In this document: in pieces, positions 1-64,000 of the stretch
How the letters are laid out: each line of letters starts with the position of its first letter
Numbering within the stretch: position 1 is the stretch's first letter
Assembly: GCA_000091205.1 (NCBI GenBank)
Contig: AP006490.2
Source: Cyanidioschyzon merolae
Lineage: Eukaryota
Length of the DNA: 64,000 nt
Reading direction: 5' to 3' (one strand)
Made by a program: the position numbers and the translations under genes
Notes under the pieces: generated by a model
Told to the model about the DNA's origin: nothing
The model's input: the letters and a program-made list of their open reading frames with translations, nothing else
Databases searched by the model: none

Positions 1-190
1 GACATGAATAACGACGCGTCGATCGCAACGACCACCTGCGCGTGAAACGCGTTGAGCACAGCCGGACTCCGCGGGATCGGGACTCGAATGGTGCCATCAG
101 CATCCCTCGAGTGTTGATCATAGAGCCAGAGGGAACAGAGAGACCAGCGTATTGGAAATCGGCGGTAACAGAGACAGAATAAGAGCAGTC
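1..190 (+). repeat. direct repeat copy 1 (truncated by the window edge); partner at 6414-6603
   Basis: 1-173 matches 6414-6586 with 3-4 mismatches (gacatgaataacgacgcgtcgatcgcaacgaccacctgcgcgtgaaa...gtaacagagacagaat), with partial similarity for about 20 bp more. Confidence 0.8.
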
Positions 191-1147
191 GCAGTAATAG
201 ACTCCAAAACTTTATCATGGTAACAGGGGCAAGAAACCAAAACTTGAGCATGTTTACCCAGTTGTCTCTGCGTGGACGTATTCCATTTCATTCCGACACG
301 GGTGCAAGGCCGCCAGTCGCAGTGTAACGAGGCACACCAGCCTCGGTGCGATGCTTCCGGAGTAACGCGCTGAAGCGGTGTCGCCTCATCGGATCGCTCT
401 GCACTTGATGGATGGCGCCACGAGGGCCACAGAAAAGCAGACGGCGCGCGGGCGAGCGCATGCACATCATGCGTGCGTGCGTGCGTGCATGCAGGACGCG
501 ACAGCACGGAGGAGGCGCCGCCGCACGGACGCACGCACGCAAGCACGCACGCGTATGGACGAAACGGCACTTCGTGCCGGCGTTGCACACCAGGCCGCGC
601 TGCACAGGTTGTTCACAACTTGGTGGTATTTCGGGTGCTTCCGGGAACCAGCACCAGACGACGCTCTTGACGTGGGCGAGAACCAAGCGCACTGAACTCA
701 ACTAAAGCTCTAGATTTGCCTACGGTGGTAAACATACGCGTCAAGTGGGAGGCTTCAAAACCAAGCTTCGAGGCCGACACTGTTGCGGAGCGCTTCCTGT
801 CCCGTGCGTTCCGCGTCTTCGAGTGGACCCGCTGCCTTCGAGATCCGCAACTTCGCGTAGCTGTCGTCGTTCTGACTGTAAGTGAGGATACCGGATTCGT
901 GGCCGGACACGGACGGAGCTGCTGCTGCTGCCGCCGCTTTCTAGCAAACGACCAGCGCAACTCTTGATTAACAAAGCTGCACGGGCGTCAAGTTCGAGTC
1001 GCTGCTCAAGGCGCACGAGCTCAGAAGCTTTGCTTTTGTTTTTCAACCCGAGTAGCGAAACGTGTGACACGAGACGAGGTTCGCACACGCAATCGAGAGG
1101 CAAATCTCACGAAGCAACGAGGAGGCAAGTATCGAGCACGTGAGAAC

Positions 1148-3730
1148 ATGAAGGAGGACGGAGAAACTCGCACCCGTTTCTGGGCGTCCCAAACCGATGG
1201 TACGGGAGTTATAGCGGACGATCCCTGGCTGGAGCCCTTCCAGCACGATTTGCGATACCGTTACGCGCAGTATCTTGCCAAAAAGAAAGCCATTGAGGCA
1301 AACGAGGGCGGACTGGACAAGTTCACCCAGGGCTATCGGCTTTTCGGGTTCAACCTCACGGATGATGGGATATGGTATCGCGAATGGGCCCCAAACGCAG
1401 CTGAAGTGTTCCTTACCGGAGATTTCAATGGGTGGAACCGACGCAGCCACCCATTGAAACGAGAGGAGTTCGGTCGATGGAGCATATTTTTGCCGAATAA
1501 TGAGGATGGGTCTCGTGCGATTCCACACTACACGAAGCTCAAGGTGTTGATCGTCACGCCGACTGGGATGGAACTCATGCGCAATCCGGCATGGAGCAAG
1601 TTTCTCATCCAGAACCCTGACACCTATCTCTACGACACGTTGTTTTGGAATCCGCCACCTGAATGGACGTACCACTGGCAGCACCCGACGCATGTGAAAC
1701 GTCAGGATGCGCTGCGCATCTACGAATGCCATGTGGGCATGTCATCAAATGAGCCGCGAATAGGTACCTACGCGGAATTCCGGGATGTGGTGCTGCCGCG
1801 TGTCAAAAAGCTAGGCTATACTGCGATTCAGATTATGGCTATCATGGAGCACGCTTACTATGCTTCGTTCGGATACCACGTAACGAACTTTTTTGCCTGT
1901 AGCTCCCGGTGCGGGACACCCGAGGACCTCAAGTCGCTTATTGATACAGCGCATGCGATGGGCCTGCAGGTGCTCATGGATGTGGTGCATTCCCATGCAT
2001 CATCGAACATTTTGGACGGTATCAACCATTTCGACGGAACAGACAATTTGTATTTCCACGCTGGCGAGCGGGGATATCACCGCTTGTGGGATTCACGCTG
2101 TTTCGACTATGGAAGCTGGGAGGTGCTTCGCTTTTTGCTCTCCAATTTGCGCTGGTGGATGGATGAATACCATTTTGACGGATTCCGCTTCGATGGGGTA
2201 ACCTCTATGCTGTACACGCATCACGGGATAGGCATGAGCTTCTCCGGTGATTACCGGGAGTATTTCGGCCTTCACATCGATATGGATGCATGCGTTTACC
2301 TCATGCTAGCCAACGATTTTCTGCATACGTTCTACCCCGATGTCGCGCTCACTATTGCCGAGGATGTAAGCGGTATGCCAACGCTCTGCCGACCGGTCTC
2401 CGAAGGCGGTATAGGCTTCGACTATAGGCTGGCCATGGCGATACCAGACAAGTGGATCGAACTGCTCAAAAAGAGCGATGAGGAATGGGATATGGGAAAT
2501 ATCGCCTTCACGTTGATGAATCGCCGATACAAGGAGAAATCCGTGGCATACTGCGAGTCGCATGACCAAGCGCTGGTTGGCGACAAAACCATTGCATTCT
2601 GGCTTATGGACAAGGAAATGTACGATCATATGGCGCGTGATTCGGCGCCGAGCCTGCTCATTGACCGGGGCATTGCGCTGCACAAAATGATTCGCCTGAT
2701 CACATACGGCCTTGGCGGCGAGGCGTACCTCAATTTTATGGGTAACGAGTTCGGACATCCGGAGTGGATTGATTTTCCTCGAGAGGGTAACAACTTTTCG
2801 TACCACCATGCGCGCCGCCGATGGGATCTAGCGGATAACCCTTCTCTCAAGTACAATTTCCTGCAGCAGTTCGACATCAACATGCACGATATCGACACCA
2901 AGTATCCGTTTTGCCGCCCGGATAATCACCAGTGGCTTGTGCTTGCCCATCGCGATGATCACGTCATTGCATTCGAGCGCGGTGATCGACTGCTCTTCGT
3001 TTTCAATTTCCATCCCACTCGATCGTACAACGATTACCGAATTGGTGTCTGGTGGCCGGGCAAGTATCACATTGTGCTCGATACGGACAGTTGGGATACA
3101 GGAGGTCAGGGTCGCGTCCACTGGGATATCATTTACGAAACCAAGGCGGAATCTTGGCACGGACGGCCGCACTACCTGCAATTGTACTTGCCATGTCGGA
3201 CCGCGCAAGTCTATCGCTGTTTCGAAATGGCCGGTACCGAGCTGGTCGACAACGAAGCGCGCGCCGGCACACGACACGAAGGGTTGCAGCCTCCCGCGGA
3301 GCGACCCGCCGTCGACGGCGACGCTGCAGCCTCGAGCGATGCTGCTGGACGCGGGCCAGCGACAGCGGCAGCGGCTGGCGAGCAACCACCCCAAGTGACG
3401 CCCGAGGTCGCGGCACAATCCGAGACCCCGTCGCAGTCGGCGGCGATCGCGACGCTACCGCGAGGCGGCGACGCCGATGCCGCTGACGTTGCTCAGAGTA
3501 GCACCATCGCCCCGAATGCATCATCTGCTCAACATTCGGAGCGTGCGACACCGGCGCAGGAGAGCATGCAAGCGGCGGATGATTCCTCGCGTCCGTCGCC
3601 GGCAGCCGAAACGGCAACCGCTGCGCCCCAAAGCGCCGCTGACCCATCAACGGATCGCCGTTCGGGTAGCACAGATCGCCGCGAACATGCCGAGCGGAAG
3701 CGCCGAGGCCTCTTCGGGCGCTGGGGATAG
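1148..3730 (+). CDS. GBE1: 1,4-alpha-glucan (starch/glycogen) branching enzyme, GH13 eukaryotic GBE type, with a roughly 150-aa low-complexity Ala/Ser/Pro/Thr-rich C-terminal tail
   Basis: ORF 1064..3730 (GTG at 1064; first ATG 1148, MKEDGE). Diagnostic GH13/GBE blocks: [52 protein letters not shown]. Collinear with animal/plant GBE over about 700 aa; the tail after ...[11 protein letters not shown] has no counterpart in typical GBEs. Confidence 0.9.
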
Positions 3731-4242
3731 ACTCGGGTTTATGGAAACGAAAACGACATAGGATGCGTTATAAATTCGTGTGTGAACGTAGTATCGTCTG
3801 ATCGTTTACCGAGGCAGGTTGCGAAACGAGGCGATGTACCAGAGTCCGACGACAACACCATCATTACTGCTACAGTCATCATCGGCGCACTCTGGTGGTC
3901 CTCCTCGTTCGATATCGGTCGGTATCGACGGAGCGGTCGCCATTTCTGCTGTCTGGGAGCAGGTTCCATGCGCTGGTGCTTGCCGCTAAGCGCTCGCAGC
4001 CAAGCGGATTCCGCAAAGTCGCTCCAGGGGTGAAGCACTCCGCTCCAAACATGCGGTTTGGTCGACGTATCATCAACACAGCTGGTGTATGTTAGCATTC
4101 TACCCTAGGCGAGACATCGAGTGCAGCAAGCGCATGGCAAGCATGAGGCGGTTTCTCAACGTTCTCTTCATGAGCCTGTTGTGTTCACCGTTCGTTTGAA
4201 TCATCTGGACCACGACACACGCATTCGTCGACGATGATGCAG

Positions 4243-4965
4243 CTACGATGCAGCCGCATCAACGTCGACTTTGGCTAGCCGAACGGCACGGGCCACGTTC
4301 GTTGGCAAAATCTTCAAGGCTCGGGCGAGTCTCGTGGGTACCATGCGCATCACTATGGCGATGTCGCGGTAGAGCTCCTGCTTCGTGGGAATCTTACCCA
4401 CGCGCGCCATAGAGTCGCCATCGTATAATTGTCCTTCAAGCACGCCGCCTCGGATTTTGTTGGTTTGCTCCAGCTTGAGCTCCTCGATAACTGCCTCGTA
4501 CGCTCGAATGGCGGCCGGCAAGTCATCGAGATTTTCGGCGAGGAACCAGAAGTTGGCGAGCTTCAGGAGCGGCTTTGCGAGCAGAGCATCCTCGCCCTCT
4601 TTCGAGGTCGACTGTAACCAGGTGACGCCGTTTGCTGCTTTTTGGAAATACGAGTTTTTAATAACCTTGCAGTGCACTGTAGCTGGAAGCGAGCTTTTGA
4701 GCCGCTCGAGCTGCTGGTGCTTCAGTCCCTCAAGAGGCAACGCAACCACAGCCTCCGCCTTGCGCAACTGTTCACGAAGGCTTTGGACTATAGCCTCCTT
4801 CTGTGCCCGGGTTTGGTGTCCCATGTGCAAACCTGGGAGCACACGGCGTGCTGCTGCGCTCGGACGCCGCGGTGCGCTGATGCACACGGAGCCGGAGCCC
4901 CAAAACCCTTGTTTTGCGCGCGGTTCTAGACCACACTGGGTAACGCTTGATACGAAAGCGTGCAT
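4243..4965 (-). CDS. bacterial-type ribosomal protein uL10 (L10), probably nuclear-encoded organellar, with N-terminal presequence
   Basis: ORF 4243..5019 (GTG at 5019; first ATG codon 4963-4965). Core TRAQKEAIVQSLREQLRKAEAVVALPLEGLKHQQLERLKSSLPATVHCKVIKNSYFQKA matches the uL10 N-terminal domain pattern (KxxKxxxVxEL..., G.TV..L..LR..L, KV.KNTL). About 47 aa Arg/Ser-rich leader precedes it. Confidence 0.6.
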   Translation of the reverse strand: MHAFVSSVTQCGLEPRAKQGFWGSGSVCISAPRRPSAAARRVLPGLHMGHQTRAQKEAIVQSLREQLRKAEAVVALPLEGLKHQQLERLKSSLPATVHCKVIKNSYFQKAANGVTWLQSTSKEGEDALLAKPLLKLANFWFLAENLDDLPAAIRAYEAVIEELKLEQTNKIRGGVLEGQLYDGDSMARVGKIPTKQELYRDIAIVMRMVPTRLARALKILPTNVARAVRLAKVDVDAAAS

Positions 4966-5851
4966 ATGGTATTGCCCACGAGAAACGTAGTTGGGTTCAG
5001 CGTGTACAGTGTTATACACCGGCTAGTCGTCCGCGTTTTGCGTCGCGTAGACAGAAGCGCGGGCGTGATGCCTCGCCTGCGTTCGCACACGCGTACGCAC
5101 GCGCACGGGCGCAGGGCGCCATCGGCGACTGCGGCGGCGCACAGCGGCCCGCCGTAGCGTCGATCAGAATGCGACGCATAAACGGTATAAAGCGGTATTG
5201 CGAGGCCAGAGTTGGATATAATGGTCAGGCGCACGTGTATCGCTGCATCGATGCGCAATCGACGATACGAGCAGGGGCACTGTGTGGCACGGGCACTCGT
5301 GTCCGATACATACGCAACGGGGAACTGCTCATTGTGTTCCTGGACGATGATGTATATCCCCGAGCCTTTGTTATATGTAGAGTCTCGACAATCAAAATGA
5401 AGAAACCGGGTTGAAGGATTCATGAGTAGTTTCAGGAGTCTCGATCGTCGTTGCCGGGCAGCCGCTTAGCCGCGTGGCTGCTGGTATTCGTTACGGCACC
5501 GGGATCAAGGTGCATCGCGACGCCCGCGAATTAAGGTTCGTAATATAGTCGACTCGTATACCGATGCATGCGTTCGAGCCGGCACTCTTCGCCTTTTCTA
5601 GCGTTCAGTACGCTCACGTCACGCATAGTTCGCGCCTTCGATCGTGCGGTTTCCCAGCAACAACACATGGGCGCAGCAGTTCGCGCTGCCCCACTGACGA
5701 GGAAGCGTACGCGCCGTCATCGCTTGAACGAATTGCTCAGAGGCACACACACCGAGCATTCACTGCACTGGGCACCTGCAATACTCGATTCCACTCGAAT
5801 GATGCATCGTCCATGCTTGTGCCCATCGACGCAACCGCACGCAACCGCATC

Positions 5852-5890
5852 CAGCAGCAGCAGCAGCAGCAGTAACAGCAACAACAACAA
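5852..5890. repeat. microsatellite: (CAG)7 followed by (CAA)4-like tract, preceded by duplicated gcaaccgca
   Basis: cagcagcagcagcagcagcag taa cagcaacaacaacaac; intergenic. Confidence 0.9.
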
Positions 5891-6413
5891 CATAGTACAT
5901 CTCACGGGATACGCTCGGGGAAGCTCCCGTCTCTTTCCTATAGACGGAAAAGGGTCGTGCACCAGGGCTCGCGTCATCGCGGCGATCATATGCCGTGGAG
6001 CGTGCGACACCGCGTTGCATGGACGCAGCTCAGCCGGATCGACTGTGTGTTTGCGTCATGGAGTTTCCTTGCTGCACGTGCTCCACCAGGGACAGCATCG
6101 CGATCCACAAATCCGCCAGTGAATGGAATAGTGTGTACGCTTGCGCGCCCAGCGGACGCGGGACTTGTTGCCCTGATCGCCCGCAGCAGGTCCGTGGTCG
6201 TAGCGTGCGATACCAGTCGCGGGAGCGTGGGGGCGTATGCAGGCGAGCACGCTGTACCCGTTCGGATCCTGGAACCAAGGGATGAAGCGAGCGCCTACTC
6301 GCCGCAGCGCAGCGCTCGGTGCCTGACATGTGGTGGACGCGCACGGGAAGCGCCTCTCGGTAGTCACGCGTGACTGCTCCTGAGCCATGCCGCCGTTGTA
6401 TGCAAACCAGATG

Positions 6414-6603
6414 GACATGAATAACGACGCGTCGATCGCAACGACCACCTGCGCGTGAAATGCGTTGAGCACAGCCGGGCTCCGCCGGATCGGGACTCGA
6501 ATGGTGCCATCAGCATCCCTCGAGTGTTGATCATAGAGCCAGAGGGAACAGAGAGACCAGCGTATTGGAAATCGGCGGTAACAGAGACAGAATGTGAGCA
6601 GTC
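6414..6603 (+). repeat. direct repeat copy 2 of the 1-190 element
   Basis: As above. The two copies bracket the branching-enzyme and uL10 genes, about 6.2 kb apart. Confidence 0.8.
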
Positions 6604-7753
6604 GGTGAACAAACCGGCAAGGGCTGGTGTTCATAACCACGGGAATAGATGCAAACTATAGTAGATATGCGCGCGTTGACAAAGCTTTACATTTTATTCC
6701 TGCATTGTTGGAGAGCGTACACCCGAACTGGCCAATGGACCTGTTCCGTTCTATTCTTTCGTGGGTGTAAACGTCCCGGGGATAGTCCATGCACCGAACC
6801 CGAATTCCTCGGATGTGCGATTGCTATCGGCCGCCAGGATAGCCGCAGTCACTTCTCTCCTGGTGCGTCTACGTTCGACAGACCTCTAGACCACTCCCCT
6901 GGTTGGCGATAGAGCTTCGATCAACCCTGCGAACCTGCAGGTGCCGAGCGTGCCGCACACGCTCGATATCCGGACGGATGCGCCGCTGCCGCCGACCGCA
7001 AAGAGAACGGCACTCCAGTGCCTTGACAGACACCAGCTCAAAATCTAGCGCATGGACACGAAGCGTTCTCCCGGTTGGGCAGCGTTCGCCCTGCACACCA
7101 GTAGGTATACGCGTTCACATAGTCCGTGTACACAAATGCGCTTGGGATCCTTTCGGGCCTGGGACCGCTGATGAGAGTGCTCTAATGGTATCCACGTACA
7201 GTAACGGCTGTTACGAGCCAGGACGCGTGTCACCTCTGTATCCTGGACTGCGAGAGTCGACATCCCATTGAATGTAGACAAGTGGACTGGGTGAGGGACT
7301 CAAAATCTCGGACCCAGCCTCTGCGCCCTGTACACGGGACTTTTATTCCTGCAGCGGTGCATAAAACCGTTGTTCACAACGTACGCATACTAGCATGACC
7401 GAAGTATCCGTTCACAGCTTCAAGGCTTATACTCGTACGACACGAAACTCGGAAGTTGGTCGATCGGCGCCTTCGCCAAGTTGCCCCAAAATCGCTGCAA
7501 CACCGTCCGTGCAGCCTTCACCGCACTCTATGCACAAGAACAGCGGCGCCTTGCGTTCATCACTACAGTTCAGCGGTTCGTTGTATGCAAACCAGCAACC
7601 ATACGACGGGACAAATGTCTCGCTGGTCGCTTGCAAGCGTGCTCCATGCACCGCGTTCAGCCAAACGCTCTGGCGTTGAACGCTCATCCACAGTGGCCCT
7701 GCGTATCGCACGATGATCCCGTGTCGACGTGCCGCTGCGTTGATCACAAAGCT

Positions 7754-7798
7754 GCCGCCGCCGCCGCCCCGAGTATCGACGGCGGCGGCGGCGGCGGC
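7754..7798. repeat. perfect 15-bp all-G/C inverted repeat, (GCC)5 ... 15-nt loop ... (GGC)5-6; hairpin/cruciform-capable
   Basis: gccgccgccgccgcc (7754-7768) pairs with ggcggcggcggcggc (7784-7798) base for base; the flanking base pair mismatches. Intergenic. Confidence 0.85.
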
Positions 7799-8580
7799 AT
7801 GCAGCAGCACTGCCCGGAGCCTTCCTTGTTGCGCTGGTAGCGTACGCTACTCGTGCTAAGCGCGAACGTTCGTTTCCGTTTCGAACTGCGCAACGCTAGC
7901 TTCGGTACCTTTGGTGCAGTGCAGCGTCTACGTGTGCAGCAGGTGACGCCCTCCGCATCGTTGTGCTAGGTGGAGAGTTCGGCTTTCAGGAGTCTTCTCG
8001 GGGAGCGAACCTGCAGCTTCAGCACCGCTTTCCACGAAACCGCAAAGGTACGAGTGATTGTCGCTGGAGCCTCGCGGACGACGACTCCGGGGGGTCGCAC
8101 TCGATACGAAGTGCGCATCGGGCAAGTCTCGCCCACAGTATCTCGTAGGGGCGCTTTCTAGAACGGTCTGAGCTACATTTTACGTTGCTGCTTCGTCGTT
8201 CCAGACAAAGACGGCGTCTCACGTGCGACGAGCCTTCAGCGTGCGCTGTGCCCAGAGTAAGGGAAGAGAACTCGCTGGGTGTATTCCGCACGCTCGCACA
8301 AGTTACGAGGAGCGCAGCGCGCACGACCTGACCGAGCCAAGTCCCAGACGCAAGCTGTAACCTGAACATTGCGCTGGCTGTCTTGTGCAGCGTTAAAGTT
8401 TGTGCACGAGAACAGCGAGCCGTCAGAGAGGGGAAACCGAGTCTCAGACCCTTGGTCTGATAACGAGTGTGAAATCAGCGGGCAGCTTGCGCCGTTCAGG
8501 CTACACCCTTGGAACAGTACTCGGTTGGCTTGTGCTCGCACCGGGTCTCGCTGAAGCTGCGCTGCGCTGCGCTCGTGATC

Positions 8581-11265
8581 ATGTGGACAGCGTTCACGAA
8601 CGGTGTTGTTGTTGTTCCGGGCGGATTCACGCTTGGTGCTATCCGTGCGAAATGGTTCGGAACGGTATCGGGAAATCCCTTGACGAAACAACTTCGGAGG
8701 CATTCAGCGAAATTCGCTCAATCTGTACGATGGACAGAGCACATTCGCCGGGATGGACGTCGCGGATGGCGCATGCAGGACGCTGGCAGCGAGGGCGCCA
8801 GCCTCTTCATAGAGGGCCCTCACACTTCCGCAAAGAATCAGCATTCGTGGGACGCAGGCGATGATGCAGTCTCAGCGCCGGAATCTGCGAACAAGGTCAA
8901 GAAGGGCTCGCGAACAACCTTGGAAGGCGATGCTGATGCCAATCCACCGAATGAACAGCATACGAGCGAGACCAGCACCAACAAGAGATCCATGTCGGTC
9001 GCAGACTCCACCTTAGCGAGCAAGCCAGGCGCCGGAGGTAGCGCGCAAACGCGGAGTCGACAGTCTCGGAGAAAAGCAAGCTCGACTCAGGCTACCAGTC
9101 GAGAGATAGCCCGAACGGAAGCAGCAGCTGGTGAAACGGGTAGTATTGAGCAGGCTGCGGAGGCGCCGGTGCCTGCGCAAGCCAAGACGAAGCGTCGCTC
9201 ACGAAAGAAGAGCGACCAAAACTCGGCTGCAGAGTCGACGGAAGATACCGAGTCCGCTGTAGTTGCAGATGACGCATCGGAAGCACCTGGTCATCGTCAG
9301 GTACACTCATTGGGAACGCAAAAGCAGACAACCAGGTCGTCATCGACATCGCGCACTACAGGAAGCAAGGCACGGAAGAAGCGCGATGAGAGCGTGTCAA
9401 ATGGGCAGCTTCCTCCAGCAGATGTTGAATCCCTGCCAGCAGATGCTTCATCCGTTATACCTGATCCTGCAATGAAAACTCTTGAGGTTAACGCCGACGC
9501 AGCGGTTACGACGGTCGCCAACTCGCGTGTATTTAACGCCGCGGATGAGCATTTGGACGAAGAACCCGCAGAACAGAGCCGCGTCGGGATACAGTCACGT
9601 ACACCTAGATCCAAAAAGGCAACAAGAAGGTCAGAAAAAAGCACATCTCGTGGCTCATCCACGACGTTTTCAACCGATGGGTCGGCTCCGAATTCGGGAG
9701 AAAGTACCGTATACGGGTCGCCAGGTGAAGCCGGTCCCGTTGCACAACACGTACCCGCAGAGATGTCTGACCTTGGAACAAACTTGTCTGCGAGAGCAAG
9801 TGAGAACGACGAGGACAACAACGACGAGCTGAATGCGAGTTCAACAGATTTCTTCGGGGGGCAAGCTGATCTGGCGCTAGATGATGATATCGAAACGGAT
9901 TTCGACGTGGCGGCTTTGCAGGATGCGAACATTGCCGACGCATTTGATGGTGAGACGCCCACCGATTCGAGCTTTGCATGGGAAAGAGATCCTATAGAAC
10001 GTGCCAGAGAGCGGGCAAAGGCAGCGCATGAGCGAATGCCATCCGAACTGAGGTTCAGAAGCGAGACATCCTCGACAGAGCATTCGTTTCCGGATGAATC
10101 TGAGCCCGTAACCGATTTCGACGAATACGCATGGTATGAGAACGAGCCACTGGTCGCTCCTGAGAGTCCGTTCCAGAAAGCCTACCAACGACTCATTCAT
10201 TCGCATATCTCATACAAGGAGATGGATCGATGGAGTCAGGGTGGTGAACCGCCCCGCGTTCTGGGCTTGCTGTTTGGACCACCGGAACCGCCCCCGATCC
10301 CGACTCCTGGTCAACGGTTCCAAGTCGATGAGGGTCCTCCTCTACCGATTCCCGATCGTCCGGTCTGGAAGAGCCGCGACCAGGCGTCATCGGACCTGAA
10401 CAATACGGATTTGCTCACGGATATTGGCTTTGCGACGAGCTCCGATGAGGACATCGAGCAAGCTCTGGAGGAACTTCTCCAACGGGATGCTCGGACTGGT
10501 GGCGGTCGATTTCGGACGCAAGCGAACAAGAAAAACGACATCGACGCCTTTGATTTTGACACCCAAGGCATGGGCTTTGCTGATTCGGCGTTCACAGAGG
10601 CATCAGATGCACGATCTGGTGAGTCTCTGGGCATTCCCGGAAGTCAGGATGATCCAGCTTGGGGCGATTTCGGTGGCCCAGCATCGACCACTGCAGATGC
10701 TGAAACCGCTTCGGCAACCGATGAGTATGAGCCGTACCGGCTGCGGTTCGCCAACGAAGCGTTCCCCGATGACGAGAGCACCGCCGGTCCAGATGCGAAC
10801 GAGCATAGCGAGAGTGCCAGATCACCGCGACTCGGTGGGTCGGGTAGCAGTGCGCGCTGGGGTCCAGCCCGCAAACGCCTCGAGGACGAAGAGGAAGAGC
10901 GGCGACGAGCCGGTAACCCGAGTCCGCGTATAGCAGATGAACAGCGAATCGCCGGTGTTCTCACGATGCCGGAGACGTTTCCAGCACAGTACGAATTGCG
11001 CCTCCTGTTACGGAACCCGGTACCCAACGAAGCTGTGGAGCGTATCCTCCAGGACGTTGAATCGATTCTACGTTGCGAGGTGGAAGAGGACGCTTTCTGG
11101 ATCGAGCTCGTGGGCGATATGAAACGAGTGGTTGTTCGGGTTCGCGTCCAGAGCGCGTCGCAGATCGACAGCCTCTACAATCAGCTTTGCACTCACACGA
11201 CGATCGCTGCGATGCACGGTGACCAAATCGATGGTATCATTGGACGGGATGAGGAGTTCGTTTAA
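8581..11265 (+). CDS. large low-complexity Ser/Thr/Glu/Asp-rich (predicted disordered) protein with a compact, non-repetitive C-terminal domain of about 110 aa; function unknown
   Basis: Uninterrupted 918-codon ORF 8509..11265 (TTG at 8509; in-frame ATGs at 8581 and 8773). Too long to be chance despite low complexity; the C-terminal RIADEQRIAGVLTMPETFPAQYELRLLLRNPVPNEAVERILQDVESILRCEVEEDAFWIELVGDMKRVVVRVRVQSASQIDSLYNQL is ordinary globular-looking sequence. Confidence 0.45.
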   Translation: MWTAFTNGVVVVPGGFTLGAIRAKWFGTVSGNPLTKQLRRHSAKFAQSVRWTEHIRRDGRRGWRMQDAGSEGASLFIEGPHTSAKNQHSWDAGDDAVSAPESANKVKKGSRTTLEGDADANPPNEQHTSETSTNKRSMSVADSTLASKPGAGGSAQTRSRQSRRKASSTQATSREIARTEAAAGETGSIEQAAEAPVPAQAKTKRRSRKKSDQNSAAESTEDTESAVVADDASEAPGHRQVHSLGTQKQTTRSSSTSRTTGSKARKKRDESVSNGQLPPADVESLPADASSVIPDPAMKTLEVNADAAVTTVANSRVFNAADEHLDEEPAEQSRVGIQSRTPRSKKATRRSEKSTSRGSSTTFSTDGSAPNSGESTVYGSPGEAGPVAQHVPAEMSDLGTNLSARASENDEDNNDELNASSTDFFGGQADLALDDDIETDFDVAALQDANIADAFDGETPTDSSFAWERDPIERARERAKAAHERMPSELRFRSETSSTEHSFPDESEPVTDFDEYAWYENEPLVAPESPFQKAYQRLIHSHISYKEMDRWSQGGEPPRVLGLLFGPPEPPPIPTPGQRFQVDEGPPLPIPDRPVWKSRDQASSDLNNTDLLTDIGFATSSDEDIEQALEELLQRDARTGGGRFRTQANKKNDIDAFDFDTQGMGFADSAFTEASDARSGESLGIPGSQDDPAWGDFGGPASTTADAETASATDEYEPYRLRFANEAFPDDESTAGPDANEHSESARSPRLGGSGSSARWGPARKRLEDEEEERRRAGNPSPRIADEQRIAGVLTMPETFPAQYELRLLLRNPVPNEAVERILQDVESILRCEVEEDAFWIELVGDMKRVVVRVRVQSASQIDSLYNQLCTHTTIAAMHGDQIDGIIGRDEEFV

Positions 11266-11468
11266 CCCCGATGCTCGCTGAGTCGTGAGCCTCTCGCGAT
11301 ACCACAAATCGCGAGCGTGAATCCCGAAGCATTCGATGCATCGATGCACGCGACATACGTACGGTAAATGCGTACTTTTCAGGTGTGCGATCCGTTCTGG
11401 TAACCGACTCGCATGCTGTCTCTAATCTGTGTCGTCACAAGCTTCCGTACCAGTAGAGGAACCGCAGT

Positions 11469-14198
11469 TTATGTCTCTTCCGGAGGCGCCGGCTGCGTTG
11501 GTTTTATCGCCGGATTCCCAGACGTTGACGAAGACGATGGTCGATTCGGTGCAGACCTCGGCGCTGACGACGACGACGATGGAGAGCGGCCTGGCCGCGC
11601 ACTTGACCCCGACCCTGGAGCGTCCGATAAAGTCACGTTTCTGCTTGTATTGGCACGAGTCCCATTCGCGGATGCACCGGCGGCAGCATCAGAGGGCTGC
11701 GGTCGTTCCAACAAGGCCTTGCGACTAACGCGGACCTGGCCTCGTGCATTCACCTCAAGAACTTTCACGGCAATAACTTGATCTTCACGCAGAACGTCCT
11801 CAATTCGGTCTATGTGGTGCCAAGCGATTTCGGAGATGTGCAACCATCCCTCCTTGCCCGTCAGAGGATCCAATTCGACATACGCACCAAACGGAAGGAC
11901 TTTGGTTACCCGAGCCTGTTCGAAGACCTGACTCACCTCAACGTCCATGGTGATATTACGAATCATACGCGCCGCTCGCTCCAAGAGCTCTGTCTCGGGT
12001 CCGAGGATGCTCACGACACCGTCCGGTTCGATGTCGATTGTGATGTTCTCCTCGCCGCCACACGCTTCGATGATGCTGCGCACGACCCTGCCGCCCGGGC
12101 CGATGACGTCTCCGATGCGTTTCGGATCAATGTTGATGATCTTGATCTTCGGTACCGAACTGGGTACCGTTGATCTGGGCGCGCTGCATGCCGCATCCAT
12201 CACATCCAGCATGTGGATTCTTGCGTCGCGCGCCTGCTCCAGGGCCTCTCTGATGATTCCAAGCGTTATGCCCTCGACCTTGATATCCATTTGCAAGGCG
12301 GTGATGCCGGTACGTGTGCCCGCAACTTTGAAATCCATATCGCCGAGCGCATCTTCCATACCCAAAATATCCGTCAGTATGAGATAGGAGGGCGACTGAC
12401 GCGACACGTCCGGTTCCTCAGTCGTCTGGTCGAGAATGAGGCCCATGGCGACGCCCGCAACCGCTGCACTCACCGGAACGCCGGCATCCATGAGCGCTAG
12501 GCTGCCTCCACAAACCGACGCCATGGAACTGCTCCCGTTGCTCTCCATGATATTGCTCTCCACGCGTATCACGTATGGGAAGACCTCGCGAGGAGGTACA
12601 ACGGGCTCCAATGCTCGCTGGGCGAGCATGCCATGGCCAATCTCGCGGCGGCCTGGTGCTCCAATGCGTCCTACCTCGCCGACCGCAAAAGGCGGAAACA
12701 TGTACTGCAGGTAAAAATGAGCGGTATGCTCTCCGAGCAGCGATTCGGAACGCTGGGCGCTATCCTGACCGCCCAGCGTCACGACAGCGAGTGTCTGCGT
12801 CTCACCGCGGGTGAAAAGCGTCGAGCCATGCGCGCAAGGCAGCGGCGTTTGCACAATATCAATGGGGCGCACTTGATGCGGCTTTCGTCCATCTGCACGG
12901 ACTTTTTCACGTACAATGAGACGACGCATCTCGCTGGAGAGTACCCGTTTCCACGCCATCCGACAGAGTGTTTCGAACGCTTCCTCATCGGCGGCACCGT
13001 GCGTCTCGAGCTCCTGCTCTGTGACAGCATCCAAAAGCTCCTCCAGCACTTGTTCGCGTATTTCCGCCAGTGCCGCTTCACGCTGCTTCTTCTCCGCGAT
13101 TCGAATAGCTTGCGAGAGACCCATCTTTCGTGCGATCTTCCTCGTCTGCTCCAGCAAGGTGTCGCGCACACGACGCAGGTCAGCGTCATCTTTGGGAGCA
13201 CGCTCGGGATGCGCTGCAGTCACCAGCGCTTCCAGTCGTTCGATGCCCTCACAGATTTGTGCAATCGCTCGTTGCGCGACTTCAATAGCCTCAGCAATCT
13301 GCTGCTCAGAGGCGAAGAGACATCCCGCTTCGATCATAAGCACTGCGCTGCTGGTGCCCGCTACCACCATGTCCATGTATTTGCATTCACCGCGCATTTG
13401 TTGCTCGGTCGGATTCACCACAAAGCTTCCATCCTGACGCATTCCGATGCGAACACCCGCTACCCGAGCGCACATGGGCACTGGGGAGAGCGCCAGCGCC
13501 GCTCCGGCACCGCAAATAGCCAGTGTGTCCGCCTGGTGGGTGCCGTCGAATGAGAACACGTTGGCCAGGACTTGGGTTTCTTTGAAGAAGCCTTCAGCAA
13601 TACAAGGCCGCAGTGGTCGGTCAATGAGGCGCGAAACCTGAATTTCACGATCGCCAGGTCGTTCCCGCTTCAGGTATCCGGCGGATGTACGACCGACAGC
13701 GGAGAATTTTTCCACATAGTCGACGCGAAGTGGCACGAAATCGATGTTCGGTGAGAGCTCCGCGTCCGAGCAAGCCGTGCAGTAGACGACCGTGTCTCCG
13801 GAGCGCACCGCCACGGCGCCACCGGCCTGACGGGCGAAAAACCCTGTCTCGAGTTGAATCGGGGCCTCCGCACCCGGTACATTAATGTCCACGCTAAAGC
13901 GCTCGAGTTTCGCAAAAAGCTGGCGTAGACGACCCGTCGGGTTTGCCGTTCTCCATACGCACGCAGCACGCCGTTCGCTTTCAATGGATGCTGGAAATTC
14001 GTCCAGAGGGACTCGTATTCGGCGCAACACCGACACGGGTGTCGCGAACGTCCCCAACGTCGTCGTCGTCCAGGCAGCACTAGCTCTGGGCAACGGCGCC
14101 AAGTTCGCCACTCCGCTCCGGTGACTTGACCACGTGCAACCCGGGCATAGCACAAAGGTTGACGGGATATAGGCCCAAGGGTTCTCTTGCGAAGGCAT
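11469..14198 (-). CDS. PNPT1: polyribonucleotide nucleotidyltransferase (PNPase; two RNase PH domains + KH + S1), organelle-type with N-terminal extension and Ser/Pro-rich C-terminal tail
   Basis: ORF 11469..14219 (GTG; first ATG codon 14196-14198). RNase PH blocks (FDGTHQADTLAICGAGAALALS; TRGETQTLAVVTLGG), KH (INIDPKRIGDVIGPGGRVVRSIIEACGG), S1 (VTKVLPFGAYVELDPLTGKEGWLHISEIA...VKVLEVNARGQVRVSRK). About 120 aa precede the catalytic core. Confidence 0.85.
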   Translation of the reverse strand: MPSQENPWAYIPSTFVLCPGCTWSSHRSGVANLAPLPRASAAWTTTTLGTFATPVSVLRRIRVPLDEFPASIESERRAACVWRTANPTGRLRQLFAKLERFSVDINVPGAEAPIQLETGFFARQAGGAVAVRSGDTVVYCTACSDAELSPNIDFVPLRVDYVEKFSAVGRTSAGYLKRERPGDREIQVSRLIDRPLRPCIAEGFFKETQVLANVFSFDGTHQADTLAICGAGAALALSPVPMCARVAGVRIGMRQDGSFVVNPTEQQMRGECKYMDMVVAGTSSAVLMIEAGCLFASEQQIAEAIEVAQRAIAQICEGIERLEALVTAAHPERAPKDDADLRRVRDTLLEQTRKIARKMGLSQAIRIAEKKQREAALAEIREQVLEELLDAVTEQELETHGAADEEAFETLCRMAWKRVLSSEMRRLIVREKVRADGRKPHQVRPIDIVQTPLPCAHGSTLFTRGETQTLAVVTLGGQDSAQRSESLLGEHTAHFYLQYMFPPFAVGEVGRIGAPGRREIGHGMLAQRALEPVVPPREVFPYVIRVESNIMESNGSSSMASVCGGSLALMDAGVPVSAAVAGVAMGLILDQTTEEPDVSRQSPSYLILTDILGMEDALGDMDFKVAGTRTGITALQMDIKVEGITLGIIREALEQARDARIHMLDVMDAACSAPRSTVPSSVPKIKIINIDPKRIGDVIGPGGRVVRSIIEACGGEENITIDIEPDGVVSILGPETELLERAARMIRNITMDVEVSQVFEQARVTKVLPFGAYVELDPLTGKEGWLHISEIAWHHIDRIEDVLREDQVIAVKVLEVNARGQVRVSRKALLERPQPSDAAAGASANGTRANTSRNVTLSDAPGSGSSARPGRSPSSSSSAPRSAPNRPSSSSTSGNPAIKPTQPAPPEET

Positions 14199-14267
14199 GC
14201 CAGACGCTGTGTGGTTCACTCACAAGCCCCGAAATACCTTTTGCTTGTAATCGGGCACCAGTACGAT

Positions 14268-14286
14268 ACACACACACACACACACA
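14268..14286. repeat. microsatellite (AC)9 just upstream of the PNPase start
   Basis: acacacacacacacacaca. Confidence 0.9.
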
Positions 14287-14521
14287 GTGACGTCGACACC
14301 ACCGTGTGCAGACGCTGTGCAGGTAGTGAGGCACACACCGTCGCTGCGCGACCGCCGCGCCAGACGTGATCGCCTCTGCCGGGTGGCCAGCGCTCCTGGC
14401 GTCAAGCTTTGTAGGGTATGCTTCAAGGCTGCACTGGGGTAATCTAGTCGAGAGTAGACTCATCTGGGGTACTTCGTTCGCGTATAGCTCGCTCGGGGAA
14501 CAGCGGTGCGTGTCAACGCGA

Positions 14522-14657
14522 GCTGGGTTGTTCATTGGTTTGTGGGTCTTGATTCGAACGAATTGTCGGGTTTATTGGAGGTAGCGCGTGCTGGGTTGTA
14601 CACTGGTTTGTGCGTCCTTATTCGAACGAGGTTTCGGGTTTATTGGAGGTAGCGCGT
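14522..14657. repeat. 68-bp tandem duplication (2 units, about 87% identical) about 300 bp upstream of the PNPase start, in a divergent intergenic region
   Basis: Unit 1 (14522-14589) gctgggttgttcattggtttgtgggtcttgattcgaacgaattgtcgggtttattggaggtagcgcgt; unit 2 (14590-14657) gctgggttgtacactggtttgtgcgtccttattcgaacgaggtttcgggtttattggaggtagcgcgt. Confidence 0.85.
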
Positions 14658-15428
14658 CGTGCCTAGGGCATCTTGGATGCGTCACGTGCCCCGTGTGTGT
14701 ACATCTGTTTGTCCAGGGACTCGTTGCTTAGTGCGGTATCCGGCAGCGTCGTTATTGCGGAGGTACCAAGGGCTTCAGCTTTCCTACACGAGATCAAGTT
14801 TTATCAGACGATGTATGCGTGCAGGTGAAAGCGAGCGAAGATGGGTATCGTGAGCGCTGCCTTATCCGTACGTGCGCAGTGGCGTGCCTGCCTGTTTCTC
14901 TGTCCAGTGTCGAGTGCCTATATGCAGTCGTTGAGGACGCCTACGCTGCATTGGGAACGGAGACTCTAGCAGCTTGCCCGAATGAAGCACGTCGACAGCG
15001 GCTCGATTCGGCACAAGAGCGTTTCCAAAGGCGATCGAAAGCCAACAATGGCTGTTGCCGCACTTTCGCAGACATCCGCAGAATACGCGCATAGTGAAGA
15101 TACACCTCACCTGAATCTGCTGGACGGCATGCTATTGGTTCCATAGCGCAGCGACTGAGTCGTAAGCGCATGGAAGACAACAGACGCGATGCTGCTCATT
15201 CTGAGACAACGGATCTGCCCTGCATAGACGCAGTTGCAGCAGGCGAAAGGACGCAGGAATTCGGGATACCGCCCTGATCCCAAAAGCGCGGACCGGAACA
15301 TCCACGTTTTCGTTCGACAACGGAAACGAAACACTCCATTGCTCTCTCTCTCCATTTACCCTCATATATAATGGAACGGATTCTGAACGTATCGCCTAGC
15401 GCGCACCGTCATTGATGATCCCCGCACA

Positions 15429-16382
15429 CTAGCGGAAACACACAAGCATTCTGGCGAGCGCTGATCGACGTCGGTTGCTCGCCCGTTTCGGGATTCTCTC
15501 GGACGGTAGTTTTTCGAACGGCTCCTCATCCCAGCGGCCTGAATCGTTGCTCGATGCAACGATATCTCCCACAGAAAATGCGCTTGCATCGGACTGCGCA
15601 GCAGGCGAGACGCTCGGCAGCGACATATTCTCGATCGCTTCGATGCCCGGGAAGTTATTCTTGACAACCCGATCCGGAAGTGAAATTGTCGTTGCGGGCC
15701 TAGTCTTGGTCAAATGCTCCGTGTCCGTCGCTGCGGTCTGTTGGTGCTCGTGTGCGTTCTCCGTCGCGGCGCCGGTACCAGCGGACCAGTCGCTGACACT
15801 AGCGACTGTGGCGGCACTAACGGGCGACGTCGGCGCTGCTGGTGGCGCACGCACGCTCAGCGCCTGGCGTATCGACCAGCGTCTCGTTTTCGGTACTTGT
15901 CGGTACTGGTGATTCTTGGGCGAGGTTTTCGCTCGAGGCGGGGATACCTGTGTCTCGGGCTCTGTCTGGGGCGACGGCTCGACACGAGCCGCATCTGCCA
16001 CGTCCGCAGCTGTTTTCGGTGACTCGCCATAAATAGCCTTCTCGTCCGTTTTTTCTTGAATATTTTCGAGCTCCCTTTTTTCGACCAGAGAATCCTCCAG
16101 GGACACAAAGCGGTGCGCCTGCTGGGCACGTGCCGGCAGCTTCACCGGGGAAGAAATACGCCGCGCTTGCTCTTGTACCAACGGTTTTTCCAGAGGTTCC
16201 TTCGCGCTGTCCTGAGACTTACATTCGGTGTGATGACTGAACTTTTCGAGTTTCACTGGGTTTTGCGGCTCGTCGTCCTCCACTTTTTCCAGTTCACGGT
16301 ACTCGGTGGGGGCCCACACTGAACCCGGCAAGTGGAAGCCCTCAAAACGATGCCTCATAACGCGACGTGAACGTTTCTCCAT
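15429..16382 (-). CDS. hypothetical Pro/Ser/Glu-rich protein
   Basis: ORF 15429..16400 (GTG; first ATG codon 16380-16382), 317 aa, low complexity, no recognisable domain. Called mainly on length. Confidence 0.35.
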   Translation of the reverse strand: MEKRSRRVMRHRFEGFHLPGSVWAPTEYRELEKVEDDEPQNPVKLEKFSHHTECKSQDSAKEPLEKPLVQEQARRISSPVKLPARAQQAHRFVSLEDSLVEKRELENIQEKTDEKAIYGESPKTAADVADAARVEPSPQTEPETQVSPPRAKTSPKNHQYRQVPKTRRWSIRQALSVRAPPAAPTSPVSAATVASVSDWSAGTGAATENAHEHQQTAATDTEHLTKTRPATTISLPDRVVKNNFPGIEAIENMSLPSVSPAAQSDASAFSVGDIVASSNDSGRWDEEPFEKLPSERIPKRASNRRRSALARMLVCFR

Positions 16383-17987
16383 ATTGAACGGATAGTGCAC
16401 GACTCACCACTGAACAGGGCAAAGGAGAATTTCAAACAGGGGCCTCACGTACACGCAAATTGAATCCGGATTATGGATCGTGTACGCGCGCGAATGCAAG
16501 GCTGTTGTTGAGGGTAAAATCGAATGCGAACGTTTCCCGCCGGCGCTAGCGCAGCGCGGTTCGCAGCCACGCATCGGATCCGCGCGGCGGGTTTCGCGGC
16601 AAGTGACGTCGATCGAGCGTCTGCGCATGCGCGAGCCGCGTTGCGCTCCACGCTGCACCCGGGATGCCTGGCAGCAAGCGCGATACCGGGGATATCTGGT
16701 TGACACCACTGGTGCTAGTCTGCGCTAAAATTGAACGAGTCCCGCGTAGACGCTTTCGGAACGTCCAGAGTCCAGACGGTGGATGCACGTTCTTCATTCG
16801 TTCTGATGATATATGTATCGGAATAGGTGTGCGCTTGGGGTCCCGAGCGCGATGCGATTTCGCGGAATAAGCGAGCGACGCCGTCTTCTGGCGACGGGGC
16901 GTTTGGGGGTAGTTGCGCCATCCGTCGCTCCCGCTTGAACAGGCCTATCTGCGTTGCGGTTTGTCTTTTCTCTGCTTCAGGTTTGCGTTTACGAGTTTTG
17001 ATAGATTCTGGAATCAACCTTGTTGCGCTTTCCATGAATACGGGGCGGCGCCACCTCGATCCCACCACAGCACGTTCAGCGGAAGCGGCACCGCGTCGCG
17101 ATTTCGCGCCGTATCGCGCGGGACTCGATAGGTGGCTGCAACTGGACGCACGACTCGCAGGGCGTCATATTCGAAGCAGCCGCCCGAACGAAGGCTGTCG
17201 AATGGAATCAATCCAGTCAGAAGATTAGGTTTCGGTGTGAGGTGTCGACCAGCACTGTCTGCGAATATGTCGGGAGCGGTAAAGCAAGCGAGCTTTCGGG
17301 ACCAGAGCGGCGCCAAGAAGTCGATATGCATGCGACGACGCGCTGTGCGAGGGTGCCTCTCTACCCGTGCCTCTTTGGCTGATTTCAGCCGACTCACCAG
17401 ACTGCCGTTTTCCTCTGTATCTGACTCCCAGATGCTCTAAAGCAAAAACGGATCGCTGGGGGTCAAGTGGTCTGTTTGGCAGTGAGGTGTCGGTGACGAC
17501 GTCTGTGGACTGGGCTTTTTCTTGCTGGTTCGTTTTCCTTTTGACGATCACTGTGATTCATTGCAAAGTCGCTGGCCCCCCCGGGTATGCGTACGAAGAC
17601 CGCTGGGACCAGCTACGCATCATGGATCTGCGACGTTCGACCGAACCATCCGCCGCACCAACCGCTGCAATGCCAGCCATGATCTACGGGACATAGAGCG
17701 TTCAGGAAAACTTTCATTCACAGCAATACTGGTTCCGAGTATCAGCAGATCAACCTGCTGCGATCTCGTACGTGCCCTGAATCGCGTCGTTGCCGGATTT
17801 GTGGCGAGGCCGCTTTGTGTCGCCATGCGCACGGATTGTCTAGGTTTTCCCTTCGACTTGTAGAGGATCCATTTCGACAGTCCCTTGTTGCGCGCCGCGC
17901 TCATCCTTTCCCCACAAAGCAACGTCGATTCGACTTGCTTCCGCACAGTCTCGTCTGCCACGAGTCCGAGTCTGCAGGGACCCAGTG

Positions 17988-18647
17988 TCACAGCGTAGTA
18001 ATGTAGCCACTATCTGGTCCACCAAAGTTATACACCGGCTGGTCTGGGCTGTCCCCGTAGCATGTCTGGTTCGGTGCTGTGCCAATCACCACAAAAGTAT
18101 ACACCAAGTCAGTGCGTAGTACTGCCGTCCCTGCACCTGCAAGGTTCAGCCGTTGCGCTCGGAGCTCGGGACCAAGCTTGTCCAGCAGCGTCGGTACTTG
18201 TAAGAGTGCTGCTTTCCAGCCTTCCCGGCCGACAAGGCCTTCGCCATACGTCCAGTTGAAATACGACGACGGCAAGCTCGTAGCCATCTCGACACCCACA
18301 TAATCCCCACCGTGAAACCCATACTGCTCAAGAGTCTGCCGAATCAGATCCGGTGTAACATAGTGACAGGTATTGGAGTTCACCTCCTCGACACTGCAGT
18401 ACGTCAGCAGATCGGCAACGTTCGCCGCACCGATCGTCAAGGCCTCGTTGATACATATTTTTGGGTTTTCGTGGTGTAAAGCATTCAGCAACGTGTACTC
18501 ATAGTGCGTGTAGTTCAGCGTCTCTGCAACGTCCTGGCTAAGCACACCGCCACTGGAAGAAGCTCGAACGGCCACCGCAGCTATGGTGCCGCAAGCGTTC
18601 CAGCTCGCGAACAAGAGCACCCAAACACAAAAGAGAGTCAGACGCAT
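17988..18647 (-). CDS. hypothetical secreted protein (N-terminal signal peptide)
   Basis: ORF 17988..18722 (TTG; first ATG codon 18645-18647) gives MRLTLFCVWVLLFASWNACGTIAAVAV... A hydrophobic h-region followed by small residues suggests a signal peptide. The mature part is non-repetitive (GFHGGDYVGVE, TCYGDSPDQPVYNFGG) but I cannot place it in a family. Confidence 0.4.
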   Translation of the reverse strand: MRLTLFCVWVLLFASWNACGTIAAVAVRASSSGGVLSQDVAETLNYTHYEYTLLNALHHENPKICINEALTIGAANVADLLTYCSVEEVNSNTCHYVTPDLIRQTLEQYGFHGGDYVGVEMATSLPSSYFNWTYGEGLVGREGWKAALLQVPTLLDKLGPELRAQRLNLAGAGTAVLRTDLVYTFVVIGTAPNQTCYGDSPDQPVYNFGGPDSGYITTL

Positions 18648-19937
18648 GCCGAGCGTGCTGCACCGCAAAGTTCCCGAAACTCGCACCACACAAGAACGCA
18701 AACTAAAAAATATGTGGAGCAAAAATCGTCGTTGCCCATCCAGGCGCTACCCGTTGTGGTTCTATTTCGGGATCACTGTGGCGCGCTGATCCACCAGCGC
18801 TGGCGGCGCGCGCCATTCTGGGATGACGGCGGCGGAGCGCGGCCTCGCGTTTGACAACGGCGCTGCGCACGCTCCAAGCAGCGACACGTGCCTCATGAAC
18901 AGCGACTGCAGGCTGATGGCGTGCACGCACGAAGCTGCCAAATTTGGCGGCCGGCTCGCTGTCCGGTGCTCGCTCGCATCCGGTGCCGTCGCCACATGGA
19001 TCAGATTCAGTGCGGAATTGCGCTGAAATCCGCCGCAGATTGATTGCAACGCATTCGATATTCCGGGTGTGCGAATAGGTGCGAGGATTCAGGGGAAAGC
19101 ACAGCGCTTCTATCGCAAACGCTGTCGAGCAACGTCAAAGTCGAGAACAGAGTTACGAGTACGAGAAGAAGCGTGGCCGATTTTGAGAGCCAGCCGGTGT
19201 CAAACGTGGCCGGCACGCTTGCTGCGACGCTGGAAGCCGCCCCTCAGAGAATCTTCAGGAACGGTGCGTCTCAGGGCTCGGAGCAGGAACGGTGCCGCTG
19301 ACGGCAGTCACGCCCGTTGTACTGCGCACGATGTGCTATCGGCGATCGGAGCGCGCTCAAAATCCTAACTGTGAGTCTCGAGCAAGTCTTCTTGTCCACG
19401 CAGTGCGCAACGTCTCGTTACTATCGGGTTCGCGAGACGTTGCTGCGAACACGCGGGTGCTCTCGTGTACATTCGAGAAAGCGGCTGGTGCAAGCGAGAC
19501 TGTTGGTGTAATGCAGCGCTTTGCGCAGCGGCGATGTGCTGTAGCCGCAGTCGCCAACGCGAGTCGATGAAATATTTGCACGCCCAGCGCATAGCTGGTG
19601 ATGGAATTCGTATCGCTCCAGGGCGCGCAGACGCTCGCTGCGATCTCGAGCGATCAACATCCACTCGCTACAGAATACCCTTTTCAAAGTGGAGTCGAAA
19701 AGGTACCCGAGCTCCGGCGTACATGCTGTGGTTTGGGTTTCTTCGCTCTACGATCATCATCGCCAGCGTTTTGCGGATTTATTTATGGGGCTGCTTCGGT
19801 TTCGTCGCGTTCATCTCCGGGTTGAGATACGCGGGATCCGTCCTTTACCCCCAAATTTCGTTTTTATATGTAGAGGCAAGTTGATGACGAGGTCCAAGTC
19901 CCGATGTCGCCATGCCCGTCTGTTTCCAGGTAATTTC

Positions 19938-20127
19938 ATGTACAGAATGGAGATGTGATTAACGTTTTGGTAGCCATTTTCATCCTCGTGGCACACACGC
20001 TGCGGTGCGCGCTTTGCAGCGGCGACTTGGCTGTGGTCAAGCGTGCTGATATATTGACCAGCAATATGATGCACAGAATGTAGATGCGATCTACGCTTTG
20101 GTAGGGATTTTCATCCCCGTGGTATAC
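19938..20127. repeat. pair of about 61-bp direct repeats (about 84% identical) separated by a 68-bp spacer (unit starts 129 bp apart), immediately upstream of R2 copy A
   Basis: 19938-19998 atgtacagaatggagatgtgattaacgttttggtagccattttcatcctcgtggcacacac vs 20067-20127 atgcacagaatgtagatgcgatctacgctttggtagggattttcatccccgtggtatacac. Also gatatattgaccagc (20048) vs gatatgttgaccaagc (20142). Confidence 0.75.
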
Positions 20128-20299
20128 ACTCTCTGTGGGCCGATATGTTGACCAAGCCGCCTCTTCGGAGCGCCGCCCTGTGCTATGTGAAGGCGCGCTT
20201 CATGGCCCGGTACCGGCGCTCGAGGGCTACAGAGGGCTCGCCTCCGTACCCTCCCAGATGCGCGCCACTGGTACCGTACCCGCGGACCATGTGCGTCTT

Positions 20300-20950
20300 C
20301 TAGGCGACGACCTCAGCGATTACTCTATCCGCTGCATACGCCAGCGCATGCTTTATAGATTTGGTAAAGGTTTGTAGAACGTGATGTTGTCCATGATGAA
20401 ACAAGTAACGACAGTAAAATCCAGGCTGGAAATCGAGTCGAGAAATCTCGATCCGTCTATGTTCCATTCGTGCAGAGCGGTGCTGCACGCTTCACTGGAA
20501 GCGAATGCTGCCATGGCCCAAGTCCAAGTCCAGGATCCTTTTGTATCCAAAGAGAAGAGACGGGCGTCTCTCGGAGCATAGTCGATGACAGGTATCACGC
20601 TGATGTTGAATGTGATGCCATTAATGACCGAAAAGAGTTGCGGGTTTCTCCTGAGAATCCAATCCTGTATTCGACTTGAAAAGTTCAGTGAATTTTCTGC
20701 ATGAGCTTGTGAACGAGTCGTCAAGGAGCTACTTTTCACCTTTCTCGTGTTAAATTAAGCGGCATGCATCGCTCTGTCTATGAGTTGCCTTGAAACAGAA
20801 AGATCGAAAACTTGAAGAATGCGTGGTTTGAGGACGCTGCGCATCAGGAAAAGAGACGATTGGACGCCTGTCCATATGAATTGGATCACGGTATCGGTTT
20901 TTCACGAGCCGTTGTTCGAGGATATCCTAAATCATCTCGATTCGGATATC
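20300..20950. repeat. dispersed repeat family R2, diverged copy A
   Basis: Conceptual peptides on both strands align with copy B and with the inverted-repeat arms, e.g. YLFHHGQHHVLQTFTKSIKHALAYAADRVIAEV vs YLFHHRQHHVLEILYRVGQCVYERATDRVLAEW; MMLSMMKQV...DPSMFHSCRAVLHASLEA vs MLSIMKQV...DPSMHPPCIAIAHALLEA; KNAWFEDAAHQEKRRLDACPYELDHGIGF vs KNMRFERPIPKETRNVEACTYSLDHDIDY. Roughly 60-70% identity. Boundaries approximate. Confidence 0.6.
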
Positions 20951-20961
20951 GTAACGAATTC

Positions 20962-20985
20962 CAGCAGCAGCAGCAGCAGCAGCAG
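20962..20985. repeat. microsatellite (CAG)8 inside R2 copy A
   Basis: cagcagcagcagcagcagcagcag. Confidence 0.9.
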
Positions 20986-21477
20986 CCGCATATCAAAGTG
21001 ACCAATCCGAATAGGCGACCGAGAATTCGAAAACGACGACGCATGAGTCCCAAAGCCCTCATTGCTGCACGCGTATTGCCGAAGCTGTCCATCCGAAAGC
21101 AAGGATTCTTAGAACTCGTGCCCTCTGTAACTGAACAGTCTCGTCATGGTCCCGTCGGGCAAACCGTTTTTCTCGACAATCTCCCGTCTTCTTTTTCAAG
21201 TGCACTCCTTCGCTCTATGATCAGCGAGAAGGGCATTTTATCGTTTTCCACACTGGCATCCGACGATGAAGGCCCTCCAGGATCCCCGACTTCCACGTCG
21301 ATGCCGTTCGCTTGGATCTCTTATTTGTTCAAATGAACGCAGTTTGAACGCATCTGCGATGAACCGCAAAAAAGCGTCTGATGGCATTCGCCTAGATGTG
21401 GAACGCATTGGAGATGTTCATTCTCGAAACGCTCTGCTTCCCTGAACCAACTAGTGCCAGTAGAACGAGTGCTCCCC

Positions 21478-22224
21478 ATGCGGCGACGCGGTTTGCTCTC
21501 CAGTCAGGTAACTGGGTATTGTGTTGGACTAACCGGGAGAGAAACGCTTTTTGGCAAGCGCCTCTGCGCGTTGCGTCAACGCTCCACTGTACGACCTCAA
21601 AGCAGCGTCCAATGCACGCTGTCGGCACCGCAGCACGTAAGCAGAGTCCTCGCCAACCTGCTGGTAGCGGTCTCGGTGCTTGTGCAACCTGCCGTCTCAC
21701 TTGACTTGGAAACAGCACGCGAGATCGGTGAAGCAAAGCGCGCTGAACAAGAGTCACGCCTGCCCCCGCGAGTACGCCTCCCTTCTGGTGTGGTATATCG
21801 TGAACTGCGACCTGGTGACGGACTTGTTTTGCACTGGGATGAACAGCCTGACGTTGTCCTCTCGTGGGCGGTGCTGCGCCCGACAGACCTCTATTATCAG
21901 TTTGGTAGCTGGAACCGAGTTTCCCTTGAGGATGACCTCTTTCGTGCACTGCCGGCCGGAGAGGCAACCTTGGTATGTGGTCTCGCACACGGGCTCGAAG
22001 GTGCGCGTGAACACGCTCTCCGTCGCATATGGGTACCCGCTTCACTAGGATACGTTCGAGGCGATGAGGTGCCACAGCCGCGACCGGATGACTTTGGGGC
22101 TCAGCGACGATTTACTCGCCTCCGTCAACGTAACGCGGACCTGGTATTCGAAGTGGAAGTGCGACGTGTGCGCCCAAATGGAGGCTCAAAGCTTCATGTT
22201 TGTCCGCTTGGATCAGAGCAATAG
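21478..22224 (+). CDS. FKBP-type peptidyl-prolyl cis-trans isomerase with long N-terminal targeting-like extension (lumenal/organellar FKBP-like)
   Basis: ORF 21454..22224 (GTG; first ATG 21478). FKBP fold signature in the C-terminal 120 aa: GVVYRELRPGDG, LVCGLAHGLEGAREHALRRIWVPASLGY, LVFEVEVRRV. About 100 aa of Arg/Ser/Val-rich leader with a hydrophobic stretch (LANLLVAVSVLV). Confidence 0.6.
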   Translation: MRRRGLLSSQVTGYCVGLTGRETLFGKRLCALRQRSTVRPQSSVQCTLSAPQHVSRVLANLLVAVSVLVQPAVSLDLETAREIGEAKRAEQESRLPPRVRLPSGVVYRELRPGDGLVLHWDEQPDVVLSWAVLRPTDLYYQFGSWNRVSLEDDLFRALPAGEATLVCGLAHGLEGAREHALRRIWVPASLGYVRGDEVPQPRPDDFGAQRRFTRLRQRNADLVFEVEVRRVRPNGGSKLHVCPLGSEQ

Positions 22225-23146
22225 GTCCTTCGATGCCGATCTCGAGTGATGGCTTGGTGATTTGACGTTCACGCTTTCGCGATGCGCTCATCGAACGGTG
22301 TGCACGAGACTTTGGCATTGTTTCACCGCCGTGGCGACAGCTGCATCGACACTTTGCAGTTCCAACTATATATGAAGTGTTACTCAATGGCTCGTGATCG
22401 CCGAATGGTTGTGCCTACATTGGTGTCGGCATGCAAGCAACCATGCATTTCCTGTGAATCGAGAGCATGCGAAGCCGTCCTGCGGGTACACCGAGCGGAT
22501 TGCACGATCGCCCGTGCGATTCCGAGGCCTTGGACGGGCCGTCCGCGAACCCGCAGCCTGATTCAGCATCGACATTCCGGAATGGTGTGGCCCGATGATA
22601 CGATCCCGTGATGAGCGAAACCTCGCGGACTGGACGCTTGGTATCAAGAACGCAACACGTGCCACCGCTAGTGCTACTGGTAATCCCGATGTGGCCGCAA
22701 TCACCACGGAGGCTTGCTGCAGAGACGCTCGTGCACCCTACAATTCGCAGTACTTCTGCCGCTACTTGTGCTGCTGCACTTGCATCGGTAACGAATCCCG
22801 GGAGCAATGCTTGCGCCCAAATGATTTCTAGGGATCTGAAATGGGTTCGACCGTACTCCATATCGAAGTTTTGTTCAATAAATGATGCGTTTGCTGGTCT
22901 GTTTCTTATCTTGCTAGAGTGCTTGTCATCGCTCATCGCTCAAAAGCACCTGTTACGAGCCGCTCCCTGGTTGTACCTGGATACCGCTGGATCACATCAG
23001 GATCGCGATGCAACACCAACAAGTCATCTGCGGTCGCCGGAAACGATCACCATCACGATGGATGCCGATGTCCATGGCGGGAGCGCAATGAAGCATGCTC
23101 CTTTAGAAACGGGTTTTTAAAACCCAATCACTGCCGGTATTACTTC

Positions 23147-24056
23147 TACTCAGTAGTATCGAAGCATGGAACACCGCAATGTTTGACCATTTGCCCAGGA
23201 AAATCGTTGTCTATGGAGGTGTGTATGGCGCTCCAGCCTTGATGCGTTGCAGACCCGTACCACACCAGTGCCTTTTCCTCCTCGCTACTGATTGTTTTCA
23301 TCGAAAGTGTGCGACTTTTCAGCGCAATGTCTACGGTGACTAGAAAGCGATTCCGTCGGATATTCGCGGCGTGCAAAGCCGCCGGACGCTGCGGCAGCAA
23401 GAGACATTTCCCGATCTCGGACGAGTCGCTCAAGTCTCTATTCGGAACTCGCCTGCAAGCGCTGGTGCTGGTGGAGTCATGCCCTAGCAAGCCTCTGACT
23501 TTCGATTGCCTCGCCATCTGGCGTGCAGTCAACTTGCCCTACACCGTCTCGTGTGTCCGGGTGTGTTTCACGCTCTGCGACTCTGCTAGGCTCACGGAGC
23601 GCTCTTGCTTGTGATGCGTTGATCTAGTGCGGGACGCATCGACGGGCGTCGTGCAGCATCGATTGCTGAACGCGTTGTACGCTGGCGTCGAATGAGCGGG
23701 AGTGCACCCTCTGGGAGCTGCGGTGCGTCGATTGCCGCAGACTACCACGAGACGAGGCGACGCATCGGTCATGACCTGGTCCAGTGGCTCGAGCGAGCAG
23801 GCGAAAGCACGTGTCGTGTATCCGTACAACCGAGACGATTGGCAATGCCGTCGCTGCCTCATGTACGCCAGCCAGGGATTGTCAATGGCAGCTATATCGA
23901 CGCTCTTGTGATCTCTGCGTGAAAGACGCATACGAAGCGTTCCAGCGTGTTTGCTACGGTGCTTCGAGCATCAGGATAGGTTCTGAGGCTGTCACTACAT
24001 TTCGTCGTATGCCTGCTTGCAACCATCATACCCGAATGCGGATTACACCGAGCGGT
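23147..24056 (+). repeat. dispersed repeat family R1, copy 1 (3'-truncated relative to copies 2 and 3)
   Basis: Starts tactcagtagtatcgaagcatggaacaccgcaatg. About 98-99% identical to 36869-37945 and 46001-47074; ORF-track peptides are identical bar 3-4 substitutions. Identity ends after ...caccgagcggtg. Confidence 0.85.
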
Positions 24057-26473
24057 GTGAAAAATCGGGCAGTACGATATTGTCTGTCCCGGGCATTCGT
24101 TGTGTTCCCGCATTCTGGCTTGATCGAAAAGGTTCTAAAGGAATCAGGACAGCTGGTAAGCTTGCCTCCGAACCTTGTACAAATACTTATTTAACGAGGA
24201 TCGTCAAGTCGAGGTAAGCTAAAAGTGTCTTCCTAGAATAAGAAGCTATGCGGTATTGAATCTAGTCCTGCATTTCCCTGTTTCTGGGTTGCTCCCCGTT
24301 GGCGTCTTCACTCAGAAAGGCCATGAAACAGTGTACAGACGGTTTATCCTTACACTCTCTGCTCGCCCTCTTTTCGCGGGAATTTCGCCTCCTTTGTCCG
24401 GTGCTTCTTTCTCGCTCTTCTTCTTCTGCTTTACGTGGCTGGGCAGCTCTGATGTGGCCGCTACGCTCCATGCTTGTTCCCTTACCTTGAGATGCAGACG
24501 CACTGGGTAGTCGATATGTCCGAAATTCGTTTCTTTTAAGTGTGTACTTACGATTCTTCTAGGTACTTTCGTCGCCTTCTCCATCGCGAGCACGTCCACG
24601 GACAGCAGCACGGCATGACGCTCCATCTCGCATTCGGGCAGTGTATCCCCAGACCAGTCCATTGCTGGTGAAGACAGATCGAGATTTGTCAAAGAGCGAC
24701 CGGGCACGCTTCGGTGTCCTTGATCCGAACGACTCTTGTTTGGATCCACAAGCGCAGAAATGGCATTTGAAAACAGAGGAAACGCCGTCGACTAGCTTCA
24801 ACCAGGGAGATTAGCACGACACAAACCGCAGGTCACGGCGAGATGAGGCGCATGCACCTTCGCCGCTTCTCTTTGATGGAACCTGACGTGGTCCAAGCAC
24901 AGGACAGAGGATAGCGGCTAGGAGAAGCTACGAACTGCTTCGACGAAGAGAGCGTTGCTGAACAGTCCTCCCTGTTCGGCAGTTTGTAGGAGACGACGCG
25001 ATAGCATCGTTGCTGGGGGTGATAGCGTCGGGGTGCTCGCTTGACGCGTCTTTACGAGCAGCGGATTTTCCGTCTTTGACCGCTTACATCCAGGTACACA
25101 GTGTCCTCCGTCTGCCTTCTCAACGAGTAAGACGAGTACCCCGTTCCTCTTGGTATATAGGTTCCCGTTGCGGTGCGAAAGCGATGGTGTGTGTTTTTCA
25201 AAGCGCGACGGTCACAAGTCGAAGCGTACTTTTTTCGTTCTCCATCTGTGGCTCGTTATCGCGGCTCGCATCAACGATTCGGAAACTTCGCGACGTGTGG
25301 CTTCTTTGATCGGAATTCCGAGAGAAACCATCGGGTGCAATGGATGAACTTGAAGACAGTCCTGTACGCAGACTTTGATCATGCCTATTTTGGGTGCACA
25401 ATGTTCGAAATACGGGCAATGAAAAGGGTGCACCATCCGTCTCCTGATCATAGAATAACTGACTTGTACCAGTTAGGTCGTCTTTCGCAGAACTATAGTG
25501 CCAGTACCATGCACTTCCCACTTATATCCCCAATATATAGGATGCATTCCGTTTGTTGAATACCAGCGAGATAAACAAATAAAAACAAGAATGGCCCGCC
25601 GGCACTGGTGCTCCAGAATTCCCTGTTATGCGTATGAAAAACTTGCACCGAATCGGTGCGAAAGCATTTGCGAACGTTGCTGGCGACGGGAGGTCCTCGA
25701 CCACTGCACACCGTGCGTTCGAGGTAGCTCCCGATTGTCCAGTGTTCCGCAATCCTATTGGCATTCGCTTTCTAGAACGCCGCTCCATTTCGTGCCACGG
25801 GACACGATGCGAGGTCCGGTGCCGAAGCTGGCCTGGCAGCGATAACTCCATCAAACAAATGCGAGCATGCAAGAGTTGCGAAGCGTCCACCATACAAACA
25901 GTCGTCCGCAGGTCCTGCGATAACATCGGGATCAAGGCATTCGGCGCCTGGAAACAGGCAATGCTGCCCCGTGCCAAATCTTGCGCATCATCTGTTATCA
26001 CTAGCATTTTCTCCACAGACAAAGCATTGGCAACTGCACCTGCGTTTCCCGGAGGCACACGCGCAAGGCCAGGAATGCACCTCAGCGCCCGCCATCGACA
26101 AGTTCCAGGTCTGAAAACTCCAAAAAAGCGCATCAGGAAACTGGGGTGTCCACTCGGACACTCTCCTATAGGCGAGCTTCTTGAAGTGCGCTCATGTCAC
26201 ATGCAATGTCACGCTTGAGGTACGCACACGCTTTTCCATTTCCCAACACCGAAACGCCGCCAGTCTGTTTGGAACCTGTTGCAGTGCCTGCTATGCTTCG
26301 ACACCCCTGAACCTGGTTCAGGTCGCGAGCCCTGCCCCAGGGTACGCACGGTGCTAGGCACTGCACCGCACCTGCCGTGTGCGGTATGCACGAGGCGGGT
26401 TCAGTCCAGTGGCGTTCGTACGTGCCCAGCTTCCAGAGTACCCATACTGCACCGTCCCTGGTCCTCTGAAAGG

Positions 26474-26755
26474 TCAACGTCGCGAGCCGTATACCGCTCG
26501 GTTTGCCGGAGAGCACGCCGGGTCGGTGCGCTGCACCCAAAAGGCCACCGCAGCCGCAAGTGTCACACTGGTGAACGCTGCGAAGCGGAAAGTTCGCCAT
26601 CGCTCCACCGGTTCGTAGCCGTGATAGAGTCGGGCCAACGACCAACCTGCGAGCAAACCGCAAAAACCAGTCCACAGGGCTGTTTGCCGAACAATGTCGT
26701 CGCAGCGTGTAGCCGCGGGTCGCATGAGCGGAGGTCGCTCCTCAGAGTTGTTCAT
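26474..26755 (-). CDS. small hypothetical membrane protein (two predicted TM helices)
   Basis: ORF 26474..26794 (GTG; first ATG codon 26753-26755), 94 aa. Two hydrophobic segments (ALWTGFCGLLAGWSLARLY; FAAFTSVTLAAAVAFWV). No homology recognised; could be spurious. Confidence 0.2.
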   Translation of the reverse strand: MNNSEERPPLMRPAATRCDDIVRQTALWTGFCGLLAGWSLARLYHGYEPVERWRTFRFAAFTSVTLAAAVAFWVQRTDPACSPANRAVYGSRR

Positions 26756-27976
26756 GGCTAGTCCCGGGAAACGAACGCGGATCACGACCGGCACCTGGAC
26801 GCAGGACAGAACTCGCGCGACAAGAACCAGGAAGAATCAGCGTAACAGAAAAGCGTCAAGTGGATGAACGTACGCAAACTCTAATGGACTCCGTCGACGG
26901 ACACAAGCAACTGTTCGAGCGCCCGTCTCTGAGGATATCGCATAGCCGAGTTTGTCTCCGCGGAGCATCCTGTGCTGCAACCAGCGTTTGGGAGCGGGCT
27001 CCGCACCCGAAGCGTCCCTGAAACGATCTTGCTCTTATAACGCTTGGAGCAATGGTGCACTAGGGATGAGGGTTCGCTGCAGCATACCCGGAGACACTGT
27101 CGTCGCTGTCCTGGTGTCCGCTCATCGAAGCACACCTAGGGTTTCAGGAACGATCCGTCGATCTTGTAGCTTGAAAAAACATGTGCTACGGGTGTGTTGC
27201 TAGGAGAGCTGGGCAGCGATTTACCCTTTGGGTGCTGCCCGGCATTTGGACACATGCCTCATGCGGTGCAGACTCGTCCAGGTTCTGCACAAGATGATTC
27301 CTGGTTGAGGTCTGTCGGAACTTGAGGGTTCCTGGCTCCTCACGAGGAGCTCACAACGCTGCCTCGACTCGCGTACGGCCGGTCGCAGAGGCGTGCTGCC
27401 CAGATGGGTCATTGTGTTCATCGTGCCGCCTGACACCACGAATATAACGTGCCGCAATCACCCCGTTTCCGGAATACTTTCCGGGCATCGAGTCGAGCAC
27501 GGTCAACGGCGCATCGACACACAGTTTACAGTCTGCTACGCAGCTGGTTACGGCAAAGCGCACTCTAAACTGCGTCCAACAAGCGGGAACAAAAGCTCAG
27601 TTTCCACGCTACCGGGCGCAGCGTCCGTCCCACGAATCCAGCGGTTTTGGGGTCTGAACAAAACGAGTACACCTCGTTTGAGCGCGTTCGTTCCGGTCGA
27701 GTCCGTAACGCTTCTGTGTATCCGTGACGTACCCGTAAGAGACCCGGCTGTTTGGATCAAAGAAAAGCTGCTGTTGCAGCTGCATCGAATGCTCACAGCG
27801 GTTCATCTGGCCCGGTACGCTTCCCGTACAGCCATGCCTGGTCTAACGACACGGTAAGTCGACGCGCGGACTTTTTGCACGGAAGCGCGCATTTCTCTCC
27901 GAGACACTTGCTTCTCAGCAAGTATCCCAGATCGGCGTATCCCCAGAGAGCTCGTTCTCAAGTTTGCGCAGACTCG

Positions 27977-29899
27977 CTACGCCACCTCAGCACCGAGCAC
28001 CCTCCGCCGGAGTAAGTGATACATTGTATAGAGGCCTTGTTCAGTGCCTCCCTCGGGGCGACCAGCAGATGACCCCACAGCGTATGCCATCAGGTCGAGG
28101 TGTATCCAGACTGGGGATCCGCGAGCGCTGCCGTCTGCTGCTTTGGCGGCGGGTGCCGTCTCCGGCGACTGCCGACTCGGGAGCGCCTCTCGACCAGTTT
28201 GCACAAACTCTGCAAGGTACAATGCTGCGAGAATCGCACCAGCATACGGACTATCACCGATATTCTGAATATCAGCTACTTTGCTGCGCAGCATTTTGCG
28301 GTAAGCACGATGCAGCGGCATGTGCCAAACTGGGTCACCGAGAAGCGATCCCAATTCCATCGCTTCTCTTGCGACTTGCTCGTCGGAGCAGAACAGTGCA
28401 GGCAGGTCGGTGCCAAGGGCAACACGTGCAGCACCCGTCAAGGTTGCAAAGTCAACAATGTACTGTGGATTCAGTTCCATCGCATAGGCGAGAGCATCCG
28501 CTAGAATGAGTCGACCCTCGGCGTCGGTGTTGCCAACCTCCGTGGTCATGCCGTTTCGTGCCGTCAGGATATCTCCCGGCCGAAGCGCATCCCCCGAAAT
28601 GGCATTCTCTACGGCGGGCAGTAGTACACAGAGCCGATGTCTCTCTGCCAGCTGCGGATCCGAACGCAGCAGGTTCGCCAGACCGAGAACATGTGCAGCA
28701 CCGCCCATGTCCTTCTTCATCAGCCGCATCGCCTGCGCGGGTTTGATGTCGAGGCCGCCACTATCAAAACATACGCCTTTGCCAATTAAAACGATAAGCG
28801 GCTTGGATGCATTCGGTGACGATGACGACGATGGTGGTGATCGTGATGGCGATCGGCCTTCCGGTAGCGGAAAATGCATCTCTACGAGACGCGGCGCATG
28901 ACGCGAGGCAGCCGCCCGACCCACGGCGTAGATCTGGGGAAAGTTCGCGGTGCGAAGTGCCTCTCCGATGATAGCACGACAGCTGCCTCCGTATCGATCA
29001 GCAAGTGCTCGTGCACAGGCCTCTAACGCGGCCGGGCCCAATTGCTCCGCCGGCGCATTAATCAGGTCCCGCACGAGGTAAGCGGCCTCTGCAAAGCTCT
29101 CCACCATCTTCGTCTCGTCCGACACCTGCCATTGAAGTTGACGCAAGGCCCGTGGTTCCCTTGTCTTGTAGGCGTCGAATGTGTAGGTACCAAGCGCCCA
29201 TGCTAGGGCGATGGCAGACGGCGGGAGTCCAGCGCAGCCACGTCGCAAAGCATACGCACCTGGAGGTATTCGAGATGGAATCGCTGCCAGAGGCCAAGGG
29301 ACCCGCAGCAAATCACTCGAACATACATAGTCCGTGCGTACGAGTACGCTCCATGGCGCCTGCGGTATCCCGGACCCGGAAGATGCCTCCTCAGCGCCCG
29401 CAGCCGACGATAGCGACGGTGACGGAATGCATTGGCAGAAGAGGTCCCCGGTATCCGTGTTTGCCACGGACGAGAGGGTTTCCACGGTGCGAAGCCATAC
29501 CTGTAGTCCTTCAGGCTGCTGTGCCAGCCAGGCATCAAAGCCTCGGCTGCTGAATAGGTCAATTGGCGTGGTACAGGTTGCAGAAGCCGCCGCACACCAG
29601 CTCTGGCGAAAGCGTCCGGCGTATGCCAGCACTCGTTGGCCCCAGGCTAGCAAGAGCTCTGGCGTGCTTTCGTCAGGGACATATTCACTGAAAGGAGTTC
29701 CCGCCTTGGCATAAATATGGAATAGTCTAACGTGTCTACTGTGGGAGAGCGAATGCCAGTTGGCGATGTAGCGAGTTCGAACGCGACCGCGTGCCCGCAA
29801 GTCTGGTACGTCCGCGCGGAAGCTGCCACAGTTCGACTGGAGAAACGCGTTCCGGCGTTCAGAACCTAGACAAGAAGCTGGACGTACCCACGCACGCAT
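27977..29899 (-). CDS. leucyl aminopeptidase, peptidase family M17
   Basis: ORF 27977..29902 (TTG; ATG codon 29897-29899). M17 signature NTDAEGRLILADALAYA plus GKGVCFDSGGLDIKPAQAMRLMKKDMGGAAHVLG. Long N-terminal region with a Ser/Pro-rich insertion. Confidence 0.85.
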   Translation of the reverse strand: MRAWVRPASCLGSERRNAFLQSNCGSFRADVPDLRARGRVRTRYIANWHSLSHSRHVRLFHIYAKAGTPFSEYVPDESTPELLLAWGQRVLAYAGRFRQSWCAAASATCTTPIDLFSSRGFDAWLAQQPEGLQVWLRTVETLSSVANTDTGDLFCQCIPSPSLSSAAGAEEASSGSGIPQAPWSVLVRTDYVCSSDLLRVPWPLAAIPSRIPPGAYALRRGCAGLPPSAIALAWALGTYTFDAYKTREPRALRQLQWQVSDETKMVESFAEAAYLVRDLINAPAEQLGPAALEACARALADRYGGSCRAIIGEALRTANFPQIYAVGRAAASRHAPRLVEMHFPLPEGRSPSRSPPSSSSSPNASKPLIVLIGKGVCFDSGGLDIKPAQAMRLMKKDMGGAAHVLGLANLLRSDPQLAERHRLCVLLPAVENAISGDALRPGDILTARNGMTTEVGNTDAEGRLILADALAYAMELNPQYIVDFATLTGAARVALGTDLPALFCSDEQVAREAMELGSLLGDPVWHMPLHRAYRKMLRSKVADIQNIGDSPYAGAILAALYLAEFVQTGREALPSRQSPETAPAAKAADGSARGSPVWIHLDLMAYAVGSSAGRPEGGTEQGLYTMYHLLRRRVLGAEVA

Positions 29900-31141
29900 C
29901 AAATCTTTCAGATGAGGCTACGGGTTCTTTGCAGGTACCACCGATACTTCTGTGCTGCGAACCGAGTTCGACGCGGACCCGAAAGACGTCGAAACGCCCT
30001 GCAGCGTCGACGGCATCGCGCCTCGGGCTGGGCATCCTCCCGGTGCCGACTTCTGGTGTTGGTGCGTAGCGGCGTTGTTCATCCTCGCAGTGCAAGGCAT
30101 GGGGCAGCAAGCATTTGTAGCAGCGCGCCGCCGTGCATGAACGTGCTGAAAAGTCGCGCTGCCTCGAGGTCGCGGCTTCAGCAAGGCCTCCAGCGTCACA
30201 CCATGTACTCAAGATGTGCTCGTCGTTGCGCTAATGAACGCAAGCTTTTGGAGCGATCGAACCTGTAGCCCCTGATGGGAATATGCATCTGGGCATCCCG
30301 AAGCATACAGGCGTCTAGAGCGGAACGATAGGACGCTTCTCAGCGTGCCGGTAGCGATGGGGTATCAACGGGATTCACGTTTGATGCATCGACCTTGTAC
30401 GATAAAGCTTTTGGTGTCGGTGTGTGCAGGTATGCGCTGTTGTAGAGGCTGCACATGCAATGCATGCATCCAGACCAAGAAAAACAATGCTGAAGAGCAT
30501 AGCTGTATCCTCGCGAGCGCTCGCAAGCAAGCGCGATATCGTCCCGGGTCATGCACCTGCGAAGATGCACTGGACTATGCAGCGCTGATCCGTTCAGGCC
30601 GTTCTAGAGTCCCGCAAGCGATACCGTTCACCCGCAAGAACGCGAAACACCGGTTTTTCCGAGTCGCATTGCATTCATCGACAAAAGCAGTCATACCACC
30701 AACGATTAGAACCGAGCCTGTGCTTCATGGATGCGACTTGAACCCATTCCTCAATCACAGTCGCTTGCATGCCCTCCAAGTACTGGAGCACAACATCCAG
30801 CACCCGTTGACCTGCCGTGCTATTCGAGAGCTTACGTCCAGAGTTTCCGAATGTTACACCGCAGTAGGAGTGCCCGTTAGAAAGCTGATCTCCATGAGGT
30901 TGCAACGAAGCTGCTCCGCGGAACGTGCGACGGCGGCACCGGGGTTCCCGGGCGCTCCGGAAGCCGCTGATGACAGGCGCTTCCCCCAGTGGACCCTGCG
31001 AAATGACCCTGAACTTGAGAGAGAAGTATGGTGCACGGCTCATAAAACCTAGAGCTAATGTTTAGAATGATGGACGCTCTCGCTATATGTCATCCATGAT
31101 AGCGCCAGCGATGATCTCCAATTCATCTGGACGATCTATCG

Positions 31142-31984
31142 ATGAGCAGGTCGCATGAGGCGACGATCCCCCCTGCTCGTGGATTCAGCAGCAGCAGCGG
31201 CGGCGGCCTGAAAACATCCACCCCCGCATCCCTGGAACTGCTCTACGCGGCTGCTGCGGCTTCTGATCCGTTCGAAGGTATCGCCAGTGCCATGTCGTTT
31301 ACGAAACACCTGCTCATGCACAACTGCGACGTATGGACGCCGGACTGGTATAATCCAACGCAAGATCCGCAGCTTGGGACGACTATCATGGCTGTGGAGT
31401 ACGACGGCGGGGTGGTGCTGGCCGCTGACTCTCGAACCTCCACCGGTACCTACGTAGCGAACCGTGTCTCCGATAAAATCACTGCCGTTGCACCGCCGTA
31501 CATCTACTGTGCTCGTTCAGGCTCTGCAGCTGATACGCAGATGCTCGCGGACACGGTGCGGCGGTACGTCACCGCGCTCGCCTTGGAGACGCAGCGCCCG
31601 GCCACCGTACGAACGGCAGCAGCACTCTTCCGTGAACTGATCTACCAGAATAAGAGCCGTTTAACTGCTGGTGTGATTTGCGCTGGCTGGGACCCCCTCA
31701 ACGGTGGACAGGTATACTCGATCACGCTGGGGGGAACGCTGGTCCGCCAGCCGTTCTCAATCGGGGGTAGCGGGAGCACCTACATCTACGGATACTGCGA
31801 TGCGTCCTATCGTAAAGGGATGAATCGGGAGGCATGCATTGCATTCTGCCAGCAGGCAGCATCGCTTGCCATGGCAAGAGATGGCAGCTCTGGTGGCGTC
31901 CTACGAATGGTATGCATTGAGGAGAGCGGTGCGCAGCGTCTCTTGTTTACGGAGGATCAGCTTCCGCGCGGTTGGCAGGGGTAA
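31142..31984 (+). CDS. PSMB6: 20S proteasome subunit beta type-1 (PSMB6/Pre3-like, catalytic Thr1 after propeptide)
   Basis: ATG at 31142. TTIMAVEYDGGVVLAADSRTSTGTYVANRVSDKITAV is near-identical in pattern to beta-1 subunits ([30 protein letters not shown]). Propeptide precedes the Thr. Confidence 0.9.
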   Translation: MSRSHEATIPPARGFSSSSGGGLKTSTPASLELLYAAAAASDPFEGIASAMSFTKHLLMHNCDVWTPDWYNPTQDPQLGTTIMAVEYDGGVVLAADSRTSTGTYVANRVSDKITAVAPPYIYCARSGSAADTQMLADTVRRYVTALALETQRPATVRTAAALFRELIYQNKSRLTAGVICAGWDPLNGGQVYSITLGGTLVRQPFSIGGSGSTYIYGYCDASYRKGMNREACIAFCQQAASLAMARDGSSGGVLRMVCIEESGAQRLLFTEDQLPRGWQG

Positions 31985-34712
31985 ACGCGTCTTCCTGGGA
32001 GAGTAGGCGCTGAAGAACGTGTTCGACGGTTTCCTGGATGTATGCAAAAGATGCATGCACATATTTCCCCCAGAAAGGAAAGGTTTTCCAGCGCGTCGCC
32101 GGGAAACCCGGACTCCCTATGCCCTGCAGTATACGCGTGATCTGCAGGGCGGTGCACGGAATGCGCGGTGGTGTGCATAGGTCCTGTTCCGCGTGCATTT
32201 CCTGTCCACTTCGATATAGCGAATGCAGTAGGGCGCGAATGTCGGCCATCAAGAGTGCGTGGTCGTTGGCCAGACCGGTATGCGCAGACACTGGAGTACG
32301 AGGCGATGAGATGGCAACGCAGGCAGGCGGCAGCTGCCCAGTGCGAAAGTAGTGATCCACCCATTCGCGAAAATGCGCTTCTATCTGGCTAGAACAAGCC
32401 TCAGTTCGTCCAAGTTGCAGCACGGCGCGCGCTAGAAGTTCCATCTGTTCGAGACGTTCGAGGAACGCGCGCTGGTGCGCGAGGCGCTCCGCCACCAGCG
32501 CATCCGTCCAGGCTCGGACTTGCGTGGCAAGCGGCGGCGGCGGCGGCTGACCAGAATGACATACCACGAGACATTCGCCAATTGTTTGCATCGTGATGAT
32601 GCCTTGGTACTGTAGACGGCTGCAGCGGTCGAGCACCTCAAAGGGCGACATAGAGAGCGCCTGTGAGACAGCGTCGAGACGAACGTTACAGATGCTCGGG
32701 TGGCGCAAGCGATGCGGAGCCTCGGCTGCGGAAAGGCGCACCAGCTCCTGGCAGAAGCTCCGAATATCCTCTGGCAAACAGGATACAGCTTGATGCAATG
32801 TGATGCGTAGCGTTGTGGGCACGCGTTGGCGTGCTCTCCACGGCGCTGCGCCTACCGTGGAAAGCGCCTCCCCGGCAATGACAGTGAATCGAATGATGAG
32901 TTGTTCCAGGATCGTTGCTGGAATGTCCAAGGTATTCTGTAGTGTAGCGAGGTCGAGGAGCGTAAAGCGCTCCGCAGCGCCTTCATTGCCAGGATGAGAG
33001 GATTCCGAGGTAACAACGACGCTCGCAACGAGACTGCGTACAAGTTTGCGAATCAGGGCCGGCTCTACCTGCTCGGCGAGAGCGAGCGCGCGCAAACGCT
33101 CTGTATCGGCTGCATCGTAGAACAGGTGACTGAAGGCGCTCGAGCGGTCTTTGCCAGCACAACTTGTCTGCTGCAAAAGGTCCTCGATGCTGTTCGGAAT
33201 GCTCCAGTGGACTGTGCAGCAAGCGGCGGGTGCGAGCGTTCGCAATGCGGACGAGCTGGTGGCAACAACCACGCGACAATGATGCTGGCGAAATGCTTCT
33301 TCAACTTTGCGGCGCTGTTCGGGGTTGAGTCCCGCGTGATAGCTGCGGGCGTCTATCAAGTGGTTTTGGAGCCAGGCTGCAAGTGCATCTGCATCGCGCT
33401 GTCGCGAAACGTAGATGAGCACAGGACCTGTCCACTGTTCGTCTTTGCTGAGCATTCGAACGAGCGTGCGGTATCGATCAACGGGTGTCGAAAAGCTAAA
33501 GTGCAGCTTCGAAGGCACCAAGTCGCTCTTTGGAGGTAGCGCCTCAACCAATGCTCCGGATACGACGGTGGCAAGGCAGGCTCGTACTGCTGGTGTTGGC
33601 GTTGCGGTCTGTGCGAGCAGGACGCATCCAGTATCGGCGGCGAGATGTTGTTTCAGCAGCGGTTGGATCTGCCAATAGGACGGCCTGAACATGGCGCTCC
33701 ACGGGAGCAGCAGGTGCGCTTCGTCAAGCACGACCGCGCTCGGATGCAGATGCTCAACAAACGACTGCACCTGGGGCTGGCAGAGGCGTTCCGGCGTGCA
33801 GAAGAGCACTTTGTACGCACCTATTTGCGTTGCCTCTAGAGACTGGAAGCCGCATGCGGTCTTGAAGCCATTGTTGGTGATCTCAGCGGCAGGCAACTGG
33901 GACGGCAAGTTTTCGAGTGCCTCGCGGATAAGTGATCGAAAGGGCTCGCACACCAGAACAGTTCCGCTGGTGAGCGCAGCGTAGAGCTCGTAAATCATGG
34001 ACCTACGGCTTCCAGGCCGTATACCCAAGAGTACGGACTCGCCGCGGAGCAGGTGTTGCAGAGCCTCGGACTGCTCGCTCCGCAGCTCGAGTCCAGGCAT
34101 GAGCTCTGGGACCGGACTCCGAAAATCGGAAGATTCAGAGACTTGATAGAGGGCTGGTGCGCGCTCGCACTGTCGCAGCATCGATATATCACATGAAGGC
34201 TGCGGGGCGGACTCGAGTAACCAGCTGGTTGCCGCTTGACACTGGAGTCGATGGACGTGTTCCCATAGAAAGAACGAGCAGCGAGGACGCTGCCCACAAA
34301 CGTAGTACGCTCGTTGGATCCGGCCGCCGTAGCCCCGCGAGACACGCCGTATGCACGGTTGGTTATGTTCGCGGCAAACCGGTGGATCCAATGGAACTTG
34401 TTGTCCATCGGGTTGCCAGGGACAATCGGCGACATCCTCCGCAGTGAGTGTGGCCCGTTCTGGATCCGCAAGCGAGTCATCAACGCATGTAGCTTGCCGA
34501 AGCGGGTGACTCCACCTGGAGCGGCCCGCCCACAAGCCAGTTCGATGCTCACCGCGACGACGTCGCTGTGCGAAACCGGCTCGAGCATCATTCGGTCGCG
34601 CCAAAGCTCGCTTTCTCTTCTTCTTCGTTTGGAATCGACCGAAAGTCGGGGGCGGTGCTGTCACTCGGACCGCTGGAGTGGTGACGACTTGAGGGCCCGG
34701 CGCCGGCTCCAT
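31947..34712 (-). CDS. RecQ-family DNA helicase homologue with N-terminal GRF-type zinc finger; motif I (Walker A) non-canonical
   Basis: ATG codon 34710-34712. zf-GRF-like CREHNQPCIRRVSRGYGGRIQRAYYVCGQRPRCSFFLWEH; helicase motifs II VLDEAHLL, III LLAQTATPT, YHAGL and VVVATSSS. Motif I reads GIRPGSRRSMIYEL, i.e. RPGSRRS where RecQ has TGGGKS. The 3' end overlaps the proteasome gene stop by about 35 nt (convergent). Confidence 0.7.
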   Translation of the reverse strand: MEPAPGPQVVTTPAVRVTAPPPTFGRFQTKKKRKRALARPNDARAGFAQRRRRGEHRTGLWAGRSRWSHPLRQATCVDDSLADPERATLTAEDVADCPWQPDGQQVPLDPPVCREHNQPCIRRVSRGYGGRIQRAYYVCGQRPRCSFFLWEHVHRLQCQAATSWLLESAPQPSCDISMLRQCERAPALYQVSESSDFRSPVPELMPGLELRSEQSEALQHLLRGESVLLGIRPGSRRSMIYELYAALTSGTVLVCEPFRSLIREALENLPSQLPAAEITNNGFKTACGFQSLEATQIGAYKVLFCTPERLCQPQVQSFVEHLHPSAVVLDEAHLLLPWSAMFRPSYWQIQPLLKQHLAADTGCVLLAQTATPTPAVRACLATVVSGALVEALPPKSDLVPSKLHFSFSTPVDRYRTLVRMLSKDEQWTGPVLIYVSRQRDADALAAWLQNHLIDARSYHAGLNPEQRRKVEEAFRQHHCRVVVATSSSALRTLAPAACCTVHWSIPNSIEDLLQQTSCAGKDRSSAFSHLFYDAADTERLRALALAEQVEPALIRKLVRSLVASVVVTSESSHPGNEGAAERFTLLDLATLQNTLDIPATILEQLIIRFTVIAGEALSTVGAAPWRARQRVPTTLRITLHQAVSCLPEDIRSFCQELVRLSAAEAPHRLRHPSICNVRLDAVSQALSMSPFEVLDRCSRLQYQGIITMQTIGECLVVCHSGQPPPPPLATQVRAWTDALVAERLAHQRAFLERLEQMELLARAVLQLGRTEACSSQIEAHFREWVDHYFRTGQLPPACVAISSPRTPVSAHTGLANDHALLMADIRALLHSLYRSGQEMHAEQDLCTPPRIPCTALQITRILQGIGSPGFPATRWKTFPFWGKYVHASFAYIQETVEHVLQRLLSQEDAFTPANRAEADPP

Positions 34713-36868
34713 GCGCGATCAGGTGCGAGGAGCCAGGCTCTATTGCTGGAAGTGGCGCTCGTGCGTTGTCAGCACGCCCTCGATCTGGAAATGCGATTTC
34801 GAAAGTGTGTCCGAAGCCTTTTGCACTTGCCAAGCTCGTGGACGAACGAAGGTCAACAGGAGGAGAGAATCCCCAGTCTCTGTGTTCTGACGGATCAGAG
34901 CGGACACGTTCCACTATTCTCTTGACTCTGGATTGATACAGTGGCCTCGAGCAAATCCTGTTTTCAAGGCCACTCAGCGCCGCATGCGGCAGTCTGGCAC
35001 AGAGCAGCCAAACGGGCACGCGTCGCCGTCACCGCAGCAGTAACGGGAACTTTGGTCACGAGTTTCCCCCGGAGACTGGAAACAGCCTCGAACCCGTGTT
35101 TGTTTGGTGAGCGGTAAGCACCAGAGAAATAAGACGCGCGCAGCAGTCCGCCCCGTGTCCGTAGCTGCTCTGTTTGACGCGCGTCACAGGGACTCGGAGC
35201 GCTCTACCGACCACAGCTAGCGACCAACGAGCAGCGAGGCTCCTCGCTGGCCGCAGCGAACAGTTGCCTAAAGCGATGCGTTATCGGTGCGTGCAGGCGC
35301 CGAGATGAAGAGCGCTCCAGCCCCAACGAAGTCACGCGCGGAACCAACAGGCCGTGTAAAGAAGTCGCTCAACACACACACACACGTTCTTGGTCTACGA
35401 CGGCCAGTTTCTTGCCCTATTGATTCCTTAAGCGTTCTCCAGGCGTTTCCCGATAACCCAAGACTAGTGGCAAACTATACACTACTGGGCCCGAAACCGA
35501 GTTCGAGAGTCATGCAACCGTCTGACCGAATCGCGAGCTTCGGCAACGCCGGGTGTCGCGAAGACTTGTGGACAAAGCGGGGGATGTGCTGATTCCTAAT
35601 TGAGGGTGTTTTTGGCGCCAATTTTCATGAGGCGCCTTGGGAGCGCTCCCGAGATGTGCGCTCCTTCTTTCGGATTGCATCTTTCCTGCTCTACAAGACG
35701 TTTCCATGGACCATGGATCCCAGACTGCTCACTTGGTAGCAGCATTTGGAGAAGCATCCTTCATTCTGCACGCTAGCTTCAAGTTCTATTCCTTGAAGTC
35801 CCAGTCGAAGATACCGGACGTTCCTCACGTTCAACAGTCGTGCGCAACGTGCCAGCCACGGGCGTTCGCCATAGCGCCTGTGGCGCCACTGCGTTCATAG
35901 GACGGAGACAGAACGGCATTGTAGTACCACTGGGGGCGTCGGCTCGAGGTTCGGATTCCTATCGCATTAGATTCGCAGAAATCTCGGCGATGCTGTGCTA
36001 ATCCGTGAGCGATCACGCGGCTGTGCTGCTCGCACGTCGCGCGATATGCGTGATCTTGGATAGCGCGCTCCAGTGGTGCACTGCAACGTCATGCTCTGCC
36101 GAACAGAGACTTTGTGTTCAGTCGTCTCAAATCAGAGCATTCTACGGCATACGAACACGAGTATCGGTTGCGGTGCTATACAGAACCTATGACCGTCTTT
36201 GGACCAGGTGCGACTGCTGTGGAAAACAAGCGCCTCTTGGATGGAGTTTCGCAACACTCCCAATAGTGCGGTGGACTCGAAGCATCCGTTCGAACGGCAG
36301 GGTTGCATCTGGAGCGACCTTCGATCGAAGTCATGTTCCACGCGTATCTGCGTGCTCGGCTCCGGTTTGGTGCCTCTGTTCCGTGCAGAGGCACCTGAAG
36401 CGATTGGGACGCGAGACTCGGTGCGCGACCAACGTATGTGCCACGGGCGAACAGCCGCGACTTTGTTTCTGGAATGTTTAGCAGGATCCGGTATGCGATA
36501 CAGAGAAAACGAAAGCCTCCTTGATGATGTATTGGCGACGCTTTGAGGCGTAACGCGGATCTACGAACTGGTGCGCACCAGCAACCCCATTCTAGAGCAG
36601 TCGCTTTGCCTTGATCGCTGACATGAGCTCAGAGCCATGCATCTGCGGCATGGGAACCAACGATCATGCTCCTTAGAAAATTATCTTGCTTGTGGTTTGG
36701 ATAGCGGCCTCAGCATATTTCCATAAAAGTTCCCAGAAGGCCCAGCGCGTGCTCCTACGGGTTTTTCGCTGCCGATGCGATTCGGCCGCCACGTCGCACG
36801 TTGGGTTGCATCCCGTCGCGCGAGGCTTCCGAGCCTCCTGCAAAAGAAACTATTGCAGGAGCTAGATA

Positions 36869-37945
36869 TACTCAGTAGTATCGAAGCATGGAACACCGCA
36901 ATGTTTGACCATTTGCCCAGAAAAATCGTTGTCTATGGAGGTGTGTATGGCGCTCCAGCCTTGATGCGTTGCAGACCCGTACCACACCAGTGCGTTTTCC
37001 TCCTCGCTACTGATTGTTTTCATCGAAAGTGTGCGGCTTTTCAGCGCAATGTCTACGGTGACTAGAAAGCGATTCCGTCGGATATTCGCGGCGTGCGAAG
37101 CCGCCGGACGCTGCGGCAGCAAGAGACATTTCCCGATCTCGGACGAGTCGCTCAAGTCTCTATTCGGAACTCGCCTGCAAGCGCTGGTGCTGGTGGAGTC
37201 ATGCCCTAGCAAGCCTCTGAGTTTCGATTGCCTCGCCATCTGGCGTGCAGTCAACTTGCCCTACACCGTCTCGTGTGTCCGGGTGTGTTTCACGCTCTGC
37301 GACTCTGCTAGGCTCACGGAGCGCTCTTGCTTGTGATGCGTTGATCTAGTGCGGGACGCATCGACGGGCGTCGTGCAGCATCGATTGCTGAACGCGTTGT
37401 ACGCTGGCGTCGAATGAGCGGGAGTGCACCCTCTGGGAGCTGCGGTGCGTCGATTGCCGCAGACTACCACGAGACGAGGCGACGCATCGGTCATGACCTG
37501 GTCCAGTGGCTCGAGCGAGCAGGCGAAAGCACGTGTCGTGCATCCGTACAACCGAGACGATTGGCAATGCCGTCGCTGCCTCATGTACGCCAGCCAGGGA
37601 TTGTCAATGGCAGCTATATCGACTCTCTTGTGATCTCTGCGTGAAAGACGCATACGAAGCGTTCCAGCGTGTTTGCTACGGTGCTTCGAGCATCAGGATA
37701 GGTTCTGAGGCTGTCACTACGTTTCATCGTATGCCTGCTTGCAACCATCATACCCGAATGCGGATCACACCGAGCGGTGGAAAATTCTGAACAGCATCCT
37801 TTGCTTTCCGTACAAGTGTTTGGCGGCGGCTTATTGATTTAAGGGTTCAGCGACGGTCATGATGTTCTTAAACCTGGGATACACGCGCAGCACCAAAGCT
37901 CTTTCAGCATCTACCATCATCGGTTGAAAATGAGTCCCGATGCTG
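36869..37945 (+). repeat. dispersed repeat family R1, copy 2 (full length, about 1.08 kb)
   Basis: Same 5' end as copies 1 and 3; shares an extra roughly 165 bp 3' segment with copy 3 (...ggaaaattctgaacagcatcctttgc...catcatcggttgaaaatga). No recognisable protein in any frame. Confidence 0.85.
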
Positions 37946-39505
37946 GGCTCAGGCCAAAGCATCACGAGCTTCTTGCACTTCATACAGATTGTGATTCCGT
38001 AGGTCTCCCACTGCACTCTAACCTGCTCTCGAGTTCCTCGCTGGAAACCAGAAGTCTCGAACGGGCTCAACCAATGCTCATTGCGAGGCTTTTCGGATGC
38101 ATCTTACATCTTCGCAGAGACCAACGCCTTAAGAGCCATCTCTTTTACGCGAAGAGCTGGCATGGACGCCGCCCCTATACTCCGTATCCGTGTTTCCTCT
38201 GGATTCAGACGCACTGGGTGAATCGTGAGGCAAAAGCTCGAATTTCCTATCTGACCATTTTCTTCAATGCATCAACCTTTCGTCAAAGGCCAGGTTCATG
38301 GACCGAATCGCGCCTTTCCCGCTAACTACCGCACACGAGAAGACAAACATCCGAGCAGCTCAGGCCTGGTGATATCTCCAAAGAACGATCTGTCGAAGAA
38401 CAATGTCCCGAATGCGAACGACTCGCCAATGGATCGGTGAGCGTCAGAATAGCGGTTGACAAGCATGAAGACAACATTCACTGGACGGAATGAGGGAAAC
38501 CGGCTGGCTCGAAGAGCACATCAGCGCCAGTCCCCGTCGCATATTCCTCGACTTCTGTTGCGTGATGGATATTGGCCTTGTCCTAAAGCGCTACGGAACA
38601 ATCCAGCAAGCAGGTGCAGCGAACTGCTCCGACGAAGGACTCGCATGTTCAGCGATTCTGTCCGTTTGGCGACTGGTAGACGACCCAACGAGAGAGCATT
38701 GCCACCAAGGCTGATGCTCCCGGAATGCTCGCGTGTCTCTTCTTGACGTACAGCGGGTTACCTGTCTTTGAGCACCCATCTACCGGTCTACAGTTTCCTA
38801 GAAATAATGCCTCATTGAATGGGATGAGCACCCATTCCTCTCGTGATGAACGTTCGTATTTCCATCCGAAATTGGCAGGGTGTCGTGCAACGCGCGGCGG
38901 TCGCTCATAAAAGTGTGCGTGTTCCTTCGTGTACCAATGTTGCTTCTTCACCGTTCGCGTCTGCAGCACGAAAACTGGACATACTGTCTCTTATTGGTCG
39001 CGTCTCCGATACAACTTGAACGGTATGGATAGACGAGGAGAGAATCTTGCAAATCGAGGGTCATGCATACTGTCTGAGATGCACGATGTTCAGGATACGG
39101 GCCTCGAGGGAGGTCGTTCGTCTTCCTGGTGCATGTGGAATGTCTGACTGACTGACTTGTACAAATAAGACCGCTTTCTTTGTAGACGAGCAATGACCAC
39201 AGCATGCCGCTCCTCGACCCGTCTCCAGTTCCCATTACACAATTCTGATTTTGAATACCTGCGAGGAAAACAAAGAAAAATTAAAAGTACTTATTGGTAA
39301 AGGTGCGCAACAACGCACTGCCCAAGAGATAACGTCGCGCAACGGCCAACGGACTGGACTTGGGTTCCTCAAACAACCTGACCTTGGATACGGGGAGCCG
39401 ACTCGGCGTTTCGCGAGCCTGACGCCCGGTCCCAGCCGTGCGGTAGCGAACGTGTGTTCCGGGGGAGGCCCCTGTTCGCCGTGGGTGTCGTCGTCGACGG
39501 ACACC

Positions 39506-41149
39506 ATGCCGTCGGTGGACACCAGCTCGGACGCTGACGGAAAGTCAACGCCTATTCAGGTCGCACGTGGCCTTTATAACTTTCTGCGAGTGGTTGGCGG
39601 GACGAATTACGAGCGGTCGGCGCTGGTAACAGATTTAAGTATTGGACTTGCGCTTCTGATCCAACGCAAAGAACGGGAACGAGAGCAAGAGCGAGAATCG
39701 TGGTTGGCAAGTCTCGAGAGAGAGCAAGTGCAGCTCGAGGCAGCGGAACTCAAGCGACTGCACCACTTTGCCCGACTAGCGCACGGTGCCTACAGCGCCA
39801 ACGACGAGGAGCTCTTCAAGCATACACCGGTGTACGCGAAGACGCTCTTGAAAGCGCGGTGGTCCAGCAGTCAAGAAGAGCCAGCCTATTACATTGCAAT
39901 CGACGAAGCCTTCCGTTCGATCGTGCTAGCTATCCGCGGAACCGATACGTTCTCTGATGTCTTCACGGATTTGAGTTTACATCCAACGCCGTTCCTGGGG
40001 GGCACTGCGCACGCTGGAATGACCCGTGCTGCTCTGCGACTCTACGATGAGGTCAGGGAAATGTTGCGGACAGCGCGCACAAACTATCCAGAGTACGACC
40101 TGGTTTTTACGGGGCATTCGCTAGGTGGAGGCGTTGCCTCTATCCTCACGATGAAACTCTTATGGGAAGACGATCCGCTGCTCCGCCTCTTCGAACAGCA
40201 CAACCGACCGAAGCTTCTTGCATATTCATACGGAACGCCTGCCTGTGTATCCCTCGAACTGGCGAGGAAAATTCAGGGGAGTCCTCCCGACCTGCGAGAC
40301 GCATTGACCACCGTGGTGCTCGGAGACGATCTCGTTCCACGGGCATCCGCCGCGAGTATGGATCGTATCGTGCGGGAGCTTGCTGCATTTAACTGGCGAG
40401 AACAGATCGCGAACGAGTTTAGCGAATATGTGAATACGAGCAGCCTTGCGCGCTGGTCACAGCATGTTATCCGTTGGTCTATCCCGCGGGACCAGGTGCA
40501 GCGCTTTGTCACTGAGATCGGGCAACGGCTGAGCAAAGCATCCTCGTCGATCAAAGGTGCGCGCCTCGGAAATACGTTTGGCCTTGTAGCAGCGGTAGCC
40601 GGCAGTGCCTCTGGCTGGATGAACTGGTATGGGAACCTTTTCCAGAAAGAGCAGCCGCAGGAGCGAGAAGCAGTGAATAGGGCTGAACCTCGACTTGCCG
40701 AACCGGTAGCGCTTCCGCAGTTCTACCCGCCAGGCGGTTGCATCTGGCACCTCCATGAGGTGTCACTGCGAGCGGGGGATCAGCGAGGGCTCCCTGAAGG
40801 CGCCGCCTCAGAACATGGAAGGGTGCGCCAACAGCTCGTCCAAGACATCTCGAATATTAGTCGTGAGGTATGGAACGAATTGCCGACGCTCAAGCAGCCC
40901 AACGAGTCTCCCGAGGCTCCCGGCAACGACTGGGATCGCTCCAATGCGCCCGAGGATGCTGCTGAGAGCATTGGTGCGGAGCCTCAGCGTCTACTGCTTC
41001 TCCGAACATCACCAGACGCTTTTCATGACATCGTGCTCAGCCGTCGCTGCTTCAATGATCATCTCATGCGCAATATTCGGCGCGCACTGGCAAGACTCTA
41101 TGAACAGCAGTACAGGCAGCCACGGCTCGGCGAGCATGGATCCAGTTAA
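39506..41149 (+). CDS. class 3 (fungal-type) lipase / alpha-beta hydrolase, possibly DAG-lipase-like
   Basis: ORF 39251..41149 (TTG; first ATG 39506). Lipase_3 motifs: IAIRGTDTFSDVFTDL and the nucleophile elbow FTGHSLGGGVASILTMKL. Confidence 0.7.
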   Translation: MPSVDTSSDADGKSTPIQVARGLYNFLRVVGGTNYERSALVTDLSIGLALLIQRKEREREQERESWLASLEREQVQLEAAELKRLHHFARLAHGAYSANDEELFKHTPVYAKTLLKARWSSSQEEPAYYIAIDEAFRSIVLAIRGTDTFSDVFTDLSLHPTPFLGGTAHAGMTRAALRLYDEVREMLRTARTNYPEYDLVFTGHSLGGGVASILTMKLLWEDDPLLRLFEQHNRPKLLAYSYGTPACVSLELARKIQGSPPDLRDALTTVVLGDDLVPRASAASMDRIVRELAAFNWREQIANEFSEYVNTSSLARWSQHVIRWSIPRDQVQRFVTEIGQRLSKASSSIKGARLGNTFGLVAAVAGSASGWMNWYGNLFQKEQPQEREAVNRAEPRLAEPVALPQFYPPGGCIWHLHEVSLRAGDQRGLPEGAASEHGRVRQQLVQDISNISREVWNELPTLKQPNESPEAPGNDWDRSNAPEDAAESIGAEPQRLLLLRTSPDAFHDIVLSRRCFNDHLMRNIRRALARLYEQQYRQPRLGEHGSS

Positions 41150-41737
41150 AACGAGGGTCTGTGCAGAGCCGCATCGCGACGCGGAAAAAACTGTATTCTA
41201 AGAGAATTGGCACCTGGAAAGGTGCGGTGTCAACGTATGAACCGGATGAGCAGAGTTCCCGTGGCGCCAAGGGTGCTCGGGTTCAAGTCAGGATCAGCGT
41301 GGATATCGTCTGTTTTCTGGATGGAAACTCTGGATTCGGTCTCGCAGAACATCGATGCATCCGCGGCGGAAGAGAGGCATCGTTGCTGGTCACCGGCAGC
41401 AGTCCTGGGTCCGCGGCAGTCTGGTGCGAGCCGTTTGATCCTGCAGCATAAAAATCGAAGCAGATATAGCTGCGCGCTGTGAAAGGTCTTTCCGCATAGG
41501 CAACGGGTTCGAGTCCACGCGAGGAAACGCAAGCGCTGACATCGTCCAGCGGCAACGCCCTCAAAGCACGTCTTGACAAAACGGCTCGCAAAATGGCCCA
41601 CTTTATTCGGCGGACGATCGCTGCGACACAGCTCCGCACGCTTCCGCATGCAACTCCAAAGGCGCTGCACAGTTCCAGCTCTTCAAACGCAAAGCCGCTG
41701 GATGCCTTTCATTTGACCCGCACGGGCGGTCGAACAA

Positions 41738-42709
41738 CTACGGACATGCCTCAGCGAAGAGCTGCATCTCAAACTGCATCGCCGGTGCATACGCTATTTC
41801 ATTCAACTGCTGAACCAAACGCTCTAACGTTTCAGAGGTCGCACTGCACCATTGCTCCGCGTACAAGTCAAGGAGAAGCTCAAAGCTTTCCGCCAATTCT
41901 TGAAATTTTGGGCTGGAATACGTGGCCACCCATGTTGCGCGGGCGCTCTTCCTAGGGTCATGGTCATCTGCGGCCTGTATATGGACCGACAGCTTTCTCC
42001 CAATGAACGCATAGAGCGACATGCACGGTACCATAGCGGCTACGAGCAGCAAGCGTGCTCGTCGCCAGGATGCTTCCACTGGAGCGATTCCGCCTTGCTC
42101 CTCATGGAATGCACCACTAGCGTGTATGAGCTCCTCTAAAAGTCCACGACTGTGACGCATGAGGAGTCGAAGATATCCCTGGCAGACTTTATGCAGTGCA
42201 GGGGCGCTGTTCTGCCTATTTGTCGACGAGACTGAGCGCGTCGCAGTCGCAGTCGGAGCCGCAGCCGCAGCCACCAGCTGCTGTGCCCCGTGTTTGGCGG
42301 CGACCTGTTCTTGGGCAGAAACGCTTCCACGCTCGGCGGCTATGGCGTGGCTTAACTCGGCGAGCACCTGGTGCTCCCAGCCTGTTTCGGCGGTGAAGCA
42401 GAGCAGACCCAGGCACCGCCAGTAGCCTGCTAGGAACTCAGTGTCAACGGAGAGGAAGCTAGCCAAGTTCGATTCCGATAAAGTACCTTGGGCCAATTCG
42501 CGAAGCCACGACGTCTGGAGTGCTTGCTCGATTACCGCAGAGTTTGACTGCCACAAAAGCTCGCTAGCGCAGGTCATAAAAAGCCTCTGGAATAGCAGGC
42601 AGCGAGGCGCGTTTCTTCCGGTTCGAGACGCTCCGACAAGGCCTTTCGAGAGCAAGAGAGGTTTAGACGGTTTTTGCTCGTGCGACGTGACGTTAGATAC
42701 ACGTTGCAT
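41738..42709 (-). CDS. TenA/THI-4 family protein (thiaminase II / aminopyrimidine aminohydrolase-like, haem-oxygenase-like fold)
   Basis: ORF 41738..42724 (GTG; first ATG codon 42707-42709). MVPCMSLYAFIGRKL aligns to the TenA LLPCYWLYYEVG block including the catalytic Cys; WVATYSSPKFQELAESF aligns to WIGTYGGDWFRQQVEE; the C-terminal AMQFEMQLFAEA aligns to the YEYQFW block. Confidence 0.55.
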   Translation of the reverse strand: MQRVSNVTSHEQKPSKPLLLSKGLVGASRTGRNAPRCLLFQRLFMTCASELLWQSNSAVIEQALQTSWLRELAQGTLSESNLASFLSVDTEFLAGYWRCLGLLCFTAETGWEHQVLAELSHAIAAERGSVSAQEQVAAKHGAQQLVAAAAAPTATATRSVSSTNRQNSAPALHKVCQGYLRLLMRHSRGLLEELIHASGAFHEEQGGIAPVEASWRRARLLLVAAMVPCMSLYAFIGRKLSVHIQAADDHDPRKSARATWVATYSSPKFQELAESFELLLDLYAEQWCSATSETLERLVQQLNEIAYAPAMQFEMQLFAEACP

Positions 42710-43194
42710 GCAAGCTGTGGTCACCGTTCACGCCGACTGAATACCGCAACCCCATGCTTCAGTTGCGCTTCCCCGGTTCAAGTGTTAAGGTCGATAGGCC
42801 GTGGAGTGGTTGCGTTTTTATTGGCTCGGAATCTCCGCTGCAAGCAAGCTATTCAACTATTTGGCGCTGCGTCTGGTGTTTTTCTTGAAATGCCCAGTCT
42901 CGTACTCTACCCGTATGAGAATAAAACGGAACTGGTCCAGTAAGCAGAGTTGGGCATACGCTCGAGATTTTGAATGTGTGCCCGGCATGTTCAAAACAAG
43001 TCCATGCGGGATATTCTCTGACTGCATTCGTTACCCCGCTCGTCTCACAAGCTGTGCATACGTCGGTCTCTCATGTGCTTCCAGCTCCGTCGTCGTTATT
43101 GGAGTAAATCTGATGGCAGCGTTTTAGTTCGGACGTCGCTGCATCCGACTGTAGTCTATGCATTACACGCGCCAGCGGGCGTTGCGATCCACGC

Positions 43195-44100
43195 CTCATT
43201 TGCCATGCTCAGCTTCTTTATAGACAGTCCCGATGCAGTCGCCAAAGCGGTGACACTTGATTATGGTTAGCTGCGCTCACATGCTCACCATACAAGCCGT
43301 CTCTCAGCGAGCGGCCTCTGTGGCGCCTGAACGCTTACTCCATCACGCGGTAGATGTCGGTTTCTGGGTCAGAAGGCCCGCCTCGATGCTCGAATCTGTT
43401 TTTCGCTGCCAATGGCTTGCCCTCCGTCACGGGCTTCTTCGTTGCGATCCACTCGGCGAGTACTCTGTCCGTTGCACGCTCGTACACACACTGTCCTACT
43501 CGATAGAGGATTTCCAGGACATGGTGCTGTCGATGATGAAATAAGTATCGAGTGGAAAATCCAGACTGGAGAACAAGTAGAGAAATCCTGATGCGTGTGC
43601 GCTCCCTTCGTGCAACGCAATGGTGCACGCTGCACTAGAAGCAATTGCTTCGACGAATTGAACCAAAGTCCAAGGCCTTTTCCCATGCAAGCTGAAGAGA
43701 CGGGAGCTTCTGCTTGCGTGTCGCGTGCCAGGCACCATGTTGCTGTCGAATGCCGTTTCCTAGAAAGTTCCAGTGAGAGAGAGGGGCGTGTTGGTATTTC
43801 CCACGGAATCGATTCCTCTAGTTGATAGCTTCAGCATACTTGTGGGATGCGCTTATGGACAAGTCGTCAAGGAATTACATCAAGTTTTGTTGCTCGTCGT
43901 ACCAGCAGCACGAATCGCCGCGCCGTCGACTTGCCCCGACACAGCAACATCAAAAACTTGAAGAATATGCGATTTGAGCGTCCCATACCCAAGGAAACGA
44001 GAAACGTGGAGGCTTGTACATATTCGTTGGACCACGATATCGACTACAATATGAATACTGGTTCGAGGGCATCCCCAATTATCTTGATTTCGGTGGCGTC
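43195..44100. repeat. dispersed repeat family R2, diverged copy B
   Basis: See copy A. 43195-43330 also aligns with the sequence just outside the left inverted-repeat arm (tcatttgcca...cagcggtgacacttg...). Boundaries approximate. Confidence 0.6.
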
Positions 44101-44498
44101 TTCAATGCCATCAGCAGCGCCTCTAAGCAGCCACACCGAGAACACGACCGAGACTCCCGGAACGACGTATGAATCCGTAAGCCCATGGTGCTGCACTTTG
44201 ATGTCGAGCATCTATATTTTGAACAAGATCGAAAAAGTTTGAAATGATGGAACAGAACGAACAAGACAGTACCCTAAATTTACCGTACACGGATGTGCAA
44301 CACTCCTGCACCATGCGTGTGACGCCACGCAACGCCACGCGTGGCTACGCTACCCGCGACGCGCCAGCGAGGTTGCACGTGCTGTTGCAGCGGGCGCTTG
44401 CGTTGAGCGCGTTTCCCTCTTTTTCTTCAGCCGTTACTCTGCAAGTTTCTGTTCCGTGAACGTTTCCTTTTGAATCATTGGGCACTCTTGCGTTCGCC

Positions 44499-45998
44499 AT
44501 GGACGGATTGTGGGCACGGAAGGACGGCGGAAACGGTCTTGTGGACGAGCAGGGACTCCGTGCACCACTCTCGGGTGGACTCGGTTGGGAGTCCAGGATG
44601 CGTTCCCGCTGGAATGACTGGCTGCGCAAGCTCGACGTTTACCCCAAGACTGTCGAGGACGTGCGCTTACGTTCTGTGACAGGAGGCATCATCGCTTTAT
44701 TTTCGTACATTTGCATCGGTATTCTGGTCGTTTCAGAGTTTCTGCGGTGGTTGCAGCCCCAGCTCCACTCTAACGTGCTCGTGGACGCGCGCTCGATTCT
44801 CGATACCGAGCCAATCACGGTAGATCTGGGCATAGATCTCCTCGCTGTCGGTTGTGACGAGTTTAGCCTTGACGCGCTCACTGCGAACGGCGCGCAGCTC
44901 CCCAACAGTGTTGTGGAGCTGCGTAAACGCCCATTGGATGCGAGCGGTCAACCTGTGATATTTCCCCGAGGTGCATTCGGACGCAGTCGTCTGCGGAACG
45001 AGCGAGGTGGCGTAGCGCCAGCACCTCAGGCGCTAACGGAAGACCCGCCAAACACACAGCAACTCGAAGGGCGAGTATCCCAGGAAGTACGCGCGCAACT
45101 GAAACAGTATCGCGAAGAGGCGATAGCTTTCCGTGATCGCCTTGCAGCGTTGAACAAGACCGGTGTTGCGTATTGTGGCTCCTGTTATGGTGCTGTGCCT
45201 CAAACAGATCAAGTCGGGGAGGCGAATCAAATAACGTCCGGAGTATGCTGCAACACCTGTGATGAAATTCGCGTCCTGTACGAGGAACGGAACTGGGCAT
45301 TCGATCAAGTGCTTCGAACGGCGGAGCAGTGTGCTGAAAAACGCTACTTGACGCTGCTTCACGAAGCCGGTCGTGTTCAGTCTGGTGGCTGTCGAGTGTC
45401 CGCACGTTTACAGCTACCACGGGTGGCGGGCAACTTTCACTTTGCTCCGGGCAAGGGCCATACGCACCGTATGGGCCATCATGTTCATTCGGTAGATGAT
45501 CAGTTGCTCCACCGCACCTATAATTTCTCGCACCGTATTCGGCATTTGCGGTTTGGTCCGCTGTTCCCGCACCAGCAGAATCCACTTGACGGCGCGATGC
45601 GGATTCTGGAGCAACCGCCGCCGGGGTCACCTTTTGGCAACATGGTGCTGTATTATTGCAAGCTTATACCGACAACATACCGTCGAGACCGCCAGCGCGG
45701 CGACGCACTTCGATCGATGGAGTACGCAGCCGCAGACCTGACACAATCATCGGAACAGGATCGGGTGGGAATCACGCATAGTACGGGTGCATTGCCAGGA
45801 ATATTCTTTTTTTACGAACCTCAGCCTTTGCAAATCGCGTACTTTGAAGGTCGGATGTACGGTTTGCTGCATTTCATCGTCCAGCTATGTGCCATTGTTG
45901 GAGGCGTTTTTACCGTAAGCAGTATGATCGATCGTTTTGTATTTGGGGCGGGAACCTTCATTCGGGCGCAGAAGCGCCGGCTCGGCAAGCTTGGGTAA
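44499..45998 (+). CDS. ERGIC3: ERGIC3/Erv46-family ER-Golgi intermediate compartment protein
   Basis: ORF 44478..45998 (TTG; first ATG 44499). N-terminal LRKLDVYPKTVEDVRLRSVTGGIIALFSYICIGILVVSEF (ERGIC_N plus TM); lumenal Cys-rich domain (YCGSCYGAVP...CCNTCDEIR); a C-terminal TM and FGAGTFIRAQKRRLGKLG tail. Confidence 0.8.
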   Translation: MDGLWARKDGGNGLVDEQGLRAPLSGGLGWESRMRSRWNDWLRKLDVYPKTVEDVRLRSVTGGIIALFSYICIGILVVSEFLRWLQPQLHSNVLVDARSILDTEPITVDLGIDLLAVGCDEFSLDALTANGAQLPNSVVELRKRPLDASGQPVIFPRGAFGRSRLRNERGGVAPAPQALTEDPPNTQQLEGRVSQEVRAQLKQYREEAIAFRDRLAALNKTGVAYCGSCYGAVPQTDQVGEANQITSGVCCNTCDEIRVLYEERNWAFDQVLRTAEQCAEKRYLTLLHEAGRVQSGGCRVSARLQLPRVAGNFHFAPGKGHTHRMGHHVHSVDDQLLHRTYNFSHRIRHLRFGPLFPHQQNPLDGAMRILEQPPPGSPFGNMVLYYCKLIPTTYRRDRQRGDALRSMEYAAADLTQSSEQDRVGITHSTGALPGIFFFYEPQPLQIAYFEGRMYGLLHFIVQLCAIVGGVFTVSSMIDRFVFGAGTFIRAQKRRLGKLG

Positions 45999-46000
45999 TA

Positions 46001-47074
46001 TACTCAGTAGTATCGAAGCATGGAACACCGCAATGTTTGACCATTTGCCCAGAAAAATCGTTGTCTATGGAGGTGTGTATGGCGCTCCAGCCTTGATGCG
46101 TTGCAGACCCGTACCACACCAGTGCGTTTTCCTCCTCGCTACTGATTGTTTTCATCGAAAGTGTGCGGCTTTTCAGCGCAATGTCTACGGTGACTAGAAA
46201 GCGATTCCGTCGGATATTCGCGGCGTGCAAAGCCGCCGGACGCTGCGGCAGCAAGAGACATTTCCCGATCTCGGACGAGTCGCTCAAGTCTCTATTCGGA
46301 ACTCGCCTGCAAGCGCTGGTGCTGGTGGAATTATGCCCTAGCAAGCCTCTGACTTTCGCTTGCCTCGCCATCTGGCGTGCAGTCAACTTGCCCTACACCG
46401 TCTCTTGTGTCCGGGTGTGTTTCACGCTCTGCGACTCTGCTAGGCTCACGGAGCGCTCTTGCTTGTGATGCGTTGATCTAGTGCGGGACGCATCGACGGG
46501 CGTCGTGCAGCATCGATTGCTGAACGCGTTGTACGCTGACGTCGAATGAGCGGGAGTGCACCCTCTGGGAGCTGCGGTGCGTCGATTGCCGCAGACTACC
46601 ACGAGACGAGGCGACGCATCGGTCATGACCTGGTCCAGTGGCTCGAGCGAGCAGGCGAAAGCACGTGTCGTGCATCCGTACAACCGAGACGATTGGCAAT
46701 GCCGTCGCTGCCTCATGTACGCCAGCCAGGGATTGTCAATGGCAGCTATATCGACTGTCTTGTGATCTCTGCGTGAAAGACGCATACGAAGCGTTCCAGC
46801 GTGTTTGCTACGGTGCTTCGAGCATCAGGATAGGTTCTGAGGCTGTCACTACATTTCATCGTATGCCTGCTTGCAACCATCATACCCGAATGCGGATCAC
46901 ACCGAGCGGTGGAAAATTCTGAACAGCATCCTTTGCTTTCCGTACAAGTGTTTGGCGGCGGCTTATTGATTTAAGGGTTCAGCGACGGTCATGATGTTCT
47001 TAAACCTGGGATACACGCGCACCACCAAAGCTCTTTCAGCATCTACCATCATCGGTTGAAAATGAATCCGGATG
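46001..47074 (+). repeat. dispersed repeat family R1, copy 3 (full length); begins 3 bp after the ERGIC3 stop codon
   Basis: Near-identical to copy 2 over about 1.07 kb. Its 5' end lies immediately 3' of the ERGIC3 TAA (45996-45998), i.e. inside the presumptive 3' UTR. Confidence 0.85.
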
Positions 47075-48971
47075 TTCGATTTGGTACTTTTTCGCACCTG
47101 TGCGGTCGATGCTCCTCGCGACGAGGCAACGCGGCGACGCTTTGCGGCATTCGGGGAAGCGTGTCTGCAATTCTGTGAACCTAGGATCCGGCCGTGTCAC
47201 ATCTTCTGTCATGAGTATCGGATGTGATGTCCCGTGGAGGTATCATCGCAGAATTTCAGACGACTACGGACAACTGGCACCTTTTGCGCCTACAACTCCT
47301 GCGAATAATTGCTTGACGAGGTGCGTCGAAACGAGGTGCGCTAGGCAAGCCCTGAACGAGTAGCAAGCCACGTGATCTCCAGTGGCGTCCAGAATGTTTC
47401 CCGTTCGCGAACCAGAACCGCATTTCTATGGATCGATCAGCGTCGAATGGCGATCGATAACAAAGAGAACGCCTTTCACGGCGCCGAACCTGGAGCATAG
47501 GTTGGTACGAAATGCAGCGCAACGCTGATTTCACGTACGAACTCGCTGAGCGTTTTTGCGTGATGCACAGTGACCTTTTCAAAGGGCAGGAGAGAAGCGT
47601 ATGTGAGATTGAAGGCATAAAAAGTGCTTTGACGAGGCAGGAGCTGTTGAATGCTGGCGCCTATTCGGCGATTTGTCGCCCATAAAACCATGCCATCGAC
47701 GCTGGTGCTGTTGTTGCCGGTACGCCCCCTTGTCTCTGTTTTATGATGTGCGGTTCGCCGCTCTTCGCATGCCCATATACATGTCTACCAGCTCCCGCGA
47801 ATAAAACCCCATCGAGTGAGACGAGCACCCGTACCTTCGATAACCATAAGCATTTGTTATCCGTTCCGCAAGCGACAATGTGCAGGTCAACGCGGAACGG
47901 TGCCCTACCGAACCGCATCTCTGCTGTTGTCCGTCCGTGTCTCTTCATAGGTGTTGATTTCAATTGTATTGAAACTTCATTTGCTGGGGCTCCTCTCGTC
48001 GTTTTGCTTTCAGAATACATGGATGCGCATGGTTAGACGAGGACAGAATCGTATAGACCTAGTTTGTACATTTTCGTTTCGGGTGCATATTGTTCAGGAT
48101 ACGAACCACGAGAAGCGTGGTTCATCCACCTTCTCACCATACAATGACTGCGTTGTGAGTATGCGCTGGTAGAGCCCGCGTTGCAGCTCGGGACCCCTGT
48201 GCTGAAGCGCAATTCCCTTTTCAGCAGGCGCTGCATACGGTCAGTATAAAAAGTCCCATGACTGTGGAGGATATGTTAATACACCCACTAGCAGACGACT
48301 CCCAGTCTTTTTTCACCAGCCGTCTGGTATCGGTTTCAGTTTCTCCCTGCACACTTCGACCCTGCGATGGTGCTTCACAAAAATCTCTCGCCTCAGCTCC
48401 GCATACCGTCTGATACGAATGGCGGCGTTGAGGTCTCGGTGCTCGAACCTCTTGCATGCGTCGACGCTGGTTGAACTCACTATTGCAAGGATTCCTGGAA
48501 TTCGCGCCCGATGTACCACTACAGCGTCGTCACCCTCCCGTCGGGAAAGCACCTTTTCTCTCTTATCTCCCGTCTTTCTCCTCTTCATCATCACTTGCTC
48601 CTCTCCGCTCGGTTACCGGTGAGAGCAGATTTCTTTTCGTTCTTTTTCGGCAGCCGGCGGCACTTGCCCCGCCCGGATCCTCGACTTGCATTTCCTTGCC
48701 AGTTCTTTCGATATTTTATTTCTTGAAATAAACGCGTTTCTTTACGCCCTTACGAGAAGACCTTCCCAGGGAGAGAGGGATCTGTGGATCAAAGGCGAAA
48801 TATGCCCCTGGTTTGTCTCCGTGGTCTGAGCGCTTCAACGATTCGCACAGCGGGGCGTTCATTACGTTTCGGGATGCAAAACGCTCCATCGATGGGGTCG
48901 GACAACGCAACGTACCCAGGAATGAAAAGCAGCTCGACGTCTATAGAATCGGGGAAACAGCGAACGCAAGG

Positions 48972-49409
48972 GTAATGGTGAGATACCACGTTGTCCACTG
49001 GAGGGACGTCATCAGACGCCAGAGCAAAGTCCTCAATGGTTCGGCAATGTGGTTGTTGCTGTTGGACGAACCCTCTCTACGAGCGACACTGAGGCGGCCA
49101 AATGAACCCACTACTGCCAGAACAGATGCTAAGGTCGTTGTTCTCTTCGAGCTCGATTGTATATACAACGAGCTCTCCGCTCCGCCAATGCCCATATACG
49201 TTCCCAACGGTTCGTCCGAAGCAACTCTCATCGGCTGGAAAAGCAAACCGACGTTCCTGCGCCTCATAGAGATTGTGACGTCCCTTGAATCCTTGTCGTT
49301 GCGATTTCGGTGGAAGATGGCCGTGCGTGAACAAGCACTGTTTTGTGCCAGTATCCTAGTGTTTAGCGGACCACCCGAGCAAGCAGTCGAATTCCAGAGA
49401 CCCGTGTGA
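48972..49409 (+). CDS. hypothetical protein (weak call)
   Basis: ORF 48813..49409 (TTG; first ATG 48972). Non-repetitive sequence (VVLFELDCIYNELSAPPMPIYVPNGSSEATLIGW) but no family recognised. An overlapping out-of-frame ORF exists. Confidence 0.2.
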   Translation, partial: VMVRYHVVHWRDVIRRQSKVLNGSAMWLLLLDEPSLRATLRRPNEPTTARTDAKVVVLFELDCIYNELSAPPMPIYVPNGSSEATLIGWKSKPTFLRLIEIVTSLESLSLRFRWKMAVREQALFCASILVFSGPPEQAVEFQRPV

Positions 49410-50682
49410 TGGCTGTCATCGTCGCTTTTGCTTTCCGAAAAGTGATCAATGGGTCGTTTTCTAGCATTTGCCGCAAGCACTCTTTGAGAATACCGGTTTC
49501 TGGTGCGGATCGCATATATTTGTTTCTTTCAGTGTTCCTCAACCATCAGACGACTATGGTGTGACTAACCTGAAGGAGGAATGCAGCCATCCTTGCACTG
49601 TTCAGTAAAGATTCTATCCTACGGGCAACACGTCCACGCTCTGTACGGTACATTCCACTGGCATTTCGACCTCCTACTATACACCACTGCTGGTGTGGTA
49701 CAAAACTGAGTTCAAAGACCATAAGCGCCACAGTACAATGAGGCAACGCGAGGGATCGGGAACTGCGTTCCCGGCGCGTGGATCATTATTCTAAGTTCGC
49801 TTACGTTTCGAATGGCTGACGAGTATGGACGCTCTCGTAAACACTTTGGTCATTTCGGATACTCCGCAAGCAATCAAGGGAGAGCTCTATCGATGTTGTC
49901 CAACTTTTACGGTAACGAGTAACACCCCGATCAGGATGACGCTTCACTTGCTAGCGGTTGCAAATGGGTCCACGACGTCGCTACCAGAGCGGACCTCAAT
50001 GATTTTCTGGCTCGCCGGCGCGCCAGAAACGTTGGAACAACGTATGCTCAGTAATGCACCGCCGCGCATGCGTATTCTTGCTGGTAGGTGCTTCAGGCAT
50101 GGCGGTTCCGATCATGTTCGCCCGAGCTGTGACGCAAGCGCGTGCTCCTGATGCGGTAAATCTTCGGTCCATGAATCTATCCGGGATCAACAGATGTGTC
50201 GTGAAACGCTCTTCGGTAGCGAGGCCGGACCCAGCGAAGCATGCCGAGCGCCCAGGACGCTCTACTTGTCCAGACCAGTGCGGCCGCTGTTCCGCGGTTT
50301 GGATGTGAGAGCCCGGCCGGATCTTCCCCGCACAGCAGACAATCCATTCAGATCCACAGACGGTTTCGTGTAAGCACCGTGCGACGCGTGGAGCAGGCGA
50401 AAGCTCCCATCGACACCGATTCGTGGGTTGATCGTTGCGACGACGGCTCGTTTTTCAGAACGTCTGCTTGAGCGATCAGGCGAGAAGTGTCAGGGTCGGT
50501 GAGACGTGGTCTCGATCACGCTGAGGTCCCATACGCAGCGCATAGCATCTATTCCTGAATCCATCATCACATTACGGGGCATCGTCGCAGAGCTATAGGC
50601 ACCACGGTTCCGAGTTCAACACACATCTCTAAGCGTGCATAACAGGATCAATCCCAACAATACAGCGCACCTCTGCCAACTT

Positions 50683-51777
50683 CTAAGCTCCAGGGTTCAC
50701 GGAACTCGCGGCATTTGCGCGATCACCGCTGGGACGTGCCCATTCGACGGAGAGAATTAAGTGATCGTAACCGAAACCATTCAGTTTGGCGATGCAACGT
50801 TCCGCTGCTGAGCGTTCCGCGAACGCTGCGAACGCGAAACCCTTCGGCGCGCCGGTGTACTTATCGCGTGCCAGATAGATGCGCACAACTCGCCCAAATG
50901 GCTCAAGCAGCTGCCGCAAGTCATCTTCTGTGGCACCCTCCGTCAAGTTACTGATGCGGATGGAGTTTTCCTCGCGACGTCCATAGAGGGAATCTCCCTC
51001 ACGCAATCGCGCCGATGCTCCTGACCGCATCGATGGCGGCACATATCGAGTTGCACCGCTGCTCGTGGCACTCGCCGCCATGCTGCCGCCCGACCCTGCG
51101 CTGGGAGCCCCAACTGCCCCAGTCGCGCCGAGTATGCCATCTGGAGCTGTTGAGGCGGCGCTACCAGGAAGACCGAGTCCATCGGCGGCCCCTTGTAAGC
51201 CCTTATAGGGGCAACGAAGTGTCCAGTGATCACCAACGCGCCCACATATACGGCAAACTACAATAGACTTGTTGGTCATGAGGTCTTCGCCACTACCGCT
51301 TCCGCCGCCGCCGCCGCCGCTCGCCGAAGACGGTGCCGCACCCAAACTTGGCACCGCCTCGCCACTTTCCTCGTCATCGCTGACCTCGGTGTTACGCGTG
51401 TTCCACTCGATGGGAATGTCTTCGTTTGCCTGTGTGGTGGTGTTTGCGTTCTCGGTAGCGGCGACCCCAAACTTGCGCCAGCAGCGCCGCCGCTCTGCAA
51501 CTGCAGCGCACACCCGCCGTCGCTCAAGACGACGACGAACGCGCCGAGTCCGCTGAACAACGTATCCTTCGTCGTTGACGTAGTAATCCACGATCGTAAC
51601 AATGCCGTCTGCGTCGGGTTCGCTCACTCGTGGCGGTGGTAGGCCACCGCCGCCCTTATCGAGTTGCGTGGTAAGCGCGCGCCCCAGGGACGCGACCGCA
51701 TCGGGAGAGTCGTTTTCGGTCTCATCCCAAGCGTCCTCTGACGTCGTTGGCTCAACAGTTGCAACGCGTAAGCTCAT
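50683..51777 (-). CDS. EIF3G: eukaryotic translation initiation factor 3 subunit G (eIF3g)
   Basis: ATG codon 51775-51777. Zn-knuckle-like IVVCRICGRVGDHWTLRCPYK and C-terminal RRM SIRISNLTEGATEDDLRQLLEPFGRVVRIYLARDKYTGAPKGFAFAAFAERSAAERCIAKLNGFGYDHLILSVEWA, with the domain order typical of eIF3g. Confidence 0.85.
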   Translation of the reverse strand: MSLRVATVEPTTSEDAWDETENDSPDAVASLGRALTTQLDKGGGGLPPPRVSEPDADGIVTIVDYYVNDEGYVVQRTRRVRRRLERRRVCAAVAERRRCWRKFGVAATENANTTTQANEDIPIEWNTRNTEVSDDEESGEAVPSLGAAPSSASGGGGGGSGSGEDLMTNKSIVVCRICGRVGDHWTLRCPYKGLQGAADGLGLPGSAASTAPDGILGATGAVGAPSAGSGGSMAASATSSGATRYVPPSMRSGASARLREGDSLYGRREENSIRISNLTEGATEDDLRQLLEPFGRVVRIYLARDKYTGAPKGFAFAAFAERSAAERCIAKLNGFGYDHLILSVEWARPSGDRANAASSVNPGA

Positions 51778-52916
51778 CTGGGGAGTTCCTCGCGTCTGTC
51801 CGCGGCGAAAAATACCAGGCGTGCACGCCGTAAGCTAAGCGCTAGCAGGTACGCTTGCAAGCGGCGGATGCGCGTGTCGCGGCGTGGCTGCCGGTGATTT
51901 TCTTTCGATGGAAAAATATCTCTATGAACCATGGATCCCAGATTGCGTGATGGATATTTGCATACGGGAATGTTTCGTTTATGCTGCTATCTACCTTCAA
52001 GTTCCATTACCTATACTTCCTCTCGGATGTGCTGGTCGTTTCGTACGTTCTATCGTGCGCCCAGTACCTGCCTTGAGCGCTCACAATAACGCCTATAGCG
52101 CAAGTGCGGATGCTGCTCAGAGACAGAACGGGTTTGTCATGCCCGTTTGGGCGTCGGATGCAGGTCAGGATATGGACCTGTTTCCATGACAAGTGCAGCT
52201 GCCTTCTCGTGGCATTATCGCAGGAACGGAGAATCTCCCGTACACATCCCGATGCGAATGATTTCCATCGTGCACTGCCGCTGCAGATTAAACGTGTCAA
52301 CGAAAGCGCGAACATTTGCTTCAACTCCTCAAACGTTGCACCAGTGAAAGACCGAGCCTGCTTATCACACATGCAATGGAAACCGGGCTGGCTCTGTCAA
52401 ACAGATATGAGCTTCGCCCGCTGTACCTCTTTGCGAACAAAATGGAAGGGGCGCCCACCGAACGAACTCGGGCATACATACTCAAGTTTGGGTCTCTTCC
52501 CCATGCCATCAACACCAGCAAATTCGGGCGTTTTCTCCGACTGCTCTCTTTGCCCCTCTTATCTCCGTCTCTGAAGATGCACATCCCTACGGTGCCTCTG
52601 GCTCTGTTGTCAGCAGTCGAAGGATGTTGATGGCAGCGTTCAGGTGCCAATTTCGCCGCTCGCGGCTGGTGTCGACGCGTCTGATCCGCCGATGGAAGTT
52701 GCGAACTACACGTCATTTGCCACTTTCAGCTTCGTTACATAGAGCCTCGGTGCGCATTTCGCAGCGGTGACACTTGGATGTGGTCGGTTGTTCCTATGGG
52801 TCCACGGTGCCTCCTGTTTCTCCGTAGGTCGCTATGTGTCCCGTGAACGCTTGCTTCGTCGATTGGTATATGCCCTTGACGTCTACCCAGGGCTCTGGTT
52901 GATGTTAAATCCGCTT

Positions 52917-53803
52917 CTGCACCTGGTGCCGATGCTACGGACCCTGGCTTCTTCTGGGCCACTTGGTCGGCGATTACGCTGTCCGCTGCACATGGGGGCA
53001 CACGCTGATCCGCTCAACAGAGGATCTGTGGAACGCGATGCTGTCCATTATGAAACAGGTGCCGGAAAGAGACCCCAGCCAGGAGCTCAAGCCGCAAAGT
53101 ATCGATCCGTCTATGCATCCTCCGTGCATAGCGATTGCGCACGCTCTACTGGAGGCGGTCGCTGCGAGGACTGAATTCCGAGTCCGAGACCTTTTCTCCA
53201 TCCACACAATAGAGACGGGAGCCTCTGCGAGTATATCCGATGAGAGGAACCGCGCTGCTGGTGTCGAATGCAACAATGTCGATGACCGCAAGCAGAGTAG
53301 GATATGTCTCCAGAACGGAATCGAATATTCGACGTGAGAAGCTACGGGATATGTCTGCAGAAGCTTGTGCCGTCGTCGCCACGGGAGGACGCCAAGTTGT
53401 TTGCGCTGGAAATCTGGCGGCGCGCGTTGCCGCACTCCACGGATTGCCCTGAAACAGAACGATCGAGGCTTTGAAGAATGCGTGATTCTCGTAAACTAGA
53501 CGTAGGAGAAAGGAGTGGCGTAGAGGCTTCTGGGTGTCATCTGGATCCTGATATCTGGTATTTCACGCGACCTTGTTTGATGGCGTCGCGAAACATCTTG
53601 ATTCCGGTGACGTTACCAAATCCAGCGGCCAAGCGTGGAAGGAGCCACTCGGAAAACACGACCTAAAATCCTTAAACTACCTACGAATTCGTACATCCTT
53701 ATCGGTTCACTTGGAATATCGAGGCTGTACCAATAAAAAATTTCGGAAAAGAATCGAACTGCAAGAACAGAGTGAGCAATGTAGCGTTCCATTTCAATCT
53801 GAC
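52917..53803 (+). repeat. left arm of a large inverted repeat (R2 family member); about 98% identical to the reverse complement of 55212-56096
   Basis: Identity runs from ctgcacctggtgccgatgcta... to ...ccatttcaatctgac. ORF-track peptides in the two arms are near-identical on opposite strands (MRDSRKLDVGERSG... at 53478+ vs 55348-; the 124-aa ORF at 52963+ vs 55677- differs at 4 residues). A weaker similarity to R2 copy B extends outward to about 52715. Confidence 0.9.
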
Positions 53804-54283
53804 ATAGATATATCGTCCCAGGCGCCGAGCACTACGAGAGCGATGCAATCGAAGGCTGCTCACGGGCACGCGATCCATCGTATCCCTCAGATTTCGACTC
53901 GATGCAAGGCATCTCAGCGTGAACAACAGCGCCCGTGCCTCGGGGGCGCTGTTTCCGATCGGCGTGATGCGCACCACGATTTTGGGAGCGCCGCCCCAAA
54001 AGAAGTTGCAAACGCCGCCACCAACATCGGGATTGGGGCGAGCGCCGTCGCAGGAACACCACAAATGCGCCTCTGCGCGCATTTCACCATCATCTAGATC
54101 GCCAGATTTGGATGCTTTACTAAACCGGAGATCAGAGCATAGACACCGAAGCGCAGTGGACATGATCGTAATAAATAAATCTGCATTGTCGCTTTCCGCA
54201 GAGAAAACGAACAAGCTTCTCAGCGTCACCACGCGGTCTTCATTGCGCAAACGAACGTAACGAGCCTCGTGTATAAAGTAGAA

Positions 54284-54955
54284 ATGGCGGTCTCCAGGGT
54301 GCTTATTGTGGCTTGCCTGACCTTTCTAGCAGCGTTTGCATCGCTTGCTCAGGCATATGAATACAAGCAGCAGTGCCAGGTAGAGCAGGTGTGTGCGCAA
54401 TATGTGAACCAATGCCAGCAGTATGAGAATGTATGCCTTCAGCCATATCAGAAGTGCAAGCAGTACGAGCAGATTTGCGTGCAGCAGCAGCAGCAGTGCA
54501 AGAACTATCAGACTGTGGAGAAGCCAGTGAAGGTCTGTGTCCAATACGAGAAGGAATGCATCCAGTTTGCATACAAGGAGCAGTGCAAGCAGCAGGAGCA
54601 GGTGGTTCAGCAGCAGTACTGGTATCGTCGCTGGTACAAGCAGGAAGTGCCGGTGAAGCAGGTGTGTCAGAAGCAGCAGTACTGCGTCCAGTATCAGGAG
54701 AACAAAAACAAATGTGCGCAATATGGAACACAGTACCAGAAGATTCAGGAGTGCGTGCAGTACGAGAACCAATGCGTCCAATATGGACAAGGCAAGTGTC
54801 TTCAGTATGAACAGGCTTGTCAGCAGTACGGGCAGAAGTGCGCGAACTATCAGCAAGTGTGCAAACAGTACCAAAAGGTGCTCGTCTGCAAGAAATATCA
54901 GCAGGAATACAAGAAGCAGTATCAGCAGCAGTACTACGCGCAGGGATACTACTGA
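54284..54955 (+). CDS. secreted Gln/Cys/Tyr/Lys-rich periodic repeat protein (about 13 C-x-[Q/N]-Y units, 20 Cys), no recognisable homologue; candidate extracellular structural/cross-linked matrix protein
   Basis: ORF 54269..54955 (GTG at 54269; first ATG 54284). MAVSRVLIVACLTFLAAFASLAQA is a textbook signal peptide. Mature part: YEYKQQCQVEQVCAQYVNQCQQYENVCLQPYQKCKQYEQICVQ...CVQYENQCVQYGQGKCLQYEQACQQYGQKCANYQQVCKQYQKVLVCKKYQQEYKKQYQQQYYAQGYY. The gene sits alone in the 1.4-kb spacer between two 0.89-kb inverted repeats. Confidence 0.6.
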   Translation: MAVSRVLIVACLTFLAAFASLAQAYEYKQQCQVEQVCAQYVNQCQQYENVCLQPYQKCKQYEQICVQQQQQCKNYQTVEKPVKVCVQYEKECIQFAYKEQCKQQEQVVQQQYWYRRWYKQEVPVKQVCQKQQYCVQYQENKNKCAQYGTQYQKIQECVQYENQCVQYGQGKCLQYEQACQQYGQKCANYQQVCKQYQKVLVCKKYQQEYKKQYQQQYYAQGYY

Positions 54956-55211
54956 AGGAGCTTTGCGATGGACGTGGTGGCTGGTCATCTCTATGTGAGC
55001 GGACAGAGGACAGAGTCCGCGGAGTGACGTGGGAGTGCTAATGGACAGTATATCTGATGGAAGTGTACAAGGACGTTCATTGTAGTGCCTTGAACAATTA
55101 TAAATTCTGAATTTCGTCATCATTTCAAAGCGCCCTTGTCTGAGTTGCCATCTGCTGCCCTGGCCCGTGGATTGTCGCATCGCTTTCATGGCGCGTCTGC
55201 TTCTCTGTGAC

Positions 55212-56096
55212 GTCAGATTGAAATGGAACGCTACATTGCTCACTCTGTTCTTGCAGTTCGATTCTTTTCCGAAATTTTTATTGGTACAGCCTCGATATTC
55301 CAAGTGAACCGATAAGGATGTACGAATTCGTAGGTAGTTTAAGGATTTTAGGTCGTGTTTTCCGAGTGGCTCCTTCCACGCTTGGCCGCTGGATTTGGTA
55401 ACGTCACCGGAATCAAGATGTTTCGCGACGCCATCAAACAAGGTCGCGTGAAATACCAGATATCAGGATCCAGATGACACCCAGAAGCCTCTACGCCACT
55501 CCTTTCTCCTACGTCTGGTTTACGAGAATCACGCATTCTTCAAAGCCTCGATCGTTCTGTTTCAGGGCAATCCGTGGGGTCCGGCAACGCGCGCCGCCAG
55601 ATTTCCAGCGCAAACAACTTGGCGTCCTCCCGTGGCGACGACGGCACAAGCTTCTGCAGACATATCCCGGAGCTTCTCATGTCGAATATTCGATTCCGTT
55701 CTGGAGACATATCCTACTCTGCTTGCGGTCATCGACATTGTTGCATTCGACACCAGCAGCGCGGTTCCTCTCATCGGATATACTCGCAGAGGCTCCCGTC
55801 TCTATTGTGTGGATGGAGAAAAGGCCTTGGACTCGGAATTCAGTCCTCGCAGCGACCGCCTCCAGTAGAGCGTGCGCAATCGCTATGCACGGAGGATGCA
55901 TAGACGGATCGATACTTTGCGACTTGAGCTCCTGGCTCGGGTCTCTTTCCGGCACCTGTGTCATAATGGACAGCATCGCGTTCCACAGATCCTCTGTTGA
56001 GCGGATCAGCGTGTGCTCCCATGTGCAGCGGGCAGCGTAATCGCCGACCAAGTGGCCCAGAAGAAGCCAGGGTCCATAGCATCGGCACCAGGTGCA
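55212..56096 (-). repeat. right arm of the large inverted repeat (R2 family member)
   Basis: Reverse complement of 52917-53803 with about 2% mismatch. Inner junctions are sharp: 53803|53804 and 55211|55212. Confidence 0.9.
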
Positions 56097-56594
56097 GAAA
56101 CAAACTCGACATTCTTGCACAAAGCGCACACCTCGTAGCGTTCAACCCCTGGCGCATTGGATCGATGCGTGCGCCGAAAGCGCTTGTCACGCTCGAATTT
56201 GATGTCACAGGAAACGGCAGCGTTCCGGAGCCGAAATCGGCGCAGCAGCGCGCAGACGCGCGCGCGCCATCACTGCCTATGCGATCTGCGCGCCGACTAC
56301 GATGTCCCAGCAGTTTCGGCGCGCAAAAGCGCTTTCTTGGCTTTGGGCGGTGGGTACTCAAGCCAAACCAGCCGCGCGAGGGTCTACGGAAACGCCGGTG
56401 GTGTTGTGTGTGTGTGCAGGGCTTTCGTGCTCGCTCATTTTCCAACTGAACTTGGCTCAATTACGTGTAGTGTACAAAGTTATCTAGGATTCGATCGTGC
56501 GGGAGTGCTTTCAGAGTTTCACGAACACGCAGCTCTTCGGCGGAGCAGCCAAAGCCATTCAAGTGCTGTCGGAATATCGTGAAGCTTTTACCGG

Positions 56595-59393
56595 ATGAGT
56601 GCTTGTCTGAGCCGCGCTGATCCCCCGAAAACGGACGAGAAGCCGGCACAGACACCGCCTCGTCTCCTGGCAGTACAGGCGGTGCTCGATAGTCGATCCT
56701 GCTTCTCGGAAACTGCCAGCGCCCGCGTTCATCTGGAGCTACAACCGTGTGCGCTGGCGCCTAGCGAATCGGTTGCGTGCCTTCCGTCGCTTTTTCCATG
56801 CACGATGGACCAGTCCGAGGAAGCCCCGCTTCCGGGTCGGCGCTTCATCTTGCAGGGTGACTGGGCGCTGTCGCCGATCACCCCTGCCGTTCGACAGCCG
56901 CCCATGGAGCGTCGAGCGCCCGGCACCATGCTGCCGGAGGGCTTTAGTGAGGCGGCGACCAGCACCCACGGCATGAGCATGGGAACTTACTACTCGATGA
57001 GATTGGGTTCACCCGTTCCACGTGGAGGGCGGATGCGGACGACACGCCCGTGGCCTGGGATGGCGCTGAGTCCCGCACACGGCTACGCCTTGCAAACCCT
57101 AGCTCCAAGCTCAGCGTTGCTTGATGAATACAGGCGCCAGGCACTGGGGCTGAATACTGAGCCCCACTCTGAGCAGGACGTCATTGATACTGACCCATTT
57201 TCACCAAGCGATGCCGATTTGGCCATGGAAGCCGGTGTTTCCGTCACACCGATGCGTCCAGGCGCGAGTTCACCGCCGATGTCGAGCCCAGTGTACGCCG
57301 GCGTTGGCCTAGCGTTTGCGGTCGATGGAGGATCTCCTGCACTGGGGCCCGGGTCATGTGTAGGCGCGTTCGGGGCCGGAGTGATGACAGGCTGTTCCCT
57401 CATGCAGCCAGCCGCCTGGTCGAATAGTGCAGCAGCGCTGACGCCACTCACCGCACGCCTGCGGGAACAGTCCAGAGTCGCGGCGGATCTCGATCCGGAT
57501 TTCGCTCAGGTTGCCCTGGCTACCAACGACCAACGTTTGCGTATCAAACGATATCGGCAGATCTACGGCGGTATTCAGTCACCAACTACATCGGCAGCTG
57601 GGGTATCACAACCTGATCCACGCGTGTCGTTGAACGTGCCTTTGGAATCTAGTCAGGTCGTCTCGAAAGCAACGCACGCGCAGCGCATAGCAACGGGCAT
57701 TTCCGTTCCGAGCGCCACCTCCGGCTGCTGGGATCCTGATTTCGCTGCAAAGAAGCAACAAGCGGATCCATATGTTAGGCCCCTATCTTGCGAGTCTGCG
57801 CGACCTCCGCGAGAATGCAGTCAGGCGACTACCTCCACCTCGATCGCTAATGCATACTGTCGATTCGAGCACCCCGTTTACTTGGACGCAACGGACTTGA
57901 ACGATGAGGATGCTACCCATTCAGAGGCTTTCAACGAAAGCAACGAGAACATTCGCCTGGAGGCTAGCTTCAGCAGTGAGACCCCAGCGGGTGCCCTGCA
58001 GACGTCGTCTACCCGTGACGAGATGCACAGCCGCGCGCATCTATCCGCTCATGCCGCTGGTGATATGGGTCCTCCTTATGGTATCCCTGTACTGCAAGTA
58101 CTTCAGGAGCGCCAGTTGCCGAACTACATAGAGACAGCGCACGGCAACGAATCGATGCATTCACGCGACCCGAGCCTTCACCAGCAACCAAAAGGATCAT
58201 CAAATCGAAAACGTTCGCGGCACGAAACAGACCCTATGGCGTACCAAGCGGGTACGAGGCATCCTGATGGAGGGTATTGCCCCAGTAGGCCATACTGCTC
58301 GATGCAGAAGACGGAATCGGCCCACACATCAGCATCATCCTCATCGGATGACCTGGTCATGTCGCAGAACACATCCAAAACGCTATCACAGGATCGTTCG
58401 TGTGTACGCTGTTTCGAATCCGGCCTCGAGCGGAAACGCGTTCTCTTCGCCGTACACCCAACCGGTGTCGATGAACGCTCCCTGCCGTCGACCTCGATAG
58501 CAACAGACACAGTGCGAGAAAACCGTCAGTCTTTATTTCCCTCGCCCCATGAAGTACAAGACGGGCACTTTGCGCCTACCGAGGATAACGGTATGCGACC
58601 GTTGCCTTTTGCGGCGAGCGGCAGCGAACGGAGCGCTCTTGCGCCGCCGCCGGTCTCTGTACCCGACGCTAGAGTCATATGTCCCGCATACGAGTCCGTT
58701 TCAGCAGCGCAGTCGCTCGCTTCAGCCGACCAGCATTGCCTCGATCACCATCGAGATACTTTCAGCATCAATCAAACAATCAACTGCTGGTCAAGCGGCA
58801 GAACACGCTATGCACCGGAACCACAGACCCACGCGATGGTGTCCCTCGACGGAACCCAAGCCGAGCATACCGTGGACCCCTATCTACCCTCAGAGGTGCA
58901 TCCTGGAGCTACTGCTAGTGCTGCTGCGCTGGTGCTTGACCCAGCCGCAGCTGCTGAGCTACAACGAGCATCCCGTCGGTTACAAACACCTCGCACCAAC
59001 ACGTTACGAATCGCATCCAAGCGGTGTCGTTGCCGTCGTTCCCGATGTCTCAAGAAATATTGCGACTGTTTCGCCGCAGGTAGTTTCTGCGGCCCTGAGT
59101 GCGAGTGTGAGGGCTGCGGCAACCATCAAGACAACCAGGAACAGGTCGAACGGGCTCGTCAAAGTGCGTCGCAGCGCTCGAGTACCTCCGGTGAGGCACT
59201 AAACGGTGAACCCAGTGCCTCGGAGCGTTCGTCACGAGGCTGTCGCTGCAAGCGCACCGGATGTCTGAAGCGATACTGCGAGTGTTTCCAGGCCGGACGG
59301 GAGTGTACGGCACAGTGCGCCTGTGAAGGCTGTCTGAACTGTCGCGGGCTCAGTGAACACTTGCTGGTTGAAATTCGACGGCGGCTTGCTTGA
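56595..59393 (+). CDS. tesmin/TSO1-like CXC (CRC) domain protein, LIN54-like; two C-terminal CXC modules after a long low-complexity N-terminal region
   Basis: ATG 56595. CRCRRSRCLKKYCDCFAAGSFCGPECECEGCGNH ... CRCKRTGCLKRYCECFQAGRECTAQCACEGCLN. Confidence 0.75.
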   Translation: MSACLSRADPPKTDEKPAQTPPRLLAVQAVLDSRSCFSETASARVHLELQPCALAPSESVACLPSLFPCTMDQSEEAPLPGRRFILQGDWALSPITPAVRQPPMERRAPGTMLPEGFSEAATSTHGMSMGTYYSMRLGSPVPRGGRMRTTRPWPGMALSPAHGYALQTLAPSSALLDEYRRQALGLNTEPHSEQDVIDTDPFSPSDADLAMEAGVSVTPMRPGASSPPMSSPVYAGVGLAFAVDGGSPALGPGSCVGAFGAGVMTGCSLMQPAAWSNSAAALTPLTARLREQSRVAADLDPDFAQVALATNDQRLRIKRYRQIYGGIQSPTTSAAGVSQPDPRVSLNVPLESSQVVSKATHAQRIATGISVPSATSGCWDPDFAAKKQQADPYVRPLSCESARPPRECSQATTSTSIANAYCRFEHPVYLDATDLNDEDATHSEAFNESNENIRLEASFSSETPAGALQTSSTRDEMHSRAHLSAHAAGDMGPPYGIPVLQVLQERQLPNYIETAHGNESMHSRDPSLHQQPKGSSNRKRSRHETDPMAYQAGTRHPDGGYCPSRPYCSMQKTESAHTSASSSSDDLVMSQNTSKTLSQDRSCVRCFESGLERKRVLFAVHPTGVDERSLPSTSIATDTVRENRQSLFPSPHEVQDGHFAPTEDNGMRPLPFAASGSERSALAPPPVSVPDARVICPAYESVSAAQSLASADQHCLDHHRDTFSINQTINCWSSGRTRYAPEPQTHAMVSLDGTQAEHTVDPYLPSEVHPGATASAAALVLDPAAAAELQRASRRLQTPRTNTLRIASKRCRCRRSRCLKKYCDCFAAGSFCGPECECEGCGNHQDNQEQVERARQSASQRSSTSGEALNGEPSASERSSRGCRCKRTGCLKRYCECFQAGRECTAQCACEGCLNCRGLSEHLLVEIRRRLA

Positions 59394-59747
59394 GTGTCGC
59401 ACGCTGCGGCTCATCCACGGTATCGAGAATCACCAGTGTTGATGCTCGCAACTGCTCTTGTCCTGCAAACCATAAATGTGCACAGCACTGACCCCCAATA
59501 TCGACTGGTGGAAAGCTGGTGTGGCGGCTGTAGCAGGGGTAACGCGTGCGCCTGCGGATCCGGCATCGCTCCCGGTAACTGCGTAGCTGGTTCAGCGTCT
59601 ACCTGACAATGCCTAAACAGAAAAAGGTACTCTCCAGGCGATGAAGCGCGCTGGCTGCATCACATCAAATGCTCCTGTAGATCCATTTCAACTCATCCGG
59701 CACGAGCCAGTTTTCCGTGTACTAGTTGTGTCGAACGCGAGTCGCGG

Positions 59748-60764
59748 CTACGGTGAGCGCGCCGGCTCGTTGAGCGCATACCAGCATGCGTTGTTCTCCC
59801 AACGGCTGGTGAGCATTTCCATTTGAGTGAGCGCAAGCAGTACCAGCTTCAGTCTGGTGCGCTCCGTTTCCCACTGATGCAAGAGCGCATCGGCAGAGAG
59901 CCAGGTGTCCCCGTTCGATGCCCAGAGGTCGCGGAGGCGTTGCCACCAGGTAGCCAGTTCGTTCACCGATACTTGTCGTTGAACAAATTGGGAAACTTTT
60001 TCCCGGTACAAGGACTCCAAAGCATCGCCGTTGAGTTTTCGACCCGGCTTGGCGCTATCCGATGACGTAAGCGCCGAGATCGGGCTCTCGTCAGGCGCCA
60101 GCTGCAGTTGTGCCAGCGTACTAGAAGCTAGATGCAAGTCCTCCACAGTGGGTGTCTTGGGCGCTACCTCCTGCCACAAGGATAAACGGTGCTCATCGGC
60201 CGCGTCACTCGCTGCACGCTCCTGTGGCGAAGGCGTCGTTACTGCCTGGCGACGTTCCGACAACGGGGTGGCTACAGGCGCCGCCTCAATATCCAATGCA
60301 CGCGCAATCAGTTCGAGGAAGCGTTCATTCTGCTGAACCAGAGACGTTACCGTATCACTCAGCGCCGACGCGGTAGGCAGACGTTCCGCCAACCACCGAG
60401 CACTCTCCAGGCCACGGCAGAGGTGCACAGCTTGACGAAAGAGGTCAGCGGCGGGCGCAACGGCCTCTGCTGGGTCGCGCGTATGCGTATCCAGCGCTGG
60501 CGCGTCCCAGAACGACTTGAGTTGCGCAATGTCGCGTTCGAGACGGCGACACTCGTGAACCCATTCGTCCCAGTAACCCTTTGATGGAGACACGGGTTCC
60601 CTATCAACGTCCGCTGGCATGTATTCGTGAACGAGAATGCAACGGCACTGTCGAAGCGTACTGCGACACAAGCCCCTACAAAGCGGATCGTATCGTGTCG
60701 GTTCCGTTCGGCTGAGCGGCAATTTCAAATCGCTCGTGGAATAGTCCGTTTTGTCGCTATTCAT
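59748..60764 (-). CDS. hypothetical protein
   Basis: ORF 59748..60767 (TTG; ATG codon 60762-60764), 338 aa, moderately complex sequence, no family recognised. Confidence 0.4.
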   Translation of the reverse strand: MNSDKTDYSTSDLKLPLSRTEPTRYDPLCRGLCRSTLRQCRCILVHEYMPADVDREPVSPSKGYWDEWVHECRRLERDIAQLKSFWDAPALDTHTRDPAEAVAPAADLFRQAVHLCRGLESARWLAERLPTASALSDTVTSLVQQNERFLELIARALDIEAAPVATPLSERRQAVTTPSPQERAASDAADEHRLSLWQEVAPKTPTVEDLHLASSTLAQLQLAPDESPISALTSSDSAKPGRKLNGDALESLYREKVSQFVQRQVSVNELATWWQRLRDLWASNGDTWLSADALLHQWETERTRLKLVLLALTQMEMLTSRWENNACWYALNEPARSP

Positions 60765-62278
60765 CAACGATGCTCGGGATCTGCCTCATGGTCTACCTGA
60801 TCGATCCGCGGGCAGCGATGCTGTCAGTCAGGTGCCAAACGATGGCTGCTCGCCTCCGGGCGCTTCTTCGTGGCACGCACTCCAGGCAAATACGCCCGAT
60901 AGCAACACGGGCATGATTGATGTAGCGAGCTTGCGCAATTGCTGTCTTTGGTGTAAGTTTTTCGGAAACAAGGTAGCGTCGAATCAGCTTCCGCGAAGAG
61001 ACATTGGATCGACGCGGATCCAAGTGTCGGGAGGCTGGCGCAGATCATACACTCGATCGTGGGACGTCATGCAGAGATCATCGAAAGGTGCAATCCCGCT
61101 CGGTGATGGTTAGCCTGGTGGCGCGATGTTATCCATGACCCGCGCATCAGCCAGAGAACATCGTGGTGCCTGGTCGGCCGCACCACTGGCCATTCGCAGG
61201 CGGTGGACTGCCCGTCCTCGAAGCGCATCACTGGAACAGCAGGTGCCTCAGCATTGCTCGCAACGAACAAGTTTTGTGCGCCCGCGAGCGGCTCTGCACC
61301 CGAAGACCTACACAAACGCCCAACGGACCCGGGAGGCGTACGATGCTGCACGCGAGGGCCAGTGTCTGATACCCTGCCTAGATCGTCAGTAGTTTGGCCT
61401 TCGGAAAGCCCGTGTACCATCCATACAATGCTGTACGCGACCGTTGATGTCTTGATCGTCCATGCGCTGCCAGGCGCGTTCAACCTGCAGCAGCAGCAGC
61501 ACCAGCAGCAGCGAATCCCTGTATCGAGGTCGGATGCAGCGGCGCCATCTGCGTAGACATGAAAGTGACTGTACCGTACCAAAATATATATATGTATTCA
61601 TTTCTGTACTGGATGCAAACGGAGCCTTCGGAACGTTCGTCATCGCTCTTGACTCGCAGCTGCCGGAATCCATTCCATCTCGCTTGACGAAGCGCTGACA
61701 TTGACTATGGATCCTAGATGGCGGGATGGATATTGGCATTCGGGAATCACGCATCAGGCTGCACCCTACCTTCAAGCTCCATTTCCCGTACTTTCCTTGA
61801 ATGTGCTGATCGTTACGTTCATTCTATCTTACGCCAACTGCCTACCGTGAGCACCTGCAATAATGCCGAAACAGCTGATGCGTAGGCGGCATGGAGACAG
61901 AACGGTTTGTCACACCGCTGGGGGCGTTGGCTCGAGGCATGGTTCACCGGTCACGGGATCCGGAATTCATCATTATTTTGGGCGCCAGGAAACTGCCCAG
62001 ACAGACGCAGTGTCTGCGGCAGCGCAATGCGATACGCTAATGGACCACCGCGACCAGGGCGACGCCCAGACGCACCATACCTGCTCCCCGTCCCAGAATA
62101 AACTGCGTTATGGACAAGCTGCTCAGGTCTCGCCACTGCAGCCGGTATTTGGGGGTGCATGAAGCACGAGCCCCGCAGACTCGTCCGGCTCGCGGGAGCT
62201 TCGGCCTAGAAAGTAACCTTTCGAATACACGGAAAACATTTCCACCTTTCAACGCTTGCCGAACAAGAGCAAAGAAGT

Positions 62279-62881
62279 TCATGATCGAGTTCCATTTTTC
62301 CCTTGGTTTCTCTTTTCGTTCTGGAATCTGTTGCGACGATGCTTCGTCATGAATTCGACGTCGTAGAGAGCGAATGCCAGACCAGATGCTTCTCTGTAAA
62401 GAAGATTGCTTTCGGGAATATCATAGACTTCGGTGGCTTTACCATGAACATATCCGGAAAGGATCCTGAAAAACTCTTCAAATCCCCTTGAATACACCTG
62501 CGCAGGCTGCAACCTCGTCTCGGGTCGATCCAGGGTACTTGCCGGAACTCCGTTCCACTCGCTGTACCGTTTTCGTTCGGACGGCTGCACACGACTACCG
62601 CAACCGGCTGTATCTGATTTCATAAGCTCACGTGCGCACCGAAGGGTTTGCGCGGCTTGAACATGATAACACCCCTGGATGAGCTTGCTTAGGATAGGCG
62701 ACGAGGCGTACTGGCTTCGAGTCGAGGATCCCGAAGTGGACACCACGCCCCCCGAGACCTGCAGTACCACGCACGAGGCGTTGCTCTTCCGCGGCTCCAG
62801 CGCGACTCCGTTGGCCAGACTAGTTGCCTGTGGCCCACGAACTGGTTCCGGGTTCTTGGAGACGCTCCGAGGCCAACGCAT
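62279..62881 (-). CDS. hypothetical protein (weak; overlaps the start of the + strand ORF 62679-64000 by about 200 nt)
   Basis: ATG codon 62879-62881; the C-terminal half (GFEEFFRILSGYVHGKATEVYDIPESNLLYREASGLAFALYDVEF) is non-repetitive. An internal ATG at about 62623 would remove the overlap. Confidence 0.2.
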   Translation of the reverse strand: MRWPRSVSKNPEPVRGPQATSLANGVALEPRKSNASCVVLQVSGGVVSTSGSSTRSQYASSPILSKLIQGCYHVQAAQTLRCARELMKSDTAGCGSRVQPSERKRYSEWNGVPASTLDRPETRLQPAQVYSRGFEEFFRILSGYVHGKATEVYDIPESNLLYREASGLAFALYDVEFMTKHRRNRFQNEKRNQGKNGTRS

Positions 62882-64000
62882 CGCGCTGCTGGTTCAGCGA
62901 AGCACCCTGTTTCCAGCTCGCATCGTCGCGGCTGTCTGGGTTCACACGCCGTGTGCACCTCTGGTCTGTGGTCCGCAGCTATGGATCGTGCACGAAGACG
63001 GTGAGCTCTGCCGCTACGCGGATTCTGGCTGCAGCTTGGGCGTCTATAGACTCTTGCCGCGTGCTCCAGCGGCCGACACACAACCGGAGGGCATACGCGC
63101 AGTCGCCGTCCAGCCACTGTGCGGGACTTGCACCTATGTCGTTGCTTGGGTAAGCACTCGAAACCGTCTCTGGGCTGGGCGTATTAGGCTGAACGTTTCA
63201 GACGACCTGATTCGAAGTGGGAAGCTCACGATAGCGAGCGAACCCTTGAACAGCGAAGAAGATGCCGTGGACGTGCACCCGCTTCGAACACTGCCACCGG
63301 CATTCGCTGGGGCATCGAGTCTCGAGCTGTGCTGGTTAGCGGACGGTAAGCGACTGAGCATTTGCAGCAACACCGGCGAGTGGTGGATTGATTCGATCAG
63401 CTTTGATGAGAACGTTGATGTCGCAATGACGGGAAACCTAGTCGTCGCCACGGAGAAGGTGCGCGACGCAACGACGAGCGCTGCGACTCGACGCTTGACG
63501 AGTGATCGATTGCGACTGGGGAGCGCTTCGCCAGACGGGCGCTACTGTATCTGGAACACCGCTGATGGTCGTCATTTGCTTCTGGTTGAATCAAGCACTA
63601 CCAAAGTATCTGTACAGCGCAGTTTGTACCGTATACAGCAACCAGCCGGTCGCTGGAACGTGATTCGAACGGATGGACTTTGGTTGCCGTCACTCGGAGG
63701 GCATCCGAATGCCCACTGCTGCACTTTTTTGCGTCACGCGTTGATGCAGCAACCCGACACGAATACGCACTGGTGGTGCTGGAGCTTCCTATCGCTTCCG
63801 AGTGGCGTCTCGCTGTCGATCATGGTGCGCTCCAGGCTCACCAGGGACTGGAACGGCCCTGGTGAACTCGTGAGTATTCCAGAGCCAGATGGAAGCACAT
63901 TGTTGTGGATCCAGGAGAACGGTGCTCGCTCCCTTGCCCGGCTCCAGAGCGTTGCAACCTGCCAGCGTCCTCTCATCGAGTGGGGCGTCAACGCACCGGG
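62679..64000 (+). CDS. 5' portion of a long ORF running off the right edge of the window (at least 440 codons, no stop); not in the supplied ORF track; function unknown
   Basis: I translated frame 0 (mod 3) by hand from ATG 62679 (preceded by TAA at 62667) to 64000 without meeting a stop: MSLLRIGDEAYWLRVEDPEV...SPDGRYCIWNTADGRHLLLVESSTTKVSVQRSLYRIQQPAGRWNVIRTDGLWLPSLGG...LIEWGVNAPG. In GC-rich DNA an open frame of about 1.3 kb is very unlikely by chance. Confidence 0.4.
   Translation, partial: MSLLRIGDEAYWLRVEDPEVDTTPPETCSTTHEALLFRGSSATPLARLVACGPRTGSGFLETLRGQRIALLVQRSTLFPARIVAAVWVHTPCAPLVCGPQLWIVHEDGELCRYADSGCSLGVYRLLPRAPAADTQPEGIRAVAVQPLCGTCTYVVAWVSTRNRLWAGRIRLNVSDDLIRSGKLTIASEPLNSEEDAVDVHPLRTLPPAFAGASSLELCWLADGKRLSICSNTGEWWIDSISFDENVDVAMTGNLVVATEKVRDATTSAATRRLTSDRLRLGSASPDGRYCIWNTADGRHLLLVESSTTKVSVQRSLYRIQQPAGRWNVIRTDGLWLPSLGGHPNAHCCTFLRHALMQQPDTNTHWWCWSFLSLPSGVSLSIMVRSRLTRDWNGPGELVSIPEPDGSTLLWIQENGARSLARLQSVATCQRPLIEWGVNAP

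Follow-up and report, generated by a model that had tools for sequence, protein, structure and literature searches.

The 64-kb window analysed here, which is the whole stretch of DNA under study and lies on chromosome 8 of Cyanidioschyzon merolae 10D, carries a repeat family, R2, that raises two questions: what its decayed copies once were, and why two of them, arranged as inverted arms, are almost identical within a family of strongly diverged members. The original prediction recognised four copies and leaned toward a decayed small-gene family rather than a transposon. Self-BLAST, MAFFT alignment and nhmmer reveal co-linear homology among six members (E, A, B, L, R and F); by self-BLAST, A is 65% identical to the left arm (L) over 703 nt (E 6e-29) and to B over 540 nt (E 5e-23), and the predicted co-linearity, as opposed to patchy low-complexity matching, is borne out by these alignments. 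The four copies first noticed are real, but E and F have to be added to them, and the loci stand with longer extents for A, B and the arms, the limits below being taken from nhmmer with a model built without R. Four copies are near full length (~1.4 kb: E, A, B and L) and two are partial (R and F).

5300-6717, plus strand: copy E, full length (nhmmer and self-BLAST)
19658-21098, minus strand: copy A, model positions 70-1391 (nhmmer)
42901-44289, minus strand: copy B, full length, decayed (nhmmer)
52407-53804, minus strand, which is also its transposase sense: copy L, full length, model positions 1-1390 (nhmmer and alignments)
55212-56102, plus strand: copy R, the right arm, reduced to its 5' 890 nt (model positions 2-891; nhmmer)
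1-306, plus strand: copy F, a 3' end (model positions 1079-1377) truncated by the edge of the window

Copy A contains an internal tandem duplication of ~131 bp (19932-20001 / 20063-20132), at which the nhmmer model splits; the short direct repeats at 19938-20127, previously described as flanking, lie inside the copy as part of this duplication. A (CAG)10 tract at 20962-20990 confirms the internal (CAG)n expected in A, but none was found in B; copy E has a (CAG/CAA)n run at 5852-5892. The tRNA and Rfam scans were empty.

The old copies share about 57-65% pairwise identity, and each is ~73-79% identical to the R2 consensus. Stops or frameshifts and mutated catalytic motifs are found in every copy, in agreement with the earlier description of A and B as decayed, and B has four stops in the transposase frame. 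ORFs of 100-190 aa are present in several copies; Pfam searches of the individual ORFs gave nothing or only matches at E about 0.1, and the Pfam signal emerges only in consensus sequences. The conservation had been placed at the nucleotide level, and indeed peptides match in several frames and the substitutions display neither codon periodicity nor third-position bias.

The consensus sequences, which are reconstructions, indicate what the copies once encoded. Seven copies together restore one reading frame, and the protein signal rises with the number of copies included: the four-copy consensus scores 24 bits on DDE_3, the seven-copy consensus 39.1 bits (PF13358, E 8.4e-10, cut-off 28.6). The seven-copy consensus also matches the NCBIfam IS630 transposase (NF033545, E 2.5e-12) from position 24 onward, over profile positions 24-260 of 299; its score of 46.8 bits is far under the equivalog cut-off of 100, so R2 is not a bacterial IS630. 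This DDE_3/IS630 match extends over ~230 residues in a single frame. In the layout of R2, ~800 nt derive from a DDE_3 transposase and comprise the N-terminal region and the first two Asp motifs, ..AIDETAF.. (consensus AIDET) and ..CFIMDSIAFHKS.. (consensus FIMDS). The peptide frame singled out in the original prediction (...CFIMDSIAFH...) proves to be the ancestral coding frame and contains the second of these catalytic motifs. The transposase part stops abruptly at about a 'YSP' motif, immediately short of the third catalytic residue, and the consensus holds only the first two motifs of the D, D, E/D triad. No Pfam HTH model matched the consensus, and a PDB search with the transposase consensus returned nothing meaningful.

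An exhaustive profile search recovered 245 relatives, mostly short ORF fragments. Some in public data are intact proteins of about 300-342 aa with DDE_3 at 66-102 bits, and the earlier suggestion to seek an intact relative with a recognisable product was thus fruitful. In tblastn searches the intact DDE_3 proteins match the window copies themselves (A at 4e-18, B at 3e-11, L and R at 3e-8); residues 3-74 of the protein P0094, for example, match 53729-53508 (E 2e-4). BLASTP aligns the R2 consensus, its stops replaced by X, to the transposase that Mariner PUl-1 carries together with Fanzor1 (E 2e-8). Judged by these sequence matches, the protein once encoded by R2 is a Tc1/mariner/IS630-type DDE_3 transposase. 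The intact transposases P0094, P0164 and P0169 lie on contigs of just 1.0-1.4 kb, too short to give context on any following Fanzor gene.

The transposase is only part of the element, as the two coding remnants of copy L illustrate.

52947-53729, minus strand: transposase-derived part of L, scattered across three reading frames, with an HTH-like N-terminus and a DDE_3 core containing the first two catalytic motifs (tblastn)
52563-52904, minus strand: C-terminal Fanzor1/TnpB fragment in L, interrupted by 3 stops (…KCHRC…HLNAAINILR…)

The ~400 nt that follow the transposase part derive from the C-terminus of a gene for Fanzor1, the eukaryotic TnpB. This tail contains GYG…VD.YE.LT, the RuvC-II Glu, a C4 zinc ribbon and RD.NAAINI, and both Cys pairs and RD.NAAINI are recoverable across the copies (..LT.vKCHRC..x..C.KC..x..NRDLNAAINI). 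The C-terminal motif described for Fanzor1/TnpB, [TS][TS]-x-x-C4 zinc finger-x(5,50)-RD (PMC3627910), is present in the tail across copies. Aligned with Fanzor1 C-termini by hhalign, the tail reaches a probability of 95.8% (E 8e-9, 111 columns); against Pfam PF07282 (Cas12f1-like TNB) it scores 22.5 bits (E 1.3e-4), under the curated cut-off of 26.3. In one metagenome copy the tail matches CMe-1 directly (E 4e-6). The Fanzor-like consensus had no match in the word-indexed protein search, and neither this piece nor a profile of it had one in NCBIfam or PDB sequence searches. About 140 residues, equivalent to CMe-1 residues ~543-691, are represented, making this a gene fragment; the RuvC-I Asp and N-terminal domains of a full-length Fanzor are absent from R2. 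In every full-length copy the Fanzor 3' end adjoins the right terminal repeat.

That R2 was a mobile element is further indicated by its termini and dispersal. In hot-spring metagenomes we retrieved 61 loci (~25 distinct), in Cyanidioschyzon-type contigs, most of which share the same transposase/Fanzor junction; the dozens of dispersed copies sit among unrelated genes. At consensus level, each end of R2 has a terminal inverted repeat of ~25 bp, the 3' one preceded by a short tail. Across ~20 copies the consensus of the 5' end, and that of the 3' end once reverse-complemented, is in each case CACCCGTGTCAGA(T/A)TAAAATGGAAC, a consensus positioned with a seed pattern and to that extent biased, alongside which pattern-free views were also made. 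An inverted-repeat search detected terminal repeats in no single copy. TA flanks 5/21 of the 5' ends and 4/18 of the 3' ends (9/39; rough chance estimate about 5%, the ends being decayed), and is thus enriched but far from universal. Other copies match R2 to model position ~785 and then continue into a transposase C-terminal motif ..DPID.. (e.g., L031), and in L068, L069 and L074 an R2-like transposase is followed by a Fanzor1-like region on the same strand. An intact progenitor possessing both complete genes was not recovered.

R2 is most readily interpreted as a further member of the already known Fanzor1-carrying mariner-type elements. PUl-1 and PUl-2 of Pythium ultimum and PGv-1 of Phaeocystis globosa virus are Fanzor1-carrying Mariner elements (Bao & Jurka 2013, PMC3627910) in which, as in R2, a Tc1/mariner-type transposase lies upstream of Fanzor1 on the same strand. 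They have terminal inverted repeats of ~24-33 bp, comparable to the ~25-bp repeats of R2, and TA target-site duplications, and the R2 tail aligns with the Fanzor C-termini of both PUl-1 and CMe-1. R2 is shorter, at 1.4 kb compared with 3.6-3.8 kb, and lacks the transposase C-terminus with the third catalytic residue and about 80% of Fanzor1; unlike them, all its copies are pseudogenised and its host is a red alga. R2 agrees with the IS630/Tc1/mariner DDE_3 proteins (PF13358; NF033545) in how the DE.. and D..H motifs are ordered and spaced, in a matched N-terminal profile region and in a PPYSP-like motif at its break point. Its closest intact relatives are uncharacterised proteins of 304-342 aa on short public assembly contigs (ENA, Logan). 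R2 may be the same as, or overlap with, the eight C. merolae 'class II elements' reported with weak BLASTX matches to bacterial transposases (Nozaki et al. 2007, PMC1955436), a paper that provides neither sequences nor a family description. Such weak likeness to bacterial (IS630-like) transposases would fit R2, although six copies in 64 kb and at least 25 metagenome loci suggest more than eight.

The same genome harbors an abundant ~3.2-kb Fanzor1 repeat, CMe-1A or TE-N2_CMe (PMC3627910), the 'WSV486-like' repeat of an earlier report (PMC1955436), which is unclassified and is reported to lack terminal repeats and a transposase (PMC3627910). It resembles R2 in being Fanzor1-related, often adjacent and of similar age (about 75-80% to consensus), but the Fanzor parts are only ~24% identical, and R2 alone has a transposase remnant and terminal repeats. 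Elsewhere in the window, Pfam found no matches in the decayed remnants 24783-25439 and 48795-49199 (tblastn matches 24873-25379 and 48855-49049 plus flanks), nor in the 23147/36866/45998 repeat family, searched through the Fanzor-like region of its copy at 36866. A 918-aa ORF at 8509-11265 was considered as a Fanzor and rejected as a low-complexity host-like protein without TnpB motifs.

We consider, with a probability of roughly 85%, that R2 consists of dead, non-autonomous ~1.4-kb copies of a Tc1/mariner/IS630 (ITm) transposon, derived by internal deletion from a Fanzor1-carrying element, with some neighbouring copies later homogenised by recombination. The suggestion that R2 is instead a decayed family of small host genes draws on the ORFs of 100-190 aa and on peptide similarity that follows one frame, and the copies are indeed decayed and once coding. 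It is nevertheless extremely unlikely: there is no intact copy or intact ORF and no excess of substitutions at third codon positions, the restored protein is a DDE_3/IS630-type transposase with a Fanzor fragment, terminal inverted repeats exist, and dozens of copies are dispersed between unrelated genes. R2 could also be seen as a mere fragment of CMe-1A (or TE-N2_CMe) with a spurious DDE_3 match, given its Fanzor-like tail, an identity to consensus of ~73-79% that resembles the ~80% reported for CMe-1A (PMC3627910), and the CMe-1A fragments that adjoin A, at its 5' end, and L. We regard this as very improbable, since blastn with the 3169-bp CMe-1A consensus locates fragments in other parts of the window yet matches neither the R2 copies nor the R2 consensus at DNA level, identity between the CMe-1 protein and the R2 tail is just 24.5%, and a one-frame transposase match of ~230 residues is accompanied by intact transposases that match real copies.

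In TnpB/Fanzor systems the omega-RNA is located where the 3' end of the Fanzor gene meets the right terminal repeat. The retention of exactly this end in every full-length copy, together with arms whose 5' ends face a gene, could suggest that R2 or its tail was kept for a function, whether as an omega-RNA-like scaffold, as a regulatory element or in control of the enclosed gene. Little credence can be given to this reading: conservation is flat along R2 (0.45-0.66) with its peak over former protein motifs, RNAalifold on seven decayed tails yields a consensus fold of only -1.8 kcal/mol without meaningful covariation, and Rfam is without matches. A broader and rather unlikely extension is that all Cyanidioschyzon Fanzor1 repeats (R2, the young 23147/36866/45998 family and perhaps CMe-1A) descend from Fanzor1-carrying Tc1/mariner-type transposons, R2 being a satellite that needed both transposase and RNA-guided Fanzor in trans; the Fanzor 3' end would then have been kept because omega-RNA and right end were needed in cis.

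The second question concerns the arms. The 5' 889 nt of L (52915-53803) and R (55212-56099) are 98.4% identical over 889 nt, with 14 evenly spread differences, so that the near identity and the contrast with the 57-65% of the old copies noted at the outset are both real. The identity covers exactly R's model positions 2-891, and no R2 homology was found beyond 56102. The 5' termini of L and R face inward and the outer flanks are unrelated; with R truncated at its 3' end as well, the pair does not form a composite or foldback transposon.

53804-55211, no strand assigned: spacer between the arms, 1408 nt, not R2-derived
54269-54955, plus strand: ORF in the spacer, with a predicted signal peptide and then a Gln/Cys/Tyr-rich repeat protein

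Exact look-ups of this ORF and of several other window ORFs returned no entry. Three orthologous contigs from metagenomes (L001-L003) break off within copy L. A second tract of high identity joins F and E: bases 1-191 of F are 97.4% identical to 6414-6604, and inside the element identity drops to about 60-74%. The arms and the E/F tract point to gene conversion or ectopic recombination rather than recent transposition. For L and R, gene conversion and a recent partial duplication look alike from this window alone, and it is recombination that we infer. That part of L was recently duplicated in inverted orientation, or that an L-type copy was recently mobilised in trans, is a possible but less favored explanation, which would accommodate the high identity with evenly spread differences, the lack of R2 sequence in R past the arm, and the outermost 7 nt of R, which have no clear similarity to the terminal repeat. 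However, the inner limit of identity lies no more than 7 nt from the element's 5' terminus, which would be improbable had a duplication broken at random, transposition by cut-and-paste would be expected to deliver both termini and R has no 3' one, and the E/F tract stops inside two otherwise diverged copies, a signature of recombination.

The history of the transposon that we favor would begin with an autonomous element in which, as in Pythium PUl-1, Fanzor1 followed the transposase on the same strand. Internal deletion would have removed the transposase C-terminus and most of Fanzor1, and the short derivative would then have spread in trans by cut-and-paste transposition, after which all copies probably decayed neutrally. 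The contrast in divergence would reflect homologous exchange that took place recently among copies lying close together: L and R would have been homogenised over their whole shared stretch by gene conversion or ectopic recombination, and such exchange would also have produced the 97% E/F tract ending inside the element. Today the copies presumably have no role except as dispersed homology.

C. merolae has been cited as nearly transposon-free, with transposons at 0.7% of its genome and class II elements numbering eight (PMC1955436). R2 shows that a Tc1/mariner-type family with terminal repeats was formerly prolific in this alga and had a Fanzor1 gene attached to it, which makes the family a tangible candidate vehicle for the spread of Fanzor in red algae. 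It offers a clean local example of recombination re-homogenising old repeats, a process that can distort ages inferred from the identity of copies and can give rise to inverted repeats flanking genes. R2 leaves the current understanding of transposons and Fanzor unchanged and refines the annotation of a model genome.

The repeat family R2 of the Cyanidioschyzon merolae window extends beyond the four stretches recognized in the original prediction. The co-linear homology claimed for those four was confirmed by self-BLAST and MAFFT alignment: copy A is 65% identical to the left arm of the inverted repeat over 703 nt (E 6e-29) and 65% identical to copy B over 540 nt, and the left and right arms are 98.4% identical over 889 nt. 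Two further members bring the family to six, E being full length and F, which lies at the window edge, partial, and a seven-copy profile found no further R2 match in the window. The extents listed here come from a profile of seven independent copies from which the right arm was excluded.

Members of R2 in the window (coordinates in transposase sense; positions along the R2 model)
Copy L (includes the left arm): 53804→52407, model 1-1390
Copy B: 44289→42901, model full length
Copy E: 5300→6717, model full length
Copy A: 21098→19658, model 70-1391
Copy R (right arm): 55212→56102, model 2-891 only
Copy F: 2→306, model 1079-1377

Internal (CAG)n had been proposed for A and B; it is found in A and also in E, and was not found in B. 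The direct repeats described as flanking copy A are instead a tandem duplication internal to it (19932-20132), and about the same Fanzor-derived stretch (model positions ~990-1146) is duplicated in tandem in an independent metagenome copy (L008, 4783-5105). The window is gene-dense with uninterrupted housekeeping ORFs, two long ones being identical to C. merolae 10D eIF3g (BAM79827) and RecQ (BAM79823), and tRNA and Rfam scans of the window gave no tRNA genes and no Rfam matches. An acidic, Ser/Thr-rich, low-complexity ORF of 918 aa at 8509-11265 (+), in which no Pfam domain was found, looks like a disordered host protein not related to transposons. Just upstream of the 5' end of the PNPase gene, a tandem array (14517-14657) holds 2.1 copies of a 68-bp unit at 87% identity. 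Between the inverted arms, ORF 54269-54955 (+) encodes a predicted signal peptide and, after it, Gln/Cys/Tyr-rich repeats (..CxQYxxxC..) spanning about 200 residues; it has no Pfam match, and an exact look-up in the protein collection found no entry for it. The 371-aa ORF opposite it is probably a Leu-rich antisense artefact.

Copy A alone gave a weak hint of the Pfam DDE_3 domain (E 0.13) on one strand, opposite to the left arm orientation and in the same frame that the original prediction quoted. The four-copy consensus reached DDE_3 at 24 bits. Addition of three hot-spring metagenome copies produced a seven-copy consensus with about 270 codons in one single frame, which matched DDE_3 at 39.1 bits (E 8.4e-10), exceeding the Pfam cut-off, and the NCBIfam IS630 transposase model with an E value of 2.5e-12 over profile positions 24-260 of 299, a match far under that model's equivalog cut-off. 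A DDE_3 signal that rises as independent copies are averaged is expected for decayed descendants of one coding ancestor. The proposed search for an intact, recognizable relative succeeded. An exhaustive search of 1.84 billion representative proteins with a profile of window peptides and metagenome fragments detected 245 relatives (E ≤ 1e-3). The majority are short ORF fragments representing other decayed copies, and several are intact proteins of 304-342 aa that match DDE_3 at 66-102 bits and also give HTH matches. By tblastn the intact relatives match copy A (E 4e-18), copy B (E 3e-11), copies L and R (E 3e-8) and copy E (E 7e-4), and because these are the actual window copies, the transposase assignment is supported by more than the consensus. 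Stops, frameshifts and mutations in the catalytic motifs are found in every R2 copy, and three-base periodicity of between-copy substitutions is absent in every block; the copies therefore evolve neutrally now, as had been suspected. Conservation along R2 is flat (0.45-0.66), with its maximum over the former protein motifs, and folding of the 3' tail gave no conserved structure (-1.8 kcal/mol). There is no sign of a present function for R2.

The 3' third of R2 is derived from part of a Fanzor gene. Downstream of the transposase part the consensus reads, in another frame, ...VVLGYG...VDIYERLT.VKCHRC...C.KC...NRDLNAAINI..., and each of the two Cys pairs is intact, in different copies. The tail matched Pfam PF07282 (Cas12f1-like TNB, the TnpB zinc ribbon) with an E value of 1.3e-4, under the cut-off. 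A peptide profile of the tail aligned by hhalign with Fanzor1 C-termini at 95.8% probability (E 8e-9, 111 columns), with the GYG, DE.RTS, zinc-finger and RD.NAAINI positions all in register, and the tail of one metagenome R2 copy matched CMe-1, the protein of the published C. merolae Fanzor1 repeat CMe-1A, directly (E 4e-6). The CMe-1A consensus, CMe-1 and PUl-1 (the Fanzor1-carrying Mariner of Pythium ultimum) sequences are those published by Bao & Jurka 2013. The R2 tail is not CMe-1A itself, since R2 shows no similarity to the CMe-1A consensus at the DNA level, and the two proteins are about 24% identical.

No terminal repeats were seen in single R2 copies. When JGI metagenome contigs were searched with the consensus peptide, 61 loci were identified, representing about 25 distinct ones. 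Most of the loci span the whole model and so share the R2 transposase/Fanzor junction. When about 20 independent ends were aligned, the 5' ends and the reverse-complemented 3' ends converged on one sequence of ~25 nt, CACCCGTGTCAGA(T/A)TAAAATGGAAC, one of the end alignments being seed-positioned and hence biased and the others being made without a seed. DNA beyond this sequence is unrelated among copies. TA flanks 9 of 39 ends, against about 5% by chance (a rough estimate, not computed), which fits TA target duplication and is not proof of it.

R2 would have originated by internal deletion of a longer element carrying a transposase and then Fanzor1. We infer this from three likenesses. Known Fanzor1-carrying Mariner elements have exactly the transposase-then-Fanzor1 order on one strand (PMC3627910), and the PUl-1 transposase matches the R2 consensus (E 2e-8), the two Asp motifs and the PPYSP region lining up. 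In some metagenome copies (L031 and L047 types) the likeness to R2 extends only to model position ~785, past which they have a transposase C-terminal motif (..DPID..) and no Fanzor tail. At loci L068, L069 and L074, a long Fanzor1-like region lies downstream of an R2-like transposase, both on one strand. An intact progenitor was not recovered, and the internal deletion thus remains a model.

The contrast in divergence within the family is probably due to exchange between nearby repeats. The 98.4% identity of L and R coincides exactly with model positions 2-891 of R, starting within 7 nt of the element's 5' terminus and stopping where the R2 homology of R stops. Between copies E and F, an identity of 97.4% holds for 191 nt and then falls abruptly to about 60-74%, and past this drop both still align to the R2 family. 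Gene conversion or unequal crossing-over leaves high-identity tracts of this kind, whose ends fall either at the edges of the shared homology or within two copies that are otherwise old. A cut-and-paste origin of R is unlikely because R has no 3' terminus. That R is a recent partial inverted duplication is a reasonable alternative, to which we give somewhat less than an even chance. As in the L/R and E/F pairs of R2, the high identity within a second repeat ends inside the element. This Fanzor1-like repeat has three minus-strand copies (23147-24066, 36866-37942 and 45998-47074), 98-99% identical over 0.9-1.1 kb, encoding a degenerate C-terminal half that shares 34% identity with residues 510-696 of CMe-1 (E 1e-21); in the 36866 copy the similarity extends back to residue 353. 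Their catalytic motifs are changed (VDAS.. for VDEF.., NRDLSDSSEI for NRDFNAAINI) and the frame is interrupted by stops. Upstream of these repeats on the same strand are weak mariner/IS630-type transposase remnants (24873-25379 and 48855-49049, both minus strand; tblastn E about 1e-3), neither confirmed by Pfam; the latter retains '..VDNVVSHH..IPGYVALSDPIDGAF..', the C-terminal part missing from R2. CMe-1A itself is present as fragments.

CMe-1A / TE-N2_CMe fragments in the window (71-87% identical to the consensus across all five)
21255-21373, minus strand
35693-35949, plus strand
48291-48735, minus strand
51928-52157, plus strand
61685-62279, plus strand

The 48291-48735 copy has an internal deletion joining CMe-1A position about 968 to 2842, and the fragment adjoining R2 copy A shares this junction sequence (21099-21190 matches 48485-48576). 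The 61685-62279 fragment is the 5' ~600 bp of CMe-1A, the same portion as TE-N2_CMe. R2 and CMe-1A often adjoin: in related metagenome contigs (loci L016-L018; protein P0065) a CMe-1-type Fanzor C-terminus has a 5'-truncated R2 copy no more than ~50 nt downstream, the two having been called as one 342-aa ORF, and further cases are L025-L028 and L049-L051.

Only eight class II elements, with weak matches to bacterial transposases, were reported in C. merolae, together with 253 copies of a 'WSV486-like' repeat (Nozaki et al. 2007), which was later identified as the Fanzor1 element CMe-1A, reported to have no terminal repeats and to be unclassified (Bao & Jurka 2013). In the papers searched, Repbase apart, we found no account of a C. 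merolae family of mariner type that is linked to a Fanzor fragment. The DDE_3 consensus, the intact relatives and the termini replace the earlier suggestion of a decayed small-gene family with a transposon fossil bearing a Fanzor remnant. R2 thus represents a new or, at the least, undescribed non-autonomous derivative of Fanzor1-carrying Tc1/mariner elements.

Follow-up and report, generated by a model that had tools for sequence, protein, structure and literature searches.

Cyanidioschyzon merolae is usually cited with a content of ~0.7% transposable elements. IS630-type transposases are bacterial relatives of DDE_3, and ectopic gene conversion or concerted evolution is known for yeast Ty and delta elements, primate Alu elements, and segmental duplications. 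According to Nozaki et al. (2007, PMC1955436), the C. merolae genome contains eight class II elements with weak similarity to bacterial transposases and a 253-copy, 3.2-kb 'WSV486-like' element. Bao and Jurka (2013, PMC3627910) described the C. merolae repeats CMe-1A (Fanzor1) and TE-N2_CMe. Direct repeats are efficiently recombined by this organism (PMC8504449). We analyzed a stretch of 64,000 nucleotides of chromosome 8 of C. merolae 10D (the window), in which three copies of an unclassified repeat, R1, had been predicted. Although R1 has the look of a young, unclassified element, it is the end, probably homogenized, of an ancient DNA transposon: with a probability of roughly 70%, the alignments are explained by R1 being the 3′ ends of three dead DDE_3 transposon copies that were homogenized by conversion.

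The three R1 copies were recovered by self-BLAST and find_repeats, all on the plus strand in the alignment and with 98.5 to 98.9% identity (Table 1). Copies 2 and 3 were 98.9% identical over 1,077 bp, and copy 1 matched copy 2 (36869-37784) with 98.8% and copy 3 (46001-46916) with 98.5% identity over 917 bp. In a three-way alignment the copies had the common start TACTCAGTAGTATCG, directly preceded in copies 2 and 3 by the bases ATA, and copy 1 lacked ~160 bp of the inner end that the other two carry. The original prediction of three near-identical copies in the same orientation, with identical 5′ ends and an additional 3′ segment of ~165 bp in copies 2 and 3, was thus borne out. Within the window a 20-mer from the R1 terminus matched at the three R1 places only, compared to 0 matches expected. 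The genomic contexts of the copies differ (3′ of a gene, divergent promoter region, convergent gap): the unit containing copy 1 (relic A) follows an FKBP-like gene, that containing copy 2 (relic B) lies between a helicase and a lipase gene, and that containing copy 3 (relic C) starts at the ERGIC3 stop codon.

Table 1. Features at the R1 loci (window coordinates)
Feature	Position	Strand	Basis or remark
R1 copy 1 (917 bp), putatively homogenized terminal part of relic A	23147..24063	-	alignments
Rest of relic A	24064..25595	-	53-57% identical to other family copies
R1 copy 2 (1,077 bp), putatively homogenized terminal part of relic B	36866..37942	-	alignments
Rest of relic B	37943..39290	-	tblastn transposase ~38380-39306
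ERGIC3 coding sequence (C. merolae BAM79826.1)	44499..45998	+	Pfam; 3′ flank is R1 copy 3
R1 copy 3 (1,077 bp), putatively homogenized terminal part of relic C	45998..47074	-	alignments
Rest of relic C	47075..48180	-	tblastn transposase ~47440-48160
Fourth, more distant DDE_3 transposase relic beside relic C	48825..49653	-	tblastn

In all three units a decayed DDE_3 (IS630/Tc1/mariner-type) transposase was found 270 to 590 bp past the inner edge of R1. When the relic profile was used in a word-indexed search of proteins, only the profile itself was returned, and an exhaustive search was needed to find relatives: a profile from minus-strand ORF remnants beyond R1 then matched 26 protein clusters at E≤1e-3, whose full-length members are ~300-aa DDE_3/HTH_Tnp_Tc3 transposases and one of which includes C. 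merolae CMF169C. The profile A2 matched the proteins P0168 (E 2.5e-12), P0189, and P0193, which score 1e-23 to 1e-27 on PF13358; the DDE_3 membership of the relics is therefore transitive, via profile-matched proteins, and a direct Pfam scan of the relic ORF pieces of the window gave no match. When the transposases were aligned back onto the window by tblastn, the relics were recovered at 25499-24682, 39306-38380, and 48160-47440 with E values of 1e-8 to 5e-17. The D-block region of each relic contained two to five in-frame stops in the best frame, and the catalytic E was replaced by D or N or stood in a stop context. In relic A the transposase is interrupted by stops and a catalytic residue is mutated (...LRFVSC*SPWLKLVDG...), relic C has the decayed motifs ...FEKVTVHH...LHFVPTYAPGSAP*..., and relic B ends ~215 bp before the start codon (39505) of the lipase gene. 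The fourth relic, which has no R1 tract, was 71% identical to a copy in L028. No autonomous copy with an intact ORF and DDE triad was present in the window, all four relics carrying stop codons.

Homology among the family copies stops exactly at the outer edge of R1, and copies from other loci (L025, L028, and L030) align across the whole units, R1 included (E ~1e-48 for the R1 part), with 53 to 60% identity. As judged from these alignments, R1 is the terminal ~1 kb of a transposon relic of 2.2 to 3.5 kb on the minus strand and not an element of its own, and its sharp "5′ end" is the transposon terminus. Given the minus-strand orientation of the element, position 23147 is the 3′ terminus of relic A, with TA at 23147-23148 followed by CTCAG.... 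In 6/6 family copies a TA was located at the 3′ terminus or no more than a few bases from it; the 5′ terminus was not located. The terminal 20-mer had no inverted match at ≤3 mismatches and local alignment of the relic ends gave no convincing inverted repeats, while a short TGGAAC-type core was seen near both ends.

The relics resemble IS630/Tc1/mariner (ITm) elements in matching ~300-aa HTH plus DDE_3 proteins, in having an intact relative (P0193) with 34 residues between the second D and the E, in a ...PYSPWFNPIE... motif that is recognizable in decayed form, and in the TA close to the 3′ terminus. They differ in their length, with 1.5 to 2.5 kb that are apparently noncoding after the transposase, and in that all copies seen in the window are dead. 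For the stretch that follows the transposase, tblastx gave no clear frame preference, although one match (88.6 bits, ~37651-37959) stood above the rest, and Pfam found nothing there, the longer family copies of L025, L028, and L030 included. The eight class II elements of Nozaki et al. (2007, PMC1955436) are a candidate match only: they belong to the same genome and their weak similarity fits decayed relics, but eight in the genome contrast with four relics in the 64-kb window alone. CMe-1A and TE-N2_CMe are likewise old, abundant, and unclassified interspersed repeats of this genome and of similar age, but they lack a transposase and feature a TnpB-like Fanzor gene; in R1 and the longer family copies Pfam detected no Fanzor/TnpB signal. 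Assignment of the R1 family to the 253-copy 'WSV486-like' element was rejected, as that family is probably CMe-1A.

In the transposase part, all pairs of family copies were 52.6 to 56.9% identical (53 to 55% for the window trio), whereas in the R1 part the window trio reached 98.4 to 99.0% and every other pair 53 to 60%. Inward of R1, homology among the three loci continued for another ~1.1 to 1.5 kb at ~55 to 58% identity, too weak for the eye, and this homology runs on past 24063 and past 37942/47074, i.e., beyond the tract ends. The flanks, which had been stated to differ, therefore do so on the outer side only. Near-identity limited to one segment of paralogues that have otherwise diverged is the pattern of gene conversion, and the discordance between R1 and the transposase parts suggests that the three R1 ends were homogenized by ectopic gene conversion or concerted evolution. 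Of the proposed "recent spread or conversion," the second alternative is supported. In the window, another repeat family showed an identity pattern like that of R1, twice. RIP-like hypermutation of the transposase part was ruled out by a transition/transversion ratio of ~0.8 to 1.0 in this part. As in known cases of conversion between dispersed repeats, R1 is a near-identical tract in diverged paralogues, with variable ends, close copies, and no crossover products seen; unlike in these cases, the background identity of 53 to 60% lies far under that usually supporting conversion.

R1 was also assayed for coding, RNA, and structural signals. Pfam found nothing in its frames, a minus-strand frame of 264 codons with one stop had a codon-usage score at background, a 76-aa plus-strand ORF had no relatives in the protein database, and matches in a search for inverted or direct repeats inside the unit were at chance level, in agreement with the predicted lack of a recognizable ORF and of terminal inverted repeats. 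Rfam gave no match at the gathering threshold or at E≤1, ARAGORN reported 0 tRNAs, and the MFE z-scores of 200-nt windows on both strands were unremarkable (-1.0 to +1.7). A pol III-type head was not found. A structured ncRNA gene was rejected (no Rfam match, ordinary z-scores), as were a SINE (no tRNA or Rfam match, no tail, 1.08 kb being far longer than a SINE) and a MITE (no inverted repeats, only three copies found in a 24-mer scan of metagenome contigs, length of 0.9 to 1.1 kb). The proposal that R1 is a unit of its own (SINE-like, MITE-like, or ncRNA) did not hold, as the transposase remnant lies just outside the predicted coordinates on the opposite strand.

A scan of metagenome contigs with the exact 24-mer of the R1 5′ end yielded three upstream junction types and no fourth, a count that refers to these contigs and this 24-mer. 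The original prediction had regarded three copies within a larger segmental duplication as evidence against it. Three near-identical copies are indeed all that were found, and the units that hold them are larger and homologous, but represent three separate old transposon insertions; a decayed segmental duplication was rejected because the outer flanks are unrelated. The syntenic loci of Cyanidiococcus and one further relative lack the units. Between strains, R1 differs by 0.9 to 1.7% versus 0 to 0.8% for the flanks, which argues against a special constraint on R1. The R1 variants form a mosaic among strains, which collapsed short-read assemblies could produce; copy 3 of other strains (L008, L009) was no closer to copy 3 of 10D than to copies 1 and 2, and short-read assemblies may mix copies. 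Contigs L001, L011, L013, and L024 join the R1 flanks in orders unlike that of the window, which we treated as repeat-induced assembly ambiguity and not as structural variants.

We propose that an IS630/Tc1/mariner-type (DDE_3) transposon, lying on the minus strand, inserted separately three times, each time beside a TA, and that all three insertions then decayed, the family copies now being ~53 to 60% identical. The linked copies, within 24 kb and in the same orientation, may have exchanged their terminal 0.92 to 1.08 kb by nonreciprocal homologous recombination, with ectopic gene conversion, possibly repeated, as the most likely cause of the near-identity. The tract would halt outwards at the transposon terminus, where homology halts, and inwards at variable points (917 versus 1,077 bp). 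Homologous recombination normally needs far more than 55 to 60% identity to start. With copies this diverged, it is difficult to see how a first conversion could have occurred, unless homogeneity of the tract was maintained from a time when the copies were still young. The low background identity of 55 to 59% would be less of an obstacle if the tracts had been copied by break repair or a replication template switch (a break at the terminus repaired from a neighbor, or a microhomology-mediated event), and the tracts, which all start precisely at the terminus of the element, extend inwards over unequal lengths. We nevertheless consider this unlikely, as homology in any case ends at the terminus, and the window holds no active family transposase, only four relics with stop codons.

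That R1 is a domesticated noncoding module (an lncRNA gene, a terminator or promoter block, or a chromatin element) that is identical because it is used would fit the preservation of this tract as the sole well-preserved part of the relics and the fact that the ERGIC3 3′ end must come from copy 3. The absence of Rfam matches at E≤1, the ordinary folding on both strands, the R1 ORFs without coding signal, the higher divergence than in the flanks between strains, and the three differing contexts make this quite improbable. A combined alternative, in which R1 was kept identical through function (the transposon tail having been co-opted as a terminator common to the loci, a module for antisense transcripts, or a chromatin block) or is a still-mobile fragment copied specifically onto old relic termini by recombination without a transposase, appears very unlikely. 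About as unlikely, despite the sharp identical outer ends, the ~99% identity, and the differing outer flanks, is an independent, recently active nonautonomous element inserted three times: family copies elsewhere have a terminal kilobase that is homologous to R1 and in register with it, three fresh insertions would all have had to hit an old relic at the homologous position and in the same orientation, the exact 24-mer revealed no fourth junction in the metagenome contigs, and inverted repeats, an A-tail, a pol III-type head, and a tRNA were not detected. An assembly artefact of the reference is already refuted: the repeats break and scramble metagenome assemblies, which we did not count in its favor, and 6/6 repeat/flank junctions recur in independent metagenome assemblies ~99% identical to the window.

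Preferring homogenized transposon ends, we interpret the locus as an example of many deeply decayed, unrecognized transposon relics in C. merolae, with neighboring relics apparently exchanging sequence; old repeats occupy at least ~14 kb of the 64-kb window (summed coordinates). No function of R1 itself was detected, and its effects are passive, namely, the supply of the 3′ flank of ERGIC3 and the placement of three 1-kb direct repeats with 99% identity around indispensable-looking genes (M17 aminopeptidase, proteasome subunit, helicase, ERGIC3). Together with the very efficient homologous recombination of this organism, such repeats bear on genome stability and on the design of gene targeting at these loci, and they matter for short-read assemblies, in which breaks and permutations are evident there. 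The identity of ERGIC3 is supported by the Pfam domains ERGIC_N and COPIIcoated_ERV. As predicted, copy 3 abuts its stop codon, beginning at the last A of the TAA (45998) or, counting from TACTCAG, 3 bp later. The C-terminus ...RAQKRRLGKLG is kept in two relatives, and the coding sequence was thus left untouched by R1.

The original prediction of three near-identical copies of R1 in the same orientation was borne out by self-comparison of the window (98.5-98.9% identity; see table). In the alignment of the copies all three share a sharp start, TACTCAGTAGTATCG, and a segment of about 160 bp at the far end is present in copies 2 and 3 and absent from copy 1, as predicted; the outer flanks are likewise unrelated. 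Taken by itself, R1 matched no Rfam family at a threshold as loose as E ≤ 1, contained no tRNA and had unremarkable folding energies on both strands. That it lacks recognizable coding and terminal inverted repeats was confirmed, as none of its ORFs matched a Pfam domain, their codon usage was at background level, and no inverted repeats were found in it. An ORF within R1 had no relatives in the protein database.

R1 had been proposed to be a free-standing nonautonomous or noncoding element. This view was abandoned, because R1 aligns as the terminal part of longer, transposase-bearing units. In a low-stringency comparison, the three loci remained homologous past the inner edge of R1, where 0.3 to 0.7 kb of poorly alignable sequence is followed by a block of 0.75 to 0.87 kb in which each of the three pairs is 57-59% identical. 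On the minus strand, this block holds its longest ORF remnants at homologous positions. An exhaustive search of 1.84 billion representative proteins with a profile of these remnants yielded 26 clusters at E ≤ 1e-3, one of which includes C. merolae CMF169C. The full-length matches are proteins of about 300 amino acids with an HTH and a DDE_3 domain (PF13358), i.e., IS630/Tc1/mariner-type transposases, and tblastn with these proteins delimited the relics listed in the table. The motifs ...DN..H... and ...PYSPWFNPIE... are recognizable in decayed form, with stop codons and a replaced catalytic residue. A fourth relic shows 71% identity to a copy on a C. merolae-type contig (L028:16-856).

Features of the window
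Feature	Coordinates	Strand	Details	Basis
R1 copy 1	23147-24063	same strand	917 bp; 98.8% and 98.5% vs other two	self-comparison
R1 copy 2	36866-37942	same strand	1077 bp; 98.9% vs copy 3	self-comparison
R1 copy 3	45998-47074	same strand	1077 bp; 98.9% vs copy 2	self-comparison
Transposase relic, unit A	25499-24682	-		tblastn with matched transposases
Transposase relic, unit B	39306-38380	-		tblastn with matched transposases
Transposase relic, unit C	48160-47440	-		tblastn with matched transposases
Fourth DDE_3 transposase relic	49653-48825	-	adjoins relic C; without R1 tract	tblastn
Second-family copy	52421-53803	+
Second-family copy	55212-56112	-
Second-family copy	42905-44264	+
Second-family copy	20153-21070	+
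Second-family copy	5300-6677	-
Second-family copy	1-306	-

Three further family members, taken from unrelated loci on C. merolae-type contigs (L025, L028, and L030), align over whole units including R1, the R1 part alone with an E value of about 1e-48. The elements are 2.2 to 3.5 kb long, and in the 1.5 to 2.5 kb after the transposase neither a clear coding frame nor a domain was found. Since family homology stops exactly at the sharp edge of R1, this edge is the 3′ terminus of the transposon. The conserved end reads ...GGTGTTCCAT.ATTCGATA...CTG.G and is followed within a few bases by TA in all six copies; of the two termini, the 3′ one could be placed, and local alignment of the ends gave no convincing inverted repeats. 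The finding is genuine, though of an ordinary kind: the relic family is a new member, now decayed, of a known transposon superfamily, and its end has been homogenized locally.

The near-identity of R1 had been attributed to recent spread or conversion. In the transposase part, all pairs of the six copies are 52.6-56.9% identical, the three neighbors (53.1-55.1%) included, whereas in the R1 part the neighbors are 98.4-99.0% identical and every other pair 53-60%. This discordance indicates old, separately inserted units of which only the last kilobase was made uniform. Weak homology runs on past each tract end, and the inner ends vary (917 versus 1077 bp). Divergence between strains is higher in R1 (0.9-1.7%) than in the flanks (0-0.8%), arguing against a special constraint on R1. 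The R1 copies of other strains do not cluster by locus, a pattern that short-read mixing could also give. Overall, this pattern is the one to be expected where linked paralogues undergo ectopic gene conversion, and we infer such conversion from the sequences. Homologous recombination is very efficient in C. merolae, direct repeats included (PMC8504449). Crossovers between the R1 repeats would delete seemingly indispensable genes, so that only noncrossover outcomes would be expected to persist. A difficulty for conversion is that recombination is hard to start between sequences just 55-60% alike. Either the R1 tract might have been held uniform without interruption from the early days of the copies onward, or breaks at the element terminus might have been repaired from a neighboring copy.

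All six R1/flank junctions were present in contigs from metagenomes and Logan that match the window at about 99% identity, many of which end at an R1 edge. When the initial 24 bases of R1 were used to scan JGI metagenome contigs for copy number, six contig segments were returned, and the upstream flank of each was among the three already known. Upstream and downstream flanks of copies 1 to 3 were joined in other combinations in L001, L011, L013, and L024 (up3+down1, up1+down2, up1+down3), and one 46-kb metagenome contig is compatible with the two segments between the repeats having changed places. As three direct repeats give equally valid assembly paths, these joins were not read as variants but as the assembly ambiguity expected for 23147-47074. 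In another contig (L020:1620-7383; JGI 3300050388), ERGIC3 is followed by just the first 109 bp of R1 and then by unrelated ROK-family and RsmB-F methyltransferase genes, so that the contig is chimeric or else reflects a rearrangement within that population. R1 was absent from the syntenic loci of Cyanidiococcus yangmingshanensis and another relative, in which gene order is kept and the corresponding intergenic gaps measure about 1.3 to 1.8 kb, compared to 4.7 to 4.8 kb in the window.

The ORF ending at 45998 encodes ERGIC3 (domains ERGIC_N and COPIIcoated_ERV). The predicted abutment of R1 copy 3 holds, with its start at the last A of the TAA stop codon, or 3 bp later when counted from the start shared by all three copies. 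The ERGIC3 C terminus is identical in two related algae, showing that the coding sequence is intact. ERGIC3 is identical to C. merolae 10D BAM79826.1 and the product of 21478-22221 to BAM79820.1. The five accessions in between fit the five recognizable genes (M17 peptidase, proteasome subunit, helicase, lipase, and TENA-like), and the R1 regions are therefore without annotated protein.

Nozaki et al. 2007 (PMC1955436) describe eight C. merolae class II elements with weak similarity to bacterial transposases, to which the R1-bearing family may correspond. They also describe a 3.2-kb element present in 253 copies and carrying a WSV486-like ORF; this element probably equals CMe-1A, the Fanzor1 element described by Bao & Jurka 2013 (PMC3627910). 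As no TnpB/Fanzor signal was found in the R1-bearing family, its identification with the 253-copy element was rejected.

A second old dispersed family comprises six copies with 58-65% pairwise identity and may correspond to one of the published repeats CMe-1A and TE-N2_CMe. Its ORFs gave no Pfam matches; a weak HTH-like tblastn match lies at 53532-53696/55318-55482. This family shows the same pattern of a young tract in an old repeat twice, supporting our reading of R1: an inverted pair (52902-53803 versus 55212-56112; 902 bp, 97.8%) surrounds a conserved 223-amino-acid gene (54284-54955), and a direct match (1-191 versus 6414-6604; 191 bp, 97.4%) is cut by the window edge. In three of the six copies, the end lies 235 to 480 bp ahead of a plus-strand gene's start codon. 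Two small old intergenic families were also seen, one at 35631-35956, 51921-52171, and 61621-61937 (62-73% identity) and one at 21099-21345 and 48485-48739 (66.5%), together with an intergenic tandem duplication of a 68-bp unit at 14517-14652 (87% identity).

Follow-up and report, generated by a model that had tools for sequence, protein, structure and literature searches.

A conserved gene of Cyanidioschyzon merolae lies between opposed copies of a repeat and appears to occur in both orientations among lineages

The QCY gene of Cyanidioschyzon merolae is enclosed by two opposed copies of an interspersed repeat. The locus is a clear case of ordinary repeat-mediated inversion; it is not a new kind of element, and no new mechanism is needed. 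[quoted passage not shown] The locus lies in a 64,000-nucleotide stretch of chromosome 8 of C. merolae 10D (contig AP006490.2), the whole of which is called the window here. C. merolae is a model red alga, prized for its “simplest”, fully finished genome and for its efficient homologous recombination. The QCY locus would show that recombination acting on endogenous repeats, homogenising opposed copies and inverting a gene between natural lineages, and it is relevant to users of the 10D reference when strains are compared or genes are targeted near repeats.

The inverted repeat and its flanks

By blastn, 52915–53803 and 56099–55212 form an inverted pair of 889 nt at 98.4% identity (E = 0), with 13 mismatches and one 1-nt indel. 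The same pair was recovered in two pieces by a separate repeat search of the window. A sequence-only reading of the window had proposed inverted arms of about 98% identity; that similarity held on exact alignment, with the outer ends slightly adjusted to 52915 and 56099. Between the arms is a unique spacer of 1408 bp (53804–55211). The junctions between repeat and unique sequence had been called sharp and are so at all four places, the ungapped identity falling to 22–28% in the first 100 nt past each. The two arms share identical runs of 144 nt and 237 nt. On the left, the flanking gene encodes eIF3g (50683–51777, minus strand; Pfam eIF3g and RRM_1; identical to BAM79827). On the right, it encodes a CRC/Tesmin-TSO1 CXC-domain protein (56595–59393, plus strand; Pfam TCR; identical to BAM79829).

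The repeat family behind the arms

The arms belong to a family of non-coding interspersed elements of about 1.38 kb, of which a profile HMM finds six copies in the 64-kb window. The left arm (52915–53803, plus strand) is the inner 889 nt of copy a, a full-length element (52421–53803, plus strand; model positions 2–1384) inserted in the head-to-head spacer of eIF3g and QCY. Copy a reaches 494 nt outward past the inverted repeat, so the unit has no symmetric ends. The right arm (55212–56099, minus strand; profile HMM and blastn) is copy b, which is 5′-truncated and has its native 3′ terminus at 55212. It matches model positions 494–1384 only (56104–55212). No family 5′ sequence was detected past 56104, even with the HMM search filters off, and for that reason we rejected the idea that copy b is an old full-length copy that was partly converted.

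The other four copies are scattered to the left. Copy c (42905–44288, plus strand; HMM match, about 60% identical to copy a) is a clean insertion in the head-to-head spacer of TENA and ERGIC. In copy d (19700–21155, plus strand), part of the 5′ region is duplicated internally, and nhmmer gives two adjacent matches (model 28–388 and 259–1373). Copy e (5301–6713, minus strand) covers model positions 2–1384. Copy f (1–306, minus strand; HMM and sequence alignment) is incomplete because the window begins inside it. The earlier reading had noticed diverged copies near 20.3 kb and 43.2 kb. These are real, and two further copies accompany them. Copies a and b are far closer to each other (98.4%) than to the other members of the family (60–67%).

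The inner junction of the inverted repeat is the family’s native 3′ end, which agrees within about 2 nt across independent copies. The terminus is CTGAC followed by A in copy a, CGTAC followed by A in copy c, CGGAC followed by A in copy e and CTGAC followed by G in copy b. The boundaries of the inverted repeat are the limits of homology between copies a and b. The earlier reading had named a very recent inverted duplication as one possible source of the arms. An arbitrary duplication is not supported, because the native 3′ end of a dispersed element forms the inner junction and the right arm is a 5′-truncated copy of it. Copy b may be a young truncated insertion, or else an older truncated copy that was later homogenised. 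A constant 3′ end combined with variable 5′ truncation is a non-LTR-like trait, and copy b has it. Copies a, c and e have no TSD of at least 7 nt at their ends, no direct repeat of at least 6 nt flanks copy b, and none of these four copies has TIRs. Nor is there a poly(A) or simple-repeat tail, the 3′ ends simply reading CTGAC, CGTAC and CGGAC.

Coding potential of the arms was rejected because six-frame tblastn scores are alike in all frames and mismatches between family copies have no 3-periodicity. Neither the arms nor the spacer gave an Rfam match (E ≤ 1) or an ARAGORN match. That the arm might be a promoter or UTR common to paralogous genes was rejected as well, since the genes adjoining the other copies are unrelated (L10-like, FKBP-like, ERGIC). 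Logan k = 31 contigs all end at 52635, and we considered this as a sign of a third young copy. That site falls in the most conserved block of the family, so the contig stops show only that a 30-mer is common to another member.

The genome of C. merolae is reputed to be nearly transposon-free. Its annotated repeats include 26 non-LTR elements, 8 class II elements and 253 “novel interspersed repetitive elements”, also called WSV repeats, with a mean length of 3.2 kb (PMC1955436; PMC5405695). Like the WSV repeats, the arm family is interspersed, lineage-specific and located between genes. Compared by description, it differs from them in its length of about 1.38 kb, its absence of coding signal and its density, with 6 copies in the 64-kb window; for the WSV repeats the figure is about one per 65 kb. 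With neither TIR, TSD nor tail, the 1.38-kb family could conceivably be an undescribed class of mobile element.

The enclosed gene

QCY (54284–54955, plus strand) encodes a 223-aa secreted protein with a predicted signal peptide, the latter encoded by about 54284–54355. The mature protein is rich in Gln, Tyr, Lys and Cys (Q58 Y29 K23 C20), and its cysteines fall at heptad intervals. The ORF is real: all 20 cysteines are spaced exactly alike in a homologue of 41% identity (P0001), and comparison with orthologues gives pN of 0.13–0.15 against pS of 0.85. QCY had been described as the only ORF in the spacer. Strictly, mechanical antisense ORFs are present there too, and what stands is that QCY is the only ORF with homologues.

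Relatives of QCY are very few, only 11 among 1.84 billion representative proteins, and the protein has no Pfam match. P0001 is a paralogue, one of three clustered genes at another locus of the sister species; an inverted repeat was looked for around it and none was found. The structure prediction for QCY is of low confidence (pLDDT 64, pTM 0.27). To find the ORF annotated at this locus in the reference as BAM79828, QCY and nine other ATG-initiated ORFs were compared with the exact-match protein collection, and none of them was in it. QCY points to a tiny, lineage-restricted family of secreted cysteine-heptad proteins in an alga that is described as wall-less.

A resident gene and arriving arms

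Orthologues of QCY with 77–79% amino acid identity are found in two outgroup species (contigs L044 and L046), where they lie between CRC and eIF3g. In both, QCY is divergent from eIF3g, as in the window, and there are no arms. The arm family has no match in 56 kb of outgroup loci. Spacer lengths can also be compared with the sister species. The eIF3g/QCY spacer is 2506 nt here versus 1025 nt there, and subtracting copy a (1383) leaves 1123. The TENA/ERGIC spacer is 1753 nt versus 366 nt, and subtracting copy c (1384) leaves 369. The family thus seems abundant, and its non-coding insertions have made the promoter-containing spacers of C. merolae longer than those of the sister species. Since QCY stands at the same site and in the same orientation without arms in the outgroups, the arms were inserted around a gene that was already resident and did not bring it as cargo. 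The window orientation, found in 10D and in the outgroups, is the ancestral one.

The sequence-only reading had likened the locus to a foldback-type element with a cargo gene, and we weighed the corresponding model, in which arm, gene and arm move together as a foldback or composite transposon. The layout does recall foldback elements and IS-flanked composites, and the arm family has inserted elsewhere. In Tn5/Tn10-like composites and FB elements, inverted copies of a repeated element likewise flank a gene. Here, however, the gene is ancestral at its site, occurring there in the same orientation in two outgroups that have neither the arms nor any of their family, and the unit does not move. 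The copies are unequal in length, the left one extending 494 nt past the inverted repeat, so that the ends are asymmetric. Neither TSDs nor a transposase were found, and a scan of metagenomes met the QCY gene at this locus alone. We regard this model as refuted.

Spacer orientation in wild relatives

Eight metagenome contigs, each from a different sample, span a complete arm, and they enter from both flanks (L005, L006, L021/L042, L022, L023, L026, L028 and L043). In all eight, the spacer is inverted with respect to the window. Each gives a single end-to-end HSP only against a version of the window in which 53804–55211 has been reverse-complemented. The sole environmental contig in the window orientation is L058, a k = 31 Logan contig, which is weak evidence because such a contig cannot preserve linkage. 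Among assembly contigs with k of at least 127, none has the window orientation, and every assembly that resolves the locus has one orientation, not a mixture. The orientation calls are made on short-read metagenome contigs that bridge an 889-nt repeat; as the arms of the window have identical runs of 144 and 237 nt, a k = 127–141 graph would resolve only arms that differ more there than those of the window do. The window orientation in 10D itself rests on the reference assembly.

Some contigs were set aside. L041 has the right flank at both ends and is a palindromic assembler artefact, and it was not counted. Contigs carrying a 361-aa variant of eIF3g were rejected as orientation evidence since all of them break before or inside the arm.

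By these short-read assemblies, the spacer appears to occur in both orientations among C. merolae lineages, being inverted in the sampled environmental populations. The geometry had been said to permit inversion, and the eight arm-spanning contigs, opposite to the window and to the two outgroups, agree with that.

Exchange between the arms

At 20 of the 30 variable arm sites, both alleles are found on both arms, and the shared alleles include 5 of the 7 sites that lie within 100 nt of the unique flank. This allele sharing indicates that the arms exchange sequence. The mosaic arm haplotypes could partly be a consensus of co-occurring strains, although the flank-adjacent sites are physically linked to the flank. 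Elsewhere in the window, positions 1–191 of copy f are 97% identical to 6414–6604 of copy e, and beyond them identity drops abruptly to family level (about 55%), inside the element, as at the boundary of a gene-conversion tract. Homogenisation by gene conversion had been offered as one explanation of the likeness of the arms, and both the shared-allele sites and the tract boundary in copies e and f bear it out.

We also considered a single historical inversion that left a static structure. It could have arisen by a staggered break that duplicated the sequence between the nicks or by one recombination event, with the orientation in 10D due to a Sanger misassembly or to one rare reversal. The agreement of all the reliable arm-spanning contigs, with no high-k contig in the other orientation, is what such a model expects, and the staggered break predicts exactly the order flank, X, inverted segment, X′, flank. 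The divergence of the arms (1.6%) is near the divergence of strains (about 1%), and continuous homogenisation is not strictly required. The staggered break predicts an ancestral state without the second copy, and the outgroups are without both copies. Other observations go against the model. The window orientation is ancestral in two outgroups, and a random misassembly would match that only half the time. On its inner side the block ends at the native terminus of the family within about 2 nt and not at an arbitrary point; an arbitrary nick would fall there in under 1–3% of cases. Finally, alleles are common to both arms as far as the outer edge, which requires exchange to have happened repeatedly. 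We regard a static inversion as unlikely.

Recombination between the arms as the mechanism

Efficient homologous recombination in C. merolae, including pop-out between repeats, is established (PMC8504449). In the reading that we prefer, recombination between the opposed copies, two tail-to-tail elements came to bracket the conserved single-copy QCY within the C. merolae lineage, the full-length one upstream of the gene and the 5′-truncated one downstream. The 889-nt arms would then be substrates for the alga’s homologous recombination, which we infer to be the mechanism. Non-crossover events (gene conversion) would hold the arms at about 98% identity and spread alleles between them, and crossover events would invert the 1408-bp spacer.

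Within the spacer, QCY has 480 nt upstream and 256 nt downstream. Since the gene flips with its own 480 nt of upstream sequence and, whichever way it lies, has the same arm sequence to its left and right, the inversion is most likely neutral and probably not a regulatory switch. The opposite view would be a programmed switch resembling phase variation, in which a flip between the eIF3g side and the CRC side affects how a secreted protein of the surface or wall is expressed and gives heterogeneous populations. QCY is indeed secreted, strongly constrained and rich in cross-linkable Cys, Tyr, Gln and Lys, its host is an alga said to have no cell wall, and two orientations do exist in nature. Against this, the whole gene with its upstream and downstream sequence is inside the spacer, between arms that are near-identical whichever way it points. 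Apart from QCY, neither the spacer nor the arms contain a conserved ORF, a recombinase included, and the neighbours are only eIF3g and the CXC protein. The resolved assemblies each show one orientation, and the outgroups manage without arms. We hold a programmed switch to be highly improbable.

A broader proposal is that the arm-gene-arm segment flips appreciably within clonal populations by general homologous recombination, and that expression of a candidate wall or coat protein depends on the way the segment lies, for instance through the neighbouring promoter region of the divergent eIF3g in one orientation and the region upstream of CRC in the other. This proposal, together with the independent one that the 1.38-kb family is an undescribed class of mobile element, seems very unlikely. 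If true, clonal flipping that altered QCY expression would give a eukaryotic alga a counterpart of bacterial phase variation that works without a recombinase.

The geometry would also allow a long snap-back stem. Read-through of arm, gene and arm could give an 889-bp dsRNA stem that silences QCY or the repeat family, making this a hairpin-RNA or small-RNA locus. C. merolae is reported to lack Dicer and Argonaute, which counts against such a locus, as does the absence of an Rfam match. In its favour, interspersed repeats of C. merolae are reported to be transcribed (PMC1955436); on the other side, transgenes are reported to be expressed without silencing (PMC8504449). We find a hairpin-RNA locus scarcely credible.

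Comparison with known systems

Recombination between the arms of the QCY locus has its closest parallels in non-allelic homologous recombination between long inverted repeats. Such recombination inverts the sequence between the repeats in the flip-flop of the plastid-genome IR and in FLNA-EMD at Xq28, and the human X/Y palindromes combine arm-to-arm gene conversion with inversion polymorphism of the spacer. The QCY locus resembles these palindromes in its near-identical inverted arms, a spacer in both orientations among lineages, polymorphisms common to the two arms, which indicate concerted evolution, and the lack of a dedicated recombinase. It is much smaller than they are, with 0.89-kb arms and a 1.4-kb spacer holding one gene, and its arms are two members of an interspersed family where those palindromes have a segmental duplication. 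In plastid genomes, both isomers occur within one individual, whereas at the QCY locus the two orientations are known among lineages.

The Hin/Gin/Fim systems and FLP/FRT of the yeast 2-micron plasmid share with QCY a segment that is bounded by inverted repeats, has two orientations and involves the gene of a surface or secreted protein. They differ in that the QCY locus has no recombinase gene and offers hundreds of bases of general homology in place of short recombination sites. QCY also flips together with its own upstream region, so that no connection between promoter and gene is changed.

Inversions between Ty elements in yeast or IS elements in bacteria are alike in that opposed copies of a dispersed repeat provide the homology and a host gene is inverted passively. 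The QCY arm element differs in being non-coding and without recognisable TIR, LTR, TSD or tail, and its two arms stand apart from the rest of their family, at 98.4% identity to each other against 60–67% to the other members.

Structure of the Inverted Repeat

The gene in question, QCY, encodes a secreted protein rich in Q, C and Y, and it stands between two inverted arms at 52915-53803 and 56099-55212. In blastn, these are 98.4% identical over 889 nt and differ by 13 mismatches and a single 1-nt indel; a second repeat search recovers the pair too, split in two pieces. The inverted repeat is thus present as the sequence-only reading had claimed, with arm coordinates adjusted by 3 nt or less. 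The spacer between the arms (53804-55211) is 1408 bp. The arm ends are sharp, since ungapped identity drops to just 22-28% in the first 100 nt past each of the four junctions. The left flank is eIF3g (50683-51777, minus strand) and the right flank is a Tesmin/TSO1 CXC protein, CRC (56595-59393, plus strand), identical to C. merolae 10D BAM79827 and BAM79829, respectively.

Both arms belong to an interspersed repeat family. A profile HMM made from four copies was used to scan the window, and it located six members: copy a (52421-53803, plus), copy b (56104-55212, minus), copy c (42905-44288, plus), copy d (19700-21155, plus), copy e (6713-5301, minus) and copy f (306-1, minus, truncated by the window edge). 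The diverged copies noticed earlier near 20.3 and 43.2 kb are among these at 60-67% identity, and two further copies were found. In copy d, model positions 259-388 occur twice (19700-20257), an internal duplication. The left arm lies in copy a, and the right arm is copy b, which covers model positions 494-1384 only; no family sequence was detected by the HMM past 56104, filters off included. The 3' ends read CTGAC|A in a, CGTAC|A in c, CGGAC|A in e and CTGAC|G in b, and the homology of independent copies stops about 2 nt or less from the inner junction. Because copy b is confined to those model positions and homology stops at the inner junction, the inverted repeat is the overlap of a full-length copy with a 5'-truncated copy, tail to tail. 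Both of its boundaries are homology limits and not arbitrary duplication breakpoints.

The family is non-coding. All six reading frames give like scores between copies, mismatches have no three-base periodicity, and Rfam and tRNA searches gave no match. A search of the copy ends found no TIR, no tail and no target-site duplication of at least 7 nt. Copy b could be a young 5'-truncated insertion; its native 3' end fits this origin, though no tail or target-site duplication supports it. An older truncated copy with subsequent homogenisation is another option. A third and less probable origin for copy b, as the by-product of a staggered-break inversion, leaves unexplained why its inner end is the element terminus. 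Where the spacer meets the right arm, positions 55208-55215 form a perfect 8-nt palindrome, TGAC|GTCA, because spacer and element end in the same 4 nt; it could be coincidental (about 1 in 256) or a remnant of the joining of copy b. All five eIF3g-side Logan k=31 contigs end at 52635, within the most conserved family block (52622-52650, …TGATGGCAGCGTTC…), which implies that an exact 30-mer recurs in some further copy of the family at another place in the genome. Published repeat inventories of C. merolae give transposons as 0.7% and count 253 'WSV repeats' with a mean length of 3.2 kb (PMC1955436; PMC5405695).

Insertion around a Resident Gene

The gene order and orientation DEAD-lipase-TENA-ERGIC-eIF3g-QCY-CRC-g280 are kept in the sister species (locus L044; eIF3g 67% identical). 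Between TENA and ERGIC, which stand head to head, there are 1753 nt in the window and 366 nt in L044; without copy c (1384 nt) the window spacer would be 369. Likewise, the eIF3g/QCY spacer is 2506 vs 1025 nt, and it would be 1123 without copy a (1383 nt). Blastn found no match to the arm family in 56 kb of outgroup loci. These comparisons show that the family inserts. Two other spacers are also much wider than in the sister species: DEAD/lipase at 4538 vs 1468 nt and ERGIC/eIF3g at 4684 vs 1848 nt (window 34712-39251 and 45998-50683 vs L044 17865-19334 and 11140-12989). Repeat-free tail-to-tail spacers are near equal, at 588 vs 479 nt and 354 vs 330 nt. Spacer growth seems chiefly due to repeat insertion.

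In L044 and in a second outgroup locus, L046 (eIF3g 72% identical), a QCY orthologue lies between CRC and eIF3g with 79% and 77% amino acid identity, respectively, and it is divergent from eIF3g as in the window. Neither locus has inverted repeats around the orthologue or family sequence nearby. QCY was thus already in residence when the arms came to surround it. The proposal of a foldback element or composite transposon with QCY as cargo is refuted by this armless gene at the same site and in the same orientation.

Inversion of the Spacer

Environmental C. merolae-like contigs, about 99% identical to the window, were gathered from metagenomes via flanking-gene variants and QCY itself. Most stop where a repeat would make them stop, either at the inner junction or at a point 127-182 nt inward of the outer edge. 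Eight contigs, from eight samples, run through a whole arm and reach the spacer. L005 and L006 do so from the CRC side, and L021 (= L042), L022, L023, L026, L028 and L043 from the eIF3g side. Aligned to the unmodified window, all eight split at the inner junction; on a synthetic reference with 53804-55211 reverse-complemented, each gives a single end-to-end HSP. Eight of eight in one direction would be an unlikely outcome of random assembler paths, with a one-sided probability of about 0.4%. One further k=31 Logan contig, L058, matches the window orientation. It is given low weight, because a 31-mer graph holds no linkage over 889-nt arms that are identical to each other for stretches of 144 and 237 nt. 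Contig L041 (Ga0207433_10076873), a palindrome in which arm-spacer-arm has the right flank on either end, was rejected as an assembler artefact; it shows that false assembler paths through the inverted repeat are possible.

At the level of lineages, the suggested recombination and flip-flop find support, in that the eight contigs carry the spacer inverted relative to both the window and the outgroups. Since the outgroups have the orientation of the window, at least one arm-bounded inversion has occurred in the C. merolae lineage regardless of reference accuracy. A true difference of 10D from the environmental strains would rest on the finished Sanger assembly.

Sequence Exchange between Arms

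The side of each of nineteen arm sequences was read from its unique flank. Of the 30 variable sites, 20 show both alleles on each arm, which supports the gene conversion proposed earlier. The same is true of 5 of the 7 sites that lie no more than 100 nt from the outer edge, a distance over which linkage to the flank is contained in one read or k-mer. A metagenome consensus may mix strains, so single haplotypes are not to be over-read; the pattern beside the flanks is robust to this. A cluster of four sites (53613, 53617, 53628 and 53666) has T, C, G and A on each arm of 10D, whereas G, G, T and G prevail on environmental arms of both sides. Alleles of the inner arm follow the spacer ends, not the flanks. 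Copies e and f, direct and 6.4 kb apart, are 97% identical (1-191 vs 6414-6604) as far as an abrupt boundary within the element. Past it, their identity drops to about 55%, the family level, and both still align to the family. This boundary looks like the edge of a gene-conversion tract between old copies.

Homologous recombination is efficient in C. merolae, and pop-out between repeats is established there (PMC8504449). In the simplest account, this machinery would act on two opposed family copies, with non-crossover repair homogenising the arms and crossover inverting the spacer. QCY flips with 480 nt upstream and 256 nt downstream. We infer that inversion is neutral, because the gene takes this flanking DNA along and, whichever way it points, has near-identical sequence beside it for 889 nt on each side. 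The event is of a known kind, in which opposed repeat copies evolve in concert and invert what lies between them, and this locus is a small, well-documented case of it. Of secondary interest are the arm insertion family and the orphan secreted protein.

The QCY Protein

The QCY frame (54284-54955, plus strand) gives a product of 223 aa whose N terminus resembles a signal peptide. Among the 199 residues of the mature part are Q58, Y29, K23, C20, V20 and E15. Its cysteine spacing (6-7-7-7-7-7-13-7-9-27-6-10-13-7-8-7-7-7-9) is the same in the 41%-identical homologue P0001 except for one gap, 28 vs 27. A Pfam search gave no match, and just 11 relatives were found among 1.84 billion representative proteins; the protein family is very small. 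QCY is constrained: in comparison with the two outgroup orthologues, pN is 0.13-0.15 and pS about 0.85, and among C. merolae strains 0-2 of 672 coding positions differ. Its predicted structure is of low confidence. From its Cys/Tyr/Gln/Lys-rich composition alone, it looks like a candidate for a secreted, cross-linkable structural or coat protein. C. merolae is described as wall-less (PMC8504449), and such a coat-like protein would be notable there. None of ten ATG-initiated frames between eIF3g and CRC, QCY included, is in a 15-billion-protein exact-match collection. By the order of the accessions, one annotated protein, BAM79828, should stand between BAM79827 and BAM79829; QCY may be unannotated, or annotated otherwise, in the reference.

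P0001 is a paralogue from the sister species, which has it in a cluster of three genes at another site. That cluster, on contig L002, encodes three more cysteine-heptad paralogues (426-1532, minus; 7729-8901, plus; 10001-10672, plus), which are longer and have Q/K-rich repeat extensions. It lies near Peptidase_S26, globin and NifU genes and is not the eIF3g locus.

Other Repeats in the Window

A second, unrelated family has three direct copies of about 0.9-1.1 kb within 23 kb (23147-24066, 36866-37942 and 45998-47074), 98-99% identical, with a minus-strand frame of 128-142 aa (MTARQMARQ...). Two of the three lie 2-3 kb downstream of arm-family copies. A short dispersed repeat of about 230-250 nt occurs at 51921-52171, 61704-61930 and 35703-35956 with 66-73% identity, one copy being directly left of copy a. 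Finally, a 68-nt unit is duplicated in tandem at 14517-14657 with 87% identity.

Follow-up and report, generated by a model that had tools for sequence, protein, structure and literature searches.

In this work, we have used translation, homology and profile searches, codon statistics and structure prediction to characterise a reading frame in a 64,000-nucleotide stretch of Cyanidioschyzon merolae DNA (contig AP006490.2), called here the window. Our comparisons of sequences indicate that the plus strand at 54,284–54,955 is a real gene, and that its product belongs to an undescribed protein family of Cyanidioschyzon, Cyanidiococcus and Cyanidium. The protein is probably one of the components from which C. 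merolae builds its protein wall, made only in the diploid stage. The complete account that we favour, in which this plus-frame gene encodes a secreted protein of a hairpin family that is exported and cross-linked into the diploid wall, appears to us moderately probable.

Gene and predicted product

The frame starts with the ATG at 54,284 and closes with a TGA ending at 54,955, and its translation is a precursor of 223 aa (Table 1). Judged by eye and by rule, the N-terminus, MAVSRVLIVACLTFLAAFASLAQA followed by Y, has the n/h/c layout of a signal peptide and obeys the A-x-A rule, and the alignments contain an equivalent N-terminus in every homologue, closing on A-x-A before W or Y, or similar. 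Kyte-Doolittle hydropathy revealed no transmembrane segment in the protein. The predicted mature protein of 199 aa, which ends ...QYQQQYYAQGYY, contains 20 Cys, 58 Gln (29%), 29 Tyr (15%), 23 Lys (12%) and 20 Val. These exact counts agree with the first-pass annotation, made from the letters, which had described a signal peptide followed by a mature protein of about 200 aa with 20 Cys, very high Gln and abundant Tyr and Lys. The mature protein lacks Asp, His, Met and Ser entirely and is nearly devoid of Thr; with 0 N-glycosylation sequons in addition, it would not be a glycoprotein scaffold.

The same annotation had drawn attention to a TATA-like tgtataaag directly 5' of the ATG. The motif is there, but a role as TATA box does not follow, because its TATAAA lies only 7–12 nt before the sole Met codon, too close to serve an mRNA that contains this ATG. 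When the promoters of this gene and of two C. merolae paralogues were compared, nothing convincing emerged as an upstream motif common to the three.

Table 1. Features of the locus (positions in the window)
Feature	Position	Strand	Basis or remark
Inverted repeat, left arm, ~0.9 kb	52902..53803		Repeat search; short-read contigs from the eIF3g side stop inside the arm
TATA-like tgtataaag	54270..54278	+	Present; probably no functional TATA box of the 54284-54955 gene
Precursor CDS, stop included	54284..54955	+	ORF/translation, homologues, codon statistics; type-b member of the Cyanidiophyceae 20-Cys family
Signal peptide, 24 aa	54284..54355	+	Cleavage predicted between AQA and Y; sole hydrophobic stretch of the protein (Kyte-Doolittle); homologue N-termini
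Leu-rich mirror ORF, 371 aa, TTG start	54326..55441	-	Compositional artefact of CAG/AAG/TAC-rich sense codons; probably annotated CMH161C
N arm, Cys31-Cys101, 10 Cys, heptad C-x-Q-Y-x-x-x	54374..54586	+	Spacing 9,7,13,7,7,7,7,7,6 from the turn outward
Central loop, Y-W-Y-R-R-W-Y	54587..54664	+	WYRRW at 54620-54634; conserved motif
C arm, Cys128-Cys202, 10 Cys, mirror image of the N arm	54665..54889	+	Spacing 6,10,13,7,8,7,7,7,9 from the turn outward
C-terminal tail, short, Tyr/Gln/Lys-rich, YY end	54890..54952	+	Paralogue tails differ in length
Inverted repeat, right arm	55212..56112		Repeat search and BLAST

Cysteine repeat and hairpin architecture

The C-x-Q-Y-type units noticed at first, CVQY four times among them, are present: the mature protein has 15 C-x-[QNK]-[YF] motifs, where shuffled sequences had 1.4 on average and 8 at most. 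The periodicity of about 11 residues that had been ascribed to them has to be replaced by one of 7 (C-x-Q-Y-x-x-x), since Fourier analysis of the Cys positions gave a power of 0.59 for period 7 and of 0.01 for period 11. Ten of the 19 Cys-Cys spacings equal 7, and 20,000 shuffles gave a mean of 1.0 and a maximum of 6.

The 20 Cys form two sets of ten, one on each side of a central loop, and their spacing forms a quasi-palindrome that hardly changes across 11 of the 12 members of the family; in both arms the 13-residue interval is the third from the turn. The window protein fits the 10+10 pattern of the family exactly, and 10 of the 11 other members share it, L001b among them with one interval of 7 for 9 and one of 4 for 6/7. 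The N-arm spacing of Table 1 is the same in nine of the ten members with 20 Cys (in L001b the first interval is 7), and that of the C arm, again from the turn outward, is nearly invariant (6/7,10,13/14,7,8,7,7,7,9). Within the loop, Y112, W113, R116 and W117 are invariant in the family alignment, and the loop tolerates insertions, since Cys10 and Cys11 lie as few as 22 and as many as 77 residues apart, depending on the member. In one paralogue (L005a) three Cys have been lost from each arm, leaving matched arms of 7+7.

The mirror symmetry of the 10+10 Cys, together with these matched deletions, suggests an elongated hairpin held closed by as many as ten disulfides, and we infer that the arms fold back on each other with their Cys paired between arms. 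Two arms of 70–75 residues, each with ten heptad Cys, would fold back around the W-x-R-R-W loop, and the pairing of Cys1 with Cys20, of Cys2 with Cys19 and onwards to the turn would produce as many as 10 disulfide rungs. The predicted product is a stiff rod, about 10–25 nm in size, with Gln, Tyr and Lys on its surface.

Family and relatives

Homologues are 37–57% identical to the window protein and conserve all 20 Cys. The best single-sequence match (P0001) reached 5e-41, and the family members were recovered at 8e-75 to 8e-30 in one profile search and at 4e-94 to 1e-34 in another. The strong profile matches are all of Cyanidiophyceae type, among them CDCA14G3897 of Cd. caldarium, CCYA15G3913 / F1559_000941 of Cc. 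yangmingshanensis and CMR328C (BAM82536.1) of C. merolae, and the profile searches returned no Galdieria-named match to the 20-Cys family. These three proteins are true homologues that have in common with the window protein the signal peptide, the 10+10 Cys at identical spacing, the W-x-R-R-W loop and the aromatic C-terminus, but they belong to other paralogue groups (37–45% identity to the window protein) and differ from it in the lengths of loop and tail; no described function or Pfam family was found for them. Both marks of the family, the signal peptide and the central W-x-R-R-W-type motif, were recognised in the window protein by alignment, hydropathy and rule.

At least four members occur in C. 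merolae, with paralogues of the window gene on chromosome 18, and in two other genomes three paralogues lie together in synteny, flanked by Peptidase_S26 and NifU genes. The tails nearly always close on an aromatic residue; that of the type-a paralogue has about 250 residues of Y/K/Q tandem repeats, and a paralogue with an extreme Lys/Tyr/Gln repeat tail contains 85 K and 63 Y in 462 aa. The window protein itself is apparently absent from the C. merolae 10D protein set. One sequence, P0094/L032, had been considered as a truncated allele and is actually a chimeric contig.

That the repeat matches no recognised family, as had been stated at the outset, is upheld: Pfam gave 0 families for the window protein at E<=0.001, no PDB or fold match was found for the 20-Cys family, and the only strong profile matches are undescribed cyanidialean proteins. 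The sole sub-threshold Pfam matches of family members were to Paramecium_SA (PF01508) and Pneumocystis MSG (PF02349), which are Cys-periodic extracellular proteins, and the algal homologues stayed below the gathering threshold of both, at 10–18 bits versus cut-offs of 21–22. In this comparison with periodic-Cys surface antigens one bacterial protein was borderline at 22.2 bits. Bacterial heptad-Cys proteins were also considered as a source by horizontal transfer and were set aside, the similarity being weak and the contexts (short contigs, Syntrophaceae MAGs) uninformative.

Predicted fold

A first AlphaFold run gave one confident model of five (pLDDT 77), an all-beta hairpin with arms above 90. 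A second run, without the signal peptide, gave a mixture of helix and strand at pLDDT 59, and the confident beta hairpin was not reproduced. The N arm pairs with the C arm in both runs; the predicted fold of the arms, alpha or beta, is not robust. A period of 7 residues with a disulfide in each repeat is awkward for a flat beta ribbon, and a coiled-coil-type heptad (a/d) periodicity is present, with Cys at i and Tyr at i+3. An alpha-helical coiled coil was considered and not adopted; the AlphaFold arms are all-beta in the one confident model of the first run and mixed in the second, and Pro and Gly are conserved inside the arms in the family alignment. Nor was a metallothionein adopted, the even, invariant and mirror-symmetric Cys arguing for structural disulfides over metal ligands.

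Disulfides rigidify both the beta-helical antifreeze protein of Tenebrio, which has a 12-residue repeat, and the alpha-hairpinins, which are CxxxC...CxxxC helical hairpins. The antifreeze-type beta-helix was considered and not adopted, and the alpha-hairpinins embody the same idea of a hairpin with disulfides across the arms. The window protein differs from both in its single Cys per 7-residue repeat, its arms of about 70 residues and its ten predicted rungs.

Expression of the locus and role in the diploid wall

The cyanidialean wall contains no cellulose and is mostly protein. A protein content of 50–55% has been known for it since 1968, and in C. merolae this wall is found only in the diploid phase, haploids being wall-less. 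The lysyl oxidase (LOX) of C. merolae is secreted and predominantly expressed in diploids, and LOX is reported in the Cyanidiophyceae except Galdieria. CMH161C, the sole annotated model at our locus, has 980–1197 TPM in diploids and 0–1.5 TPM in haploids (logFC 9.9–12; PMC13353863, Data Set S8). Expression of the locus is diploid-specific, by about 1000-fold, with the strand of the transcript uncertain since the counts sit on CMH161C. The view of the first-pass annotation that the protein is a cross-linked extracellular structural component fits all three: a diploid wall of such protein content, a diploid-specific locus and a secreted LOX that is predominantly diploid.

We propose that expression of the gene would rise about 1000-fold when the alga is a walled diploid, and that the protein would leave the cell and become part of a wall that resists acid and consists largely of protein. 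In the wall, disulfides, which are kinetically locked at pH 1–2, would help to make the protein insoluble, secreted LOX would add lysine-derived cross-links, and tyrosine chemistry may contribute further ones. The protein has the profile of a LOX substrate, being predicted secreted and 12% Lys, with a locus that is diploid-phase like LOX (the strand of the counted RNA being uncertain), and it may possibly act as one; LOX chemistry is better documented in this lineage than di-tyrosine or transglutaminase links. Like the candidate wall protein, elastin and collagen, which are animal LOX substrates, are Lys-rich fibrous extracellular proteins, but they are Gly/Pro-rich and without sequence relationship to the window protein, which is Cys/Gln/Tyr-rich with predicted disulfides. 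The Tyr-rich gametocyte and oocyst-wall proteins and the OWP/COWP proteins of coccidia and Cryptosporidium are likewise secreted, stage-specific and Cys- and/or Tyr-rich, with periodic Cys, and covalent cross-links turn them into an insoluble, chemically resistant wall. They serve as a working analogy only, with another Cys period, another domain architecture and no sequence or profile similarity, and the documented cross-linking enzyme of the cyanidialean lineage is lysyl oxidase, not a peroxidase.

A real secreted protein could also bear no load, and act instead at the surface or outside the diploid cell as an adhesive in mat formation, as a protective acid or proton shield (TFF-like), as a Cys-rich metal-binder or as a factor of the sexual cycle. 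Any function of a protein secreted by diploids would agree with the signal peptide and with the diploid-specific expression seen at the locus, many other secreted C. merolae proteins are diploid-specific, and Tyr/Lys-rich sequences occur in bioadhesives too. We nevertheless regard such roles as rather unlikely, in view of the several paralogues and of the long Y/K/Q repeat tails of varying length, which are typical of matrix proteins. For metal binding, the Cys pattern that speaks against a metallothionein counts here as well, haploids and diploids are reported to tolerate heavy metals without difference, and thiol-metal binding is weak at pH 1–2. A structural role in the wall is the reading that we retain.

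Coding strand and the annotated model

Opposite the gene runs a long Leu-rich frame, open only because the sense strand is free of TTA, CTA and TCA codons, and our analyses corroborate the early judgement that it is an artefact. The mirror frame is interrupted by five stops in the orthologue L001b and by two in P0054. Sequence differences fall on codon positions 1/2/3 of the sense frame in the numbers 73/57/126 (position 3 > 1 > 2); in the mirror frame it is the first codon position that varies most, the reverse of a coding pattern. Synonymous codon changes number 63 in the sense frame versus 35 in the mirror frame, and in all five pairs tested the identity and the synonymous fraction of the mirror frame are below those of the sense frame. 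The sense frame has a CAI of 0.85. That of the mirror frame, 0.71, is lower than in every reference gene tested, and the first ATG of the mirror ORF comes only at codon 85. An automatic gene caller chooses the sense frame on the Logan contig L004, and the annotations in Cyanidium and Cyanidiococcus and that of CMR328C choose the same Gln/Cys/Tyr-rich frame. The codon-position pattern and the stops in orthologues show that the sense (+) frame is the frame under selection.

The annotated model appears to lie on the other strand. CMH161C is listed with 6 TM and no signal peptide, and its published counts are strand-specific (PMC13353863). The mirror ORF contains about 210 continuous hydrophobic residues, which fit this description, and the sense protein with its signal peptide does not fit it; CMH161C is therefore probably the minus-strand Leu-rich ORF. 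To prove this equation, the mirror ORF was looked up by exact sequence in the collections, as the 371-aa form and as five ATG-start variants, without a match. Taken at face value, strand-specific counts on such a model mean abundant minus-sense RNA. RNA from the minus strand only is what the first-pass annotation had named as evidence against the sense gene, and on this point the picture is not a clean one, as the counts sit on an apparent minus-strand model. The Leu-rich ORF could accordingly be taken for the true gene, a multi-pass membrane protein of diploids whose mirror is the Gln/Cys/Tyr-rich frame, in keeping with a single annotated model of that description at about 1000 TPM in diploids and with the greater length of the mirror ORF (371 codons). 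The stops in two orthologues, the variable first codon position with lower identity and synonymous fraction, the low CAI, the late first ATG and the frame chosen in the relatives make it very improbable.

The setting of the plus-strand gene may offer other sources for antisense counts. The gene is situated on chromosome 8 between eIF3g (CMH159C) and a CPP factor (CMH162C); the eIF3g of the window is identical to C. merolae 10D BAM79827.1, and metagenome contigs of C. merolae type match the window at about 99% identity. An inverted repeat encloses the gene, its two arms sharing 889 nt at 98.4% identity (BLAST). Contig L004 stops exactly 30 nt into the right arm, its 3' end being a k-mer break at the repeat, and in the metagenome contigs L013 and L014 the right-arm side of the gene is joined to the eIF3g flank, not to the CPP flank. 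We hypothesize that the cassette between the repeats may be present in either orientation, or may give rise to convergent transcription, and either could account for an antisense signal in stranded RNA-seq. Convergent transcripts running out of the inverted repeat may underlie the antisense counts, which may otherwise be a strand leakage of about 1% from a very abundant sense mRNA.

That there is no gene at all, only a frame left open by chance in low-complexity DNA rich in CAG, has next to no probability. Of the 223 sense codons 50 are CAG, and each strand has an open frame, but homologues that keep the Cys spacing invariant, carry signal peptides and lie in syntenic clusters occur in three genera, the substitution pattern is one of purifying selection, and the locus is highly and differentially expressed.

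Implications

What would this family mean for the Cyanidiophyceae? In its most far-reaching form our proposal joins several parts: the family would be the bulk protein of the cyanidialean wall, with a new hairpin-rod fold of about ten disulfides, polymerised by LOX into an acid-proof shell and encoded at this locus in an inverted-repeat cassette. All of these together are possible, and as a whole we hold them doubtful. For the reference annotation, the CMH161C model is probably on the wrong strand at one of its most strongly diploid-specific loci, and a wrong-strand model would hide the sense protein from proteomics searches and secretome statistics. A 20-Cys heptad hairpin without structural relative would also be of interest to protein structure and materials research.

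The wall is regarded as the barrier behind the ability of the Cyanidiophyceae to live at pH 0.5–2, and its structural proteins are so far unnamed; the 2026 life-cycle paper singles out no genes beyond FAS1, LOX, TFF-like and RBOH. The Cyanidiophyceae are becoming a genetic model for which homologous-recombination tools now exist, and the 20-Cys family provides a concrete, testable candidate for the scaffold of this wall and for the substrate of its LOX.

The secreted protein and its locus

Our results show that the secreted Gln/Cys/Tyr-rich protein proposed in the first-pass annotation is real, and more specific than could be seen from the sequence alone. Translation of the window gave the open reading frame (ORF) as claimed, with 223 codons for amino acids, and the N-terminus MAVSRVLIVACLTFLAAFASLAQA, a predicted signal peptide, precedes a mature chain of 199 aa containing 58 Gln, 29 Tyr, 23 Lys, 20 Val, 15 Glu and the 20 Cys counted earlier; Asp, His, Met and Ser are absent from this whole chain, as are N-glycosylation sequons. 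The motif C-x-[QNK]-[YF] begins at 15 of the 20 cysteines. The proposed period of ~11 residues has to be abandoned: in a Fourier analysis of where the Cys lie, power is 0.01 at 11 vs 0.59 at 7, and 10 of 19 Cys-Cys intervals measure exactly 7 residues (maximum among 20,000 shuffles, 6), so the repeat unit is the heptad C-x-Q-Y-x-x-x. The TATA-like tgtataaag noted upstream of the ORF is present, but since it lies 7-12 nt 5' of the protein's only Met codon, it cannot serve as the TATA box of an mRNA carrying that start codon.

The adjoining genes are intron-poor and eukaryotic, and encode a glycogen branching enzyme, PNPase, M17 peptidase, DEAD helicase, lipase, ERGIC protein, eIF3g and a CXC/CPP factor. 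Because the eIF3g protein is identical to C. merolae 10D BAM79827.1 (gene CMH159C), and the window DNA is ~99% identical to C. merolae-type metagenome contigs, the gene can be placed on chromosome 8, with CMH159C on one side and the CPP factor CMH162C on the other. The window also carries a dispersed repeat, one copy of which begins exactly where the ERGIC/ERV gene has its stop, and a short direct repeat.

Coordinates of the window gene, its relatives and the repeats
Feature	Location	Remarks
Window gene	window 54284-54955 (+)	ATG at 54284; TGA stop ending at 54955
Leu-rich antisense ORF	window 54326-55441 (-)	371 codons; TTG start, first ATG at codon 85
tgtataaag	window 54270-54278	TATA-like
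Inverted-repeat arms	window 52902-53803 and 55212-56112	flank window gene; 889 nt aligned, 98.4% identity
Contigs across inverted repeat	L013:1-2445; L014:1-2013; L012:1-3279
Arm relatives	L027:4129-4430; L006:9532-9975 (~window 20.3-20.7 kb)	~67% identical
Dispersed repeat, ~0.9-1.1 kb	window 23147-24063, 36866-37942, 45998-47074	three direct copies; 98.5-98.9% identity
191-nt direct repeat	window 1-191 and 6414-6604	97% identity
Type-a paralogue next to CMR328C	L025:1170-2234; L027:5617-7005; L028:1168-2634
Cd. caldarium paralogue	L005:4780-5469	7+7 Cys; tail, (V)IPxKQ tandem repeat
Bacterial/metagenome heptad proteins	L033-L036 (match at 5001-5345)	P0093, P0095, P0099, P0101, P0102
Chimeric metagenome contig	L032:1-1262	first 122 nt = window 54600-54721

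The coding strand and the reference annotation

Which strand codes for protein? The comparative evidence favours the + frame. Alignments of homologues conserve 20/20 Cys, the signal peptide and the positions of start and stop, and orthologue differences at sense codon positions 1/2/3 (73/57/126, 76/64/115 and 82/77/131) follow the normal coding pattern in this frame and a reversed one in the antisense frame. In five pairs the sense frame gives the higher amino-acid identity (e.g. 0.57 vs 0.44), synonymous codon changes are commoner in it (63 vs 35, 83 vs 43), its CAI of 0.85 is above all reference genes in the window, while that of the antisense frame (0.71) is lower than all of them, and an automatic gene caller chose it on Logan contig L004. 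The Leu-rich antisense ORF exists as described, yet only the rarity of TTA, CTA and TCA codons keeps it open, and in orthologues its frame is interrupted (five stops in L001b and two in P0054), in agreement with its dismissal as an artefact. That this ORF, with its ~210 continuous hydrophobic residues, is a true gene for a membrane protein is highly improbable.

A single model is listed between CMH159C and CMH162C, the 'hypothetical protein' CMH161C (BAM79828.1), with 6 Phobius TM segments and no signal peptide (PMC13353863 Data Set S8). These features fit the antisense ORF; the secreted protein has a predicted signal peptide and zero TM segments, and no 10D protein resembling it was present in the protein collection searched, which did contain CMR328C. 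We therefore infer that the reference annotates the antisense strand: CMH161C appears to be the Leu-rich ORF and not the conserved secreted protein, the locus is probably mis-annotated, and if so the secreted protein is missing from the reference proteome. CMH161C reaches 980-1197 TPM in walled diploids, against 1.3-1.5 TPM in haploids of MS1 and 0-0.6 TPM in 10D, with logFC of 9.9 and 12.0 (PMC13353863 Data Set S8). As these RNA-seq counts are strand-specific, the identification, if right, implies minus-sense RNA at ~1000 TPM. This signal could come from convergent transcription out of both arms of the inverted repeat surrounding the gene, or from ~1% of a very abundant sense mRNA leaking to the wrong strand, or else the identification of CMH161C could be wrong. 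Whichever explanation holds, few loci in the genome are as diploid-specific as this one.

A lineage-restricted family

A single-sequence search gave one relative, P0001 (41% identity), on whose contig three family paralogues lie within 10 kb. Profile searches covering 5.8 and 1.8 billion proteins returned only a handful of strong matches, including Cyanidium caldarium CDCA14G3897, Cyanidiococcus yangmingshanensis CCYA15G3913/F1559_000941 and C. merolae CMR328C, and no family match in these searches bore a Galdieria name. The initial impression that the repeat resembles no recognised family was upheld, with no Pfam match and no PDB sequence relative found, and a literature search gave no paper naming a family of this kind, CMR328C or CMH161C.

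In Cd. caldarium and in the genome carrying P0001, the three paralogues form a syntenic cluster flanked by Peptidase_S26 and NifU genes. The window gene is the orthologue of the type-b member (57% identity to L001b, 51% to L005b), at a locus that is non-syntenic with the type-b position in other genomes. On C. merolae-type contigs a type-a paralogue precedes CMR328C; it ends in a Tyr/Lys/Gln tandem-repeat tail (the 462-aa form has 63 Y and 85 K), and its length is 354, 462 or 488 aa by sample because the copy number of a ~26-residue unit (QKQYYWEPQKTQYYKKNDYKKNVYND) varies. C. merolae has at least four family members, counting the P0053 type. Contig L032 was rejected as an allele of the window gene, being a chimeric assembly that continues into an unrelated DnaJ-like gene.

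The C-x-Q-Y heptad also occurs in metagenome-derived small secreted proteins, from Syntrophaceae/deltaproteobacterial MAGs and from other contigs; in protein P0102 it forms a short 5+5 Cys hairpin with the turn D-T-K-G-R. Since these proteins match the algal profile weakly (E 1e-8 to 1e-4), both homology and convergence are possible.

Architecture and fold

The protein consists of two arms of 10 Cys around a central W-x-R-R-W loop. Counted from the loop outward, the Cys intervals are 9,7,13,7,7,7,7,7,6 in the N arm and 6/7,10,13/14,7,8,7,7,7,9 in the C arm; in each arm the odd 13-residue interval comes third after the turn. This spacing is essentially invariant in 11 of 12 family members, while the loop ranges from 22 to 77 residues and tail lengths vary freely. 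In Cd. caldarium, the paralogue L005a has lost three Cys per arm together with both 13-residue intervals; these matched deletions leave 7+7 and not 10+10. The mirror-symmetric spacing and the co-variation of arm length indicate antiparallel pairing of the arms, with Cys_i facing Cys_(21-i).

With a six-sequence alignment as input, AlphaFold gave one confident model (pLDDT 77, arms >90), in which two 75-residue strands form one long beta hairpin, and four poor ones. Rerun without the signal peptide, AlphaFold predicted mixed helix and strand (pLDDT 59), with matching secondary-structure elements in corresponding arm segments in mirror order. A hairpin topology is likely; its arms may be alpha or beta. 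A heptad that places Cys at 'a' and Tyr at 'd' resembles a coiled coil, but Val, Tyr, Cys and Gln abound in the arms, which also include conserved Pro and Gly.

The inverted repeat

The gene lies in the 1408-nt spacer of an inverted repeat, and no comparable repeat was present beside homologues in the other genomes compared. Short-read contigs end inside the arms. Among the metagenome contigs, L012 is a collapsed palindrome, and two independent ones, L013 and L014, join the 3' side of the gene to the eIF3g flank via an arm with right-arm-type SNPs, in the orientation opposite to the window; this may be a real (flip-flop) inversion isomer or an arbitrary assembler path through the repeat. Of the two arm relatives, one (on L027) precedes the type-a paralogue of chromosome 18, and the other is found elsewhere in the window. 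An old dispersed element or the ancestral cluster may be where the arm originated.

A proposed role in the cell wall

Cyanidialean cell walls lack cellulose, are 50-55% protein and are made only in the diploid phase. A secreted lysyl oxidase, expressed predominantly in diploids, has been reported in Cyanidiophyceae except Galdieria, the genus from which no family match was named either. The family is predicted to be secreted, is non-glycosylatable, disulfide-rich and made up of several paralogues with repeat tails of variable length, contains 12-17% Lys and 15% Tyr, and is strongly tied to the walled phase of the life cycle. The first-pass annotation had suggested a cross-linked extracellular structural protein; secretion, composition and the diploid link fit this, and a structural wall protein is the most economical reading, which we consider reasonably probable. 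The predicted signal peptide would also suit a secreted protein that is not structural, which seems to us rather unlikely. Disulfides are inert to exchange at low pH. In a structural wall protein, intramolecular disulfides would stiffen each molecule and lysine-derived bonds would cross-link the molecules to one another, perhaps with the addition of tyrosine-derived bonds.

Cross-linked Cys/Tyr/Lys-rich wall proteins are known in other organisms, and the family is therefore not a new kind of biology. It does represent a new domain; the window protein is a member of a new lineage-restricted family with a distinctive heptad-cysteine architecture, a likely hairpin, and this family is a good candidate answer to the question of what the cyanidialean wall is made of.
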